In this document: one piece after another, positions 1-64,000 of the stretch
How the letters are laid out: each line of letters opens with the position of its first letter
Position numbering within the stretch: the first letter of the stretch is position 1
Assembly: GCF_004010195.1 (NCBI RefSeq)
Contig: NC_057719.1
Coordinates: 46,262,021-46,326,020 of the forward strand
Direction: 5' to 3'
Origin: Chiloscyllium plagiosum
Lineage: Eukaryota
DNA length: 64,000 nt
Position numbers and translations under genes: made by a program
Notes under the pieces: generated by a model
The model's database searches: none
What the model saw: only the letters and a program-made list of their open reading frames with translations
What the model was told of the DNA's origin: nothing

Positions 1-573
1 TGCAATGAGACATGATTAATTAATGACCTCCAAGAAAAGGAGCCCCTGAGTAGCAGTAGCAGTGATCCTAACATTGAATTTTATTTCAGAGCTGAAGGAA
101 ACAAAGAGTAGATCTAAGATTAGTATTTAACACTTAAATAAAGGCAAGTATAAGATTAGGAAGGTGGAGTGAGCTCAAATGAGCTGATAGATAACATTAA
201 AGGGTGTGCCAGCAGAGACACAATAGATGGCATTTCAGAGATATTCCACATAATAGACCATATCTTTGGTGAACAGAGAGAAAAAAGACTCTAGGAGAAG
301 GATGCATTGTTTGAGGTAAACTAAGGATGTTAAAGATTGTATTAAATCCAAATAAATATTTTACAATTAAGCTAAGATAGATATTTTCCATAATCAGACA
401 GGATCTAAAAACAATAAAGAATGATTAAATAAATGAGGGAAAATTAGACAGACAGAAAGCTATAAAAATAAATCACAAACAGGTATCCAGAGTTAAAAGA
501 GCAAAGGAAGTGAGTTCTGGAGAATTATAATACGAAATAAGAAAATTACAGAACCATTGAATTGAACCATTGT

Positions 574-893
574 GGGCGGCACGGTGGCACAGTGGTTAGC
601 ACTGCTGCCTCGCAGCGCCAGAGACCCGGGTTCAATTCCCGACTCAGGCGACTGACTGTGTGGAGTTTGCACGTTCTCCCCGTGTTTGCGTGGGTTTCCT
701 CCGGGTGCTCCGGTTTCCTCCCACAGTCCAAAGATGTGCAGGTCAGGTGAATTGGCCATGCTAAATTGCCCGTAGTGTTAGGTATAGGGGTAAATGTAGG
801 GGTATGGGTGGGTTGCGCTTCGGCGGGTCGGTGTGGACTTGTTGGGCCGAAGGGCCTGTTTCCATACTGTAATGTAATGTAATCTAATCTAAT
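574..893 (+). mobile_element. HE1-like tRNA-derived SINE, young and near intact
   Basis: Pol III A box TGGCACAGTGG 585-595, B box GGTTCAATTCC 629-639, CR1-like 3' tail (gggccgaagggcctgtttcc) ending in (taatg/taatc)n. Confidence 0.85.
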
Positions 894-1113
894 ATATTGC
901 ATCTGTCTTCACTGGAGAATCTACGTATAACATTCAGAAATAACTGCAAAGCAAGAGCTGAAGTGGGCTGTAAAAGGGATACACGTCAAAGAATTACAAT
1001 CACTAGTATAAGGGTATTGAGGAGAAAGTGAGGTCTGCAGATGCTGGAGATCAAAGTTGAAACTTTATTGCTGGAACAGCACAGCAGGTCAGGCAGCATC
1101 CAGGGAACAGAAG

Positions 1114-1149
1114 ATTCGACGTTTCGGGCACAGGCCCTTCTTCAGGAAT
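1114..1149 (-). ncRNA. Minimal type I hammerhead ribozyme motif in the PLE left arm
   Basis: Minus strand reads AUUC-CUGAAGA-A-GGGC-CUGU-GCCC-GAAA-CG-UC-GAAU. Confidence 0.8.
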
Positions 1150-1390
1150 GAGCAGAGTGTTCAGCAGGAGAAGATAAAAGGTAGGGAGGAGGGACTTGGA
1201 GGAGGGGCGTTGGAAATGTGATAGGTGGAAAGAGGTCAAGGTGAGGGTGATCGGTCAGAGTAGGATGGAGGGCACCGTCGACCACGTCGGGGGGGAAATT
1301 GCGGTCCTTGAAGAAGGAGGCCATCTGTGTTGTACGTATCCTCCACTTCCCGCTAGTGCCCTCCACCGCATCTCCTCCACTTCCCGCTAG

Positions 1391-2138
1391 TGCCCTCCAC
1401 CGCATCTCCTCCACTTCCCGCTCCTCCGCCCTTGAGCCCCGCCCCTCCAACCGCCACCAGGACAGAACCCCACTGGTCCTCACCTACCACCCCACCAATC
1501 TCCATGTACAGCGCATCATCCGCCGTCACTTCCGCCACCTCCAAACAGACCCCAGCACCAAGGATATATTTCCCTCCCCTCCCCTATCAGCTGTCCGTAG
1601 AGACCACTCCCTCCGCGACTCCCTTGTCAGATCCACACCCCCCACCGACCCAACCACCACTCCCGGCACCTTCCCTTGCAACCGCAGGAGGTGCAACACT
1701 TGCGCCCACACCTCCCCCCTCACTTCTCTCCAAGGCCCCAAAGGAAACTTCCATATCCGCCACAGATTCACCTGCACCTCCACCCACATCATCTACTGCA
1801 TCCGCTGCAGCCGGTGTGGCCTCCTCTATATTGGGGAGACAGGCCGCCTACTCGCGGAGCGACTCAGAGAGCACCTCTGGGCCACCCGGACGAACCAACC
1901 CAACCAACCTGTAGCACAGCATCTCAACTCCCCCTCCCACTCCACCGAGGATATGCAGGTCATTGGACTCATCCACCGCCAAACCACAACAACCCGACGG
2001 TCGGAGGAGGAGCGTCTTATCTTCCGACTGGGAACCCTCCAACCACAGGGGATGAACTTGGACTTCAACAGTTTCTTCACCCCCCCTCCCCCCACCTTGT
2101 CTCACCCGGATCCCTCCAGCCCGGCACCGCCTTCCTGA
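1391..2138 (+). pseudogene. C-terminal part of the PLE ORF (Cys-rich linker plus GIY-YIG endonuclease), still open
   Basis: PLVLTYHP...CNRRRCNTC...IIYCIRCSRCGLLYIGETGR...RLREH...VAQHLN...EERLIFRLGTLQPQGMN. Confidence 0.88.
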
Positions 2139-2289
2139 CCTGCAGTCTTCTTCTTGACCTCTCCGCCTCCATCCTACTCCGACCCAACACCCACACCTTG
2201 ACCTCTTTCCACCTATCACATTTCCAACGCCCCTCCTCCAAGTCCCTCCTCCCTACCTTTTATCTTCTCCTGCTGAACACTCTCTGCTC

Positions 2290-2325
2290 ATTCCTGAAGA
2301 AGGGCCTGTGCCCGAAACGTCGAAT
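2290..2325 (+). ncRNA. Minimal type I hammerhead ribozyme motif in the PLE right arm
   Basis: ATTC-CTGAAGA-A-GGGC-CTGT-GCCC-GAAA-CG-TC-GAAT: stem I ATTC/GAAT, stem II GGGC/GCCC, palindromic ACGT in place of stem III; predicted cut after C2321. Confidence 0.82.
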
Positions 2326-5300
2326 CTCCTGTTCCCTGGATGCTGCCTGACCTGCTGTGCTGTTCCAGCAATAAAGTTTCAACTATAAGGGTATTGAGTA
2401 AATTTATGGAAATAAAGGCTGATAACTCCCTAGGTCCTGATGGATCTCATCCTAGGGTCTTAAAAAAGTAAGTGATTGTTGAGACAATGGATGCATTATT
2501 GTAAATTTTCAAAAATCCACTGATTTTGGAAACTTTCCATTAGATTGGAAAACAAACTTCTCTATTCAAGTAAAAATGGAGACAGAATACATGAAACTGT
2601 AGACAAGTTAGCTTAACATCTGTCATAGGGAAAATGCTAGTCTTTATTCAGGAGGTTATAATAGGGCTCTTAGAAAATCTTAATGCAATTTGGCAGAATC
2701 ATGCAACTAATTTGAAAGGCAAATGGAATGTTGGTGTTTACTGCGAAGCGAATGGAACATAAAAGTATGGAAAATGTTGCTGCAGCTGGATAGGGGCATG
2801 ATGAGATCACATCTGGAGTACTGAGTAGTTTCAGTCTTCTTATTTGAAAAAGGATATAATTGTGTTATGCAGAGATCAGAGGGTTTCTTTGACTTATTTC
2901 GTGGGATGAACAGCTTATCCTATGAATTCATGTTGGAAAAAAAAGGGGCATATATTGATTAGAGTTTAAAGTTTTAGGAAATCCTATTGAAACATTGAGC
3001 ATCCTAAATGGCCTCGATAAGACAACAGCCGGAGGCTGTTTACCGGCGGGTGGGAATCTAGAACGAGGGGTATCAGTTTAAAAATAATAGATCTACCTTC
3101 TAACAGAGAGATGAGATTTTTCTTCTCTCTGGAGGCTTGTCAGTTTGAGGAATTTTCTTCCCTCGAAAGCACTGAAGGCTGTTATTGAATTTAGTCAAGG
3201 CAGAGTTCCTTTTTTTTTGATAGGCACGAGTGAGGATTATGGTGGCAGACAAGAAAATGGAATGAGACCATAATTAAACAAGTCTCCAGAGAGGTTGAAT
3301 GGTGGAGCTGGCTCGAAGTGCTGAATGGCCAACATCTGCTCCTACGTCCAATGAGTTAACAATTTTGTGAAAGGAAAATCTTGTTGGAACGCTTTAGTGC
3401 AATTCTTTGAGGAGGCAACACAACATTGATAAAATGGAACCTGTAGATATGATATACAGGGATTTCCAAAAAGCTTTAGGTGAGTTCAGTGTTGTGTCTC
3501 AACTATTTACAATCAGTATATTTAATGACTTGGATGAAGGGACCAAATGTACAGTTGCTAAATTTTCTGATGACACAATGATAGGTAGGAGATTGAATTA
3601 TGGGGAGGCCATAAGGACTCTGAAATGTACACGGAGAGCTTGAGTGGGCAAAAACGTTGACAGATGGAGTACAAGGTTGGAAAATATGAACTTGTCCACT
3701 CTTCAGGAGCAATAGGAAAGCTGTATATTATTTAAATGAAGAGAGACTACAGAACTCTGGTATATAGGGAGCTGAGTGCCCTGATAAAGGGATTAGAGTT
3801 AGTCTGCATGTACAGCAAATAATTAGGAAGGGCAAATGCAATGTTATTGATTGAAAGGAGAATGTTTTGCTACAGTTGTTAACAGATATGATGAAACAAA
3901 ATCTGGTGTAATATGTACAATTTTGTTTTCATTTAAAATATGAAATTGCATTTGAAACAGTGCAGAAAAGATTTACTCAGTGGATTCCTGACATGAAAGA
4001 TTCTCTTATGAGGAAAGATGAGGCAGATTGAGCTTGTACCAATCGGAGTTTAGAAGAACGAGTGGTGATCTTATTGAAATATGCAAGCTCCTGAGGGAAC
4101 TGAACAAGGTGGATGTGTCGCTATTTGGAATAGACTAGGACTAGGGAATACAGTTTAAATATAAGTGGTCTGCCATTTAAGACAGAAATGCCCTTAAGAA
4201 TTGTTAGTCAGTGGGACCTCTTCCCCAGAGACTAGTGAAGGTTGGATCATTTAATATGAGTTAACTGTCTTAACTGACAATGAAATCAAGAAGTTTAGCA
4301 ATTAGATATGAAAGTAGAAGCTACAATCAGGTCAGCATTGATCTTATTTAATGGCTGAGCAGGCTAGAAGAGTTTAATGGTCCACCCTGGTTTTAAACTT
4401 GTAGGTTTATATTAATAAATCATCCTGTTAATTGAAATATACAAATAATCATATCTCCCACACTAAAAAGTGTTATATTACAGTAATAAAACCGCTTGAT
4501 ATCAATAATCACTATACCCCTTTTCTGCCAAACTTATACGTACCAAAAATTCCAAAGTAGTCCAAAGTTACAAAAAATTATTCAGCAATAAACAAAATGA
4601 CCAGATTAAAATTAAATCCCATGTTGTGATTATTAAAATGTCAAAGGCAAACTTTGAGCGGGAGTTGAATCTCTAATAATATATTTTCCTCCAATTTTTT
4701 AGGATGATTGCTTTTCAAAAGTGTACATTTGAAATCATACATCAATTCATATAATTCAGAAATGTTAGCCTCTTGAATTCTGAGTGGAATTCTGAAGACA
4801 ATAATAAAGTTCAAATAGAAATTATTTCTGTTGTTATTCAATTCTTCAGCTATATAGTTAACAATGTGCTTCTGTGAAAAACTGAAAATGAAGTTTAATC
4901 TCATACAGGAAGGAATTAGCCCATTCTGAACTGAGAGGATAGAGTGTGGGATCGATTGTTCTACTTGGCAGCTTTCACGGACTTCATGATTTCATTCTCA
5001 AGCTCATGAGTTGGCAACCAGACAGAATTTTCAATACGGCAATGAATCTCAATGAAATGAATAATCACATTAATTATATTTCTAATAAAAACTTCCCAAA
5101 AAAAACAAAATATTGCTTCAAAAACATTTCACACATCAGATATGTATAGGTATATGCCTTTTAATGTTAAGTACTTTATTTTGAACATTGCTAATTTCCA
5201 GCTGTTGTGTACATTTCAATGATTTACATCCAGTGAGTGAATGGAGTTGGATCATTTAAGATTAAATTTTCAACGGACTCAAAGATGATAATCCACTATT

Positions 5301-6344
5301 CTGGTTTATGATTTTCACTGAAGAAACTGTTTTATTTTGGTGTGCAGAACTCATTTTCTAAAGTTATATCTAGCTCACCTCAAACATTAAATTGGAGTTT
5401 TCAATAAAAGAATGTTTTTACTTTTGTAATACTTTATATCATAAATAAATGCTTTACTCTAATTGTTAGCATACTGTATTTATTCATTCTGACGTTGGAG
5501 GAAACATCCCCCTCTTCTGGTAATATTTATAATACAGATTTTGAGAAACAAAGGTTTCTTGAAAGACTGAAGGCATCATGAAATTTCCTGCCGGATGAAT
5601 AGATCATAATTGGGTGGGTCAAATCTTGACAGAACCTCAACCCATCAAAACATTTAGTGGCATTGAGGATATTGATTTTACTGGTCAGGGTTTAAAACAT
5701 ATTCTTTCACTGACAAGGCCAGAATTTACTTATTTCTACTTGGCCTTGAGGTGGTTGAGAGCCACTTTCTTCAATGGCTGCAGTTTGTCTGATATTCGTC
5801 CTATTTGTAAGGATGGAGTACCAGGAGTTTGCTCCAGCACCAATGAAGGAGTGACAATGTAGTTAGGGCCGAGTGAGTGGCTTGCTGGGGAACTCGCAAG
5901 TGGTGGTGTTTCGCACATATTCACTATCCTTATCCTTCTAGGTGGTAGAGATCACAGATGTGGAAGGTGCAATCAAAGGAGCTTGAAGTATGTTTTGTAC
6001 GGGCACTACTGCTACCAGAGTTTGTAGCAAATGCGTTGAATGTTTAATGCAGATGTGTGCTTTACTGAAAATGTTCACGGCCATCTTATCTCTTACAGGG
6101 AAAAAAAACAAACCTTTGGCTTGAATTTGCTATTCATGGTGAGACACCAGCACATACCTGAATAGGTTCAATGGCATTTCGGACTGGAACCTGCAGTGAT
6201 TCCAGAGCTATCTGGCACAGTCCCTCTACAGGGAATCTTAGAATTTTATGAATTGGTCAAGCAATAATGCATTTCCTTAAACAATTAAATTGAAGATTAT
6301 TAATAAAATGCACAATCTGAACCAAAGGGGTAAATATTAGGGGT

Positions 6345-6435
6345 TCTCAATGTCCCTACCTTTGAGCCAAGAGGTCCAAGTTCAAGTCCGATCTGCTCCA
6401 GAGGTGTGTAATAACATTTCTGAACAGGTTGATGT
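6345..6435 (+). mobile_element. Short tRNA-like SINE fragment; a related copy lies at 49563-49650 on the minus strand
   Basis: B-box-like aagttcaagtcc followed by ctgctccagaggtgtg...tgaacaggttgat, shared in reverse with the 49563-49650 copy. Confidence 0.5.
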
Positions 6436-8848
6436 TCTCATCAATATCTACAAGACTAAGGAGGTAAACATTTAACCCCAAACCAAATTATGTACTGAAA
6501 GCAACAAGATGGAATTAAGAGGAGTGAAAGATACAGAAAGAACAAGTTACAATATTACACTTTTTATAATTAATCTCCAACAATAATTAAAATCTGACAA
6601 GGGATTGTGGCAGAATGGGTAATGTTCCTGCTGAGCCTAAAGTTCCAGGTCCAAGCTCACTCCAGAATTAGGTGGCCAAAGAAGGTGTGCTCATAACATG
6701 ACCAAACAGGTAGAGTATCAGCTTGTTAATCTTCACAATGTATGCCAATGGCAGGAAATAGGAGCAAGAGATATGCGTTGCCAGCAATGTGATGGAAAGG
6801 AAAGTTGCAGCCTCTACAATTACTATTCATAGGTCAGAGGAAAACATGTAGGTGAAAGTGCAGATTATCACAACAACTTAGACACATTAAAGAGTCATTT
6901 GGTTGGGAAGCCAATGTGACTGGTGCCAACAGCACAGGATTTGGTCCCCAATTTGGCTGGGATGAATTACGGACCTGCCTCCTTGCTCTATCCATGCTGG
7001 AGGTCACAGTGCTGTGGGTGAGGTCTGCCTTTGACTTTACCAGGAAGTTTTCAAAGTAAAAGCTTGTTCCTAACTAGTAAAGCTGAGCTGAAAGAATTAA
7101 AACATTTCTCTAAAGTGCTGAAGCTGCAGAAAATGGTCTCTTGTATGGACCTGAATACCTTCCATCAAGGGAAGGAAATGAAACCTCTCAATACTAATAT
7201 AAGTATGTTTATCTCAACATTTTAATCTTTGCCAATGCAAAACAAATTTGTATATAAACATGCCGTATGGCCTAGAAATGCAATTTACCTTAAGATGTCA
7301 AACATCTTTTCTATTGCTGTTACTCAGATCTCTTTGGCAATCACTTCCTCAAGGAGACAAAATATGGTGGGTATGGGCAGAGCTGGGCTTCCAAAGTTGG
7401 GAGTTGGCCCAAACCTCTCACTGAGCACAATGTGAAAAGACAACACTCTTTGGATAACGTTGTCTAGAGACAGAAAGTAGGGACCTAGGAGGGGAGGCCA
7501 GGAAAGGATCTTTGCATGGACTTAGACTGAAACAAAAACTTTTAATGCACTGGAATATACTGTGCAAAAATAAAATCTAAAATGAGAAGTAACAAAAGTT
7601 ACAATTGGAATGGCTATAGAATCATTACAAAGTCAAGGATTGTGGATACCAGCAGCAATCATCTTAGCTATGTTTGGAGTCGAAGACGCATTAAGGACTA
7701 AACAAGGTGACTGAAAGATTCCTTAAGACACCAATGGCTTCGACTTTTTCTGATTTGAGTCAAACAGGCAACTTGTATTTCTGACCTCTTCAACCAGACC
7801 AATGACAAACAATTCTGAATATAGCCCATAATCAAGTGTTTGGACATCATATATACAAAGCTCACTCATCCATTATAGTTACTAGAAGCACCAAGTTGGG
7901 AGATTCCTACATTAATTATAGGTAACAAGGTTTTACAATTAGGTTTTAGAAACATGGTGAGCAGCTTTCCAAAGTAACAAAGCTAGTTTGAAACCACTTA
8001 ATTTTAGGATTTGCAGTTCTCAAACAATGATTAATCTTCTTGGAAGTATTACCAGCCTCCATGCACACATGCGCCAGAAGTATTGCCATTTAGAATTACA
8101 GAGAGCAAAAGACCAGTGGCCACTTCAATGGCTATCATCCATTTTTCCCCATTTTCTATTTGTGAAATGCTTAAATTGTCTAAAATGATAGTGTTGCAGA
8201 CTCAACTTGGATGCATAATTTTCTTCAGTTTCATTTTGTGGTTTCTTAATTCATGTGTAGAAAAACAATGCATCAATTCAGAGTATTTCTTGAGATTATT
8301 TACAAAAGATTCTATGCTTTATCTTATTTGGAGATTGTTTGAAATCTGATCTGTGGCTGTGGATAGATCAAAGGCAGCAAATAATACGCTCACCAGAAAG
8401 ACCTGATGTACATTTTGAATCAAACCAGCCAGATTAAAAGATTTTAAATTAAAAATGAACCGGTTATCAGAGAATAATTTTGAGCTCAGCAGATAATTTA
8501 TTCCTTTCATTTGTCAAATAATCATGGCAAATGTGAAAAAAAAAATAAAATATTGAAGTGTTTAATCATTTGGTAGTATAAAAATTAAGATACTTGGGGA
8601 GTTTTCTGAAAATGCCCGATTACCAGACAAAAAATTGTTAAATTACAATGTTTTGAGAATTACGCCTTGAAATTTGGAGAAGTGGAAGAGGGCTTGAATG
8701 TTGAAAAGTATTACGAAGGAAGGTCTGAAAATGACCTCAGCCTGGTTTAAATGGTTTCAGCATTAAATGGTTGAGATAAAAACGTTTCAGCAGCGACATC
8801 TGAAATTACACGGCATCAACCACTTGGTGTTATAAAACCACCAGGGCT

Positions 8849-9645
8849 TTTATTGACAAAAAAAATGCAAAGCACTAAGAGAATGACATTGCAATGTCTT
8901 CTGCACTATATAATAGGCAAAAGTGAGGACCGCAGATACTGGAAACCAGAGTTTAGATCAGCATGGTGCTGGAAAAACACAGCAGGTCAGGCAGCATCTG
9001 AGGAGCCGTGGATGCTGCCTGATCTGCTGCACTTTTCCAGCACCACACTGATCTAAACCCTGCACTATACAACAGCACAGTGAAGCAAAACAGTTGTGGC
9101 AAAATTTAAAAAAATACACAAATCAACAAAAAAGTGAAAAACTTTGTATTAACATAAGTATAAGCACCAAACTTCTTTTTTTATACTTCAAATGTGTAAA
9201 CAGTTCATTGTTAGCCACACTGACTAGCTGTAAGATATCACTGGAGATATAAAGTGCAAACTTCATGTCAACATTCTTAGGAGGTTATACTAGTACAAAA
9301 CATTATTAGTATCTGGATATGGTTTGCACATTTGAAACATAAATAAAAATTAAAGTTTATAACATTATAAGCTCCAGCCTCAATGTTAGTATTAACCTTA
9401 GTTTGCCATAATTGTAAAGAAGTATTTTACATATTTATTATACAGTGAATAATGACAACTTGTTAAAGAGTAGGAAAAGAACAGGTTTGACTCTAATCTG
9501 AGTACTTTATTTAGAAATAGGTTGCTCGTACTTCCAATATTCATTGTGGATTTTAGAAAATAAATAAAAAACACAAACAAAGCTGCGATTCCCTTTGTTT
9601 TCATTGCACTTTAAGCAGGAGTAACAACAGTCTCTATACAGTTCG
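8849..9645 (-). promoter_or_regulatory. Putative DDHD1 3'UTR with candidate AATAAA signals at 9511-9506, 9439-9434 and 8854-8849
   Basis: Follows the stop codon; U-rich on the minus strand. The true 3' end cannot be determined and may lie further out. Confidence 0.5.
8916..9059. mobile_element. PLE-derived fold-back mini-element
   Basis: 48-bp inverted arms 8951-8998 / 9011-9058 (6 mismatches), 35-nt unpaired tail, TSD ctgcactatataata 8901-8915 / ctgcactatacaaca 9060-9074. Confidence 0.85.
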
Positions 9646-9851
9646 TCACTTGTGTGGAGATTCTCCTGGAAATCTGATGTCTTCTGATTGGTCGACACCA
9701 ACAGGTGGTCTCTGTGTGTACAAAAATGATAGGAGGAAAAGAGCGACGTCTAGAGATGACCAATAAGAAGTGTGTGATGTTACTGCAGACCAATACCTGC
9801 TTTCCACAAGGCCCTCCCGCAGTTCAAAATCAAGGCGATGCTCTAACTCCA
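9646..9851 (-). CDS. DDHD1: DDHD1 last coding exon, [41 protein letters not shown]...SPHK*
   Basis: ctgttag acceptor, conserved DDHD C-terminal motif, TGA at 9648-9646. Confidence 0.95.
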
Positions 9852-12800
9852 CTAACAGAGAAAAATAAAAATTATTGCCAATGCTTCAGAATGCAAACAA
9901 TAATTAAATTATGCATACGTAAGTTGTACATTGCATGCACAGCTAGGTCTCAATTATATATTTCTGCGCAGAGGGGGTTAAAATCAATACGATAAAGACT
10001 ACGATTAAAGATTGCACTGCTGACTCTGAGCTGGCTGAACTGCTCAGTTCACTGGGAGTCAGAAGAGACAATGGCCTCAGCCAATGTTACATTGACCTTA
10101 TGCCAATTTTACCATTAGGTAAATTGCGAAACCTTCCTCTTTAAGCACATTCAGGCAACTGTCAACCAGCAGATTGAAGTAAACTGAAAAGGATATTAAT
10201 CGTGCCTCTATTTTTAAAAACTTTAGATCTTAAAGCACATTGTATTACCCAAAATTATGGGCGATTCTTTGCAGGTCTGGTTCCTTAAAGGTAGTGAAGG
10301 ACCCAAGGCTCACCCTCCATTTATTGGAGGAGCTCATTCAATTAGATTTGGAGAATACTGTTATAGCCATTGGCTCATGCCCATTATATTCCAGCATCAA
10401 ATGTTGAAATGCCAGAAGCAGAAGGCCAATATTTCAAAATATTTCTTGGGAATCCTTGAAAATTATCAAGTTTTTAGAAAAGAAATGTAGCAAATATATT
10501 AGTTCATTTCATCAAATACAGTACAAAGTGTCAACAGGCAAAGTATTTGAAAATGCCAAATTCTAAAATTAAGACTTGCATATACTAACCTGCACCATAC
10601 AAAAGACCAGAATTATTGCGTGACAACAACCTTGGACTATACTGAGCTTCAGTTGTTCTCCTGTCTTCTACAACTGGTTCATCCTTGTATTCCTCACTGA
10701 TTGAAGAAGAACGTGTGAATCTCGCAAACAATATTCCACCAATACCTTTTCCAATGTGTGCAGCTCCTAAAATGAATGCAAAACTGAGAAATAAGTAAAC
10801 TTAGGAAAATGCCATACCTTGTCAAAGATATGTAAAACCCCACAGGCAAGCTTTGACTGACCTTAAGAAACTATGCATACTGATATGATCAAAAATAAAG
10901 CTGTCTGTAAAATATTGAGTTATCAGACTCAGGGCATGGTTTGGAATTTCACATTGAAAAGGCTTCAAATTTGAAACAACATGAGATCAACAGTCACCTC
11001 ACCATAACAAATCGTATTACAAATGTAAAAGGTATGAACAGCATGGAAGGCAGAAAAGCATTACCTGACTCCAAAGGGAAACAGTGCAGCCAAAAGCAAT
11101 GGGCAAAGTCATTATGGTGGCAGAGGCGTGCATATAGATATTGTTTCTGGGTAATTTGAGAAAGTAATTTGATAAGTGTCTTCAGTGAATTATCAGTACA
11201 TGAATGTATTTTTCCTTTTTGGAAAAAAGGGGAAGATATTCTTAAGGATTATTTGGCCAACTGTTGCTCGTTTTTAGCTTGGCGATCCTGTTGTTCTTGG
11301 CCCCTTCCTCTTTCTCCTCCTATTTATTGTCAAGTAGAATTATTTAAGGGTAAAGTTGCAAAGAAAAGCATTCCAAAATCCTTAATATTCTCACTAGGAT
11401 ATGTTGCAGAGATTCCTCTCCACACAGAGTGCCTCAGAATGAACAATGTCATTCTCTGGACTAAGATCATTCTACTGTTCCTTTTATTACTTATGACCAA
11501 GTGAGGATAAGTGGACTGATACCTTTCCCTGTTCCACTCTTCCAGTGGCCACAACAATGTTTGAATTTAAAGGGGAGGTGACATTGCTAATTATAAAGAC
11601 TAAACTGTATATAGCTCAGTATCATAAACCAGTCAGGCAAATTCCTTAAGTTAGATAATAAAGAATTAGTTTTATTGCAATAAACTTACTCAACCAAGGC
11701 TGCAAACATTATGAACAACAGGTTTAAAATGTGCAAACATGTCCAACTACATGTCCAAAAATAATGTACACACCTCTTCCAAACCTGAAAAAATATAAAG
11801 TCTACTCAGTATCATTTTAAGCTTTAACTATGTGTTATGAAGTTGAAGGTGTGTACTGTACCTTTGAGACAGAGTGAAAGTGGAAAAGCTGCAAGTTGAG
11901 TTTGAAAGAATTAAACAGTCATTTTGATAAATGGGTGCGGGCCTCAAAAATAGATAAGACCTATGAGGCTCCAAGAGAGATTATTCTGCTGGAGTTTAAA
12001 AACTCACTTCCAGAGATGATAAGAATTCATGTGGATGAACAGAAAGTTCAAGAAGTGAGAAGAGCAGCAGAGATGGCAGATGAATATACATTGGTGCAAA
12101 GGACAAAGTTTAGCTTCCGGCAATAATTTATCCCGAGAGAGATAGAAGTTGGGAGAAGGGGAGATCCTACACTACAAAACAAAGTAGAGAACACTGGTGA
12201 TTATTTACCACAGGTTAAAAAGGAAGGCCTCAGGCATTTCTACTATAAAGGAATCCCCAAGAAAAGTCAAGGAGCTGCAGGGGAGTGTATAGCCTAAGCA
12301 AGGGCAGGGTACGGAGTTAGTGACTGATCTCTATAAAGAATGTGTGTCTGCAGGTAAAGTTTACTCAAAGAACAGGGGGAGAAGGGAAAGAAGTTCTAAT
12401 TTTGAAAAATACAGGATCTAACCAGTCTCTAAAAGTAACAGATGAAAGTATTTGCACTCTTTCTGATCTGTTACCCGAAAGAGTGGTAACTTGTGGGGTA
12501 GATGGACAGAAATTTAGAGTACCCCTATGTAAGATCAAGTGGGAGTGTCAACTCAAGACAGGGAAGTAACAGTGGGAGTGATTGACAGTGTCAGTTCCAG
12601 TAATCCAGTTTGTTCTTGGGAACGATTTAGCAGGGTCTAAGGTGGGAGTGACAGCCCTGGTTGTAGAGAAGCCGAAGAAAGATAGGGAACTGAGGAGTTC
12701 AAAGCAAAATACCCTGGTATTTTCCCAGACTGTGTAGGAATAAGATCCCATTATCATAAGTCATAACACAAAGCAAAAACTAAAATAGTTGAGGTTCAGT

Positions 12801-15800
12801 TAGCAGACATCCTGTTTGACATAATGGTGCAGGAAAAACCTGAAGAGGGTCAGGCAGAAGTGTTTAGTCCTGAAAGGCTAATAGACTTGCAACAGAACGA
12901 TGAGACAATAAAATATATATTTATGATGCGTGCTCAGAAAAGGAGGTGGAGAATATTCCTGAGGGTTATCATCTCAAAGACAGAATCCTAAGACAAAAAT
13001 GGAGAGCATGGCAGGTTAGTGCAGGGGAGAAATGGGCAGAAGTGCACCAGATTGTGTTGCCATACAATCTGGTAGCATACAGACAGGAGGTGTTATGAGT
13101 AGCACATGGACTACCTGTAGGAGGTCACCTAGGTGACGGAAGACTCAGGCTAAGATACAAAAACATTTCTATTAGCCTGGAATGCAGAAGGATGTGGTTA
13201 ACATTTGCTGTAGGTGTCATACATGCCAAATGGTAGGTAAGCCACAGGCAGTAATAAAACCTGCACCTTTGTTGCTAATTCCTACATTTGAAAAACGTTT
13301 CACCTGGTAATGGTTGATTGTGTAGGTCCCCTCCTGAAAACTGAAAGTGGGAACCAGTACTTCCTTACCATATTGGATGTGCCTACCAGATTTCCGCAGG
13401 AAATTCCATTATGGAGTATTAAGTTAAAAAGGGTGGGAGAGGAGTTAATAGCTTTCTTCATGTGGTATGGGTTATCCAAAGAGATTCAGTCAGACTAAGG
13501 GGTTAAACTTACTGCTCAGCTGTTTAAGGAAGAGCTAGATAGCTTAGGTATACAGCACTTTAAATCAAGTGCATATCATCCTGAATCCCAGGGAGCTTTA
13601 AAAAGGTGGCATCAGACCCTCAAGACCATGTTGAGGGCATACTGTCAGGATTACCTGAATGATTGAGAGAAAGGTATCTCATTTGTAATGTTTGCCATTA
13701 GAGATGCCCCAAATGAATCTATTCAGTTTACTCCCTTTGAGTTAGTATACAGACATGAAGTGAGAGGGCCTTTGAAATTAATTAAAGAGAAATTGTGAGA
13801 ACCAAAGTCAGAGACTTCACACTTGGATTACGTATTGGAGGTGAGGGATAAATTAAATTGAGTAGGTGAGAGTTAGCTAAACAGCTCCTAAAGAGGGCAC
13901 AGTATAGAATGAAACAGGTGGCAGATAAAATCTTTGAGATTCAGATGTTTTCCCATGGGGATAACATTAGTATTGTTACCAGTGGTAGGAGATCCCTTCA
14001 AATCCAAATTTAGTGGGCCCTATCAAAAGATGCCGGGTAGAAAAGAAACGGTATTGGGTACGTCATGTAAACATGTTGAAATCCTATTATAATAGGGAGA
14101 AGGAACTTGAGAAACAGGTGTTTGTTACTGCTCCACAGAGTGAGGAATCAAATCCAGATGATGGGGATTTTGATGTGCCTCAAAATATGTTAAACAATGA
14201 GGAAGTCCTTGAGGAGTGGGAAAGGTTAGTGAACTGTCTCAGGAACAAAGAATGCAGGTTAAAGGTTTCTTGCAGCAGTATAAGGGCATATGCAGGAACA
14301 AAATGGGAAGGATTAATGCTATTGTGCATGAGGTAGACATACGGAATGCCGTTCTGACAAAACAACACACCGACAGAATCCTTTCAAAGCCAGACAGGTC
14401 CAGAAGGAAATGGAGGTGATGCTCAAAGAAGATATTATTGAACCAAGTCAGAGCAAGTGGTTAGTTCCCAAATCTGACGGGACTCAACGACTTTGTGTGG
14501 ACTACTGGAAGATCAACGTCTAAGAAAACTGGGCTATACCCAATACCAAGATTAGAGGACTGTATAGAGAAATTTGGACAAGCCAGTTATATCAAAGTTG
14601 GACTGACTGCATGATTTTTTGCAGGTACCTTAATCAGAGAAAGCGAAAGAAATTTCTATGTTTGTAACCTCAAATGGGCTACATCAATTCCAAGTGATGC
14701 CCTTTGGAATGAAGAACGCACCCACCACATTGCAAAGACTCGAACAGAGTTGTGACTGGGTTAACAAACTGTGCAGTCTATCTTGATGATGACTCTAGTG
14801 AATCCCAGAAAGATCACACGGTACAGTTGACAGAGCTCTTTGAATGATTAAGAGAAGCAAAACTGGTGATAAACTTAAAGAAAACTGAACTTGTGAAAGC
14901 AAAGGTGATGTTTTTGAACCAATGAGACGATCTGATGTTTTGGTGTATAAAAAGCAGGCATTTTGGACAGTTAGCCAGAAAAACAGCAGCTTCTGCCATC
15001 GAATGACTGCTCTCTAAATGGTTCCTTTTCTTTACATGAAATATCTGTGTGGCAGAAGACTGAAGACAATCCAGGGAGATCTAGAGGAGGATTGACACAA
15101 CTGGCTGGTTTAGAAAATTGATTTGCTGTAAATTTAATAGGGGCTTTATTGCATCAGCATATTGTCATAGAGTGGGAGGTAGATATTTTTTTTGAAAGAG
15201 AGAGGAGGATTAGGGTTGTGAATAGTTATTGTTTAATGTTCACTTTTGGAGTTAAAGAATAAAATTGTTATTTTTTTTCTTTAAATAGTGAAATTTGGGG
15301 TAGTTCTCTGTCACTCATACTTTCACTGCTTCTGAGGCGAAGTGAGTTTTCCTGTGTATTTTGTTTAATTAGCAGAAGGATTTAGCCCATGTCGTAACAC
15401 CAATAACAGTTAAATATACAATAAAAATCACAGATTATTCAAATTTTGGTCTGCAGCCAAAATCTTTTTACTTAAGCTATTGGTACTGGAGTTTTTCCTG
15501 AATCTGGCTGGAGACAGACTTCCTCTTTTAAAACCCTTTTCTTGTAGTGATGTGCTTACTCTGAGTTCACTCAATGAAGTTGATGAAAGGGGTTTCAGAG
15601 AAAGAGGGGGAATGGATTGTTGTCCATGACAGCTTTTCCTCTGTGTTCAAATTCAATATATTTTAATTCCACAAACTCTGTCATAAGTCTGGAAAGAGTG
15701 TTACAGACTTGGTGTTTTCATTCAAGCAATGTTATCTACCAACGGAATATTTTTGCCAGTGTTGTTCACAGTATAATTGATCTCAAAGAGCCACCTAGTG

Positions 15801-18800
15801 TACAGAAGGCTGACTGTATTAATTGTAGCAACTTCCAAGAAACACTGCTTGTTTTGCAATTAAGATTTACTTTATATTGACTTTTCATTACTTTAGGATG
15901 TCTTAAACCAATTAAGAGCTTTTGAATGAGTGTCATGATTGTCCCTTTTTGAATGAGTGTCATGATTGTTGGAAAGGAAAACACTGACTTCAGAGATCCA
16001 TGATGTGGAGGAGCCGGTGTTGGACTGAGGTGGACAAAGTTAAAAACCAAAGCACCAGGTTATAGTCCAATACATTTATTTGTAAGCACTAGCTTTTGGA
16101 GTGCTGCACCTTCATCAAGTAGTTGTGGAGTAGGACTATAAGACAGAATTTACAGCAAAAGATTACGATGTCATGCAACTGAAATGATATATTGAACATA
16201 CCTAGATTGCTGTTAAGTCTTCCACCTTTTAGAATGGGTTGCAGGTTTCAGTTCATTAATAATTAAATCCCAGAACTTCTTTTAAATCACATTCAAGATG
16301 ACTCGAGGCTTTATTAAAAAAAAAGTGACATCTCAGCTCAGTCAATGAACTAAAGGTGTGAGGTTAGAGTCTGTCTGTATCCCACTCTTGAGTCAGACTG
16401 GCTTTACTCCCAAAGTGGAATTTACAAAATATTACTTGGCCACCTTTGACAACCAGTTCTTCATCCAGACACATGGAACAGCCTTGGGGACCAAATCTGC
16501 ACCCCAATATGCCAACATTTTCATGCACAAGTTTGAATAAGGCTTCTTAGCTGCGCAGAATCTCCAACCAACACTATATACCAGATATACTGATAGCATT
16601 TTCTTCCTTTGGACCCATTGTGAGGAGTCACTGAAACAATTACACAATGTTATCAACGAATTTCATCCCACCATCAGACTTACCATGGACTACTCTTTAG
16701 TATCCCTCATTCTTTGGCATATGCACCTCCACCAAGGTTGGACACCTCAGCACCACACTCCACCGCAAACCCACAGATAACTTCACAATGCTACACTTCT
16801 CTAGCTTCCACTATAAACATTAAAACAACCATCCCCTACGCATACACATGATCTGTTCAAATGAGAAGGAACATTATGGACACCTGGTTTCAAGGATGCC
16901 CTCATAAGACACGGTACAATGCTCAACTCACTGATTGCCCGATCTGACATGCCACAGCTAGAAACCGTAATGACATCCTCAGGAAACAGACATGGGTTGC
17001 AACCGATAGGGTACCCTTTGTTGTCCAGTATTTCCCAAGAGCCAAAAAACTGCGCCATGTTCTTCCCGGCCTACAATACATTATCAATGAGGATGAGCAC
17101 CTCGCCAAAATCTTCCCTATGCCTCCACTTCTCGCCTTTAAACAACCGCCAAACCTTAAACAGACCATTGTTCACAGCACACTGCCCAGCCTTCAGGACA
17201 ACATTGACCACAACACTGTACAACCCTGTCATAGCAACCACTGCAAGATGTGTCAGAGTGCCGACACGGATACCACCATTACACATGGGGACATGATTCA
17301 CTATTTATGCAGCAGGTACTCATGTGACTCGGCCAATGTTGTCTATCTCGTATGCTGCAGACAAGGATGCCGAGGCATGGTACATTGGTGAGACCAAGCA
17401 GACTCGACCACAACAGATGAATGGACACTGTGCAACAATCACCAGACTGTGGCATTCACTCCCAGTCAGGGAACACTTGAGCAGTCTGGGACATTTGGCC
17501 TCGGATCTTCAGGTGACCATCCTCCAAGGCGAACTTTGGGATAGGCAACAATGCAAAGTGGCCAAGCAGAGGCTGATAACGAAGTTCAGAACCGATGAAA
17601 ATGGCCTCAACCGGGACCTTGGGTTCATGTCACACTACAGGTGACCCCACTACACTATACACTCTCTAACACATACACAAGCACACATACACACAATCTT
17701 ACATATTCTCACACTCTTACAGACCCTCTGTCATACACACGCACACCCCTTCACAGGCTGATACTCCATCACACACACACCCAGTTTACCAAACTTGCAA
17801 ACACACTCACTCTCACGTGCACACACACACACACACTCTCTTTCTTATGCACGCGCAGACACAAGTCTATGGGGTGAATTTGTATTTGCGGAATTATATT
17901 TGTAGATTCATTCTATTTTGCTCAAAACATGCACAACCTGCAGGCAGTCAATCCATGTAATATTTTATAAATTTCACTTTGGAAATAGAACCAGTCTGAC
18001 TCAAGATTGGGATACAGACTCTAACCTCACACCTTTAATGCATTTGCTGAGCTGAGGTGCCACCTTTTTTAAATAAAACCTTAAGTTATCTCAAGAATGT
18101 GACTTAATAGTAGTTCTGGGATTTACATACTAATGAAGCGAAACCTGCAACCCATTCCAAAAGATGAAAGACTTAACAACAATCTAAGTTTGTTCAATAT
18201 ATATTTTCAGATGCATGATACTGCAATCTTTTGCTATAAATTCTGTCTTATGGCCCTGCTGCACATCTACATGAAGCAGTGCTCCGAAAGATAGTGCTTC
18301 CAAATAAAACTGTTGGAATATAACTTGTTGTGTGATTTTTAACCTCAGCGATCCAGTGATCACCTGACCAGGCTGAGCCAAGCTCATGATACAATCAGTA
18401 AACAAGAGAGAGTCAAAACTGAAATTAAAATACTAAACTGACTGAAACCAGTTGCTTAGATCTGCATCTCCCGTTGGATTTTTGTATTATTGAAAGATTC
18501 GTCTGCAGATAATCCACCTTGTGAGAAACAGAAGGCAGACACAGGAATATACAAATTAATTATATTTCAAACAGCTGCTTTTGGGAAGAGCAGAGAGAAA
18601 GGAAATGGATTTGTAATAGCAGGCATGGAACAGAAGGTATGCTGTCTCTCCATGCCTCTCAAAAGACAGTGCCTGTGATAGAACAAATCAGAAAAACACC
18701 CATTTACGATAATGCAAATATAATTACAAATATCATTATGATGAGGATACAAGTCATCAATTAAAACAGTGGTCTCTGATTAAACCTAACATCTGGAGGA

Positions 18801-21800
18801 CTCTAGGGACATTTCAAAGTGCATATTCCTGATCTTCATTTTCGTACAAGACACCGTCCCCTTTTGAAACATTATACCTGTGTCTGAGGGTCTCTGATAT
18901 TGTGCTTTATTATTATTCTCGACGTCAACAAATAAAATTCCACTTTCTTCCACTGAAGAAAACCTTGTAATTGTCATCTGCACTCTTGAACCAGCCAACT
19001 ATGTTTTAATTCAAGTGTGGCATAGCTGTATGCTGAGAATAATTAAAAATATACGTTGAGGCCAATCAAGGGGGTTAAAAGAGAAGATTTAATCCTCCTA
19101 ACTTGGTTATAATAAATGTAATGACTGACACAATGTCAGCAATGCAGCAGTTAATTGGGGCACAGTGAGCTATTATAAAATCTGATGAGATAATGATTGG
19201 ATAATATTTTTAGGATGCTTACTAAAGGGTAAATATTAGCCATTACACCCTGCTCTTTACCCCACAGGAATTTTGAATGCCCATCTGAGAGCACTGATGG
19301 GGTTTCGTATGAACTCATCTAGAAGGCAGCACTTTCAACAGTACAGCATTACTTAGTCCTGCATTAGAATGTTAGCTTGGATTTTTTGTCCTCAAATTTC
19401 TGGAGTGGGATCTGAACTAACTTGGGCAAAAAAGCTGTCCGTGGAGTCACAGTTGCTCATCAGAAACCAATTGTACTTTTGAGGGTATAAAAACTATAAC
19501 AACTGAAACAACTTTCATAATTAAATGGAGCACTATTTCCACATTTTCACACTAATGATTTCCCTGTAGTTTTAAGAATCCTGCAATTCCTTAAAATTGA
19601 AATTTACTCCCATGATAGTGCCTAGAGGTTAATTGAGACTCGGAAGTAAAGGTTAGCTTGGAGGAACATCCATTGACACTTACAATGCTGAGATTTTGAC
19701 CATTTTAGAGATAACTAGATATAGTAAAAAAATTTAATCATTCAGCCGGAATTCGGATTGTGGTGACGACCTACAGGAAAGGCCTTGTTGCATAATTCAT
19801 AAATGAATTTTCTCAACAAGCGCAGTGTCTAAAGTGCCATTTTAAAAATTCATTCATAGGATGTAGGTATCATTGGCCAGGTCAACATTTATTCGCTCCC
19901 CTTAATTCCCTTTGAGGTAGTGGTGAGCTGTCTCCTGGAACTGCTGCAGTCCAAGGGGTTTGGGTGTATCCACAATATTATTAGGAATAAAAGGAGTTAC
20001 AGGATTTTAATCCTGTGACAGTGAAGGAGCAGCAGTCAGGATGGGGTGTAGCTTTTTTTTAAAATTTGATTTAATACTGTGGTATCATGTACAAGAAAAG
20101 TTCTGTTTTGGTGCACAGCAGACAAATCATACCCTATAAGAGTATATATCGGGGTAAGAGAATGGAATGCAGAATGTAGTGTTAGATTGGAAGACAACTT
20201 ACAGGCAGTGATATTTTATACATCTGCTATGACTGTTCCTCGAGATGGTAAAGGTGAAGTTTGTAAGGCACTGCCAAAGTGTTTGGCAAGTTGCTACACT
20301 GCATTTGGTCAATGGCACAATCTGTAGGTTGAAGGAATCAGTTGGATATCAATAATGTGGGTTGTTTTGTCCTGGAAAGTGTTGAGCCCTGTGGTGTTGG
20401 AGCTGCACTATCCAGACAACTGGAGGACATTCTACCATATTCCAGATTTGTGCCATCAAGACATTTGGAAACATGGAGTTAATTACTGCAGAATTCCTAG
20501 CTTCTGATCTGCTCTTGTAGCCAGTGTTTATATATGGATGGTCGAGTTGAGCTTCTGGTCAATGCTAAACCTCAAGATGTTGATAGTGGGGAATTTAGCA
20601 ATGGCAATATCATTGAATGTCAAGGGGCAATGGATAGACTTTCTGTTGTTGGAGATGTCATTGCCTGGCACATGAGGCACAACTTTTAGCCGCCATATAG
20701 CAGCCTAAGGCTAGGTGATTTTATTTATGGATCGGATTTTGACGGATCATGCTGAATATTAAGTATCCTTACTTTTGACCTTATGGTGGAAAGTTAGTCA
20801 TAGGTAAATCAGGTGAAGACAGATGGGGTTAGTCACTCCTACAGTAATGAAATTATTGACCTCCAATAACCATAACCATCTTTCCTGGTGTTACGTGTGA
20901 CTCCAAACAGTAGAGTGTTATCCCCCAATTTCTATTAAACACTCCTCGATGCCATGCTTGGTTGAATGCAGCCTTCATATCAAGGACAGTCACACTGACC
21001 TCACCTCTGGAATTAAACTTTTTTGTTGATTAATGGACTAACACTGTAATGAGAAGAGGAGCGGAGTTACCCTGTCAGAACCCAAACTGAGCATCCATGA
21101 GGAGGTCATTCCTCTCAAGTGCCTCTTGACACTGTTGACAATAACTCATCACTTCACTTACAATTGACAGTAGACTGATGGGGTGGTAATTGGTCAGGTT
21201 GGGTTTGTCCTGCTTTGTGTGGACAGGATATACCTAGGCAATTTTCCACATTGTCACGTAAATGCCAGTGCTTGTAGTTGCATTGGAACAGCTTGGCTAG
21301 GGGCACGGCTCATCTGAAGCACAAGCCTTCAGTGCTATTACTGAAATGTTGTCAGAGCCCATAGCCTTTGTAGCATGCAGTGCAATCAGTTATTGCATAA
21401 AAACATAGGGAATGAATCAAATCGGCTGATGACAGGTAACTGTGATGTTAGGGATGTCAGTAAGAGTATGAGTTGGGTCATCCACTGGGCACTTCTGACT
21501 GAAGATGGATGTAAATGCCATGTGTGTTGCACTAACATGGTGTGTTTTCCCGTCACTGAAAATTTAATTTTTGTGAAGCCTCCTTCTCTTGCTAGTTGTT
21601 TCTCATTGTCCATCATAATTCATAACTGGATGTGACAGGGCAGAATCTGTTGGCTGTGGATCACTTCGCCCTTTATCCTGCATTTTGTTTTCACTTTCTG
21701 GCATGTGAGTAGTTCTTTGCTGTAGTTTCACCAGGTGACACCTTAGCTTTAGATATACCTGGTGCTGCTCCTGGCATGCTGTCTTTCACTTTCCAACCTA

Positions 21801-24800
21801 GGAACCGGTGAAAGCTCAATTATATTGGCCTGTATATCCTTGTGAGAAGGCACCAACAAGATGTGCCATAAATACCTCTAGCACTGCTCGAATAACCTTA
21901 CATATCTTCCTTGCTCTTTGTCAACCTCACACAAAACAAATATGGAGTTAGATTTTTCTTCCCTGCAGGGGACAGGAACAGAGGTAGCTGGGCAAAACAG
22001 GGTTATCTGCCTGTAAGTGGATTAGCCTGTTGAAGGCCTTTTAAAAGCCCATTAAGGCTGGCTGGCATTTTTCCAATTGGTCTTCATGTCCCCAGAACAG
22101 TAGCTGCCTGGAAATCGCCCAATGGCGATTGAAGAGAGGAAAGAGAGTAGTCTTCAGGCAATTCCACATGCCAGATGCAGAAACTCCCACATTCCTCTCC
22201 TCCTACCTCCACAATGGTGGCCAGGTTATTAAATCTATTTTTATTTTCAACTTTAAAACAAAAACAGAGGGTGCCCTCTTCATCACCTACCTGTCAAATG
22301 ACAAGTACACCCTCTGGCCATTAAATGCCTGCCGTGGGGAAAATTACAAGTGATAGAAACCACGCTGCAAGAGAAACTGGTTCTAATTACAGCAGAATTC
22401 AGACACCTTCAAGGAAAATCCTGTCCATGGAGTGGAGTGCCCCAAGGATATATCCCATCACAATTCCCTCTGTTGTTTCACAGGTCAAAACTCTAACCTC
22501 ATGGCAAACAAACACAAGTTTTAAAGACAAAACTTCTGTCATTAGTAATATGGTTCAATAACATACTTTTAATAAAAAATGTTGTACTTGCGGACACCTT
22601 TTAAACAAACTCCACACTAGCAGAGAAACATTTTGTGGTCAAGATAAAGGAAAACCATTAGTATTTTGGTCATTTTTACTATTTACACAACCCTATAAAT
22701 TTATGACAAATACATTAAGTACTGATAATAAATGCCTTTTAGGAGCCATAAAATGAATCTGATTTGCTCTATTACATTCTTGTTATTTAACACATTTAAA
22801 AACAGATACATTTTTAATACCTCACCCATTATACTTGCTTTTCCTAGACTGGTTATTGATTCCCCATAGTTTCGTCGAGGTATAACTGGCGAGGAACTTG
22901 GACTTGGCATGTTTTCAATTTCTGTATGTGAGGTAGATGCTGAGGGAGGCATTGAAGGACTCATCGACTCTTTGGCAGGCTTGATGTAGGTTGGTCTTAT
23001 GTCATCGTACTTTGTTAAGACAGGTGTGTTGTACCAATGGATTTGGAGGGGTGCAATATTACTGTAATGTTTCAAGATCAGAGGTTCTAACCGATAGGCC
23101 TACAAATAAATTAAGATTTCACACTTGTTAAGTTTCTAACCCTGTTCATTTTCTGTACTTTACACACCTGAATTGGCAAAATATTTCAGAACATCTATTA
23201 AATGCGAAAAAGGAGTTGACAGACTAATTAAAACATTAGATGTATCACAGAAATCACAGATGAGAAGAGATCACATTTTATTTTTAGTACCCTGTGGTTA
23301 TATTCATTCAATGCATTTTGTATGGCTCTGAAATGATGTGAAATACTGGTTAATACTGAGCAATGCCATTAGTAGCATTCACTATGACATCATTGCACCA
23401 ACATGCAGGTAAAACAGCGTAGGATCTCAAAGGAGTGACATATACCATCTGTCCCTCCTCAATGCTTCTGTAAAAATGTCTACCACGGCTTAATCTGTAA
23501 CTAGTTGCTAACATATAAAATAACGCATCTTGTTAAATACAAGAGACTCTGAGTCAGGCCAGGAAGTAGTTTTCCTCTACCAAGCAGGCCCTATACTTTT
23601 CCTACATTTAAAGAGGATGGTGCCTGAAATCTTCCATCAAGAATGGCAGCTTGTACAACATACTGAGCTGGTATTTGAAATAAGCATAATGCTTTCACTC
23701 AAATGCCTATATCAATATTCCTAGTTCAGATCCTGTGGCATTTTTGTTTATCTTGTATCTTGCAGAAAATAGAATGAGAGCACCTGTCATTTCACTCATT
23801 TTACTTGCAACAAAGCCATTCATATAGCCAAAACTGTGGCTCAGTTTATAAAGTAATGCTTAAATCATTGCACAATCTGGGAAACGGAAACTGATGTGCT
23901 ATTTCTTTTAACTAGTTCTTATACTAATCAGAATAAACAGAGAAATGAAATATTTTGCATTTTCAGCACGCTAATATTGTACATACTCTTGGCTCATACT
24001 CTGTGATGCAAGTAAATCTCTTCCTAATCTGCTTTTCTTCTAAACAGTATGATATTCCTTTAGATTGAACTTATCCATTTCACGAGCCATTAAAACGGCA
24101 TCGGATAAGATTTACATGCCAATATGAACTGGATAAGAACCAAAATGAAACACCAATTTACAACATGCTATTCTGCAACTGATTATTCAAAAATGAAACA
24201 AAGACTGTTATATACCTCATGGCTTTTCAATTCTTCTCTAATCTCTTATTACCTAAATATGTGAACATTACTGTGAAAGCCTGAGAGAAAGTTGTTTAAA
24301 ACTTGGGATTGGGAACGAGAGCACAAAAAATGTAAAATAAATGCAATTTTACAGTTACAGTTATGATTATTTCATTGTTCAAGAGACCACAGACATTGGC
24401 AAGGGCCATTACATGTAGAATGAGAACTTACTACAGGGTCTGTCGGGTGAAATATATTGTACAATCGACCACAAATACTTTTCGGTAGAATGTGATCTTG
24501 ATTACCAGTATGTTGAGGACGTATGCCACGCAATGCTAGGAAAACTGCTAGAGGGGATCCCATGCAGAAGAAATTTTCAACCTGAAATAAAATAAATTTA
24601 ATTTTCACACTGACAAATAGTACTAAAAGTAAATGACACAAAACAAAAATGCAGAAACATCTAATCTATTATGAATTTACAACCAGAAAATCATCATCAC
24701 AATGATCACCAACATTTTGGATTACAATGAAAACTCAGCTCGTTATTTTTCAACATTGGAATGGATACTTTTTTAATTGATGCATAAGCAATATCAATTT

Positions 24801-27800
24801 AAGTCTCAAATTTAAATAAATCCAACAAGCCAAAACCATTTTCTTTTATGAATCCACTATAATGAACGGGTTGCACTGTCCAACAATTGCATGGAGCTCA
24901 TGGACTTCGTCATTTCAAGGCCATCTATTCTATTTCTTTCCCTTGTACATCCAGGCAAACCTTCCCTATCATGCATCTTTGTTTGATGGCTCGAACCAGG
25001 CCAATAACTGAAATCAAACCAGTAGCTGAATTCTCAATGTACCATAGATAATCTGAGCTCCGTGAATTGCTATGATCCACATAAAGCACCACTACAGATA
25101 GTGTGAACCTTGAGAATAAAACAATTTAGTGTAGGTGATGTCTGAGGATGTTATCAGAGAGTGCAAAATTCTCTCCACAGCATTGTTGGCATCTTATCTA
25201 GTAGATGCACGAGTTGGTTCATTATCATTCACTGGTTGCTTCTAATGATTTGCTCCTGGTGGCAGTGCTATCTTAGACTGGGAAAGGGAACAGATATATA
25301 TTATAGACACTTTACCCCTATGTACCACTTTCAACTAAATGGAATGGAATTGAATTTATTGTCATGTGTACCGAGGCACAGTGAAAGGGCTTTGTCTTGC
25401 AAGCAATACAGGCAAATCACATAGTTAAGTAGCATAGATAAGTAAATAATAAGTAAACAGTGGCAAAAACAAAAACACAGGTAAACACAGGTACAGGTGA
25501 ATGTTAAGAGTTTGAGAGTCCATTCAGTATTCTAACAACAGTAGGGTAGAAACTGTTGCTAAAACCAGCTGGTACGTGTGTTCAGGCTTCTGTACCTTCT
25601 CCCCAATGGTAGAGGTTGTAGAAAAACATTCCAAGGTGGGATAGATCTTTAAGAATGCTGGCAGCCTTTCCTTGACAGCAGGCCTGGTAGGTGGATTTTA
25701 TAAATGGGAGGTTGGCCTTTGTGACTGCCCGGGCTGAGTTCATCACTCTCTGTAATCGTCTCCAATCTTGAATGGTACAACTACCATACCAGGTAGTGAC
25801 ACATCCAGACAGAATGCTCTCGATGGCACACCTATAAAAGTTGTCAAGAGTATGCGCCGTCATGCCAAATTTCCTCAGCTGCCTGAGGAAGAGACGTTGT
25901 TGGGCCTTTGTAACCAGTGCATCCACATGAAGGTCCAAGAAAACTTGTTATAGATAACCACTCCCAGGAGTTTGACACTCATCCCACCTCTGTGCTGTTA
26001 ATGTGTTGGGGGTTATGAGTAACATCCCAAAAGTCAATAATGAGTTCCTTGGTTTTGCTAGGTTGTTCTCAGTGCACCATTTTTCAAGTCTTCCACCTCC
26101 CGTCTGTAGTCTGTTTTGTTGCCATCTGAGATTCGACCGACTATGGTGGCGTCATCAGCGAACTTGTAAATGGCATTAGTATGGTATTTGCAACGCAGTC
26201 ATGAGTATACAGTGAGTACAGTAGGGGGCTAAGTAAACACCCCTGGAGGGCTCCAGGGTTGAGTGTTAATGACGATGAAATATTGTTCCCAATCTTCACT
26301 GATTGTGGCCTATGGGTCAGGAAACTGAGGATCCAGTTGCAGAGAGTGGGCCTTAGTCCGAGATTGCTAAGTTTAGTCATCAGTCTTGAGGGGTTAATAG
26401 TGTTGAAGGCTGAACTGTAGTCAATGAGTAGGATTCTTACGAAGCTGTTCTTAGTGTCAAGGTGTTCTAGGGAGGAGTGAAGGGCAAGTGATATGGCATC
26501 TGACGTGGATCTGTTGGTCCGATAGGAAAATTGGAATGGGTCAAGAGTAGTGGGGAGGCTGGAGTTGATTAATGTCATGACCAACCTTTCAAAGCACTTC
26601 ATGACCACCGAAGTTGGGGCCACTGGGCGGTAGTCATTGAGACATGCTGCATGCTGCCTTAGGCACAGGGATGATGTTGGCCCTCTTGAAACAGGCAGGG
26701 ACAGTGGCCTGCTGCAGGGAGAGGTTGAAGATATCCGAGAAGACTTCTGCCAGTTGATCTGCGCATGCTCTGAGTGCACGGCCTGGTACTCTGTCTGGGC
26801 CCATCGCTCTCCTTCGATTTACACAAAGGAAAACTGATCTGACCTCTGATGCAGTGACTATTGGGATAGGTTTATAAGGACTTGTCGGAATAGGTGTTAC
26901 CTCTCTGCCGAAATTCTGCTCAAAGCGAGCATAGAAGGTGTTGCGATGATCTGAGAGAAATATGTCATCATCTGCTATCTTGCACTGTTTCTTTTTAGAA
27001 TCGGTGATGTCATTCAGTCCTTGTCATAGTCGCCAGGTGTGTCTGAGTCTCTAGTTTGGATCAGTATTGATCCTTTGCTGTCTTAATGGCTCTGCGAAGG
27101 TCATACTCAGATTCCTTATATTTGACTGGGTCTCCTGATGTGAAGGCCGCATGCCTGGTTTTTAGCTGGTTCTGTACATCCTGATTCATCCAGGGTTTCC
27201 TGTTGGAGAACACCCAGATTGACTTCCTCGGTATGCACACACTTGTTGATATAGTCTGTGACAGTGGTGGTGTACTCATCCAAGGTACCTCTGGATTGTA
27301 TGAACATGGCCCAATCAGCCGATTCCAGACAGCACCAAAGTTAATCCTCTGCCTCCTCCGACCAGCACTGGACCTGTAACCGTGAGGGGGTCTCCTGCTT
27401 GAGCTTTTGCCCATAAGCCAGGAGAAGAAGCACGGCATTGTGGTCGGAGTTCCAGAGGGGGATGGAGCGGTAGGTATCTTTCACAGTGGTGTAGTAATGG
27501 TCTAAAATGTTTGGCACCCTGGTAGCAGGTAATATTCTGGTGGTACTTGGGCAACACTTTCCTTTGATTGGCTTGATTGAAGTCGCCAGTTACAATAAAC
27601 AGGGCCTCAGTGGGTTCCACCTCCAGGGTGTTAGTGGAGGAGTATAGGACATCCAGAGCTTCCTTAACCTTTGCCTGTGGCATTATGTACACAGCAGTTA
27701 GTATAGCAGTGGTAAGTTCCCATGGTAGATAGAAGGGGCGGCACTTGATGGTGAGGAATTCAAGGTTTGGGGAGCAATAGCAGCCGAGGGTTGCAATGTC

Positions 27801-30800
27801 CATGTTCCATGAGTTGTTGATTAAAAAGCAAACTCCTCCACCTTTTGTCTTACCCGAGGACGCTGTGCGGTCCATCAGCCTGAAGTGCGCAGATGGGAAT
27901 GGATGGGTTGAGCCAGGTTTCTGTGAAGCAGAGTGCGCAGCAGCCCCGCAATTCACGCTGGAAGCTGAGCCGTGATCTGGGTTCGTCCATTTTGTTCTCC
28001 AGAGGTTGTACATTTGCTCAGAGTAAGCTAGGAAGGGGAGGGTTTTGAAATCGCATAGTCTCAGTTTTAGTAGTAGGATGGCATACTTACCCCACGTCCT
28101 TGCAGGTTTCTTACATTTCAGTGGTCTGGTAGAGTGGATTCTGATTGATTCCAGTTAAGTGATCCTACCTAGGACCCTGTTTAAGTTGCAGTTTGGTGTA
28201 TTGTTGAAGAGGGTCTGCTTAAGATTCAGTGTAGCAAGTTACTTACTGTGCGTGTTTTTTTTAAACCAGAGGGAGTGTGCTCAGGACCCAGTGGAGAAGG
28301 CAAGTTTCTGCTTGTGTTCAGATTTGAGCTGAAATTATAGTTGCACTCAGTTTTGACAACACGAGCCATTAAAAAAACATGCACTGGTAAAACAAAGGCA
28401 CTAACCAAAAGTACAATGTTGTTGAGAACAATATCTTTCGTGAATTTAAATGACTTAGCTTTTTTTTGTTAGTAAGGGACAGAAGTCTTACCTCAATACA
28501 TTAGACTTATGTAAAATTTTAAATTGCACATAATGAACCTACATCTAAACTCACCTTAAATTTCAAAGCAGGTAATCTGAATGGTTCTGAAGCTTTCACT
28601 TGAAGCAACTGGTGTTCCAATTTTTTTAATCTGCAAAACAAAATTTAAATATCAATGGATGCCATACAGAAGTGGGGTGTAATTTTTTAAAAATAAAAGT
28701 CAAATTTATAAAAGCACCACGAACCTTCAACTGCATTTTTATTCTCTGCTGTCAATGTCCATGCCACAAGCAATACTCACAGTTCAATACTTAATTATAT
28801 CTCTCTCTTAACCAACTGGGATATGCCCCCAGTCAAGATAATTGAAATAAATATGCACATGCTCAGAAACTGCCACCCATCATATTCTTCTGGCAACTTC
28901 TGGACAAACCTAGGGTCATGTATGTTACTGATATGCTCTCCAATGACATGGTCAGTTTGTAATAACAGCCCACCCACGTAACGTGCAAAGCCACAAAAGT
29001 AAAAATCAAAAATGCAAATCACTGAATAACTTCAATCACCCTCTAAAAATGCAGACTCTAGGCAATTGATAAGAAACAGAGGTCAATTGCCATGAAAGGA
29101 GGCAAATAATTACAGCAAATGAGGGAAAAACTAGCACTGATCACCTATCCCCATTACCAGATAAAGTGCAACTCTGCATTGCCTATTACAGATTTCTGGC
29201 ACAATGTAAATCCAACTATTACTATTCGAGCTGCAAAGCAAGCAAGACTCATGATGTATATCCAGGGAAGGACAAGTAAGGAAAATAGGTGTGGAAGAAG
29301 ATACATTAGATGGGGGGGACACAGACAGACAAAGAGAGGCAGGCAGAGATGGGGGGGTCAGAGAGAGGAGACGGGGTCAGAGAGAGGAGACGGGGTCAGA
29401 GAGAGGAGACGGGGTCAGAGAGAGGAGACGGGGTCAGAGAGAGGAGACGGGGTCAGAGAGAGGAGACGGGGTCAGAGAGAGGAGACGGGGTCAGAGAGAG
29501 GAGACGGGGTCAGAGAGAGGAGACGGGGTCAGAGAGAGGAGACGGGGTCAGAGAGAGGAGACGGGGTCAGAGAGAGGAGACGGGGTCAGAGAGAGGAGAC
29601 GGGGTCAGAGAGAGGAGACGGGGTCAGAGAGAGGAGACGGGGTCAGAGAGAGGAGACGGGGTCAGAGAGAGGAGACGGGGTCAGAGAGAGGAGACGGGGT
29701 CAGAGAGAGGAGACGGGGTCAGAGAGAGGAGACGGGGTCAGAGAGAGGAGACGGGGTCAGAGAGAGGAGACGGGGTCAGAGAGAGGAGACGGGGTCAGAG
29801 AGAGGAGACGGGGTCAGAGAGAGGAGACGGGGTCAGAGAGAGGAGACGGGGTCAGAGAGAGGAGACGGGGTCAGAGAGAGGAGACGGGGTCAGAGAGAGG
29901 AGACGGGGTCAGAGAGAGGAGACGGGGTCAGAGAGAGGAGACGGGGTCAGAGAGAGGAGACGGGGTCAGAGAGAGGAGACGGGGTCAGAGAGAGGAGACG
30001 GGGTCAGAGAGAGGAGACGGGGTCAGAGAGAGGAGACGGGGTCAGAGAGAGGAGACGGGGTCAGAGAGAGGAGACGGGGTCAGAGAGAGGAGACGGGGTC
30101 AGAGAGAGGAGACGGGGTCAGAGAGAGGAGACGGGGTCAGAGAGAGGAGACGGGGTCAGAGAGAGGAGACGGGGTCAGAGAGAGGAGACGGGGTCAGAGA
30201 GAGGAGACGGGGTCAGAGAGAGGAGACGGGGTCAGAGAGAGGAGACGGGGTCAGAGAGAGGAGACGGGGTCAGAGAGAGGAGACGGGGTCAGAGAGAGGA
30301 GACGGGGTCAGAGAGAGGAGACGGGGTCAGAGAGAGGAGACGGGGTCAGAGAGAGGAGACGGGGTCAGAGAGAGGAGACGGGGTCAGAGAGAGGAGACGG
30401 GGTCAGAGAGAGGAGACGGGGGCGAGGAAGTGAAGGGGGCGGGGGGAGTGAAGGGGCAGAGAGCAGGTGAGATGGGGGCAGAGATCGAGAGAGAGGCAGA
30501 TAAAAAGAGACAGGCAAAGAGAGCGCGAGGTGGGCAAAGAGAACAATGGAAGAGAAGAAAGATTGCTTCGGGCTGCAGCTATGCAGGAAGACTGAAGTGC
30601 CATGATAACATTACTAACTTCCTCCCCCTTATTTTGCTTAAAGAGTATTCCACAAAACGTTGAGACCATTCACTCTATTGTAACTGAGCCTGTTTTCTAA
30701 CAAAAAGTACTTAGTTCCTTTTTGTGTTCTCTTCCATATTCTTTCACAGTTTTCTTTAAAAATCTGTTCATTGTGTCTAAGCACACAAGGTCTTCACTTG

Positions 30801-33800
30801 TCTGTACTTAATTGCCTTTGAGCAGGTGACTGTGAGCCACTTTCATGAACCTCTATCGGGAGAGTGCCCCAGGGATCTGACCTTGTGATAGTGAAGAAAT
30901 GGTAAGGAGTTCCAATTTGAGAATTTGCAGGTGGTTGTGTTCCTACACATCTGCTCCCTTGTCTTTCTGCACTGTAAAGGTCATGCATAGGTGCTGTCAA
31001 GGGAGACTGAAGGAGTCATCATTGTGCACCTATGGATGATCCACATTGTTGCCTTACGCAGCAGTTGGGAAGAGAATGAATATTTAAGGTGATGGATATG
31101 GTGCTGAACAAACTGTCTGCTTTAGCCTGAACAGTATTACTCTTGTTGAGTATTGCTGGCGCTGCACTGAGCTATGTAATTAAAAGCATATCAACACACT
31201 GGCACTTGGCTTGTAGATGGTGGGAAGGGTTTGGGGACATCAGGAAAGGAGTTATTTGATATCGAGTATCCAGTCTCCAAACAGTTGGTCTAGTTCAGGT
31301 TCTCAATAATGGCAAACCCCAAATATATCACTTCAAGCCTTTTTCCAGCTCCCAAAAAAATCCATTCAGCTTTATACTTTACTTTTTATTGTAATGAAGT
31401 CAGCCAGCTGGCCCTCACAGAATAGGAGTTCCCTGATTGGGGATTCCCTGTTAATCTAGACCAATCAGGGAATCCTAGCTGCCAGATATATAGAGGAGTA
31501 TCAGAGATTCTGACATTCTGGGTGCTGACTCTGATGAGGCTATGCCAGAGTTAGGGAAATTTCCACCTGTAAACAAACAATGGTTTGTTGGCAGGATACC
31601 GGTCTCTGTGGAGTTATTCCACCTATCCCTCAGTCAATTTTGTACCCACTTTACTACTGTCCCTTTTATTCTATGACCTATAATTTTCTTCAAGTCTATT
31701 GTGCGCCAATATATTGGACACTGTCAACCCTCTCTGTTGCCTCTTCAGAAAACTCAAGTTACTGAGATATGACTGACCCTTAACAAATCCATGCTGATTG
31801 TCTGGGAATTAATCCAAGTGACTAATAATTCTATCCCAAATAATTGGTTCCACAAGTTTCTCCACCAAAATTAAACAGTCTAGCTTGTAAGTATAACCAT
31901 TTTGAACAAATGTATCATGCTTTGCAAAAATAAAAACCAAGACGCTGGAAATCAGGAACAAAAACAGTAAATTGTTTGCAAAACCCAGCAGGTCTGGCAG
32001 CAGTTGCGAAGATAAATCAGAGTTAACATTTCACATCCAGTGAGCCTTCTTCAGAACATTCATTGTAATTCTCCAATCCTTAAGACTATAAGCCTATTTC
32101 TGGTCCTAACGCTATCTGACCCATCGATTCTGCTCTGCCATTCAGAGAGATCATGGCTGACCTGGCAACCCTCAACTCCATTTTCCTGCTTTTTCCCCCA
32201 GATGCCGTAACTCCGTTACTGAATAAAAATCTGTTTATCTCAGCCTTAATCTACTTATCGACTCAGTCTTTACAGCCTTTGTAGTAAAGAATTCCACAAA
32301 TTCACTATTCTCATAAAAAATTCCTCCTCATCTCAGTCTTAAATGGGTGACCCCAAACTCAGGTTATGCCCTCTGATCCTAGCATCTCCCAGGTGCAACA
32401 GCCTCTCCACATTTAGCCTGTTGAATCCAAGAATCTTATTTGCCCCTCCAGCACCACCCTCAAATCCAGGTTATATCCAACATCCTTGGGACACATCTCA
32501 TCAACTTCCAATGTCTTATGACCTTTAAATAACAACAGCCTATTCAATACCTATCAATTTTAAAACCCTCTGGTGAGTTTCCTTCTCTGTCATCTTGGAC
32601 TGTGCAGCATCTGAGTTGTAGGTTGTACCTCAGTCATGCCTCTTACTTCTAGAGTAAATCCCTCTTTTAGTCTTTCATTGTCTCTAAACTTCCTCTTCCT
32701 GCTCAAACACGAGTACATTGAGTTCTACAGTCTCTTTTTCTTTCACGCTTTGGAAATCGATCTTTACTACATTTCCATTAAACATAGAAATTAGAATCCT
32801 TTTTCCATATGATACAACACACATCAAAAATTAAAAATCACCACTGCAAAAACCTGAACTAACTACAACATATATTCAGTACTTTAAGTCACGAGCCTTG
32901 AAAACAGCAAGTTTAGCATTTTACCATATATAAATATTTACCGTTCTTTAGTCTTGAGAATCTCATCCAGAAGCTCACGCTCCTCAAAACTCATGGAATT
33001 CTCAGTCATCTCTTCTTCCTCTTGGACCATTTTGTCATAAAATCGCACTGGATACCACCCAGTCATAATATCATATGTGATGACACAGCCCAGAGAATGG
33101 GCTACTATGGAAACCTTCCCACCTTGGATTTCAAAATCTGGGTTCCGAGAACAGAAAAGTGCATATAACCGATTTAACTCCTGCTGAAGGCCTTTCACAA
33201 TCTGAAGAAAGAAAAATTTAACAACATAATAATCTGCCTAGCTTTCGCTACAATACTGCATATGTAAGGCCGGAATGAAAAAAATTATTACCATGTGATG
33301 AATGAAAATATAACTCTAAATTAAGACATTTAAACCTGTCAAGGAGAGAGATTCAAAGGGAAATTGAAATTTCATAATTAACTTAGTTTAGTTATAATAT
33401 ATAATATTAGATTATTCTGCTTAACTGTAGCCGATGTAGATTTTAGTACTTTAATATCACATGACCTTGCTTAGCCTTACTTGGCATAAAACACACTGTG
33501 GGATTTAACAGAATGAAGGTAATGCAATAGTATGTTACAAGAGTCCCCTGTATTGCACATTTGCATTTGACAGGGCCAGATCTTCAAAGTTCAATATGAT
33601 GAGTTAATATCATCCCAAGGAAGTAGGCAAGGAGGGAATTACTGCGGGAAGAAATATTATCAAACTGGCTGAGCTTACACTGGTTTTGTTTTAATTTGCA
33701 GTTTTTTGGAAGAGAAGCAATGCAATCTGACTAAATGTAATTTTTGTATTAAGAGCTAATGTGCAACAAAGTGCATTGAAGTTTGTAACATGTTTAAACC

Positions 33801-36800
33801 TTTAGAACTAGATATCGACTGAATGTATAAGGATATTTCATTACTTCACTTTATAGTGTGTAGTAATTTGTTTATGGCAGTATGATCTTCTACATCAGTA
33901 TCTTCAAGTTTTGAAGGTATAAGCAGCTTTGCCACTATCTGTCTCAAAAAAAAACTCATTCCATGCACCCATAACCAGAGTCAAAAACATCAGCTGACAA
34001 CTGGCAGCTAAAAAAGAACAAGCAAACAGTGATAAATGTTTGAGTTAATGAGTGACTCTTGCCAATTAAGTGAAAATTCAGACAATGAGCTGACTATCAT
34101 GGGGACTTGAGAGCATACGTCTTCCTTTGCAAAACAAATGGGCTTTTCTTAGCCATAAAAGTAACAATATCAGGCCATGAAGAGGAGGAATGATCCATGG
34201 ATAATTGGCTCCTTAAGGAAACCTGTCAGGACACAATGGGAGGGTACACTAATCAACGCAAAAATCTCAATCCAATTACTGACCACAGAGTTGACAGCCA
34301 TGGTGATCAGTTAAATCCAATATACATTACAATTTAATTGCTATCAACAGTGTTCCCAAAATCTCAGTCTTATCTTTGTTGAATATGTATTATGAAAAAA
34401 CGAACAGAGAGATTAAACACTGCCTTTGCTGTAGTACCAAACAGAACACAATGTGGTATCTGTTAACAAATTCCACCAATCACTGCCATAGATTTCAATG
34501 GCATTGACTTTTCAGCATGTATGTTATGGATGTTTAATGCAATGCTTTTGATTTGTGCTGTTGCTCAAGGATAAGTTAAACCTGATTTTTTTTTTATCCT
34601 TTGTAGACAAAAGACCTAAAGGATTAACTGTTGAGAATGCCAACAAAAAATGAGACATTTTTCTCCTACATTTGATAAAGGACTGCAATAAAAAGTTTTT
34701 TTTTCTGTCAGATATCTTTTACCTTGTGATAGATCTCCAAACGTTCAAATATGCTTGACTCGAAAAACTCCAATGAAATGGACAGCAATGTCTGGAATTC
34801 ACATATGCTGCATATTGTGAAGAAGATGGAAGGACGATACAAAAGGATACAGATAGGTTCATTGAGTGGACAAAAATCTGGCAGTTGAAGTACAATGTTG
34901 GAAAATGTGAGAGAATAAGAGTGGAACTTTTACCTAAATGGAGAATGACGGCAGACTTCCAAAGTACAGCAGGATCTATCTGTTCTAATACAGTAGTCAC
35001 GAAAAGTTCAAGAAATGTAAGGCATCCTTTATTAGGAGAGGAACTGAACGTAAAAGGAAGGATTTTACTGCTTCAGTTATACAGTGCATTGGTAAGACCT
35101 CAGTATACTGTGTGCTGTTTTGATCCCCTTATTTAAGGATTGAGGTTAAATGTATTGCATATGGATTACTGTAGGTTTATTAGGTTGGTACCTGGAATGA
35201 GGTGGGTTGTCCTAAGAGAACAAGTTGGACATGCCGGGTTTCTTATTAACTGGAGTTTAGAAGATTAAGCGGTGAAGTAATTGAAGTAAACAAGATCCTG
35301 AATGGCCTTGTCAAGGTGGATGTTTCTTCTAGAGGCAAGTCCAAAATAGGGGGCAGCGTTTTACAATTGATGTTCATCCTTTTATAACAGTGAAGCGAAT
35401 TCTTTTTCTCTTAGAAGGTGGAGAGACTTTGTTTCCACCACTTTCTGAGGCAGAGTTCCATTGCTACTGAATATTTTAAGGTGAAGGCAGATTTTTGTCA
35501 GACAAATGTAAAATGGAGTAATCTGGAGGGGTTGGTGGCCTAATTCCTGCTCCTAATTTGTTATGCTGAGCATAACGTGAGAAATGTAAAGGTTTCCAAT
35601 CAGTGATTCCACATATCTCCAAAAGCTGCACTATTGAAGACTCCCCCTCCCCCAAAGCAATCAGCAATTTGATAAATATATCACTTTGAACTAGCAAATC
35701 TCACTGCAGGATCCTGTGAAGAGGTTGCACCTTGTTGTTTTAGTTTTCTAGTGCTTTGTCCATCAAAATATCCCATGTGACTAACTGCCTACTTGCTTGC
35801 TAACATCACGGTCAATTCAATTCCAGCCTTGGCCAACCGCATAAGGAGTTCGCACATTCTCCCGAGTTTTCTCCGGGTGCTCAGATTTTCTCCACAGTCC
35901 AAAGATGTGCAGGTGAGGTGGATTGGCCACACTAAAAATTGCCCTCTCGTGTCCGGGGATGTGCAGGTTAGGTGGGTTAGACAAGGTAAAAATTCCATGC
36001 AGGGTTACGAAGATGGGTCTGGCTGGGACACTAAGGGTCAGTACAGACTCGATGGACTGAAAGGCCTGTTTCCACACTATAGAGTTTCTATGATTCTCTT
36101 AAACCATTATTGCTTTGTCCACTTAAAACCATTTATAAGGAGAAAACCAAGGGACACACCTCATCCCTGTAAAGGGGACTAGTGTAGTACATGATGTCCA
36201 TAGCACTGCTATTTAACATATCACGAAGTCCACGTACTTTATCTGGGGTAATGGATTCAACAGTATCTAGAAACAAAAACAGAAAAAGGCTTATTTTCAT
36301 TAATTCAGCGAGACAATATTTGAAAAACCTCTGCAAAGACAATTGACTTCAACGCTGATTCTAGAGATTTCATGTCTATGTCAAGGCTATGACTTGAATT
36401 GACTGTTTCTAGCACCCTGTCTTACTGGTCATTCTTTTGTGTGATGCTGGAGTTGTGTGCTAACAAATCAATTAACATAAAGAGAGAGAGAGAGAGAGAG
36501 AGAAGGGGTAAACCACAGCAAACCCAGTATTTTTCTCATTTGGCATCCACACACACTTCCAACAGATTGACAGATAGGTATGGAGCTTTCACTGTATTTT
36601 ACTGAGAGATTTCAATGCCAATCCTAGATCCCCAAAAATAACCTAATTTATATACCACTTCACTCAGCACAACATAAAACAGCTCCTTCCTGGTCGTGTT
36701 TACTGTTGTGTTTACAGAGCTTACCACACTTTAAAATGGCAGTTCCCTCTTAAACACTTTCCCTTGGAAAGTTTGAGCAAATATGTAATCAGTAACTCAC

Positions 36801-39800
36801 TGACAAGTAATTTGATCAATTAAATAATAAAATAAAGACTTTCAGGAACATTGTTTATAAAAGAATGGAATGCTTATTAATTTACACTAGTATTCAATTA
36901 GCCCTATTTCTCATTGCTTGAAGATTATTTTTGACCAGAGTCACAGATGTACTGGTCATTCTACTATAACGCAACAGGTGAGTTCTTCTGTAACCTCATA
37001 CTATAGAAAACAGCTATAGAAAATCGCGCTGTAGAAGACTGCCAACAGAAAAGCGTTATACCTATTAAGTAGAAATTTGATGTTATCCAAACAACATTCA
37101 CAATTCGTCAATCCCATTCTAGCCAATTCATGCTGACGAAACACGCATTATAGCAGAATGACCTGTACAACATGGAAACAGACCCTTCGGTCCAACTCAT
37201 CCATGCTGACCAGATAGCCCAAATTAATCTAGTCCCATTTTCCAGCACTTGGCGCACATCTCTCTAAACCCTTCATATTCATGTATCCATCTTGATGCCT
37301 TTTAAATCTTGTAATTGCACCAGCGTCTACAACATCCTCTGGCAGATCAATCCATTCACGCACTATCCTCTGCATGAAAAAGTTGTCCCTTAGGTCCTTT
37401 TTAAATCTTTCCCCTCTCACTCTCAACGTATGCCCTCTAGTTTTGGACTCTTGCATCTCAGGGAAAAGACCTTGTCCATTTATCCAATCCATGCCCCTCA
37501 ATTTTATAAACCTCTGTAAGGTCACCCCTCAACCTCCAACGCTCTGGGGAAAAAACGCAACCTATTCAACCTCTTCCTATAGCTCAAGTCCTCCAATCCT
37601 GGCAATATTCTTGAAAATCTTTCCTTTCAACATCTTTCCTGTAGCAGAGAGATCAGAATTGCACTCCAAAAATGTCCTAATGAATGTCCTGTACAGCTTC
37701 AATATGATCTCCCAACTTCTATACTCAATGTGTTGACCAATAAAGGAAAGCATATCAAACGCCTTCTTCAATATCCTATCTATCTGCAACTCCACTTTCA
37801 AGGAACTATGAACGTTCACTACAAGGTCTCTCTTCGTTCAGCAAAACTCCCCAGAACCTTACAAGTGCCTAATTTGCCTTTACAAAATGCAGCACCTCAC
37901 ACTTATCTAAATTAAACTCCACCTGCCACTCCTTGGCCCATTGGCCAAAAAATAAGGTTGCTTATAAGGTGCAAAATCCCCAAACCAATGGTGTTAATCA
38001 TAGCAGCATGAAATCATTTGGTTTGAGCCTGGCATGGTGAAAGTGGGATTGCAGTGCACTGGTGTACCAAACTGTCAATTAGATTGTATGAAGTCATACA
38101 GCAAGAAAAAAGACCTTTCGGTCCAAATCATCCATGTCAACCAGACACCACAATCTGACCTAGACACATTTGCCAGCATTTGGCGCATATCCCTCTAAAT
38201 CCTTTCTATTCATATTCCCAAGCAGATACCTTTTAAATGATAGCCACCACCACCACTTCCTCTGGCTGTTTGTTCTATACATGCACCCCCACCCTGTGAG
38301 AAAAAGTCACCCCTCAGGTCCTTTTTAAAATTTTCCCCTCTCACCTTAAATCTACACCCTCTAGACTCCCCCACCCTAAGGGGGAAAAAAAAGACCTTGG
38401 CTATTCACCCTATCCATGTCTCTCATGATTTTATAAACCTCCAAAAGGTCACCCTTTGGGTTGACGCTCCAGGGAAAAAATGCCCCAGCCCACTCAGCCT
38501 CTCCCTAGAGCTCAAACCATCCTCTTGCTTAATTCTCCAGCAGATCTAAAATTTGCAAATCTACGAAATGACAGTTTTTTTTTAAGTCTGTAAACTCACT
38601 TCTAATAGCAGTAGTAGATTTTGCATTCAATTTTATTCAGTTTTATGAACTATGAATGCAAGTCGTAAAATCATACACATTTCATTTCAACACACATCTA
38701 CAAAATGCCATTATCCAAAGGGTAACCCTGTTTACATTTAATTACCCCCATCCAGGCATAGCTTCGATCTCCACTCCACAGGCAGAAACTCAACATATTC
38801 CAAATTTGTGGCATAAGGAAAGTGTTTTTCTTCAACCTTCCTTGCAGCTTCTCTCATCCTATCAAGTAGGAAAGAAATAATCTTCTGTGAGGGTTATTTC
38901 TAATAAATCTTAGAAATAAAATAGTACATTTTGCAATAAATATAAAACAAGAACTGGGGATGCTGGAGAGCTGAAACACAAGCAGAAATTCATCAGCTCT
39001 GGCAGCATCTGTGGGAAGAAAGCAGTATTAGTATTTAGAATATGGTGCCTCTTCATCAGACTTGAGAGACTGGACTCAGTGTAGTATAATGCTGCGCTCT
39101 TCCCGTAAATGCTGCCAGACCTGCTGAGTTTATCCAGCAATTTCAGATCAGCTGTAGTTGCAGTTTAACATTTTTACTTTTAACCTTTGTTAGGTTTAAT
39201 AAGGAAAAATAAGTTGAATTGCATGGCATTGAACGGTATTCCTTCAACATTAGCTTAACAAGTGTTTAAAAAAAACTAAACCACAAAGAAAATTTCAAAA
39301 GCAGTATACAAGTTATGTTTCAATTGATTAATACAAGTCTGTAAAAATCTGACTGAAGTTCCTTCAGAGTGACTATTTAACAGCCAATAATCGAAGTTTA
39401 CAAAAAAATTGTGCAATTCTGTTTGATTAATTATGGTTTCCTACAAGTCAACTTCTGCACAAATATTGTTTGCAGAAAACATATGCTACGGTATATTAAC
39501 TTAGATTAATACTTTCTGAATCCAGAAACAAAATTGTTGCAAACTAAACTCTCAGTTCTAATCCTTCACAGAGATCGGGTGTGAGAAATAAACTGTCCTC
39601 CTGCTGTCAAAATATGCCTACTTTTTTCCTCAAATACTTTGAGCAACTTGAGGTACCATTTTATTTCGTTTGAGATGAGCATGGTAGACAAATAATTAAA
39701 AAAAAAACAATTTCCCTTTGTAAAATGGCAATCCTAAGTGGGTACTAAATCTGGAATAATTTAGAATCAGAGTCCTGACGTGTGGAAGCAGGCCATTCAG

Positions 39801-42800
39801 TCTTGGGTCCACAATGGCCTTCCAAAGAGCATCCCACACAAACCCACCCCCTACCCCATCCCTGTAACCCTTTATTTCCCATGGCTAATCTACCTAGCCT
39901 GCACATCCCTAGATATTATGGGCAATTTAGCATGGTCAAGCCACCTAATCTACACACCTAATCTAGATTGTGGGAAGAAACCCACGACTGTCTCATGAGA
40001 CAGTCAGTCAGTCTCCTGAGGCTGGAATTGAACCCTGAGGCAGCAGTACCAAGCACTGAGCCACCATGCCACACTCGCAACCAAGAAACCTTGGAGTAAC
40101 CAAGAAAAAGCAGTTTTTAATTTCCTGTTTCTGGATGCTTTGGAAGAAGGTCAGAATGTATTTCTATGAAAGTCCGTTTCATTTTCAAAGCCAACAACTA
40201 CAGAAGCCTGTGCCAAATTTCCCTTTCATAGAACCTAGGTGTCACTGGCAAGGCAGCATCTGTTACCTAGCTCTAATTGCCCCTGAATGGTTTGCAAGCT
40301 ATTTCAGAGGACAGTTAAGAGACAGCTGCATTGCCATGGGTCACAGTCACACATGGTCAAACCAGATAAAGATGGCAGATTTCCTTCCCAAAGGACATTA
40401 ATAAACCCAATGGGTTTTATGACAATTGATGATGGATGGCATGATCATGACAACAAGCTTTATCTTCCAGATTTATTAATAGAATTTAAATTCCATCTGT
40501 CTTGGTAATACTTGAACCCATATTGCAAGATTTCTGTTAATGTCACCAGACTAGAAATCTATTGTGCCATCACAATGCTCTAAAGTTAGCAAGTACATTA
40601 GATTGTCTTCTGCAAGTTGACTGCGGTTTAAAATTTACATTAAGTGAACAAGTATGTGAGACACATATACAGAGCTTACTGTATTTTTTTTGTTTGCTCA
40701 CCTGCCTCATAGAAATAAAGAATTTTCTGGTCAAATGGCAGCATTTATACAAGATATATATCCAATTCACCTCTGAATGTGTCCCGAGTTCCTCAGGATA
40801 CACTAAGCAAAGTACAAAGAAGAGTTCTCTTTCATAATTTCTTGGTCATGCTACTGTTCGTCTAGGTACTGGGCATTGTAGGAACCATAATTTTCATTTA
40901 TACCTTAGTGATTGGTGAGAATAAGCCAGAGAAAATGACAAGTGTAACCCAAAAGCACCATGTGATTTAACATATTGCTATCTTTGTAACTAATAGACTG
41001 CAGTTTTTTCAACGGAAGTGACCAAGAAGTTTTGTTGGGAACTCAGCATAAATAATGTTCAGGGCAGATCGGACCATGTTTTCTGATGTACAAGGTATTA
41101 TGATGGAACCACAGTGAAAACTAAAATGATTGCAAAGTAACCACAATACTTTACGATAACAGCTGATACACTGAATGGATGCCATCAACTTCTCAGAAAA
41201 GATATTTGTTTCTGAAAGCAGGAAGGTACTTTGTAACATAAAGACTGTTTTAATGGATTGTAATCAGATATATCCCAGGCTCATTGATCTAAACGGTCCT
41301 GTCATGGAGAAAAGCGGAGATCCATCCCTCACTAAACCTTGTATTTTTTCCTCAGAGGTTTTATCAAAAATTAAATGTTTTTGTTACAAACATTTTACAT
41401 AGTTTAATACAAAGAAGTTCTGTAACATTTGCATGATAAACACTTAGCAACACTAAGCGCATTAAACAACTAACGTACAAGGATTGTTTTAGTAAACTGT
41501 ATAACTAGATCATTATAGTGCTAGGAGACTAATCATTTACTGGATAGGTCTATAAAATTTGGACCGAAAACCACACAGATAAAATACTTGATAGTGTAAT
41601 ATGCAAACATAGCACTACAATCTACAGTGGTAGGGGTAGGATTATAATACAGATCATTCACCCAACAGATACACAGCAACGTCTATACTCCACTAAAAAC
41701 AACTGAAATCATCTATATTCTCTTTTCGCTCATTTACTTTCCGAAAGCTTATCAGTACTATTTGCTTCAATGACTCTCTATGGCAGAAAGTTTCACATTC
41801 TTACCACTCTTCAGAGGTTTTTTCTGAATTTCCAATTCTCTAATAGAAATCTCAGTGATTCTTGTATCAATGGCCTCTACTAAGCTCTTCCCCAGACATT
41901 GACTCTGCATTCACCCTATCAAAATCTTTCCTAACTTTAAACATCTGTACTTAGTCACCCCTCGGTCTTTTTCTTTCAAGTGAAAAGAAATACAGTTTGC
42001 CAATCCTTTCCTGTGTTGTGGTCAGAGGGCTTGAAGGAGAAATCCCAGAAAACATTTTCTTCTCTTGCATTTGCTTCTGCAGTTTTGTATTTAAATTTAT
42101 TATTTCTTAAATGCTGAGGCTGATACCATAATCAGAAACTTCTAGAAGTATGAACTTGATTGTTTAGATATTTCAACTAGAGCTAACACAAAGCCCTTGC
42201 AGACAAGCCTCCAGTCAGGAGGAAATCATCAAATTGCACTATAATAAAATTGACTCTAATGCTTTTCAGTTACCTCCTCACCATACAAGCAATTCTTTGG
42301 AGGAAGGCAAAGCTACACTGTTAGGTTAAAGTTCTGCCAATTAGCCCACTGAGGTGGGCCACTTGAAAGGCCCTTTTTTGTCACACTGACTGGAATAGGA
42401 GTTTGTTTAAATGCTCATAGGTACAATTACCTGGGTTCAAATCTTACCACAGCAGATGGTGGAATTTGAATCCAACAACAAAATCTTGAATTAAAAATCT
42501 ACAACCACCCATGAAACCATTATCGGACGTCAGAAAAACCCACCTAACGCCCTAATGTTGTTCAGGGAAGAAAATCAGCTGTCTTTATCCGGCCTGGCTA
42601 CATGTAACTCCAGACCCATAGCAATGTGATTGACTAGGAGAAAGTGAGGACTGCAGATGCTGGAGATCAGAGCTGAAAATGTGTGGCTGGAAAAGCGCAG
42701 GAGGTCAGGCAGCATCCAAGGAGCAGGAGAATCGCGTTTCAGGCATGAGAAGAAGGGCTCATGCCCGAAACATCGATTCTCCTGCTCCTTGGATGCTACC

Positions 42801-45800
42801 TGACCTGCTGCGCTTTTCCAGCAACACATTCTCAGCAATGTGGTTGACTCTCAACTACCTTTTATAATGGCCTAACAAACCACTCAATCACTACAAAGTC
42901 TCAACAAAGAAATTAAACTGGACGGACCAGCTAGCATCAACATTAACACTAGAAAAGACATCAGCAAAAACAGCCCTATCAACCCTTAAAAGTCTTCCTT
43001 AGTAACATGTGGGGGCTAGTGCCAAAATTGGGAGAGTTATCCCTCAAACTAGTCAAGCAAGAGCTTGACATCATCATACTCATGGAATCATACCTTAATG
43101 TCCCAGACATCATCACCACTGGATATGATCTCACCTAGTTCACGCCTTGTGCAATGTAGCCTGTATGCCTCTAAGTCTTTTTGATCTGCTTGTAAACAAA
43201 GCTTTTCACTGTACCTCTTCATGAAGTGAAAAGTGGGGATTTTTACCAATGCTTGGCACTGAACATTGTGTATTCATGACTCCTCAGAAACTACAGCAGT
43301 CCGTGTTTAAATGCAATAATATTCGGTCAATATATAGGCTTAGCCTTACAAGTGGCAAGTAACATTCATGCCAAGCAATGACCATCTCCAGTAAGAGACA
43401 AACAAATGCCCTTTATCATTCAATTGTGCTACCTTCACTGAATTTTCCTCACTAGCAACATCATTGGGAGTTACCACTGACCAGAAATACAACTGCGCTT
43501 GCCACAAACACGTCACTACAAGAGCAGGTCACAGGCTAGGAATACTGCAATGCGTAACTCACCGCCTGATCCCTCAAAACCTGTTTCAGTCTAAAAGGCA
43601 CAAGTTAGGAGTGCGATGCAATACTGCCCACTTGCCTGGATGAGTGAAGCTCCTATAATACTTCAAAGCTTGACAACATCCAGGACAAAGCAGCCCAGTT
43701 GATTGGCACCACATCCACAAACATTGACTCACTCCATCACCAATGCTCAATAGTAGCTGTGTACTATTTACAAGATGCACTGCAGAAATTCACCAAAGAT
43801 CCTTAGACAGAAGCACAAACACTAATCTAAGATGACAGGGCAAAAGATACATGGGAACAGCACCCCCTACAAGTTCCCTCCAAGCCACTCACCATCCTGA
43901 CTGGCAAATAGATGACTTTCTTCACTGTCACTGGGTCAAAATCCCAAGGGTTTTGAGGGTCAACCTATAGCAGATGAACTGCAGAGGTTCAAGAAGGTAG
44001 CTCACCAAAATGTTTGGGGATATATCAAAATCAAAATACATGCCAAAAATATAGGTAAAAACAATGACTGCAGATGCTGGAAACCAGATTTTGGATTAGT
44101 GGTGCTGGAAAAGCACAGCAGTTCAGACAGCATCTGAGGAGCAGTAAAATCGACGTTTCGGGCAAAAGCCCTTCATCAGGAATACCCTTCAGGCACTCTG
44201 ACTGTATTCCTGATGAAGGGCTTTTGCCCGAAACGTCGATTTTACTGCTCTAAAAATATAGGGCCTAGTGAGAGTGAGGAACTGAAGGAAATCAATATTA
44301 ATAATGAAGTGCTGTTAGAGAAACTGATGAGATTAAAGGTCGATAAAAACCCCAGGGCCTGATAATATACATCCCAGAGTACATCAGGAAATGACCCTAG
44401 AAGTAGCAGGTGCACAAGTGGTTACCTTTCAAGATTCTATAGACTCTGGAACATTTCCCATGGATTGGCAGGTAGCTAATGACAAAAATGGAGGTGTAGA
44501 GAAAACAGGAATTACAGATCAGTTAGCCTGACATCAGTAGTGGGAAAATTGCCAGCAATTATTATAAAAGATATTAGAGCAAAACACTTTAAAGACAGAA
44601 TTGGACAGAGTCAGCATGAATTTACGAAAGGGAAATCATGCTTGACAATCTACTGGAATTTTGAAAGGATGTAATCATTTGAGTTGATAAAGGGGAATGT
44701 GGTTTACTTGGACTTTCAGAAGGCTTTCAATAAGATCTCATATAAAATTTAAGCATTTGAGATTCGGGGTAGTATGCTAACATGAGAGAGTATTAGTTGG
44801 CAGATAGACTACAACAAGTAGGTATAAGCAGGTTTATTTCGGAGTGACACATGATGTCCAGTAAGTATCAGTACTTGGACTCCAGTCACTTACAATATGT
44901 ATTAATGATTTAGATGAGGGAACTAAATGGTAATACCTCAAAGTTTGTAGATGATACGAAGCTAGGTGGGAGGGAAAACTATGGGGAGAATGCAGAGATG
45001 CTTCAGTGTGGTTTTGACAATTTTATTGAGTGAGCAAAAGCATGGCAGATGGCGTATAAAATGGATAAATGGGAGATTCATTTTGCAAAATTATTCACAT
45101 CACATTAATAGATGGGCACTGATTATGATGGAGGACAAATTGGCTGTTCTGTTTTGAACTGTTGTGTAATGTTAGTAAAAAGGAGGCAGATTATTATCTG
45201 AAAAGCAATGATTAGGAAAGGGAAAAGTGCTTCAAGACCTGATTGTGCATGTACACCAGTCATTGAAAATAATCACGAAAGTGCAGCAGGCATTGAAAGC
45301 AAGTGGTACAACACTGTTCACAGCAAGAAAAGCCTTGCTGCATGCACCTGGAATATTACGTGCAGTCTTGGTTCCATTATCTGAAGAATGACATTCTGGT
45401 TGTGGAGGGAACACAACAAAGGCTTACCAGACTGATTTCCTGGAATGGCAGGATTGATGTAAGAAGAAAGATCGGTCAGGACTATATTCACTGGAGTTCA
45501 GGAGAATGGGAAGGGATCGCATGGAAACGATAAAATTCCAACATAATTAGACAAGGTAAACACAGGATGGATGTTTCAGATGACTAGGGGGTCCAGTTCA
45601 AGGATACAGGGTAGTCCACGTAAGCCTGAGAGGAGGAGAAATCGCTTCACCTAGAGAATGAAGAGCCTGTGGAATTCTCTGCTAAAGACAGCTGTTGAGG
45701 GAAAAACATTGAATGTTTTCATGAAGTTAAATGGGCTTAGGTTAGTCCACAGGTGCACACAACATCGAGGGCCGAAGGGCCTGTTCTGTGTTGTATTGTT

Positions 45801-48800
45801 CTATGTTCTATGATCTAAAGGGACCAGAGCATATAGTTTAGAAAGTGGGAAAATTGAACGGAGTTGGATGATCAGCCATGATCTTATTGAATGGCGTGAC
45901 TTTATGAAAGGTTGAATGAAATACTTCTGCATCCAATTTTTATGTTTCTGAGACTCCCAAATTTTACAAGAGTGTTCACTAGTTCTCTTGGAGACACCCT
46001 TTCCAAACAGACCATTCAGGATCTTATATACGCCAATCAAATTACTGCTCAGTCCTTTAAGCTTCAGGGAAACCAGCCTAGTCTATTCAAGCCTCTCATA
46101 CCAGGTGTCAGTTTAGTAAACTTTCTCTGAACCTTCTGCAATTCACACTGCTACACCATTATTTTTCATCAGTACTCCATGCTAGTCTTACTTGGAAAAC
46201 ATAGATAAAAACAAATAAAAGGTGGTGCGCTTCAGAATGTACGAAGGATGTTCTTAGTCAATATTAATAGAAGCAGAGTACAGAGAATGAAGTTTATATT
46301 ACCACCAAGACCAATATAAAACATGCCATTGATTGCCTAAAGCATAACTTTTGGGTTCTATACTGATCAGTGGGTGCATGACAAGCTCAAGGTCTTCAAA
46401 GTATTCACGAGGATCGGCTGATTCCGCAGTTTTGCTCTATAAATAGTCCTGCCAATGCAGAAACAGCAGATTCCAGAAGGTATAACAATATGGAAAGAAG
46501 ACAGTGAAAATGAAGTGATAACGCCTAAAACACAAATGTAGCCCAGAAAAAGGCACTGGGACAAAATATATATTTGGTTAAAAAACCTCAAATGTCACTT
46601 TCAGGAACTCTCCTTTGTGTATGTATAAAAGTGGTTCAAACCAAAACAGTCAATTCTTCTTCCAAAATCAATGCCCATCCATTAATGTGGTGTAGAATAA
46701 TTTTGCACCATGGCAAAACATACAAATGAAGCACGAATACACTGAATTGAGTAATATATGAACGATATTCATCATTCAGTTGCATATTTAATCCACCATT
46801 CTATTAAAGAAATACAAAAGAATGTGGAAAGAATGAATGCACTGGCTATTTTTAAAGCAGAGGCATAAAAGTTCCATTGAGTATAAAAATCCAACTGGCT
46901 CATTAGGGTCCTGCACACCTTCAGACAAGAACAAAGTAAGATAGAGCACTGCACACATCTTTATTACCAGTATAATCTAAATTTAACATTTTAAAACATG
47001 TTATCTAAACCTTGCGTATATTTCGTTAATTTAGTATATCAATGGGTTTTTGCCTGTATCTTTCAACTATCTCCAGATTCACACAATATTCTAACATAAT
47101 ACAACTATTTCACAACTAGTTAGTAAGGTTAATAAATCAACGCTGCTTTTTTAAAAACTTATATCTCAATTTTAGAAGCTTTAATCTATCGTAAAGTAAG
47201 AATGAATGACTAATTTATCATAACTGCATCTGGATCAGTTACATAAATAAGCAATGTATATGGCATCTTCACAATTACTCTTTTCTGTAGCTCATGAGAA
47301 CAATTGAATAATTCTTTTCACTGACTGACATTTCGCAAGCCAAATGATGCATAAACATCAAGTGCCCAAACTCATTTTAAAAATTAAAGTTCAGTGGAAG
47401 TTATGAATATCAGTTAATTGCTGGAGTAAAATCACAACTGTACACCAGACTAAGGTTTAAAACCTCTAGGAACTACAAGTCATTAATTATGACAAGTAAA
47501 GTTCCACATTCATACTGTTTGAAATGAATGCAATTAACTCCAGACCCAAAGCTGACTCATAACTGTCCTCTGGACAACAAGAGATAAACAATAAATGCTG
47601 GCCTAGCCAGCAAACCAACCATTTACATTTAAAAAAGAGGGTCTGTGTAGACACAAACAGAATTAGCATTTTGAATCTAATATGACTCTTCAGAACTCCA
47701 GTTCAAGTTGGGCTGAAAATGGAATTTCATGGAGAGAGTGGAGCTCATTGCAGAGCTGTAGACAATGGGCTTTTGTCTCTCCAATATTTCACTAAAAAAA
47801 GCAACTCATTTAAGAGTGTCTCAGAATACACTCTGAAAGTTTGTCAGTCAGAATGAACACTAATTACAGTAAAAGTAACGCAAACTCAAAGAAAAGTAAA
47901 ACCAGAAGAGGCATGAAGAAAAAAACGGATCGAGCATAAGAAAATAAATGAGGAAGAAATTCAAGAAAAAAGGGGAAAAAAACAAGGAAACCAGAAAAGT
48001 AAAAGCAAGGAAGTAAAGAATAATGGCAAAAAATTCTGGTTGAGAATTATCCTTTGTCCTATAGTTATGACTTAATGTCCCAGTTTCACCTTTTCATGCT
48101 TTCTTATCATGTATACCACAAAGCAGTTTCTCATGGATCTCCTTTCAGGACTAACTGCTTCAAGTGTTCTTTATTCCTCACTTCACTGGGGGCAGGTTTC
48201 ACTTCAAGAGCTTTCCTGAAGTGTTAATGAACAGAATTGGACAAAGGTGTCATATGACATTTTCCCTACTTGTAAGAAAAACTTCAACTCACCTGCACTT
48301 CACTGCACTTTCTATTGTTCCACCTACTTAATTACATCAAACTCATTTTTAAGTTTCTGGCAACTTTCGCATTCACCTTCTATTTTTCGTGTATGATCAC
48401 TGCTTGGATTTTGGTTCCCAGGTCGGATGTGCACATTCTGGAGAATTCCCAGTTCAGTGAAGCTGTTTGTTAAAGACGGCTTCCCGCAGTGCCGATTTCC
48501 AGTGAAAGGGAGCTCGTTTCAGGATTTGGGACAAGTGACCCCAAAAGAACAATGAAGGCCACTGGTGTGGGGGCAGATTGGTGAAATCAATGTCCACTTA
48601 TCAAAACATGCTGTTCATTTCTAAACACATGCCATTAAACACTTCAGTTAATCAATAAATGTTTGTGCAGTGATGGAACAGGTGCTTTGAAATGAGATAC
48701 TTACATGCCTGTATTTTTGATAATTCGACCTTGGTCCATTTTTTGTCCTATTCCATGTACAACAAAAACTATATGAGTAGGGAGTGGAGGTTTGTCTTCA

Positions 48801-51800
48801 AGTGAAGACTCTTCTACATATCCTCTATGAAGTCTAGTTCCACTACTTGATGCTGCATTGACAAAAAACACATTCTTGTGTATAAACAGATGTATGCATA
48901 GTTGCAACATTGAGAAATTTGGCATGTAAAACAAAGAAGCATTTTGCAAACAACAAAGTTGTATGGTAACTATGTCAAATTTTAAGTGGTAAAATTACTC
49001 TACAAATCTGGCAAATTATGCATACTTTGAAAAAAATCGATTCAGTAAAACACCATTAAAAAAGTTCTGATCTATTTAATTTCTAAAATTTCTTCCCTTC
49101 TGCATTTTCCCAATGTTGTCTGTAGCAGTAGAACATCTTATGATTTCACTGGAAGGCTAGATAATATGATGTGCCTTCATGAGATCGACAATGCATTTCC
49201 TGGGTTATGCACTTCAAAATGTTAGAGCAATGCCTTTCCAACAATGTGCCTTTGGTGTTCATGCTACTGATCTTCAGTGAAATCACACTAGTCAGAAGAG
49301 GTCTGAATCTCACCTGATTTCAATGGGATTTCTAACAAATTGTTAATTATAAGACAGCCAATTCATATAAAAAAAACTCTAAGCTGCTGTGCCTCAATTT
49401 TCCAGTACATTCATTATTTCTATCAAAACAGACCAATAGATCTAATGCCTCTATTATGCCACATTGAACTGTTACAATATCATTTGTGATAGTTCATCAA
49501 TAAACACCATGAATTTTTTTTCTGGATAGACCAAATTTTTTTAAAAGTTTAACCTGGTTTTCTAATCAACCTGTTCAGGGATGTTTTGCACACCTCTGGA
49601 GTAGCTGGGATTTGAGTTCAAGGCTGAGCCCAGGGGTAGGGACACTACGCACAAGAGGGTATGCAGGAAGAGAGTTTGGATTGAGGTTGCAGGTACTGTA
49701 ATTCACTACCAACTGAACAGCTTAGGCTAGAAACAGTTAAGTTGATGAATCCAGCCAGCGTTTAGCTTTATAACTTACATTTGCAAAATGATATATCATC
49801 AATACAAAAATCATATGTCATCATACTAATATTACAGGTACTGTTTGACTCAAGTTTGAGTATGACACACGGTAAAAATATTAATTGCAAACTAGGTATA
49901 ATGAAATAGACAGCAGTCATGCAAAATGCTTTTGAGAACAGTACCTTTAGAAAATCCCAACTTCTGGGTAACTGTTCTGGCAATTTTGGATGTGGTTGCG
50001 TCACTGTACAGGTAAACTTCATCCACACTATACCAGTCCACATGGTTGCGTCTGAGCTTTAAACTATGTATAGCTGCGGCCAATAAACACTTCATATGTT
50101 AATAAAACACAGGACACAGATTTATCTGCTCACTATAAAGCTGGCACGTAGAACATTTAGCTTTTTTATACTGAGAAAAGCGTTCAAAATGCATGAAGTG
50201 ATTAAGTGACAATTCAAATCTAGAAGTTTATTAGTAAATAAAATAGACAAGGAGGAGCACTACATGAATTGTTAAATACTTCCAGGTTTCTTGCACAATT
50301 AAATTGCTTTGTTCTTCAGCAGTTTCGTGGCTGATGGGAGCAAAGTCAGATAACAGAACAAAAACAAATCTGAAAAACAGACCAGTCACAGCCACATAAC
50401 TAATCCTCTACATACTGTACACATACAAAACTCATTGTGGATGTGCTTGGTGGTGGTATGGGATCGACAAATTAAGACTGAAGAGACAAAAGTCTCTTGC
50501 AGTAGAACACCATAATTTACAGACAAGTAATGAATATGTCGCAAATAAGTTACTGATGACAACTTGTGCAAAGGAAGTGTGTTTCAGTACATAATGGAGC
50601 TGTCTAATTCTTTCAAAGCCTTAATGATAGCATAAAATGTCTATCTGTTCAGTCAGTTTACAAGACCAGCCATAAACAAATTCCAACTTAATAGTATCAG
50701 TAACGTTGACCAATTATAAACATTCCTGGATGAACAGTTCATGATGTGCAACTCTTAATTTCAGTAATTTACTTGCTAATTCTATAATCCTGTAGCAAAG
50801 TTAGTATTGATGATTTAAACATGCACTAAAAGCCAAACTGCATGCATTAATCTATCTGGCAGCCACAACTCCCTAAAGGTTGCAAATAAGGCACATTAAA
50901 TAATGATTTTACCCAGGTTTTCTATGGACACTTCTAATGAAAGAGTGGGGAAATAATTCAAATTCAAGAACAATCTTACTCTGGGTACCACTGCAGATTC
51001 AAGTCAGGAGAGAGTAAATGCAACTTGAAAAGCTCTTCTAATCAATAACAAAGCTGTTACAGAGTAATCGGTACTATACCTTGGCAATACTTTCTTTTGT
51101 TACATGCAGTGTCAGTACTTTCCTTAAAGCGTCTCCATTTGAACAGAAAAGGAAGGTAGAAGGGAGGGAATTGGTAAAAGACTAACAAAGTAATAAAAGT
51201 GAGCTTCATGGATTTTGTGATAATTCAAATGATCTTCACAGTAAGGTCTCAAAATCAAAATATATTCTGCGCTTTCTGGTAATTAAAATGTTCTACTTCC
51301 ACCATATTGGTGAACCTGTGTAGTATTCCTGATTTAATTCTAAGGAAGTCATTAAAATATTAAATACAAATTATATCTTGCCTACAAATGAGAAGAGACA
51401 CAATTTGACATTTGCTTCATAATCGATAATATTTGACTTTTTAACACCTATTCTAATAGCATAATGTCATCACATTACGATTTTAATTATGCAATTTCCA
51501 CCAAAAGTCCAGACACATTTTTAACAAGTTATACAATTGTTAATATCAGAATTCCATTAGTCTCAGCTTTTTAAAATAAAATGCAGCAAGAAATCAGATA
51601 ATCAGCACACCAATGGCTCAAATTTGAAATAAAAACACATCATTTACCTCCATTTCAAATTCTGAAAATAGCTGTTGTTTAAAGGAAGGTAATTCAACAG
51701 CTTCTTACTCAAAACCAGAATGAGTGAATAAAATTCAAATGCTTGACAAAAAGTACTAGCCTGTTCAGTTAGAATACTTTATTTAAGGTTATCCAATTAC

Positions 51801-54800
51801 TCAGTATTTTCTTTCAATTTCAACAGCAGCCAGGCCTCCAGACATAAACCTTCGCTTCTGCCCGTTTTGTTCATCTCAAATGGAAAAAATAACCACAAGT
51901 CTCGGAATACAATCAATTTAATGACTGTCAGCGAAAGCGATTTGAAAAACAGAATACCAAGTATTAAGATTGACTATCTCCTCATCCCAAAAACCAACTT
52001 ATATGACTTTTCACCTTTTATGGTTTCCTAGGTTCACATTTTTATACATTCAGAAGATAGGCAGTGACTTCAAAGAAAGACAATTTCTTTGAATGACATA
52101 TCAGACCATTGATGACTAGAAAAAAATTGTATTAATTTGGCTTGAACCTGCTCATCTCAGTTTTAAATTAATTGCTCTTCACTTGAAATTCTGTCCCCTT
52201 TCAGCCAAGTCATTTTGACAATTTTTATCTAATTGATAAATCAGAAGAAACTAGATTTTACAACTTGAGACCAATACAAGTATAGATGACTGAGTAATTC
52301 TTCTCCACCCCATAAATGCCTGCCATATTCAATTAATTGTAATAGGTTATTCCCTATTTGCAATAACTTACAGGTCCATAGCACTTTGTGTTCCTCTCTT
52401 CCCAATTCAACAGCTTCAAGGTAGGCTACTACAGAAGTAACCTTAATTAAAACCTTAACGTTTGTGGAATGATCAAGGAGAGTCTGGTTTTGCATATTTG
52501 CTGCTTATCAAATAGAATCTATCAGTGGGGGATCTTTTAATAGATCACCTTTCTTGCACTGGATTTAAATTTCTCTTTTGGTTTCCAGACCTTTTGTGAT
52601 AAGGAAAGAAACAGGATCAACGTAATCCGTTCAGCTACTGCCCCAGAATACTCTCAATCATCAGCAAGCAGCACTTATGTAGCAATAGCCAAGCTTAGTA
52701 TGGATTCCATCAGGATAACTTCACTCCAGACCTCATTACAGCCTTGATCTTAATGGGGCAAATTCTAGAGGTGAGGGGAGAATGAATGCCTTCAACATCA
52801 AAAAGACTGTTCATTAAGTGTTGCGTCAAGGAGTCCAAGTAAACGTGATATCAATAAAAATCAGGCTGTTTGAAGCGATAGGGCATATTGATGTGGTTAA
52901 TGCAGACTAATAATTTCATCTCAAAGTATCCCAAAAGGAGTTGTTTAGGGCAATGGCTAAGACTGCATCAACAGTCTTCTTTTCAACAAAAGATTAGAAG
53001 TGGGGATTTTCGTATCGGTTGCAAGTCCGCATAATAACCCTCATTACAAGCATGTCTTTGAATGTCAACCACTGATGGCTAGACATTTCCCTGCCAAATT
53101 CCCCCCACTCAGCATTCTGAGACTCACCAATGACCAGAGGTATAACGGGCCAAGGCATAGAAACAGTGTGGCTATAAGTGGAGGTCAGAAGTTAAGTATT
53201 TGGTGATGACTTCCTAAAATCTAGCCACCATATTTAAGGCACATATTTGAAGTGTCATGCAACGCTCACTTGCTGAACAAATATAACTCCAACAATAATC
53301 GAGAAACTTGACACAATTCAGTTCAAAGCAGCCACATTGGTTCACAACCCATCTATCCCCATAACCATTCACTTGCTGTACCATTAAGTATAATCTACAA
53401 GTGGCACTGCAGCAACTTGCCAAGTATTCTTCATCAATACATTTGAAGTCTGCTGCCTAAAAAAACAAGAACAGCGGGTGCATTGAAACATGAATTAAGT
53501 TGCTTTCTCTCCAAGTTACAAATGCTGACTAGGAAATACAACCTTTGTTTTTCAATGTCGATATTAAAAATCCTAGAACTCCCTCAACAGTACTATGAAA
53601 GTATCTTCACATATGACTGCAGTACATATGAAAGTTTGTTCATCACCCCATTATGAAGGGCTTTTACGAATGGGCAAAAAAAAAAGGCTTGTATTGTCAG
53701 TGAAGCCCAAATTTCATGAATAAATTTTTAAAAATTATTAGCAAGTCACATTTATGCATTGTATACCAGCTGGATGAATCTTCCATTACAAGTGTCACTT
53801 TCTCATATTTTGTGTGACCACCCATTTTTGAGGTGGTCATTTTGTACTTGCCTGCTGCTTTGTCCTATGTTTTTCATTTTATGCTAATGCACACTCCTCC
53901 TGTTCCAACATCCTGGGCAGCACCCCGCTTCATGTGTTTCACCAGCAAAACTTAACTCCCACTCTTATAGCACTTCATGTTAATATCCCTTACTTTTTGT
54001 TCCTGGAGAATTGGTCACTTTTTTACTCAAGATACTTCATTTTAATCATTTGCATAACACTGAATTTTGGCTAGATAACCTGTTGGATGAAGTGCCCTCT
54101 GGCTTGGCACACTATAAATGGAGCTGGAAAAGCCGCTATTCCAGATGAAGGACTTTTGCCTGAAATGTTGATTTTCCTGCTCCTCGGATGCTGCCTGACC
54201 TGCTGTGCTTTTCCAGCACCACTCTGATCTAAAACTGATTTCCAGCATCTGCAGTCCTCACTTTTGCCACATTACAAATGGAGTCAGTAATTTAAGAAAA
54301 AAAAGCATTTAAAAAACTAATTCGCTTTTTAAGCAGTGATCTGCATACTGGAATCCCAAATGATTCTATATTGCTTTCCAGACAAGTTGCATTTTTTTCT
54401 TATTGTTAAAGCCAATCCACTCATGGTTTAAAGGAATGTCCCAAGCAGTTACTGCTTTCCATCAGCATGTAGTGCCTCTGTCCAATCTGAAATTCAATTG
54501 TTGATTTTCAGAAAGATAACTTATGGCATTATTTGTACATCAACACTAATTAATTGTCTATTTTGCTGTGTTCAAAATTCTTCATTTTGTTTATTACTTC
54601 ACCAACCATCTCCCTCTTAATTTCCTTCCCTAGCTCTTGCAAGGTGTCAACAGAAGTTGAGATATGAATACATTGAGATATTGGAGGGTTAGAAACAAAC
54701 AAGTGACCAGACTATATAAGCCTAAGCAGACTAGCGGAGAACTATAACTGAACCTTTTGAAAACCTAGAGACACTGATGTTATTTGAAGCATCCTTACAA

Positions 54801-57800
54801 GAGTAGTGATCAAGTAATGCGGCATGTGAAATTGGTTCTATATCTTCTGTTTGTGTGCTTAAGATCCACACTGGTCAAATGCTGTTTTTTTTTAAATTCA
54901 CAAAACAAAGTTGCTGTTTTGCACGTAGGTGCTAGATTCTTCAAAGTAACTGACCTCTAAAAAATTAGCTTTTAAATCAAGAAAGCAATTCAGCATGTCC
55001 ACAAATATTCTTCCCAAGTTTTACAGATGCACCATAGAAAGCATCCTCTCTGGATGCATCACAGCGTGATACGGCAACTGCTCTTCCTAAAACCACAAGA
55101 AACTACAGAAGTTGTGAATGCAGCCTAGCCCATCATTCAAACCAGCCTTCTATCCATTGACTCCACCTATACTTCCTGCTGCCTTGGGAAAGCAACTAGC
55201 TTAATTAAAGGCCCCTCCCGCTCCTGTTATACTCTCTTCCACTCTTTCATCATCAGGTAGAAGATATAAAAGTTTCAATACATGTACGAATATATTCAAA
55301 AACAGTTTCTTCCATGCTATCAGATTTTGAACAGACCTCTCAAACGTTAATTCTGATCTCTCTCTGCGACTGTAATTCGGCACTCTGTTCTGCTAACCTA
55401 ATGCATTTTATATGGCATGATCTGCCTTAATAGCATGCAAAACAATACTTTTCACTGTATCTCAGTACATTTCACAATAAATCAAATACAGTAGGTTTAT
55501 CCAAAACTAAATCTACTCCCTCACATAAGAAAAACAGAGTAAACAAATAATATGCTTCTCAACTGCAATGATCATAACCAAATTAACATTTTACTTAGTC
55601 ATAGAGATGTACAGCATGGAAACAGACCCTTTGGTCCAACCCGCCCATGCCAACCAGATATCCCTTCCCAAATTAGTCCCACCTGCCAGCACTTGGCCCA
55701 CATCCCTCCAAACCCTTCCTATTCATATACCATCCAAATGCGTTTTAAATGTTGCAATTATACAGGTCTCCACTACTTCCTCTGGCAGCTCATTCCATAC
55801 ATGTGTCACCCTCAGTATGAAAAGGTTGCCCCTTAGGTCTCTTTTATATCTTTCCCCTCTCACCTTAAACCTATGCCCTCTATTTCTGGACTCCCCCATC
55901 CCAGGGAAAATACTTTATCTACTTATCTTATCCATACACCTCGTGATTTTGTAAACCTCTAAGGTCACCCTTATACGACGCTCCAGGGAAAACAGCCCCA
56001 GCCTGTTCAGCTTCTCCCTATAGCTCAAATCCTCCAACCCTGGCAAGATCTTTGCACATCCTTTCTGCACCCTTTCAAGTTACATTTTGTTTGACATCCA
56101 AAATTCTAAGCAAATTTATAAAACAAAACTGATGACACGTAAAATCATGCAGAGTTATCCAGAAAATCTTCAAAGGAAGCAGCATTAACATCGTTCCTAG
56201 CTATCGATGATAAAAACTGCAACAAACTGTATTTCAAATACTACACAGTAGCAGCAGAACTGAAAAATAAAGCTATTAAAATCTTAAATTCAAGCATCCT
56301 TCAACAAGTTAAGCCTTTTGCTGTGCTGATCATTTGAAACTCTTATTTTCAATTAAACGTTTAAAATTGAGACCTTAACATTAAAAAATGTTTCAAATTG
56401 TGGGTATTGGTTATCTTAGGTTTGTAATTACAGAAAAATCTCACTTCTATCTTTAAAATATAGTTGATGGTATAGGCAGGCAATGTGCATGCAAATAGCT
56501 ATACAAAACAAATTAAGCATTTTCACAGCACAACTTCACCAACTATCATGCATATTTATTAACAACTTTTATAAAATTGATTCATGCTGTGCCCATTTTA
56601 TATAAGAGCATTTCTATTAATTTATGTGGGATTCTTCTATAATCCTTATGCTTCATATACAAAGCATTTTTTTAATTTAAAAAGTCTGCCTACTTGGCAG
56701 TACATTTAAAATGACTGACACAAAAAAAAAGTTTTTCTACCTTTAATGGCAGAAGTTTCACAACATGCACATGTCAAACAGATCCATGCAAGTGACCAGA
56801 ATAAACTTAATTATCACAGAATTTGAAGGGGCAAAGAGTATGAAGAGAGACTGGTAGATAACATTAAACAGGCAATCCAAAAGATGATATGAGCATCTAA
56901 ATAGTGTACAGGTAGTAAGATGACTGGTAGGCTTATTAGAGACTTAAACTGGAACCTATGCATGGGGAGACAGGGAATGGCTGATATAAATAAATGAGCA
57001 CATTGCATTTGACTTTATCAAAGGCAAAGAGATGCTGATATTGCATAGCCAAAGGGAGAAAATTGATAGAGAAGGGGAATTAGAAAGGCTAGATCTACTT
57101 AGGTTGATAAGTCACTACCATAGAATGGAATGCTCTGAAGATGCTCATGGAAATAAAGATCGAAATTGTGGAGATACTAGCCATACTCTTTCAAGGCTCA
57201 TCAAATATTTTTTAAAAAAACGCAAGGACAAGAATCCGTAACCACTGGCCAGCCAGTTTAATCATAGTACTGAAAACAACAAATGGACAAACAGGGTTGA
57301 AGAGAGCAAACTTGCATTTGTTAAAAGCAAACAGTTTTACTTGATTGAAATTTTTGATGGGAGGATTTTTGAAAGCTTTGGCGTTCAGGCAAGTGCTTCA
57401 ATTTAAAAAACACTAAATTAAAGCAACAGCGAACCTAAGCATTGGCATCTGTGACAATCACAAAACCAGGTTTTTAGTGGGTGAAGTGTTATTGATCTAT
57501 GTAAAGTTGAAAAAGACTTCCCCATCTTGCCAGTTTTCTAAATACATACTCAGAATCCAATAAGAAATCACTTTTGAGAAAAGATGTTTAAGATAATGCA
57601 CTGAGGTTAATGATTAAAAAGGCAAATCTGCAACAGAATCTGCCTGATTTGTAGAAAACAAAAAAAATTCACAAATTAGACAGAACAGCTTTGGATTGAT
57701 CATTAGGTTTTAAAGGTGGTGTGAGAATTTAGTCCCATGCACAATCGATTTGATTCATAATGTTCCCGCTCATAAAAATAATTCAAAACAAAAAGAGTTT

Positions 57801-59536
57801 CCTGTCGAAAGTCAAAAACAAATTTAAGGAGTTGCCCCATGATTTCTGAAGAGATGCAAATAGAAAACAAGTTGATATAGTTTGAAATGAATCATCGTCA
57901 AAATGATCCAGTATTTAGATGTAATTCAATTAAAACTTACTGAAATTTAAAAAAACTAATTGATTGTTTTTTGCAATTTTTTAAACGTAGTATGGGGGCT
58001 GAAGAACCTCAGAAGTTAAAGGGCATCAATTTGAAACAAACTGTTGTTCACTCTACAGATGCCACCTGAGTATTTCCAGCATTTTCTATTCTAAGTTTTG
58101 TCTAGTAAAAAATAAAGCAACATGCAAATTAAGCCAACATTGTATTTAGTGTTAATTCAGTCCGTAATTAGAGAAGTTGGAAGAATGCATATGCATAAGT
58201 GAGGTAGACCCAGTCCAGAATGAAGGAGCTTCATTGTTACAGTCCCGGATGCTGTTACCACACTAGTAGACATGGAGCAGTGGGAGTCAACGTCTATGAG
58301 AAACAGACAACCAGATTACTGAACAGGAGTAAATAACAGCACTGAACTAGGGAAGATATCTGCAGCAAAACCAAATTCCAAAGCCTACTCGGAAAAGATC
58401 ACAATTTGTTTACAATAATATCCCTTTTTACATGGAGTGATTATGGTGAAATACTAGTAAATAGTGCATTTTTATTTGTTCTGTAAGTTTATTTAAGATC
58501 TTCATCTTATTTTCATCAATAGTACAGTTTTAGAATTCTATTGAGCCTGCAAACTTCTATAGTTTTCAAACATTGCTGTAGCTTGTGTTACTTTTTACTT
58601 AAGAAACGTTAAAGTAAACTAAGCAAAATTAAGTAAGACTAGTTAACTTATTGGCTAAGCACCGACAAAGATGGCAGTGAGTATGTGAACCCTTGACCAA
58701 TCTGGTTAGATGGGTAAGTAGTAAGAACAAAATTGGATGCAAAGTTAGGGAATACATTATGTAACTTCTTTGCTGATCTCAAAAGATGCTTTCCTAGATA
58801 GTTACTAAAGTATAGGATGAAAGTAATCTTATTTTAATTCAAAAATATGACTAAAATAAAATAATCCTGTTTCATTACTGTTACCAGATTCTAGACAGCC
58901 TTGGAAACCAGTCTTCAATTTTCCTTCTATGTCATACACCACGCTGACTGACAAATTAACGGTAATTTAGTTTCAATGGGTGAAATTCCGCTCAAAGAAC
59001 ACAATGGGAGCATTTTCCCAAATGAACATTTCAAGGACTCTCCACTGTCTTTTTCAGAGTTAATTAGGGATTCAGAATTACAGTTTAGTCTTGCCAGCAA
59101 TGTGCAGATCCCACTAATAGTCACAGCCACGGCCCTGCAATAATTTTAGTGTCTTACATGAAACATGTCAACCTTCAGCTTCGTAATATATTCAAAGGTC
59201 AGAGTTGTGGTTCTCAAATATAATATTTCTCATTTCATAGCATACATAATGAATAGCTACTGTGTATTCAAATATTAAACAAGGCTGAAAAATGCCAGCC
59301 ATTAGTTTAGAAAGAATGCATTGTGAAACTGCAGTTGGGATTACAGGCTTTATTTGTCTTACCATCTTTACTATCCATGGGTTTAGCTACATCCAGTTCA
59401 AATGCATCCTGCATCTGTTGACCCCGAAAACGCTTTAGGTGTTCAGCTTCAATGAGATTACTGTCTTCTTCTTCCAAAGGTTGCCATGTACCATCAACAA
59501 ACCACTGGCCACGCATGACTACAATCTTATCGGGTT
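9646..59536 (-). CDS. DDHD1: Phospholipase DDHD1 (PA-preferring phospholipase A1), partial spliced gene: 11 coding exons in the window, first exon outside
   Basis: Exon translations match vertebrate DDHD1 as recalled ([36 protein letters not shown] lipase motif, [29 protein letters not shown]). All introns are GT-AG. Exon lengths 174+129+148+113+107+260+76+150+274+177+206 = 1814 nt keep one frame to the TGA. Confidence 0.96.
10590..10766 (-). CDS. DDHD1: DDHD1 exon (~exon 11), [21 protein letters not shown]...NNSGLLYGA
   Basis: Translated by hand; ttttag acceptor, gttagt donor, 177 nt, phase 1-1. Confidence 0.9.
11833..15399 (+). mobile_element. Decayed, internally deleted Ty3/Gypsy LTR retrotransposon of Gmr1 type (gag-PR-INT-RT)
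   Basis: TGTTATGA...TCGTAACA inverted termini; gag-like 11880-12130; protease-like NTGS ~12405; integrase H-H-C-C 13100-13240, [18 protein letters not shown] ~14016; then RT ([33 protein letters not shown]) at 14400-14790. Confidence 0.85.
16001..18343 (+). mobile_element. Second-family Penelope-like element: decayed RT plus GIY-YIG between ~400-bp inverted arms
   Basis: RT motifs [20 protein letters not shown] and [22 protein letters not shown]...GLNRDLG; arms 16039-16439 vs 17953-18343; imperfect TSD ttcagagatcca 15989-16000 / ctcagcgatcca 18344-18355. Confidence 0.88.
17650..17862 (+). repeat. Degenerate (CA)n-rich tract in the PLE 3' region
   Basis: Interrupted CA repeats right after the endonuclease stop. 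Confidence 0.7.
19120..19452 (-). mobile_element. Old Deu-domain SINE (SacSINE1/AmnSINE1-like)
   Basis: The reverse complement resembles the Deu-SINE body as recalled (..ctccagaaatttgag..gtactgttgaaagtgctgccttctagatgag..ctctcagatgggc..aatatttaccct..); recognised from memory only. Confidence 0.55.
19845..21790 (-). mobile_element. Decayed CR1/L2-group LINE
   Basis: Same family as the plus-strand copies at 42420-44010 and 61600-62160 (acaagagcag..cagaagctaggaattctgcag; [17 protein letters not shown] RT motif near 20970). Confidence 0.65.
22826..23099 (-). CDS. DDHD1: DDHD1 exon (~exon 10), [23 protein letters not shown]...GKASIM
   Basis: ttgtag acceptor, gtgagg donor, 274 nt. Confidence 0.94.
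24432..24581 (-). CDS. DDHD1: DDHD1 exon (~exon 9), start of the DDHD domain, [19 protein letters not shown]...NIFHPTDPV
   Basis: tttcag acceptor, gtaagt donor, 150 nt. Confidence 0.95.
25337..28230 (-). mobile_element. Rex1/Babar-clade LINE, near full-length but frameshifted (APE + RT)
   Basis: [88 protein letters not shown]; (attcc)n 3' tail at ~25337-25355. Confidence 0.88.
28555..28630 (-). CDS. DDHD1: DDHD1 exon (~exon 8), [25 protein letters not shown]
   Basis: Translated by hand; tttgcag acceptor, gtgagt donor, 76 nt; phases fit both neighbouring exons. Confidence 0.9.
29354..30417 (+). repeat. Perfect minisatellite (GGGGTCAGAGAGAGGAGAC) x56
   Basis: 19-bp unit, 1064 bp, no variant units seen. 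Confidence 0.97.
30790..31320 (-). mobile_element. CR1/L2-group LINE 3' fragment
   Basis: Reverse-complement similarity to 61600-62160. Confidence 0.55.
31390..31621 (+). mobile_element. Probable solo LTR
   Basis: TGTAAT...ATTCCA termini, inverted CCAAT pair, TATA-like gatatataga, near-matching 5-bp flanks tttat / cctat. Confidence 0.5.
31925..32057 (-). mobile_element. PLE 3'-end fragment with a decayed hammerhead
   Basis: Minus strand: ctgaagaaggctcactggatgtgaaatgttaac...gctgccagacctgctg...ttccagcgtc. Confidence 0.6.
32942..33201 (-). CDS. DDHD1: DDHD1 exon (~exon 7) with the catalytic serine motif VAHSLG
   Basis: cttcag acceptor, gtaaat donor, 260 nt; [13 protein letters not shown]...[18 protein letters not shown]. 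Confidence 0.95.
34815..35550 (+). mobile_element. CR1 LINE 3' fragment
   Basis: KYNVGKCE and [11 protein letters not shown] motifs plus a CR1-like 3' end. Confidence 0.7.
35810..36095 (+). mobile_element. Diverged HE1-like SINE ending ~65 nt from a DDHD1 donor site
   Basis: Similar to 574-893 (tccacagtccaaagatgtgcagg...aaggcctgtttccacact). Confidence 0.75.
36160..36266 (-). CDS. DDHD1: DDHD1 exon (~exon 6), [36 protein letters not shown]
   Basis: tttctag acceptor, gtgtgt donor, 107 nt. Confidence 0.94.
36481..36503 (+). repeat. (AG)n microsatellite
   Basis: About 11 AG units. Confidence 0.85.
37160..38520 (-). mobile_element. Two CR1 LINE 3' fragments (37160-37945 and 38085-38520)
   Basis: [32 protein letters not shown], a CR1 ORF2 C-terminus; a similar copy lies at 55598-56080. 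Confidence 0.8.
38746..38858 (-). CDS. DDHD1: DDHD1 exon (~exon 5), [37 protein letters not shown]
   Basis: Not in the ORF track; translated by hand. tgatag acceptor, gtaatt donor, 113 nt, VEFLPVEWR motif. Confidence 0.92.
38945..39150. mobile_element. Old PLE-derived fold-back element ~90 nt upstream of a DDHD1 acceptor
   Basis: ctggcagcatctgtgggaaga ... tcttcccgtaaatgctgccag inverted arms with a PLE tail. Confidence 0.6.
39765..40070 (-). mobile_element. HE1-like SINE
   Basis: Minus strand tggtggctcagtgcttggtactgctgcctcagggttcaattcc... plus the shared tail. Confidence 0.7.
42420..44010 (+). mobile_element. CR1/L2-group LINE (deleted) with a tRNA-like 5' region, interrupted by a PLE fold-back
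   Basis: gggttcaaatc head, endonuclease start ([15 protein letters not shown]), RT 3' region shared with 61600-62160. Confidence 0.6.
42636..42833. mobile_element. PLE-derived fold-back mini-element
   Basis: Inverted arms ~42672-42749 / 42758-42836, 35-nt tail, TSD agcaatgtgattgact 42620-42635 / agcaatgtggttgact 42834-42849. Confidence 0.88.
44148..44184 (-). ncRNA. Hammerhead ribozyme motif, sense to the DDHD1 pre-mRNA
   Basis: CUGAUGA-A-GGGC-UUUU-GCCC-GAAA-CG-UC. Confidence 0.75.
44206..44241 (+). ncRNA. Hammerhead ribozyme motif
   Basis: CTGATGA (44210-44216)-A-GGGC-TTTT-GCCC-GAAA-CG-TC; predicted cut after C44237; stem I is weak. Confidence 0.75.
44262..45940 (+). mobile_element. CR1 LINE RT region, decayed
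   Basis: [56 protein letters not shown]. Confidence 0.85.
48705..48852 (-). CDS. DDHD1: DDHD1 exon (~exon 4), [15 protein letters not shown]...[24 protein letters not shown]
   Basis: aatgcag acceptor, gtaagt donor, 148 nt. Confidence 0.94.
49945..50073 (-). CDS. DDHD1: DDHD1 exon (~exon 3), [43 protein letters not shown]
   Basis: gccgcag acceptor, gtactg donor, 129 nt. Confidence 0.93.
52650..53715 (+). mobile_element. Highly decayed CR1/L2-group LINE fragment
   Basis: Remnant similarity to 43200-44010. Confidence 0.45.
54124..54268 (+). mobile_element. PLE 3'-end insertion with a short inverted 5' piece and a decayed hammerhead
   Basis: ccagatgaaggacttttgcctgaaatgtt + PLE tail; ctggaaaagc inverted against gcttttccag; TSD acactataaatggag 54109-54123 / acattacaaatggag 54269-54283. 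Confidence 0.8.
54985..55490 (+). mobile_element. Rex1/Babar LINE 3' fragment
   Basis: [16 protein letters not shown] motif, as in the 25337-28230 element; aataaatcaaat tail. Confidence 0.75.
55598..56080 (-). mobile_element. CR1 LINE 3' fragment
   Basis: Similar to 37160-37640. Confidence 0.8.
59363..59536 (-). CDS. DDHD1: DDHD1 exon (~exon 2), [16 protein letters not shown]...PMDSKD
   Basis: tttgcag acceptor, gtaaga donor, 174 nt, phase 1-1. Confidence 0.93.
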
Positions 59537-60644
59537 CTGCAAAGGGAAGGACAACACAAGCATAGTTAATCACAGAAAACAATCTATGAACATTCCTTCT
59601 TAAATTCACTAGTAGAACAACAAAGTTTTGTGATTGTTTTACTCTACAGATGCTGCATGATCTGTGGGTGCTTTCTGGATTTTCTGTTAGTTTCATGTTA
59701 TTGGAACAATGGAAGACAGAAGAGAGGATGAGGGAGAAAAACAGAGTTTGAAACTAAACTGTACTGAACAGAATAGAAAATGCCTTGCTATTTTAATATT
59801 AATTTTCTCACATTACTTCATTTTTAATAAATAGACAGACATTTGTTGTTAAGTTGTACTGACTATTCTGGCATTCCAGCAAGATCAACAGTTTATTTTC
59901 AAGCTAGAGAGAGATCCATTTAAGGAGAAGCCCCCTTTCACTGAGTAGTGTTAAGAAATGTTTTACCAAGCCAGTGGGGACACAGATGCCACAGTAATAA
60001 TGTTATCTCAGGCAGCTTCATAATTGGCTGCCTGTGGGCCTACCATCCAATTAAAGATGGAATGTAGGCAGGATCACCATGTTTTCACACAATCACAGAA
60101 CTCTGAATGCTTAGCAACACCAACGGGAGAGATAGTTCTTGGAGGAATACAGGAAGCCTCTTTTAGTTAACGGGGCAAAAGAAATATTAGGCTCAGGGCT
60201 GGAGAACAAATCCCTTCATGGATGTCATCAGAGCCATAGGTGTTACCTTTCTTCCTTGCACACAACTCATTCGTCTGGGATGACAGCATGCCATCAGTAA
60301 AATGCCTCAACAGCGACAACACACGCTGGGGTGTCAATCTGACCCAACTCCCTGATTCCTCATGCCTCCTGGCCCACCTTCTGGGCTCGGTAAAATTCAA
60401 TCTGTTATTTTCAAATTGTTTACCTTTGTCCAGCAAACTGGTGCACTAACACCTTGTCCATAAAATACAATCAATCAATGAAGGAGTCTTGTTGATGCAG
60501 TTGTTTATGGTCACTAGGCTTTCACCTCCGTAACTTGTTCAAGTTTGACCTGCCTGTTGAGGTGAAAGCCTTCTCAATCTGCAAAATTCAAGGATCTAAC
60601 AGCAAACGAGTTTGCATATTTTCAATCAACATGAAACTAACTGG

Positions 60645-61175
60645 AATAAAAGCCAAAGAATTGCAGAAACAAAAATTGCTTGAAAAACTCAGCAGGTCTG
60701 GCAGAATCTGTGGAGAGAAAGCAGAGTTAAAGTTTCAGGTCCATTAACCCTTCTTCAGAACTGATTGTAGTTAGGAAAAGGTTGTATATATGCTGAAGAT
60801 GGGTTGGAGGATGGGGGAGAGGAAAATGACCCAGAGAGGGAGAACGGTGAGTGGGCAGATAAATGAATTAGTAGTAGTCAACCCTGAAGAGTCAATAGCT
60901 ACTAATGCGGGCCATTAGCAGCTGACAGTAGGTTGTTTGTGGTAGCAGCCCGTGTAATGACAAGGTCTGGTGTGTGAGGATTGGAGGAAGGACATGGGAG
61001 GACATGCTAAGGCCCTAAAATTTGATACTGAGTCCTGAAGACCACAGAGTCCCCAACAGAAAAGGAGATGTTGTTCTTCAGCTTTGCTGAAGCACTACAG
61101 TAAGCCCGACATACAGATGTTGGCCAGGGAACATAGTAGTGTGTTGAAGTGACAGATCACATGAAGTTCAGTGTC
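60645..61175 (-). mobile_element. PLE 3' fragment (end of GIY-YIG, 3' region with a decayed hammerhead)
   Basis: Minus strand HFNTLLCSLAN...EEQHLLF; ctgaagaagggttaatggacctgaaactttaac. Confidence 0.65.
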
Positions 61176-61179
61176 ATTA

Positions 61180-61510
61180 GGGGTAAAGGTTTAAGGTTTA
61201 AGGTAAAGGGGAGGCGGGGGGGGGGGGGCAGTTTAAAGGAGATATTTGAGGAGGGCAGTTAGGAGATATTTGAGTTTAGGTTTTTTGTTTACATGGAGGG
61301 TAGTAGGTGCCTGGAACGTGTTGCAAGGGGAAGTGATAGAGCAGAAATGTTATCAAAGTTCAAGAGACATTCAGACAGACATGAACAGATGGAGAATACA
61401 GGGATTCAGAACATGTGCAGGCAAATGGCACTGGTTTAGAATATCATGGTTGGCACAGTCATGATGGGCCAAAGGGCCTGTTCCTGTGCTGTACTGCTCT
61501 ATGTTATATT
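61180..61510 (+). mobile_element. CR1 LINE 3' end containing a poly-G run
   Basis: FTWRVVGAWNVL and the gggccaaagggcctgttcctgtgctgta tail. Confidence 0.7.
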
Positions 61511-61559
61511 AACTAATTGCTAGTCTCAGAGAGTTGGCATTCTATCAACATCCTGAGGT

Positions 61560-62160
61560 TAACCAGTGACTGGAAAGTCAACTAGACTTGCCACATAACT
61601 ACAGTGGTTACAAGAGCAAGTCAGGGGCTAGGAATACAGCAGTGAGTAACTCACCTCCAGACTCCCCAAAGCCACCATTGACAAGACACAGGTCAGGAGT
61701 GTGATGAAATACTCTGTCTGAATGAGTGCAGCACCAACAACACTTGAGAAGCTTGACACAACCCAGAATAAAGCGGCCACCACAGCCACTCAGTAGCAGC
61801 AGTGTCATATCTACAAGGTGCACTGCAGAAATTCACTAAAAGGTCCTTAGACAGCAGCTTCTAAACCTACAACCACTTCCATCTAAAAAGGACAAGGGCA
61901 GCAGATATATGGGAACACCATCACCTGCAAGTTACCCTTCAAGCCACTCACTATGCTGACTTGGAAATACATTGCCATTCCTTCACTGTCACCCGGTCAA
62001 AATCCTGGAATTCCCTCGCTAAGTGCATTGTATGTCACCCACAGCACATGGACAGCAGTGGTTCAAGGTGGCTCACCACCACCCTCAAGGACAACTGGGG
62101 ATGGGAAATAAATGCTGACCCAGCCAGCAATGCCCACGTCCCAGAGAGAAAAATAAATCA
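61560..62160 (+). mobile_element. CR1/L2-group LINE 3' fragment
   Basis: Closely similar to 43480-44010. Confidence 0.65.
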
Positions 62161-62167
62161 TAAAATC

Positions 62168-62472
62168 CATAGTGTGGAAACAGGCCTTTCAGCCCACAAG
62201 TCCACCCTCTGAAGAGTAACCCACCCAGACCCATTCCCCTACCCTATGTTTCCCTACTGTACCTACCTTACACATCCCTGAACACTCTGGGCAATTTAGC
62301 GTGATCGATTCACCTGACCTGCATATCTTTGGATGGTGGGAGGAAACTGGAGCACCCGGAGGAAACCCACACAGACAGGGAGAACATGCAAACTCCTCAC
62401 AGACAGTCATTCGAGGCTGGAATCAAACCTGGGTCCCAGGTAGGTGCTAACCATTAAGCCACCATGCCACCC
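62168..62472 (-). mobile_element. HE1-like SINE
   Basis: Reverse complement of the 574-893 family; another copy starts at 63963 and is cut by the window edge. Confidence 0.8.
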
Positions 62473-64000
62473 TGTGTTACTAGTGCAGTTGATGGTAGCA
62501 TTCTTCGGTTGGGACTCAGGCATATTGGTGGTGCAAAATGGGTGGACTTTACTCAGCATTTTATTAGCGTCAAAATCTCCCAGTCATGTTGTAATTCCCT
62601 GCATTAGAATTTGTCACTATCATAAATGTACAAATTCCCCCTCGCAAATTTGTAACTACAATGTTAAAATAATAAACTATGCAAAGAGCTATTCACACAG
62701 CAATGGAAAAAAATCAATCTTGTTTACTAGACATTTATATTTCCCACCTGCTGTTTGCCATCTGCCTCTGACTTCTTAATATGAAACACTTGGGGCCATC
62801 TTCTGTACATTGGCAATATTTTAGAAAAGCAAGTTACTGTAGATAACAAAATTCTGCTGCTCAGAACCGATATGAAAAGAAAAGAACTTGTCCAATCAGC
62901 AAGCAAACTCAATGATAACGTGCAGAATATTTTCTTCTCTCATTTCTGAATGTCACTATTTGATAAAGAGAATGAAGAAGGCTTCTACATTCATATAGTA
63001 CTTGTGTACGCCATTATTATTTCGACAATGAAGCTCATTTGCTAGTTCATACTTGCCAGATTTCAAGTGCCTCCAAATCAGCTCATAGATGGGGATATCT
63101 TCTCAATGGCAGAGCAGTTCACACATTGACTGAACTGCTGTGAACCATTATAAATTAAAGAATGCTTATAGCACAGAAGGCGGCCATCTGGCCCATTGTG
63201 TCCATTCCAGCTCTAAATTAGAGCTACACAGTCACGTGACCGTCTTTTCCCTGGAGATCTGCAATTTCGTTTTCACTTTATGCTCGGGTGAAGATTCTGC
63301 ACCCTGCTCCTGTCGGTTAACATGTACTACCAATGTTCTCAATTACCAAATTACTTCCCCATTTACTTGACAATACAAATTAATCCACTTCTGGCAGCTA
63401 GTACTTTAAAATATAATAAAACCCTTGGTCAAAAATGACTTATGAAAGAGCTAGTATTGAGACTGCTCTATTTATCATAAACCCCGAACACTCCATTTCA
63501 GGTTGAACTCTGAATCATTCCCGGTCAGTAAACCTATGGCGACCGTGGATGGAAAGTTACAAACACTTCATTTAGATAAGTGTGTGAGTTTAATAACTAT
63601 TATTTATATTGTATTGATATATGCTAGCACAAACCGAATTTCAAGCAACACCAAATTGGGCATTGCAGCACGTAGGCGTTACTACATTTAATTCCTGAGA
63701 CATTTACCTCACATACCCACAACAAACCGTAGGTTTTTGACAGCAACTATAGGTTAGGCTGTATTATTGCAATATTAAGCACAAGAGTAGTTACATAATA
63801 ATGTTTAAAATGGCTACTTTGTACAGATCTTTAAACAAATTCGTTAACTAAATGAAGTAATAAATCACAAATTAAAAGAGCAACAAGCACACTGAATATA
63901 AAATCCTCCACACACACAAATATTGCTTCAAACTTTTCTGTTCATAAATCACAACCCCTACACTGTGGAAACAGGCCTTTCGGCCCAGCAAGTCCACACC

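Follow-up and report, generated by a model that had tools for sequence, protein, structure and literature searches.

Fold-back insertions of Neptune-type Penelope-like elements in the shark Chiloscyllium plagiosum and a two-site priming model for their origin

A 64-kb stretch of the Chiloscyllium plagiosum genome (the window) carries 10 insertions of Penelope-like elements (PLEs): six are clearly two-armed, one has an arm and a stub, and three are single-armed. The fold-back anatomy, the family identity, the target-site duplications (TSDs), a fixed stop of the short arm and inner junctions that differ between copies are all observed in the shark DNA. We consider it probable that such fold-backs are 5′-truncated insertions of Neptune-type PLEs that arise by two-site, two-strand priming on the element RNA, followed by joining of the two cDNAs.

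Inventory and identity of the insertions

All six insertions listed in the initial annotation (E1 to E6) are present (Table 1). The fold-back plan that it ascribed to each of them is true in five, E6 being one arm with a 10-nt stub. The older fold-back E7, for which we searched for a TSD and found none, was absent from that list, as were the three single-arm relatives, which have no partner in the window. None of the 10 copies is a direct pseudo-LTR tandem. The inverted 77-nt pair at 45084/46707 sits among LINE fragments and is unrelated to the Penelope fold-backs.

Table 1 Coordinates of the fold-back insertions and their parts (positions in the window)
Feature	Position	Strand	Remarks
E1 left TSD copy	1007..1021	.	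15/15 with 2384-2398; inside decayed CR1-like LINE ORF2
E1 inverted arm, family A 3′ end	1022..1271	-	tail 1022-1055; putative hammerhead core at 1145
E1 inverted internal ORF piece	1272..1338	-	encodes residues just upstream of sense-arm start
34-nt tandem duplication at E1 junction	1339..1422	+	2.5 copies
E1 sense arm without tail	1389..2383	+	C-terminal ORF remnant (CX4CX2C linker, GIY-YIG with internal CxxC, stop at 2138), then 3′ pseudo-LTR; putative hammerhead core at 2294
E1 right TSD copy	2384..2398	.	right flank aligns to LINE ORF2 proteins
E2 hairpin, 144 bp	8916..9059	.	tailed arm 8916-9006 on minus strand, tail-less arm on plus strand up to 9059; TSD 8901-8915 / 9060-9074
E3 inverted arm, family B	16001..16439	-	38-nt tail 16001-16038; TSD 15989-16000 / 18344-18355
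E3 sense arm	16440..18343	+	broken RT C-half, CX4CX2C linker, GIY-YIG remnant, tail-less 3′ end
E7, older family A-like fold-back	38944..39151 (approx.)	.	73% arm match
E4 hairpin, 198 bp	42636..42833	.	tail 36-39 nt; TSD 42620-42635 / 42834-42849
E5 fold-back, 196 bp	44056..44251	.	arms 44139-44185 / 44204-44250; two putative hammerhead cores; 82-83 nt unpaired; TSD 44045-44055 / 44252-44262
E6	54124..54268	+	single tailed arm 54134-54268; TSD 54109-54123 / 54269-54283
E6 inverted stub, 10 nt	54124-54133		random window 10-mer does the same in 0.17% of draws

TSDs of 11-16 bp, as claimed, were found at all six insertions E1 to E6. The two copies match at 15/15 positions in E1, 13/15 in E2, 10/12 in E3 (12/14 counting two ambiguous bases), 15/16 in E4, 11/11 in E5 and 13/15 in E6. 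When the identical search was run on 1000 random position pairs, 15 matched the lowest element TSD score (8) and 7 scored at least 10. The arms of one copy are 97% identical over 219 nt in E1, 87% over 52 in E2, 81% over 403 in E3, 94% over 63 in E4 and 100% over 47 in E5.

The annotated PLE identity was confirmed, and two families are represented by the ORF remnants of E1 (family A) and E3 (family B). Judged by sequence, the insertions are 5′-truncated Neptune-type EN+ PLEs; the clade is read from the linker motif, which is common to Nematis. The E1 ORF remnant matches GIY-YIG with an E value of 1.4e-4 and 22.5 bits, just under the curated cut-off of 22.6. It is 61-70% identical to three shark proteins and 39-49% to RT-bearing relatives. 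Performing tblastn with E3, we find 23-35% identity to family A-like proteins, with both the RT and EN parts matched. E1 contains no RT, and E3 contains a broken half. The EN of E1 reads IYCIRCSRCGLLYIG, with two cysteines between GIY and YIG and histidines downstream that give a CCHH motif; E3 has a degenerate equivalent. The CX2-5CxxC linker between RT and EN is CNRRRCNTC in E1 and CHSNHCKMC in E3. The CCHH motif belongs to the definition of EN+ PLEs, and the linker to that of the Neptune clade (PMC8557442). An intact element or RNA of either family was not seen.

A putative hammerhead core with stem II is present in the E1 and E5 arms, and 6 of the 13 motif matches in the window fall in family A arms. 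Rfam gave no hammerhead among its 11 weak matches in the window; 7 of these 11 were microRNA models, lying on E2, E4 and E5.

The unpaired tail, the E1 junction and same-species reads

A tail is present on exactly one arm in 7/7 two-armed copies, counting the E6 stub copy. Its unpaired length is 33-34 nt in E1, 34-35 in E2 (31 when the element is taken to include three shared bases), 38 in E3, 36-39 in E4, 82-83 in E5 and 52 in E6. The offsets of 33, 35, 38 and 35 nt annotated for four of the six thus need one correction, E4 being 36-39 and not 35; the four do lie within 33-39. By chance, 4/6 offsets would share an 8-nt window with a probability of 0.006-0.074, according to the range assumed, and 5/7, with E7 added, with one of 0.0006-0.016. 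The short arms of E1, E4, E7 and E2 stop at positions 104-107 of one profile, and both families have AAC followed by TTTG at the stop site, as seen in E1 and E3. This template position, shared across copies, supports the annotated fixed stop of the short arm. E5 and E6, two of the seven two-armed copies with the stub included, do not end there.

At six short-arm junctions, a tentative target-template microhomology totals 7-12 nt according to how mismatches are read (chance 0.19-0.009). RNA structure around both ends gave z-scores of -0.45 to -1.41 in four arms, with no support beyond the putative hammerhead stem, and 0/20 base pairs in this region showed compensatory change. A self-cleaved RNA end as the setter of hairpin arm length was rejected, since the predicted hammerhead cut site is not where the arms terminate.

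E1 turned out to be a three-piece insert, not the two-piece one initially described. Its match to P0001 runs over residues 201-224 on the minus strand and from 221 onward on the plus strand. The antisense ORF piece (1272-1338) occurs nowhere else in E1 and abuts the 5′ end of the sense arm. With no template inside the insert, it implies that the top strand would have copied template beyond the insert, and by its sequence the piece appears to be explained only by top-strand priming. Opposite-strand joints from 1266-1276 to 1390-1400 occur in thousands of reads. At 5/5 listed positions at which 69-84% of the reads disagree with E1, its two arms share the minority letter.

Two classes of end find support in same-species reads. 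At the E1 outer end (1020/1021), 16,954 + 8,524 reads end in X19 and 16,948 + 8,251 in X20; the flanks beyond are unrelated, with an agreement of 0.33-0.34. Read depth is 97,000 at 1077 versus 57,322 at 1056. The second clip class lies at 1068/1069 (31,409 reads in X19), and its consensus resembles the element over about 13-19 letters before fading out. Tailed arms from diverged subfamilies contribute to this class as well, and it gives no offset histogram. No raw-read fold-back joint inside 1056-1250 is found among the 15 best-supported joints listed, 1076 further joints being less supported. The read flanks carry a weak 16-bp quasi-palindromic target with a hint of RGY on each strand. Neither viral nor metagenome contigs contained a match to a family A motif (0 in each).

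Empty sites were compared for two insertions. A paralogous empty site of E4 (40284-40389) carries one TSD copy. The left flank of E1 is itself a repeat; contigs of two related organisms align to it and appear to stop at 1021. Against six LINE proteins, the one-copy version of the E1 site was better in three and the two-copy version in three.

How the fold-backs may form

In the mechanism that we favor, the RT-GIY-YIG protein would nick both target strands 11-16 bp apart, and each freed target end would prime reverse transcription of the element RNA. Two start sites, spaced by about 35 nt, would lie downstream of the putative hammerhead; one target end would use the outer site and the other the inner. 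Both cDNAs would usually stop early, and joining of the truncated ends would leave a TSD around two inverted 3′ ends, of which one is tailed. The short hairpins would be cases in which both cDNAs stopped within about 50-140 nt. The two start sites, and the cutting and extension of both strands, are known from the literature on another clade; the shark copies show what may be their genomic footprint. We infer that, within one event and on one RNA molecule, each strand uses a different site. The annotated view that inversion is the normal outcome agrees with 6-7 of the 10 window copies and is compatible with the reads; two of seven two-armed copies are off the fixed site. These two copies (E5 and E6) count against the two-site model, as do the 3/10 single-arm copies and the near-equal arm ends of the small hairpins, which self-priming explains equally well. 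The short arm of E2, closer to E6 (44/48) than to its own partner (42/48), and the lack of a start-site difference between strands in PMC11167929 also weigh against it.

Alternatively, the target-primed cDNA may fold back, or an antisense template may self-prime, so that the first arm serves as template for the second; the tail would be left when the endonuclease resolves this intermediate about 35 nt short of the end. We regard this as unlikely but worth weighing. Earlier proposals include palindromes at inverted junctions as self-primers (PMC3846280) and a tail left by EN-mediated resolution (PMC8557442), and such a route likewise yields a tail on exactly one arm. It would suit E2, E4 and E5, whose two arms reach almost the same point of the template, and the finding that arms within a copy are more alike than arms of different copies in 3/4 cases. 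It is at odds with E1 and E3, in which the tail-less arm exceeds the tailed one by 0.8-1.5 kb, with the untemplated E1 piece, and with RT start sites that match both tail ends in vitro (PMC11167929).

An origin after insertion, by a second copy landing in or beside the first or by a longer unit collapsing through deletion or gene conversion, is improbable. New PLE insertions tend to be adjacent to older ones (PMC6765202), and the contig joints of one relative run from internal positions to the outer end, their orientation not being given. However, in 6/6 insertions both arms lie within one TSD pair, which speaks against such assembly; a TSD-like duplication looked for at the inner junctions was not seen, and the fixed short-arm stop would be left unexplained.

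Amplification of the short hairpins as a MITE family, from a single master and by a DNA transposase, is the least credible origin and largely refuted: the short hairpins are MITE-like in being 144-208 bp long, hairpin-forming, non-coding and very numerous (terminal read depth is about 5-9 times ORF depth), but they lack symmetric TIRs reaching both ends (33-83 nt are unpaired at one end), a uniform size (inserts span 144-2343 bp), a common inner junction (all differ) and a fixed TSD (11-16 bp), and the same ends flank RT-EN remnants. With these differing junctions, and no dominant one among the read joints listed as a single MITE-like master would give, the annotated reading of the hairpins as retrotransposition products and not DNA-transposon derivatives is upheld.

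Relation to known systems and meaning

In L1 twin priming, the second target strand primes cDNA and an inversion arises inside one TSD pair, the two cDNAs covering different parts of the RNA. The internal inverted piece of E1 resembles this; unlike L1, both shark arms cover the same 3′ end.

The standard PLE plan combines an inverted, 5′-truncated copy, a one-ended tail of 30-40 bp and a TSD (PMC8557442, PMC3846280, PMC8969392). The suggestion of an under-described system was therefore not borne out, the two start sites having been demonstrated in vitro too. The Neptune clade shares this plan with the shark copies, together with an RT followed by a C-terminal GIY-YIG with CxxC inside the motif, and a CX2-5CxxC linker upstream; it also has a hammerhead motif near the 3′ end, where the shark arms carry the putative core. 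The shark families seem most often to yield very short, ORF-less hairpins of two arms. Pen2a_Av and Pen2_Av of Adineta vaga (PMC3846280) have inverted pLTRs within one TSD (9-10 bp), a 31-bp tail on one pLTR and an inverted copy 37 bp shorter; unlike the shark copies, they have full ORFs, few copies and a shorter TSD, and they were explained by self-priming.

PMC11167929, on Poseidon_Ac (PAc) of Anolis carolinensis, describes two in vitro RT start sites that are the tail ends, with both target strands cut and extended and a dimer predicted. Both sites are internal to the RNA there, whereas the initial annotation placed one of them at the RNA 3′ end. Like the shark families, PAc has a 30-40 nt tail between two fixed positions downstream of a hammerhead, putative in the shark, and AT-rich targets. 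It differs in belonging to the Penelope/Poseidon clade, in lacking the linker motif and in its preferred cut, ATT versus the hint of RGY in shark flanks. The start site does not differ between strands in that account, so the use of one site per strand is not predicted by it alone; the main-text parts covered do not discuss inverted genomic copies or one-site-per-strand use. The formation of PLE inversions is named as an unresolved step in PMC8557442 and PMC11167929.

The architecture is already described for PLEs, and the window alone adds little; what is unusually large in the shark is the copy number. The additions made here are small, namely the one-sided tail in every two-armed copy, the E1 internal piece and the weak 16-bp target. 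Annotators may mistake such hairpins for microRNA precursors, the model type of 7/11 weak Rfam matches (on E2, E4 and E5), or for MITEs. The value lies in the material: shark genomes seem rich in short TSD-flanked PLE fold-backs, which would allow statistical testing of the origin of the inversions. Tentatively, PLE integration may be a coupled, two-ended process. A dimer would cut a quasi-palindromic 16-bp RGY-N10-ACT target, its subunits would sit at the two start sites of one RNA, and each insertion would receive one tailed and one tail-less arm; in sharks, direct retrotransposition would thereby have produced some ~100,000 MITE-like hairpin arms. If this is true, the two known start sites become the explanation of PLE inversions.

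Anatomy and identity of the insertions

The initial annotation placed six fold-back Penelope insertions (E1 to E6) in this window, and all six were confirmed at those places. Five showed clear inverted arms (inverted copies of the element 3′ end). For E6, the second arm is just a 10-nt stub, and random 10-mers from the window match as well in 0.17% of draws. Each insertion is arranged with its 3′ ends on the outside and its truncated 5′ ends facing each other at the centre. In the same search for target-site duplications (TSDs), 15 of 1000 random position pairs matched the lowest score among the elements. An unpaired tail of 33-38 nt had been claimed for four of the six; in E1 to E4 it measures 33-39 nt, and E5 and E6 have longer tails. 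The tail-length ranges reflect bases compatible with both target and element.

Features of the window (window positions)
Feature	Position	Strand	TSD identity	Tail (nt)	Remark
E1	1022-2383		15/15	33-34	family A
E1 tailed 3′ end	1022-1271	minus
E1 internal ORF piece	1272-1338	minus			encodes P0001 residues 201-224
E1 34-nt tandem duplication	1339-1422				2.5 copies
E2	8916-9059		13/15	34-35
Single arm	12805-12857	minus			old, family A-like, no partner arm
E3	16001-18343		10/12	38	family B
Broken LINE	25582-28154	minus			RT and ALKBH8_N domains; presumably Rex1/Babar-like
19-bp perfect minisatellite	29354-30421				56.2 copies, 100% matches
Single arm	31940-32054	minus			as 12805-12857; degenerate hammerhead core kept
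E7, older family A-like fold-back	38944-39151				arms 73% complementary; short arm ends at same template site
E4	42636-42833		15/16	36-39
E5	44056-44251		11/11	82-83
Inverted pair of a 77-nt sequence	45084-45159 and 46634-46707				82%; among CR1-like LINE fragments
E6	54124-54268		13/15	52
Candidate host exon	59307-59753	minus			translation resembles DDHD1 phospholipase; presumed host exon
Single arm	60675-60763	minus			as 12805-12857; degenerate hammerhead core kept

A search of the window with a family A end profile gave 14 arms (E ≤ 0.1). They belong to E1, E2, E4, E5, E6, the old fold-back E7 and three single arms. The family B profile found two arms, both within E3. The window thus holds 10 insertions, six two-armed, one with a stub and three single. 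A TSD was looked for at E7 and none was found.

Among named proteins, those nearest to the E1 protein remnant come from sharks and rays (50-70% identity), and we accordingly treat the host as a shark. The Penelope identity was correct: by the linker and GIY-YIG endonuclease definitions in PMC8557442, the elements are of Neptune/Nematis type, not Penelope/Poseidon. In the family A arms, a candidate hammerhead core precedes the short end by about 60 nt; an Rfam search called no hammerhead there. Short type I motifs of this kind are reported from the pseudo-LTRs (pLTRs) of Penelope-like elements (PLEs) in PMC6765202.

Stop sites, genomic reads and target sequence

Exactly one arm is tailed in seven of seven two-armed copies, which at equal odds per arm has a chance of 0.5^7 = 0.008 (0.03 for the five canonical copies). 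In E1 and E3, it is the short inverted arm that bears the tail, and the ORF arm has none. The short-arm ends of E1, E2, E4 and E7 fall at positions 104-107 of the family A profile, a tighter clustering than that of the offsets. For the offsets, the chance of clustering is 0.006-0.074 (four of six) or 0.0006-0.016 (five of seven), varying with the assumed range. The stop sites of E1 (1056) and E3 (16039) share the letters AAC then TTTG; the proteins of families A and B are 23-35% alike.

The data aligned to 880-2165 at 80% likeness came from 4 of the 21 runs listed: two raw-read runs labelled as the same species (X19 and X20) and two sets of contigs from related organisms. X19 depth was 0.4-1.6 in the flank, 57,322 at 1056, 97,000 at 1077 and about 11,000-19,000 across most of the ORF. 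Taking contig totals as a stand-in for genome size (2.2-3.0 billion letters in that organism's best runs, with 1,934 million letters read), this depth suggests roughly 100,000-150,000 arms in the genome. Among the 24 loose-end rows listed (5,480 more), a sharp outer end appears at 1020/1021, where 25,478 (X19) and 25,199 (X20) reads exit the element into unrelated sequence, with an agreement of 0.33-0.34. Reads of a second class exit at 1068/1069 (31,409 in X19 and 29,901 in X20) with an agreement near 0.5, the flank having about 13-19 nt of element-like letters and then fading. This class would fit tail-less arms that end near 1050-1058, mixed with tailed arms of diverged subfamilies.

All seven flank consensuses listed for 1020/1021, from three organisms and counted by eye, have ACT at -3..-1 and GGC, GAC, GGT or AGT at -16..-14, the remaining sequence being A/T-rich. 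As a lead, these flanks form a weak quasi-palindrome spanning the TSD length. The ACT could be element-derived; the -16..-14 triplet cannot. The form is present in the E4 TSD and fits the other window TSDs poorly. A paralog of the repeat interrupted by E4 can be aligned across the insertion site with no gap at the junction if a single TSD copy is retained (score 50); with two copies, a 16-nt gap is required (score 36). The equivalent comparison for E1, against six LINE proteins, was split, three favouring one TSD copy and three favouring two.

Origin of the inversion

We consider it probable that nicks in both target strands supply the primers for reverse transcription, with one strand's cDNA beginning at the outer start site and the other's at the inner, and that joining of the truncated cDNAs would yield the insertion. 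E1 is built of three pieces (tailed 3′ end, internal piece and sense arm), and the sense arm begins at residue 221 of the protein P0001. Since the internal piece encodes residues just upstream of this start, the top strand reads as cDNA begun at the outer end, which switched template and then copied RNA immediately upstream of the other cDNA's stop. An opposite-strand joint from 1266 to 1400 is found in reads from other copies (2,191 in X19). The inverted internal piece resembles the outcome of twin priming in L1 elements. Against two-strand priming count E5 and E6, which are not at the inner site, and the three single-arm copies. Tests of target-template microhomology at the window insertions and of RNA structure in the arms gave nothing firm. 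A coupled model, with one RNA, two start sites and a quasi-palindromic target, is offered tentatively.

Fold-back or self-priming with endonuclease resolution fits the small hairpins; we consider it unlikely, being at odds with the long tail-less arms and with E1, where, in this one copy, a simple fold-back is unable to supply the internal-piece sequence. Rearrangement after insertion fits poorly and is improbable. Least probable is MITE amplification: the raw-read-supported joints among 15 listed (1,076 more) are E1's own rearrangement, the stretch end or 3′-UTR variants, with no hairpin junction inside 1056-1250, which disfavours a MITE-like master. The earlier view that the short hairpins are not DNA-transposon derivatives is supported.

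Published relatives and genomic surroundings

The insertions are real, correctly identified and mostly known; the proposal of an under-described system is not supported in view of four papers. PMC8557442 describes a unit often flanked by an inverted 5′-truncated copy, with a 30-40 bp tail often at one end only. PMC3846280 reports inverted pLTRs within 8-10 bp TSDs and a 31-bp tail, and proposes self-priming. The curation guide PMC8969392 lists short extensions and inverted pLTRs. In PMC11167929, an anole protein, predicted to be a dimer, cuts and extends both strands and has two internal RT start sites, the tail being the sequence between them; no start-site difference was found between strands. 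Our literature search found no shark description, no target consensus and no rule that one site per strand gives inversion; older Penelope-structure papers and the supplementary figures of PMC11167929 may contain them.

The inverted 77-nt pair is unrelated to the PLE ends. Two LINE RT proteins, P0023 and P0024, are 76% and 53% identical to a CR1-like fragment of the window; they have bacterial names and are encoded on contigs of 1.7-3 kb, which are likely animal DNA within those assemblies. A Pfam search of the candidate host exon's translation found nothing significant. If this is indeed an exon, the insertions may lie in introns, with the potential to give double-stranded RNA.
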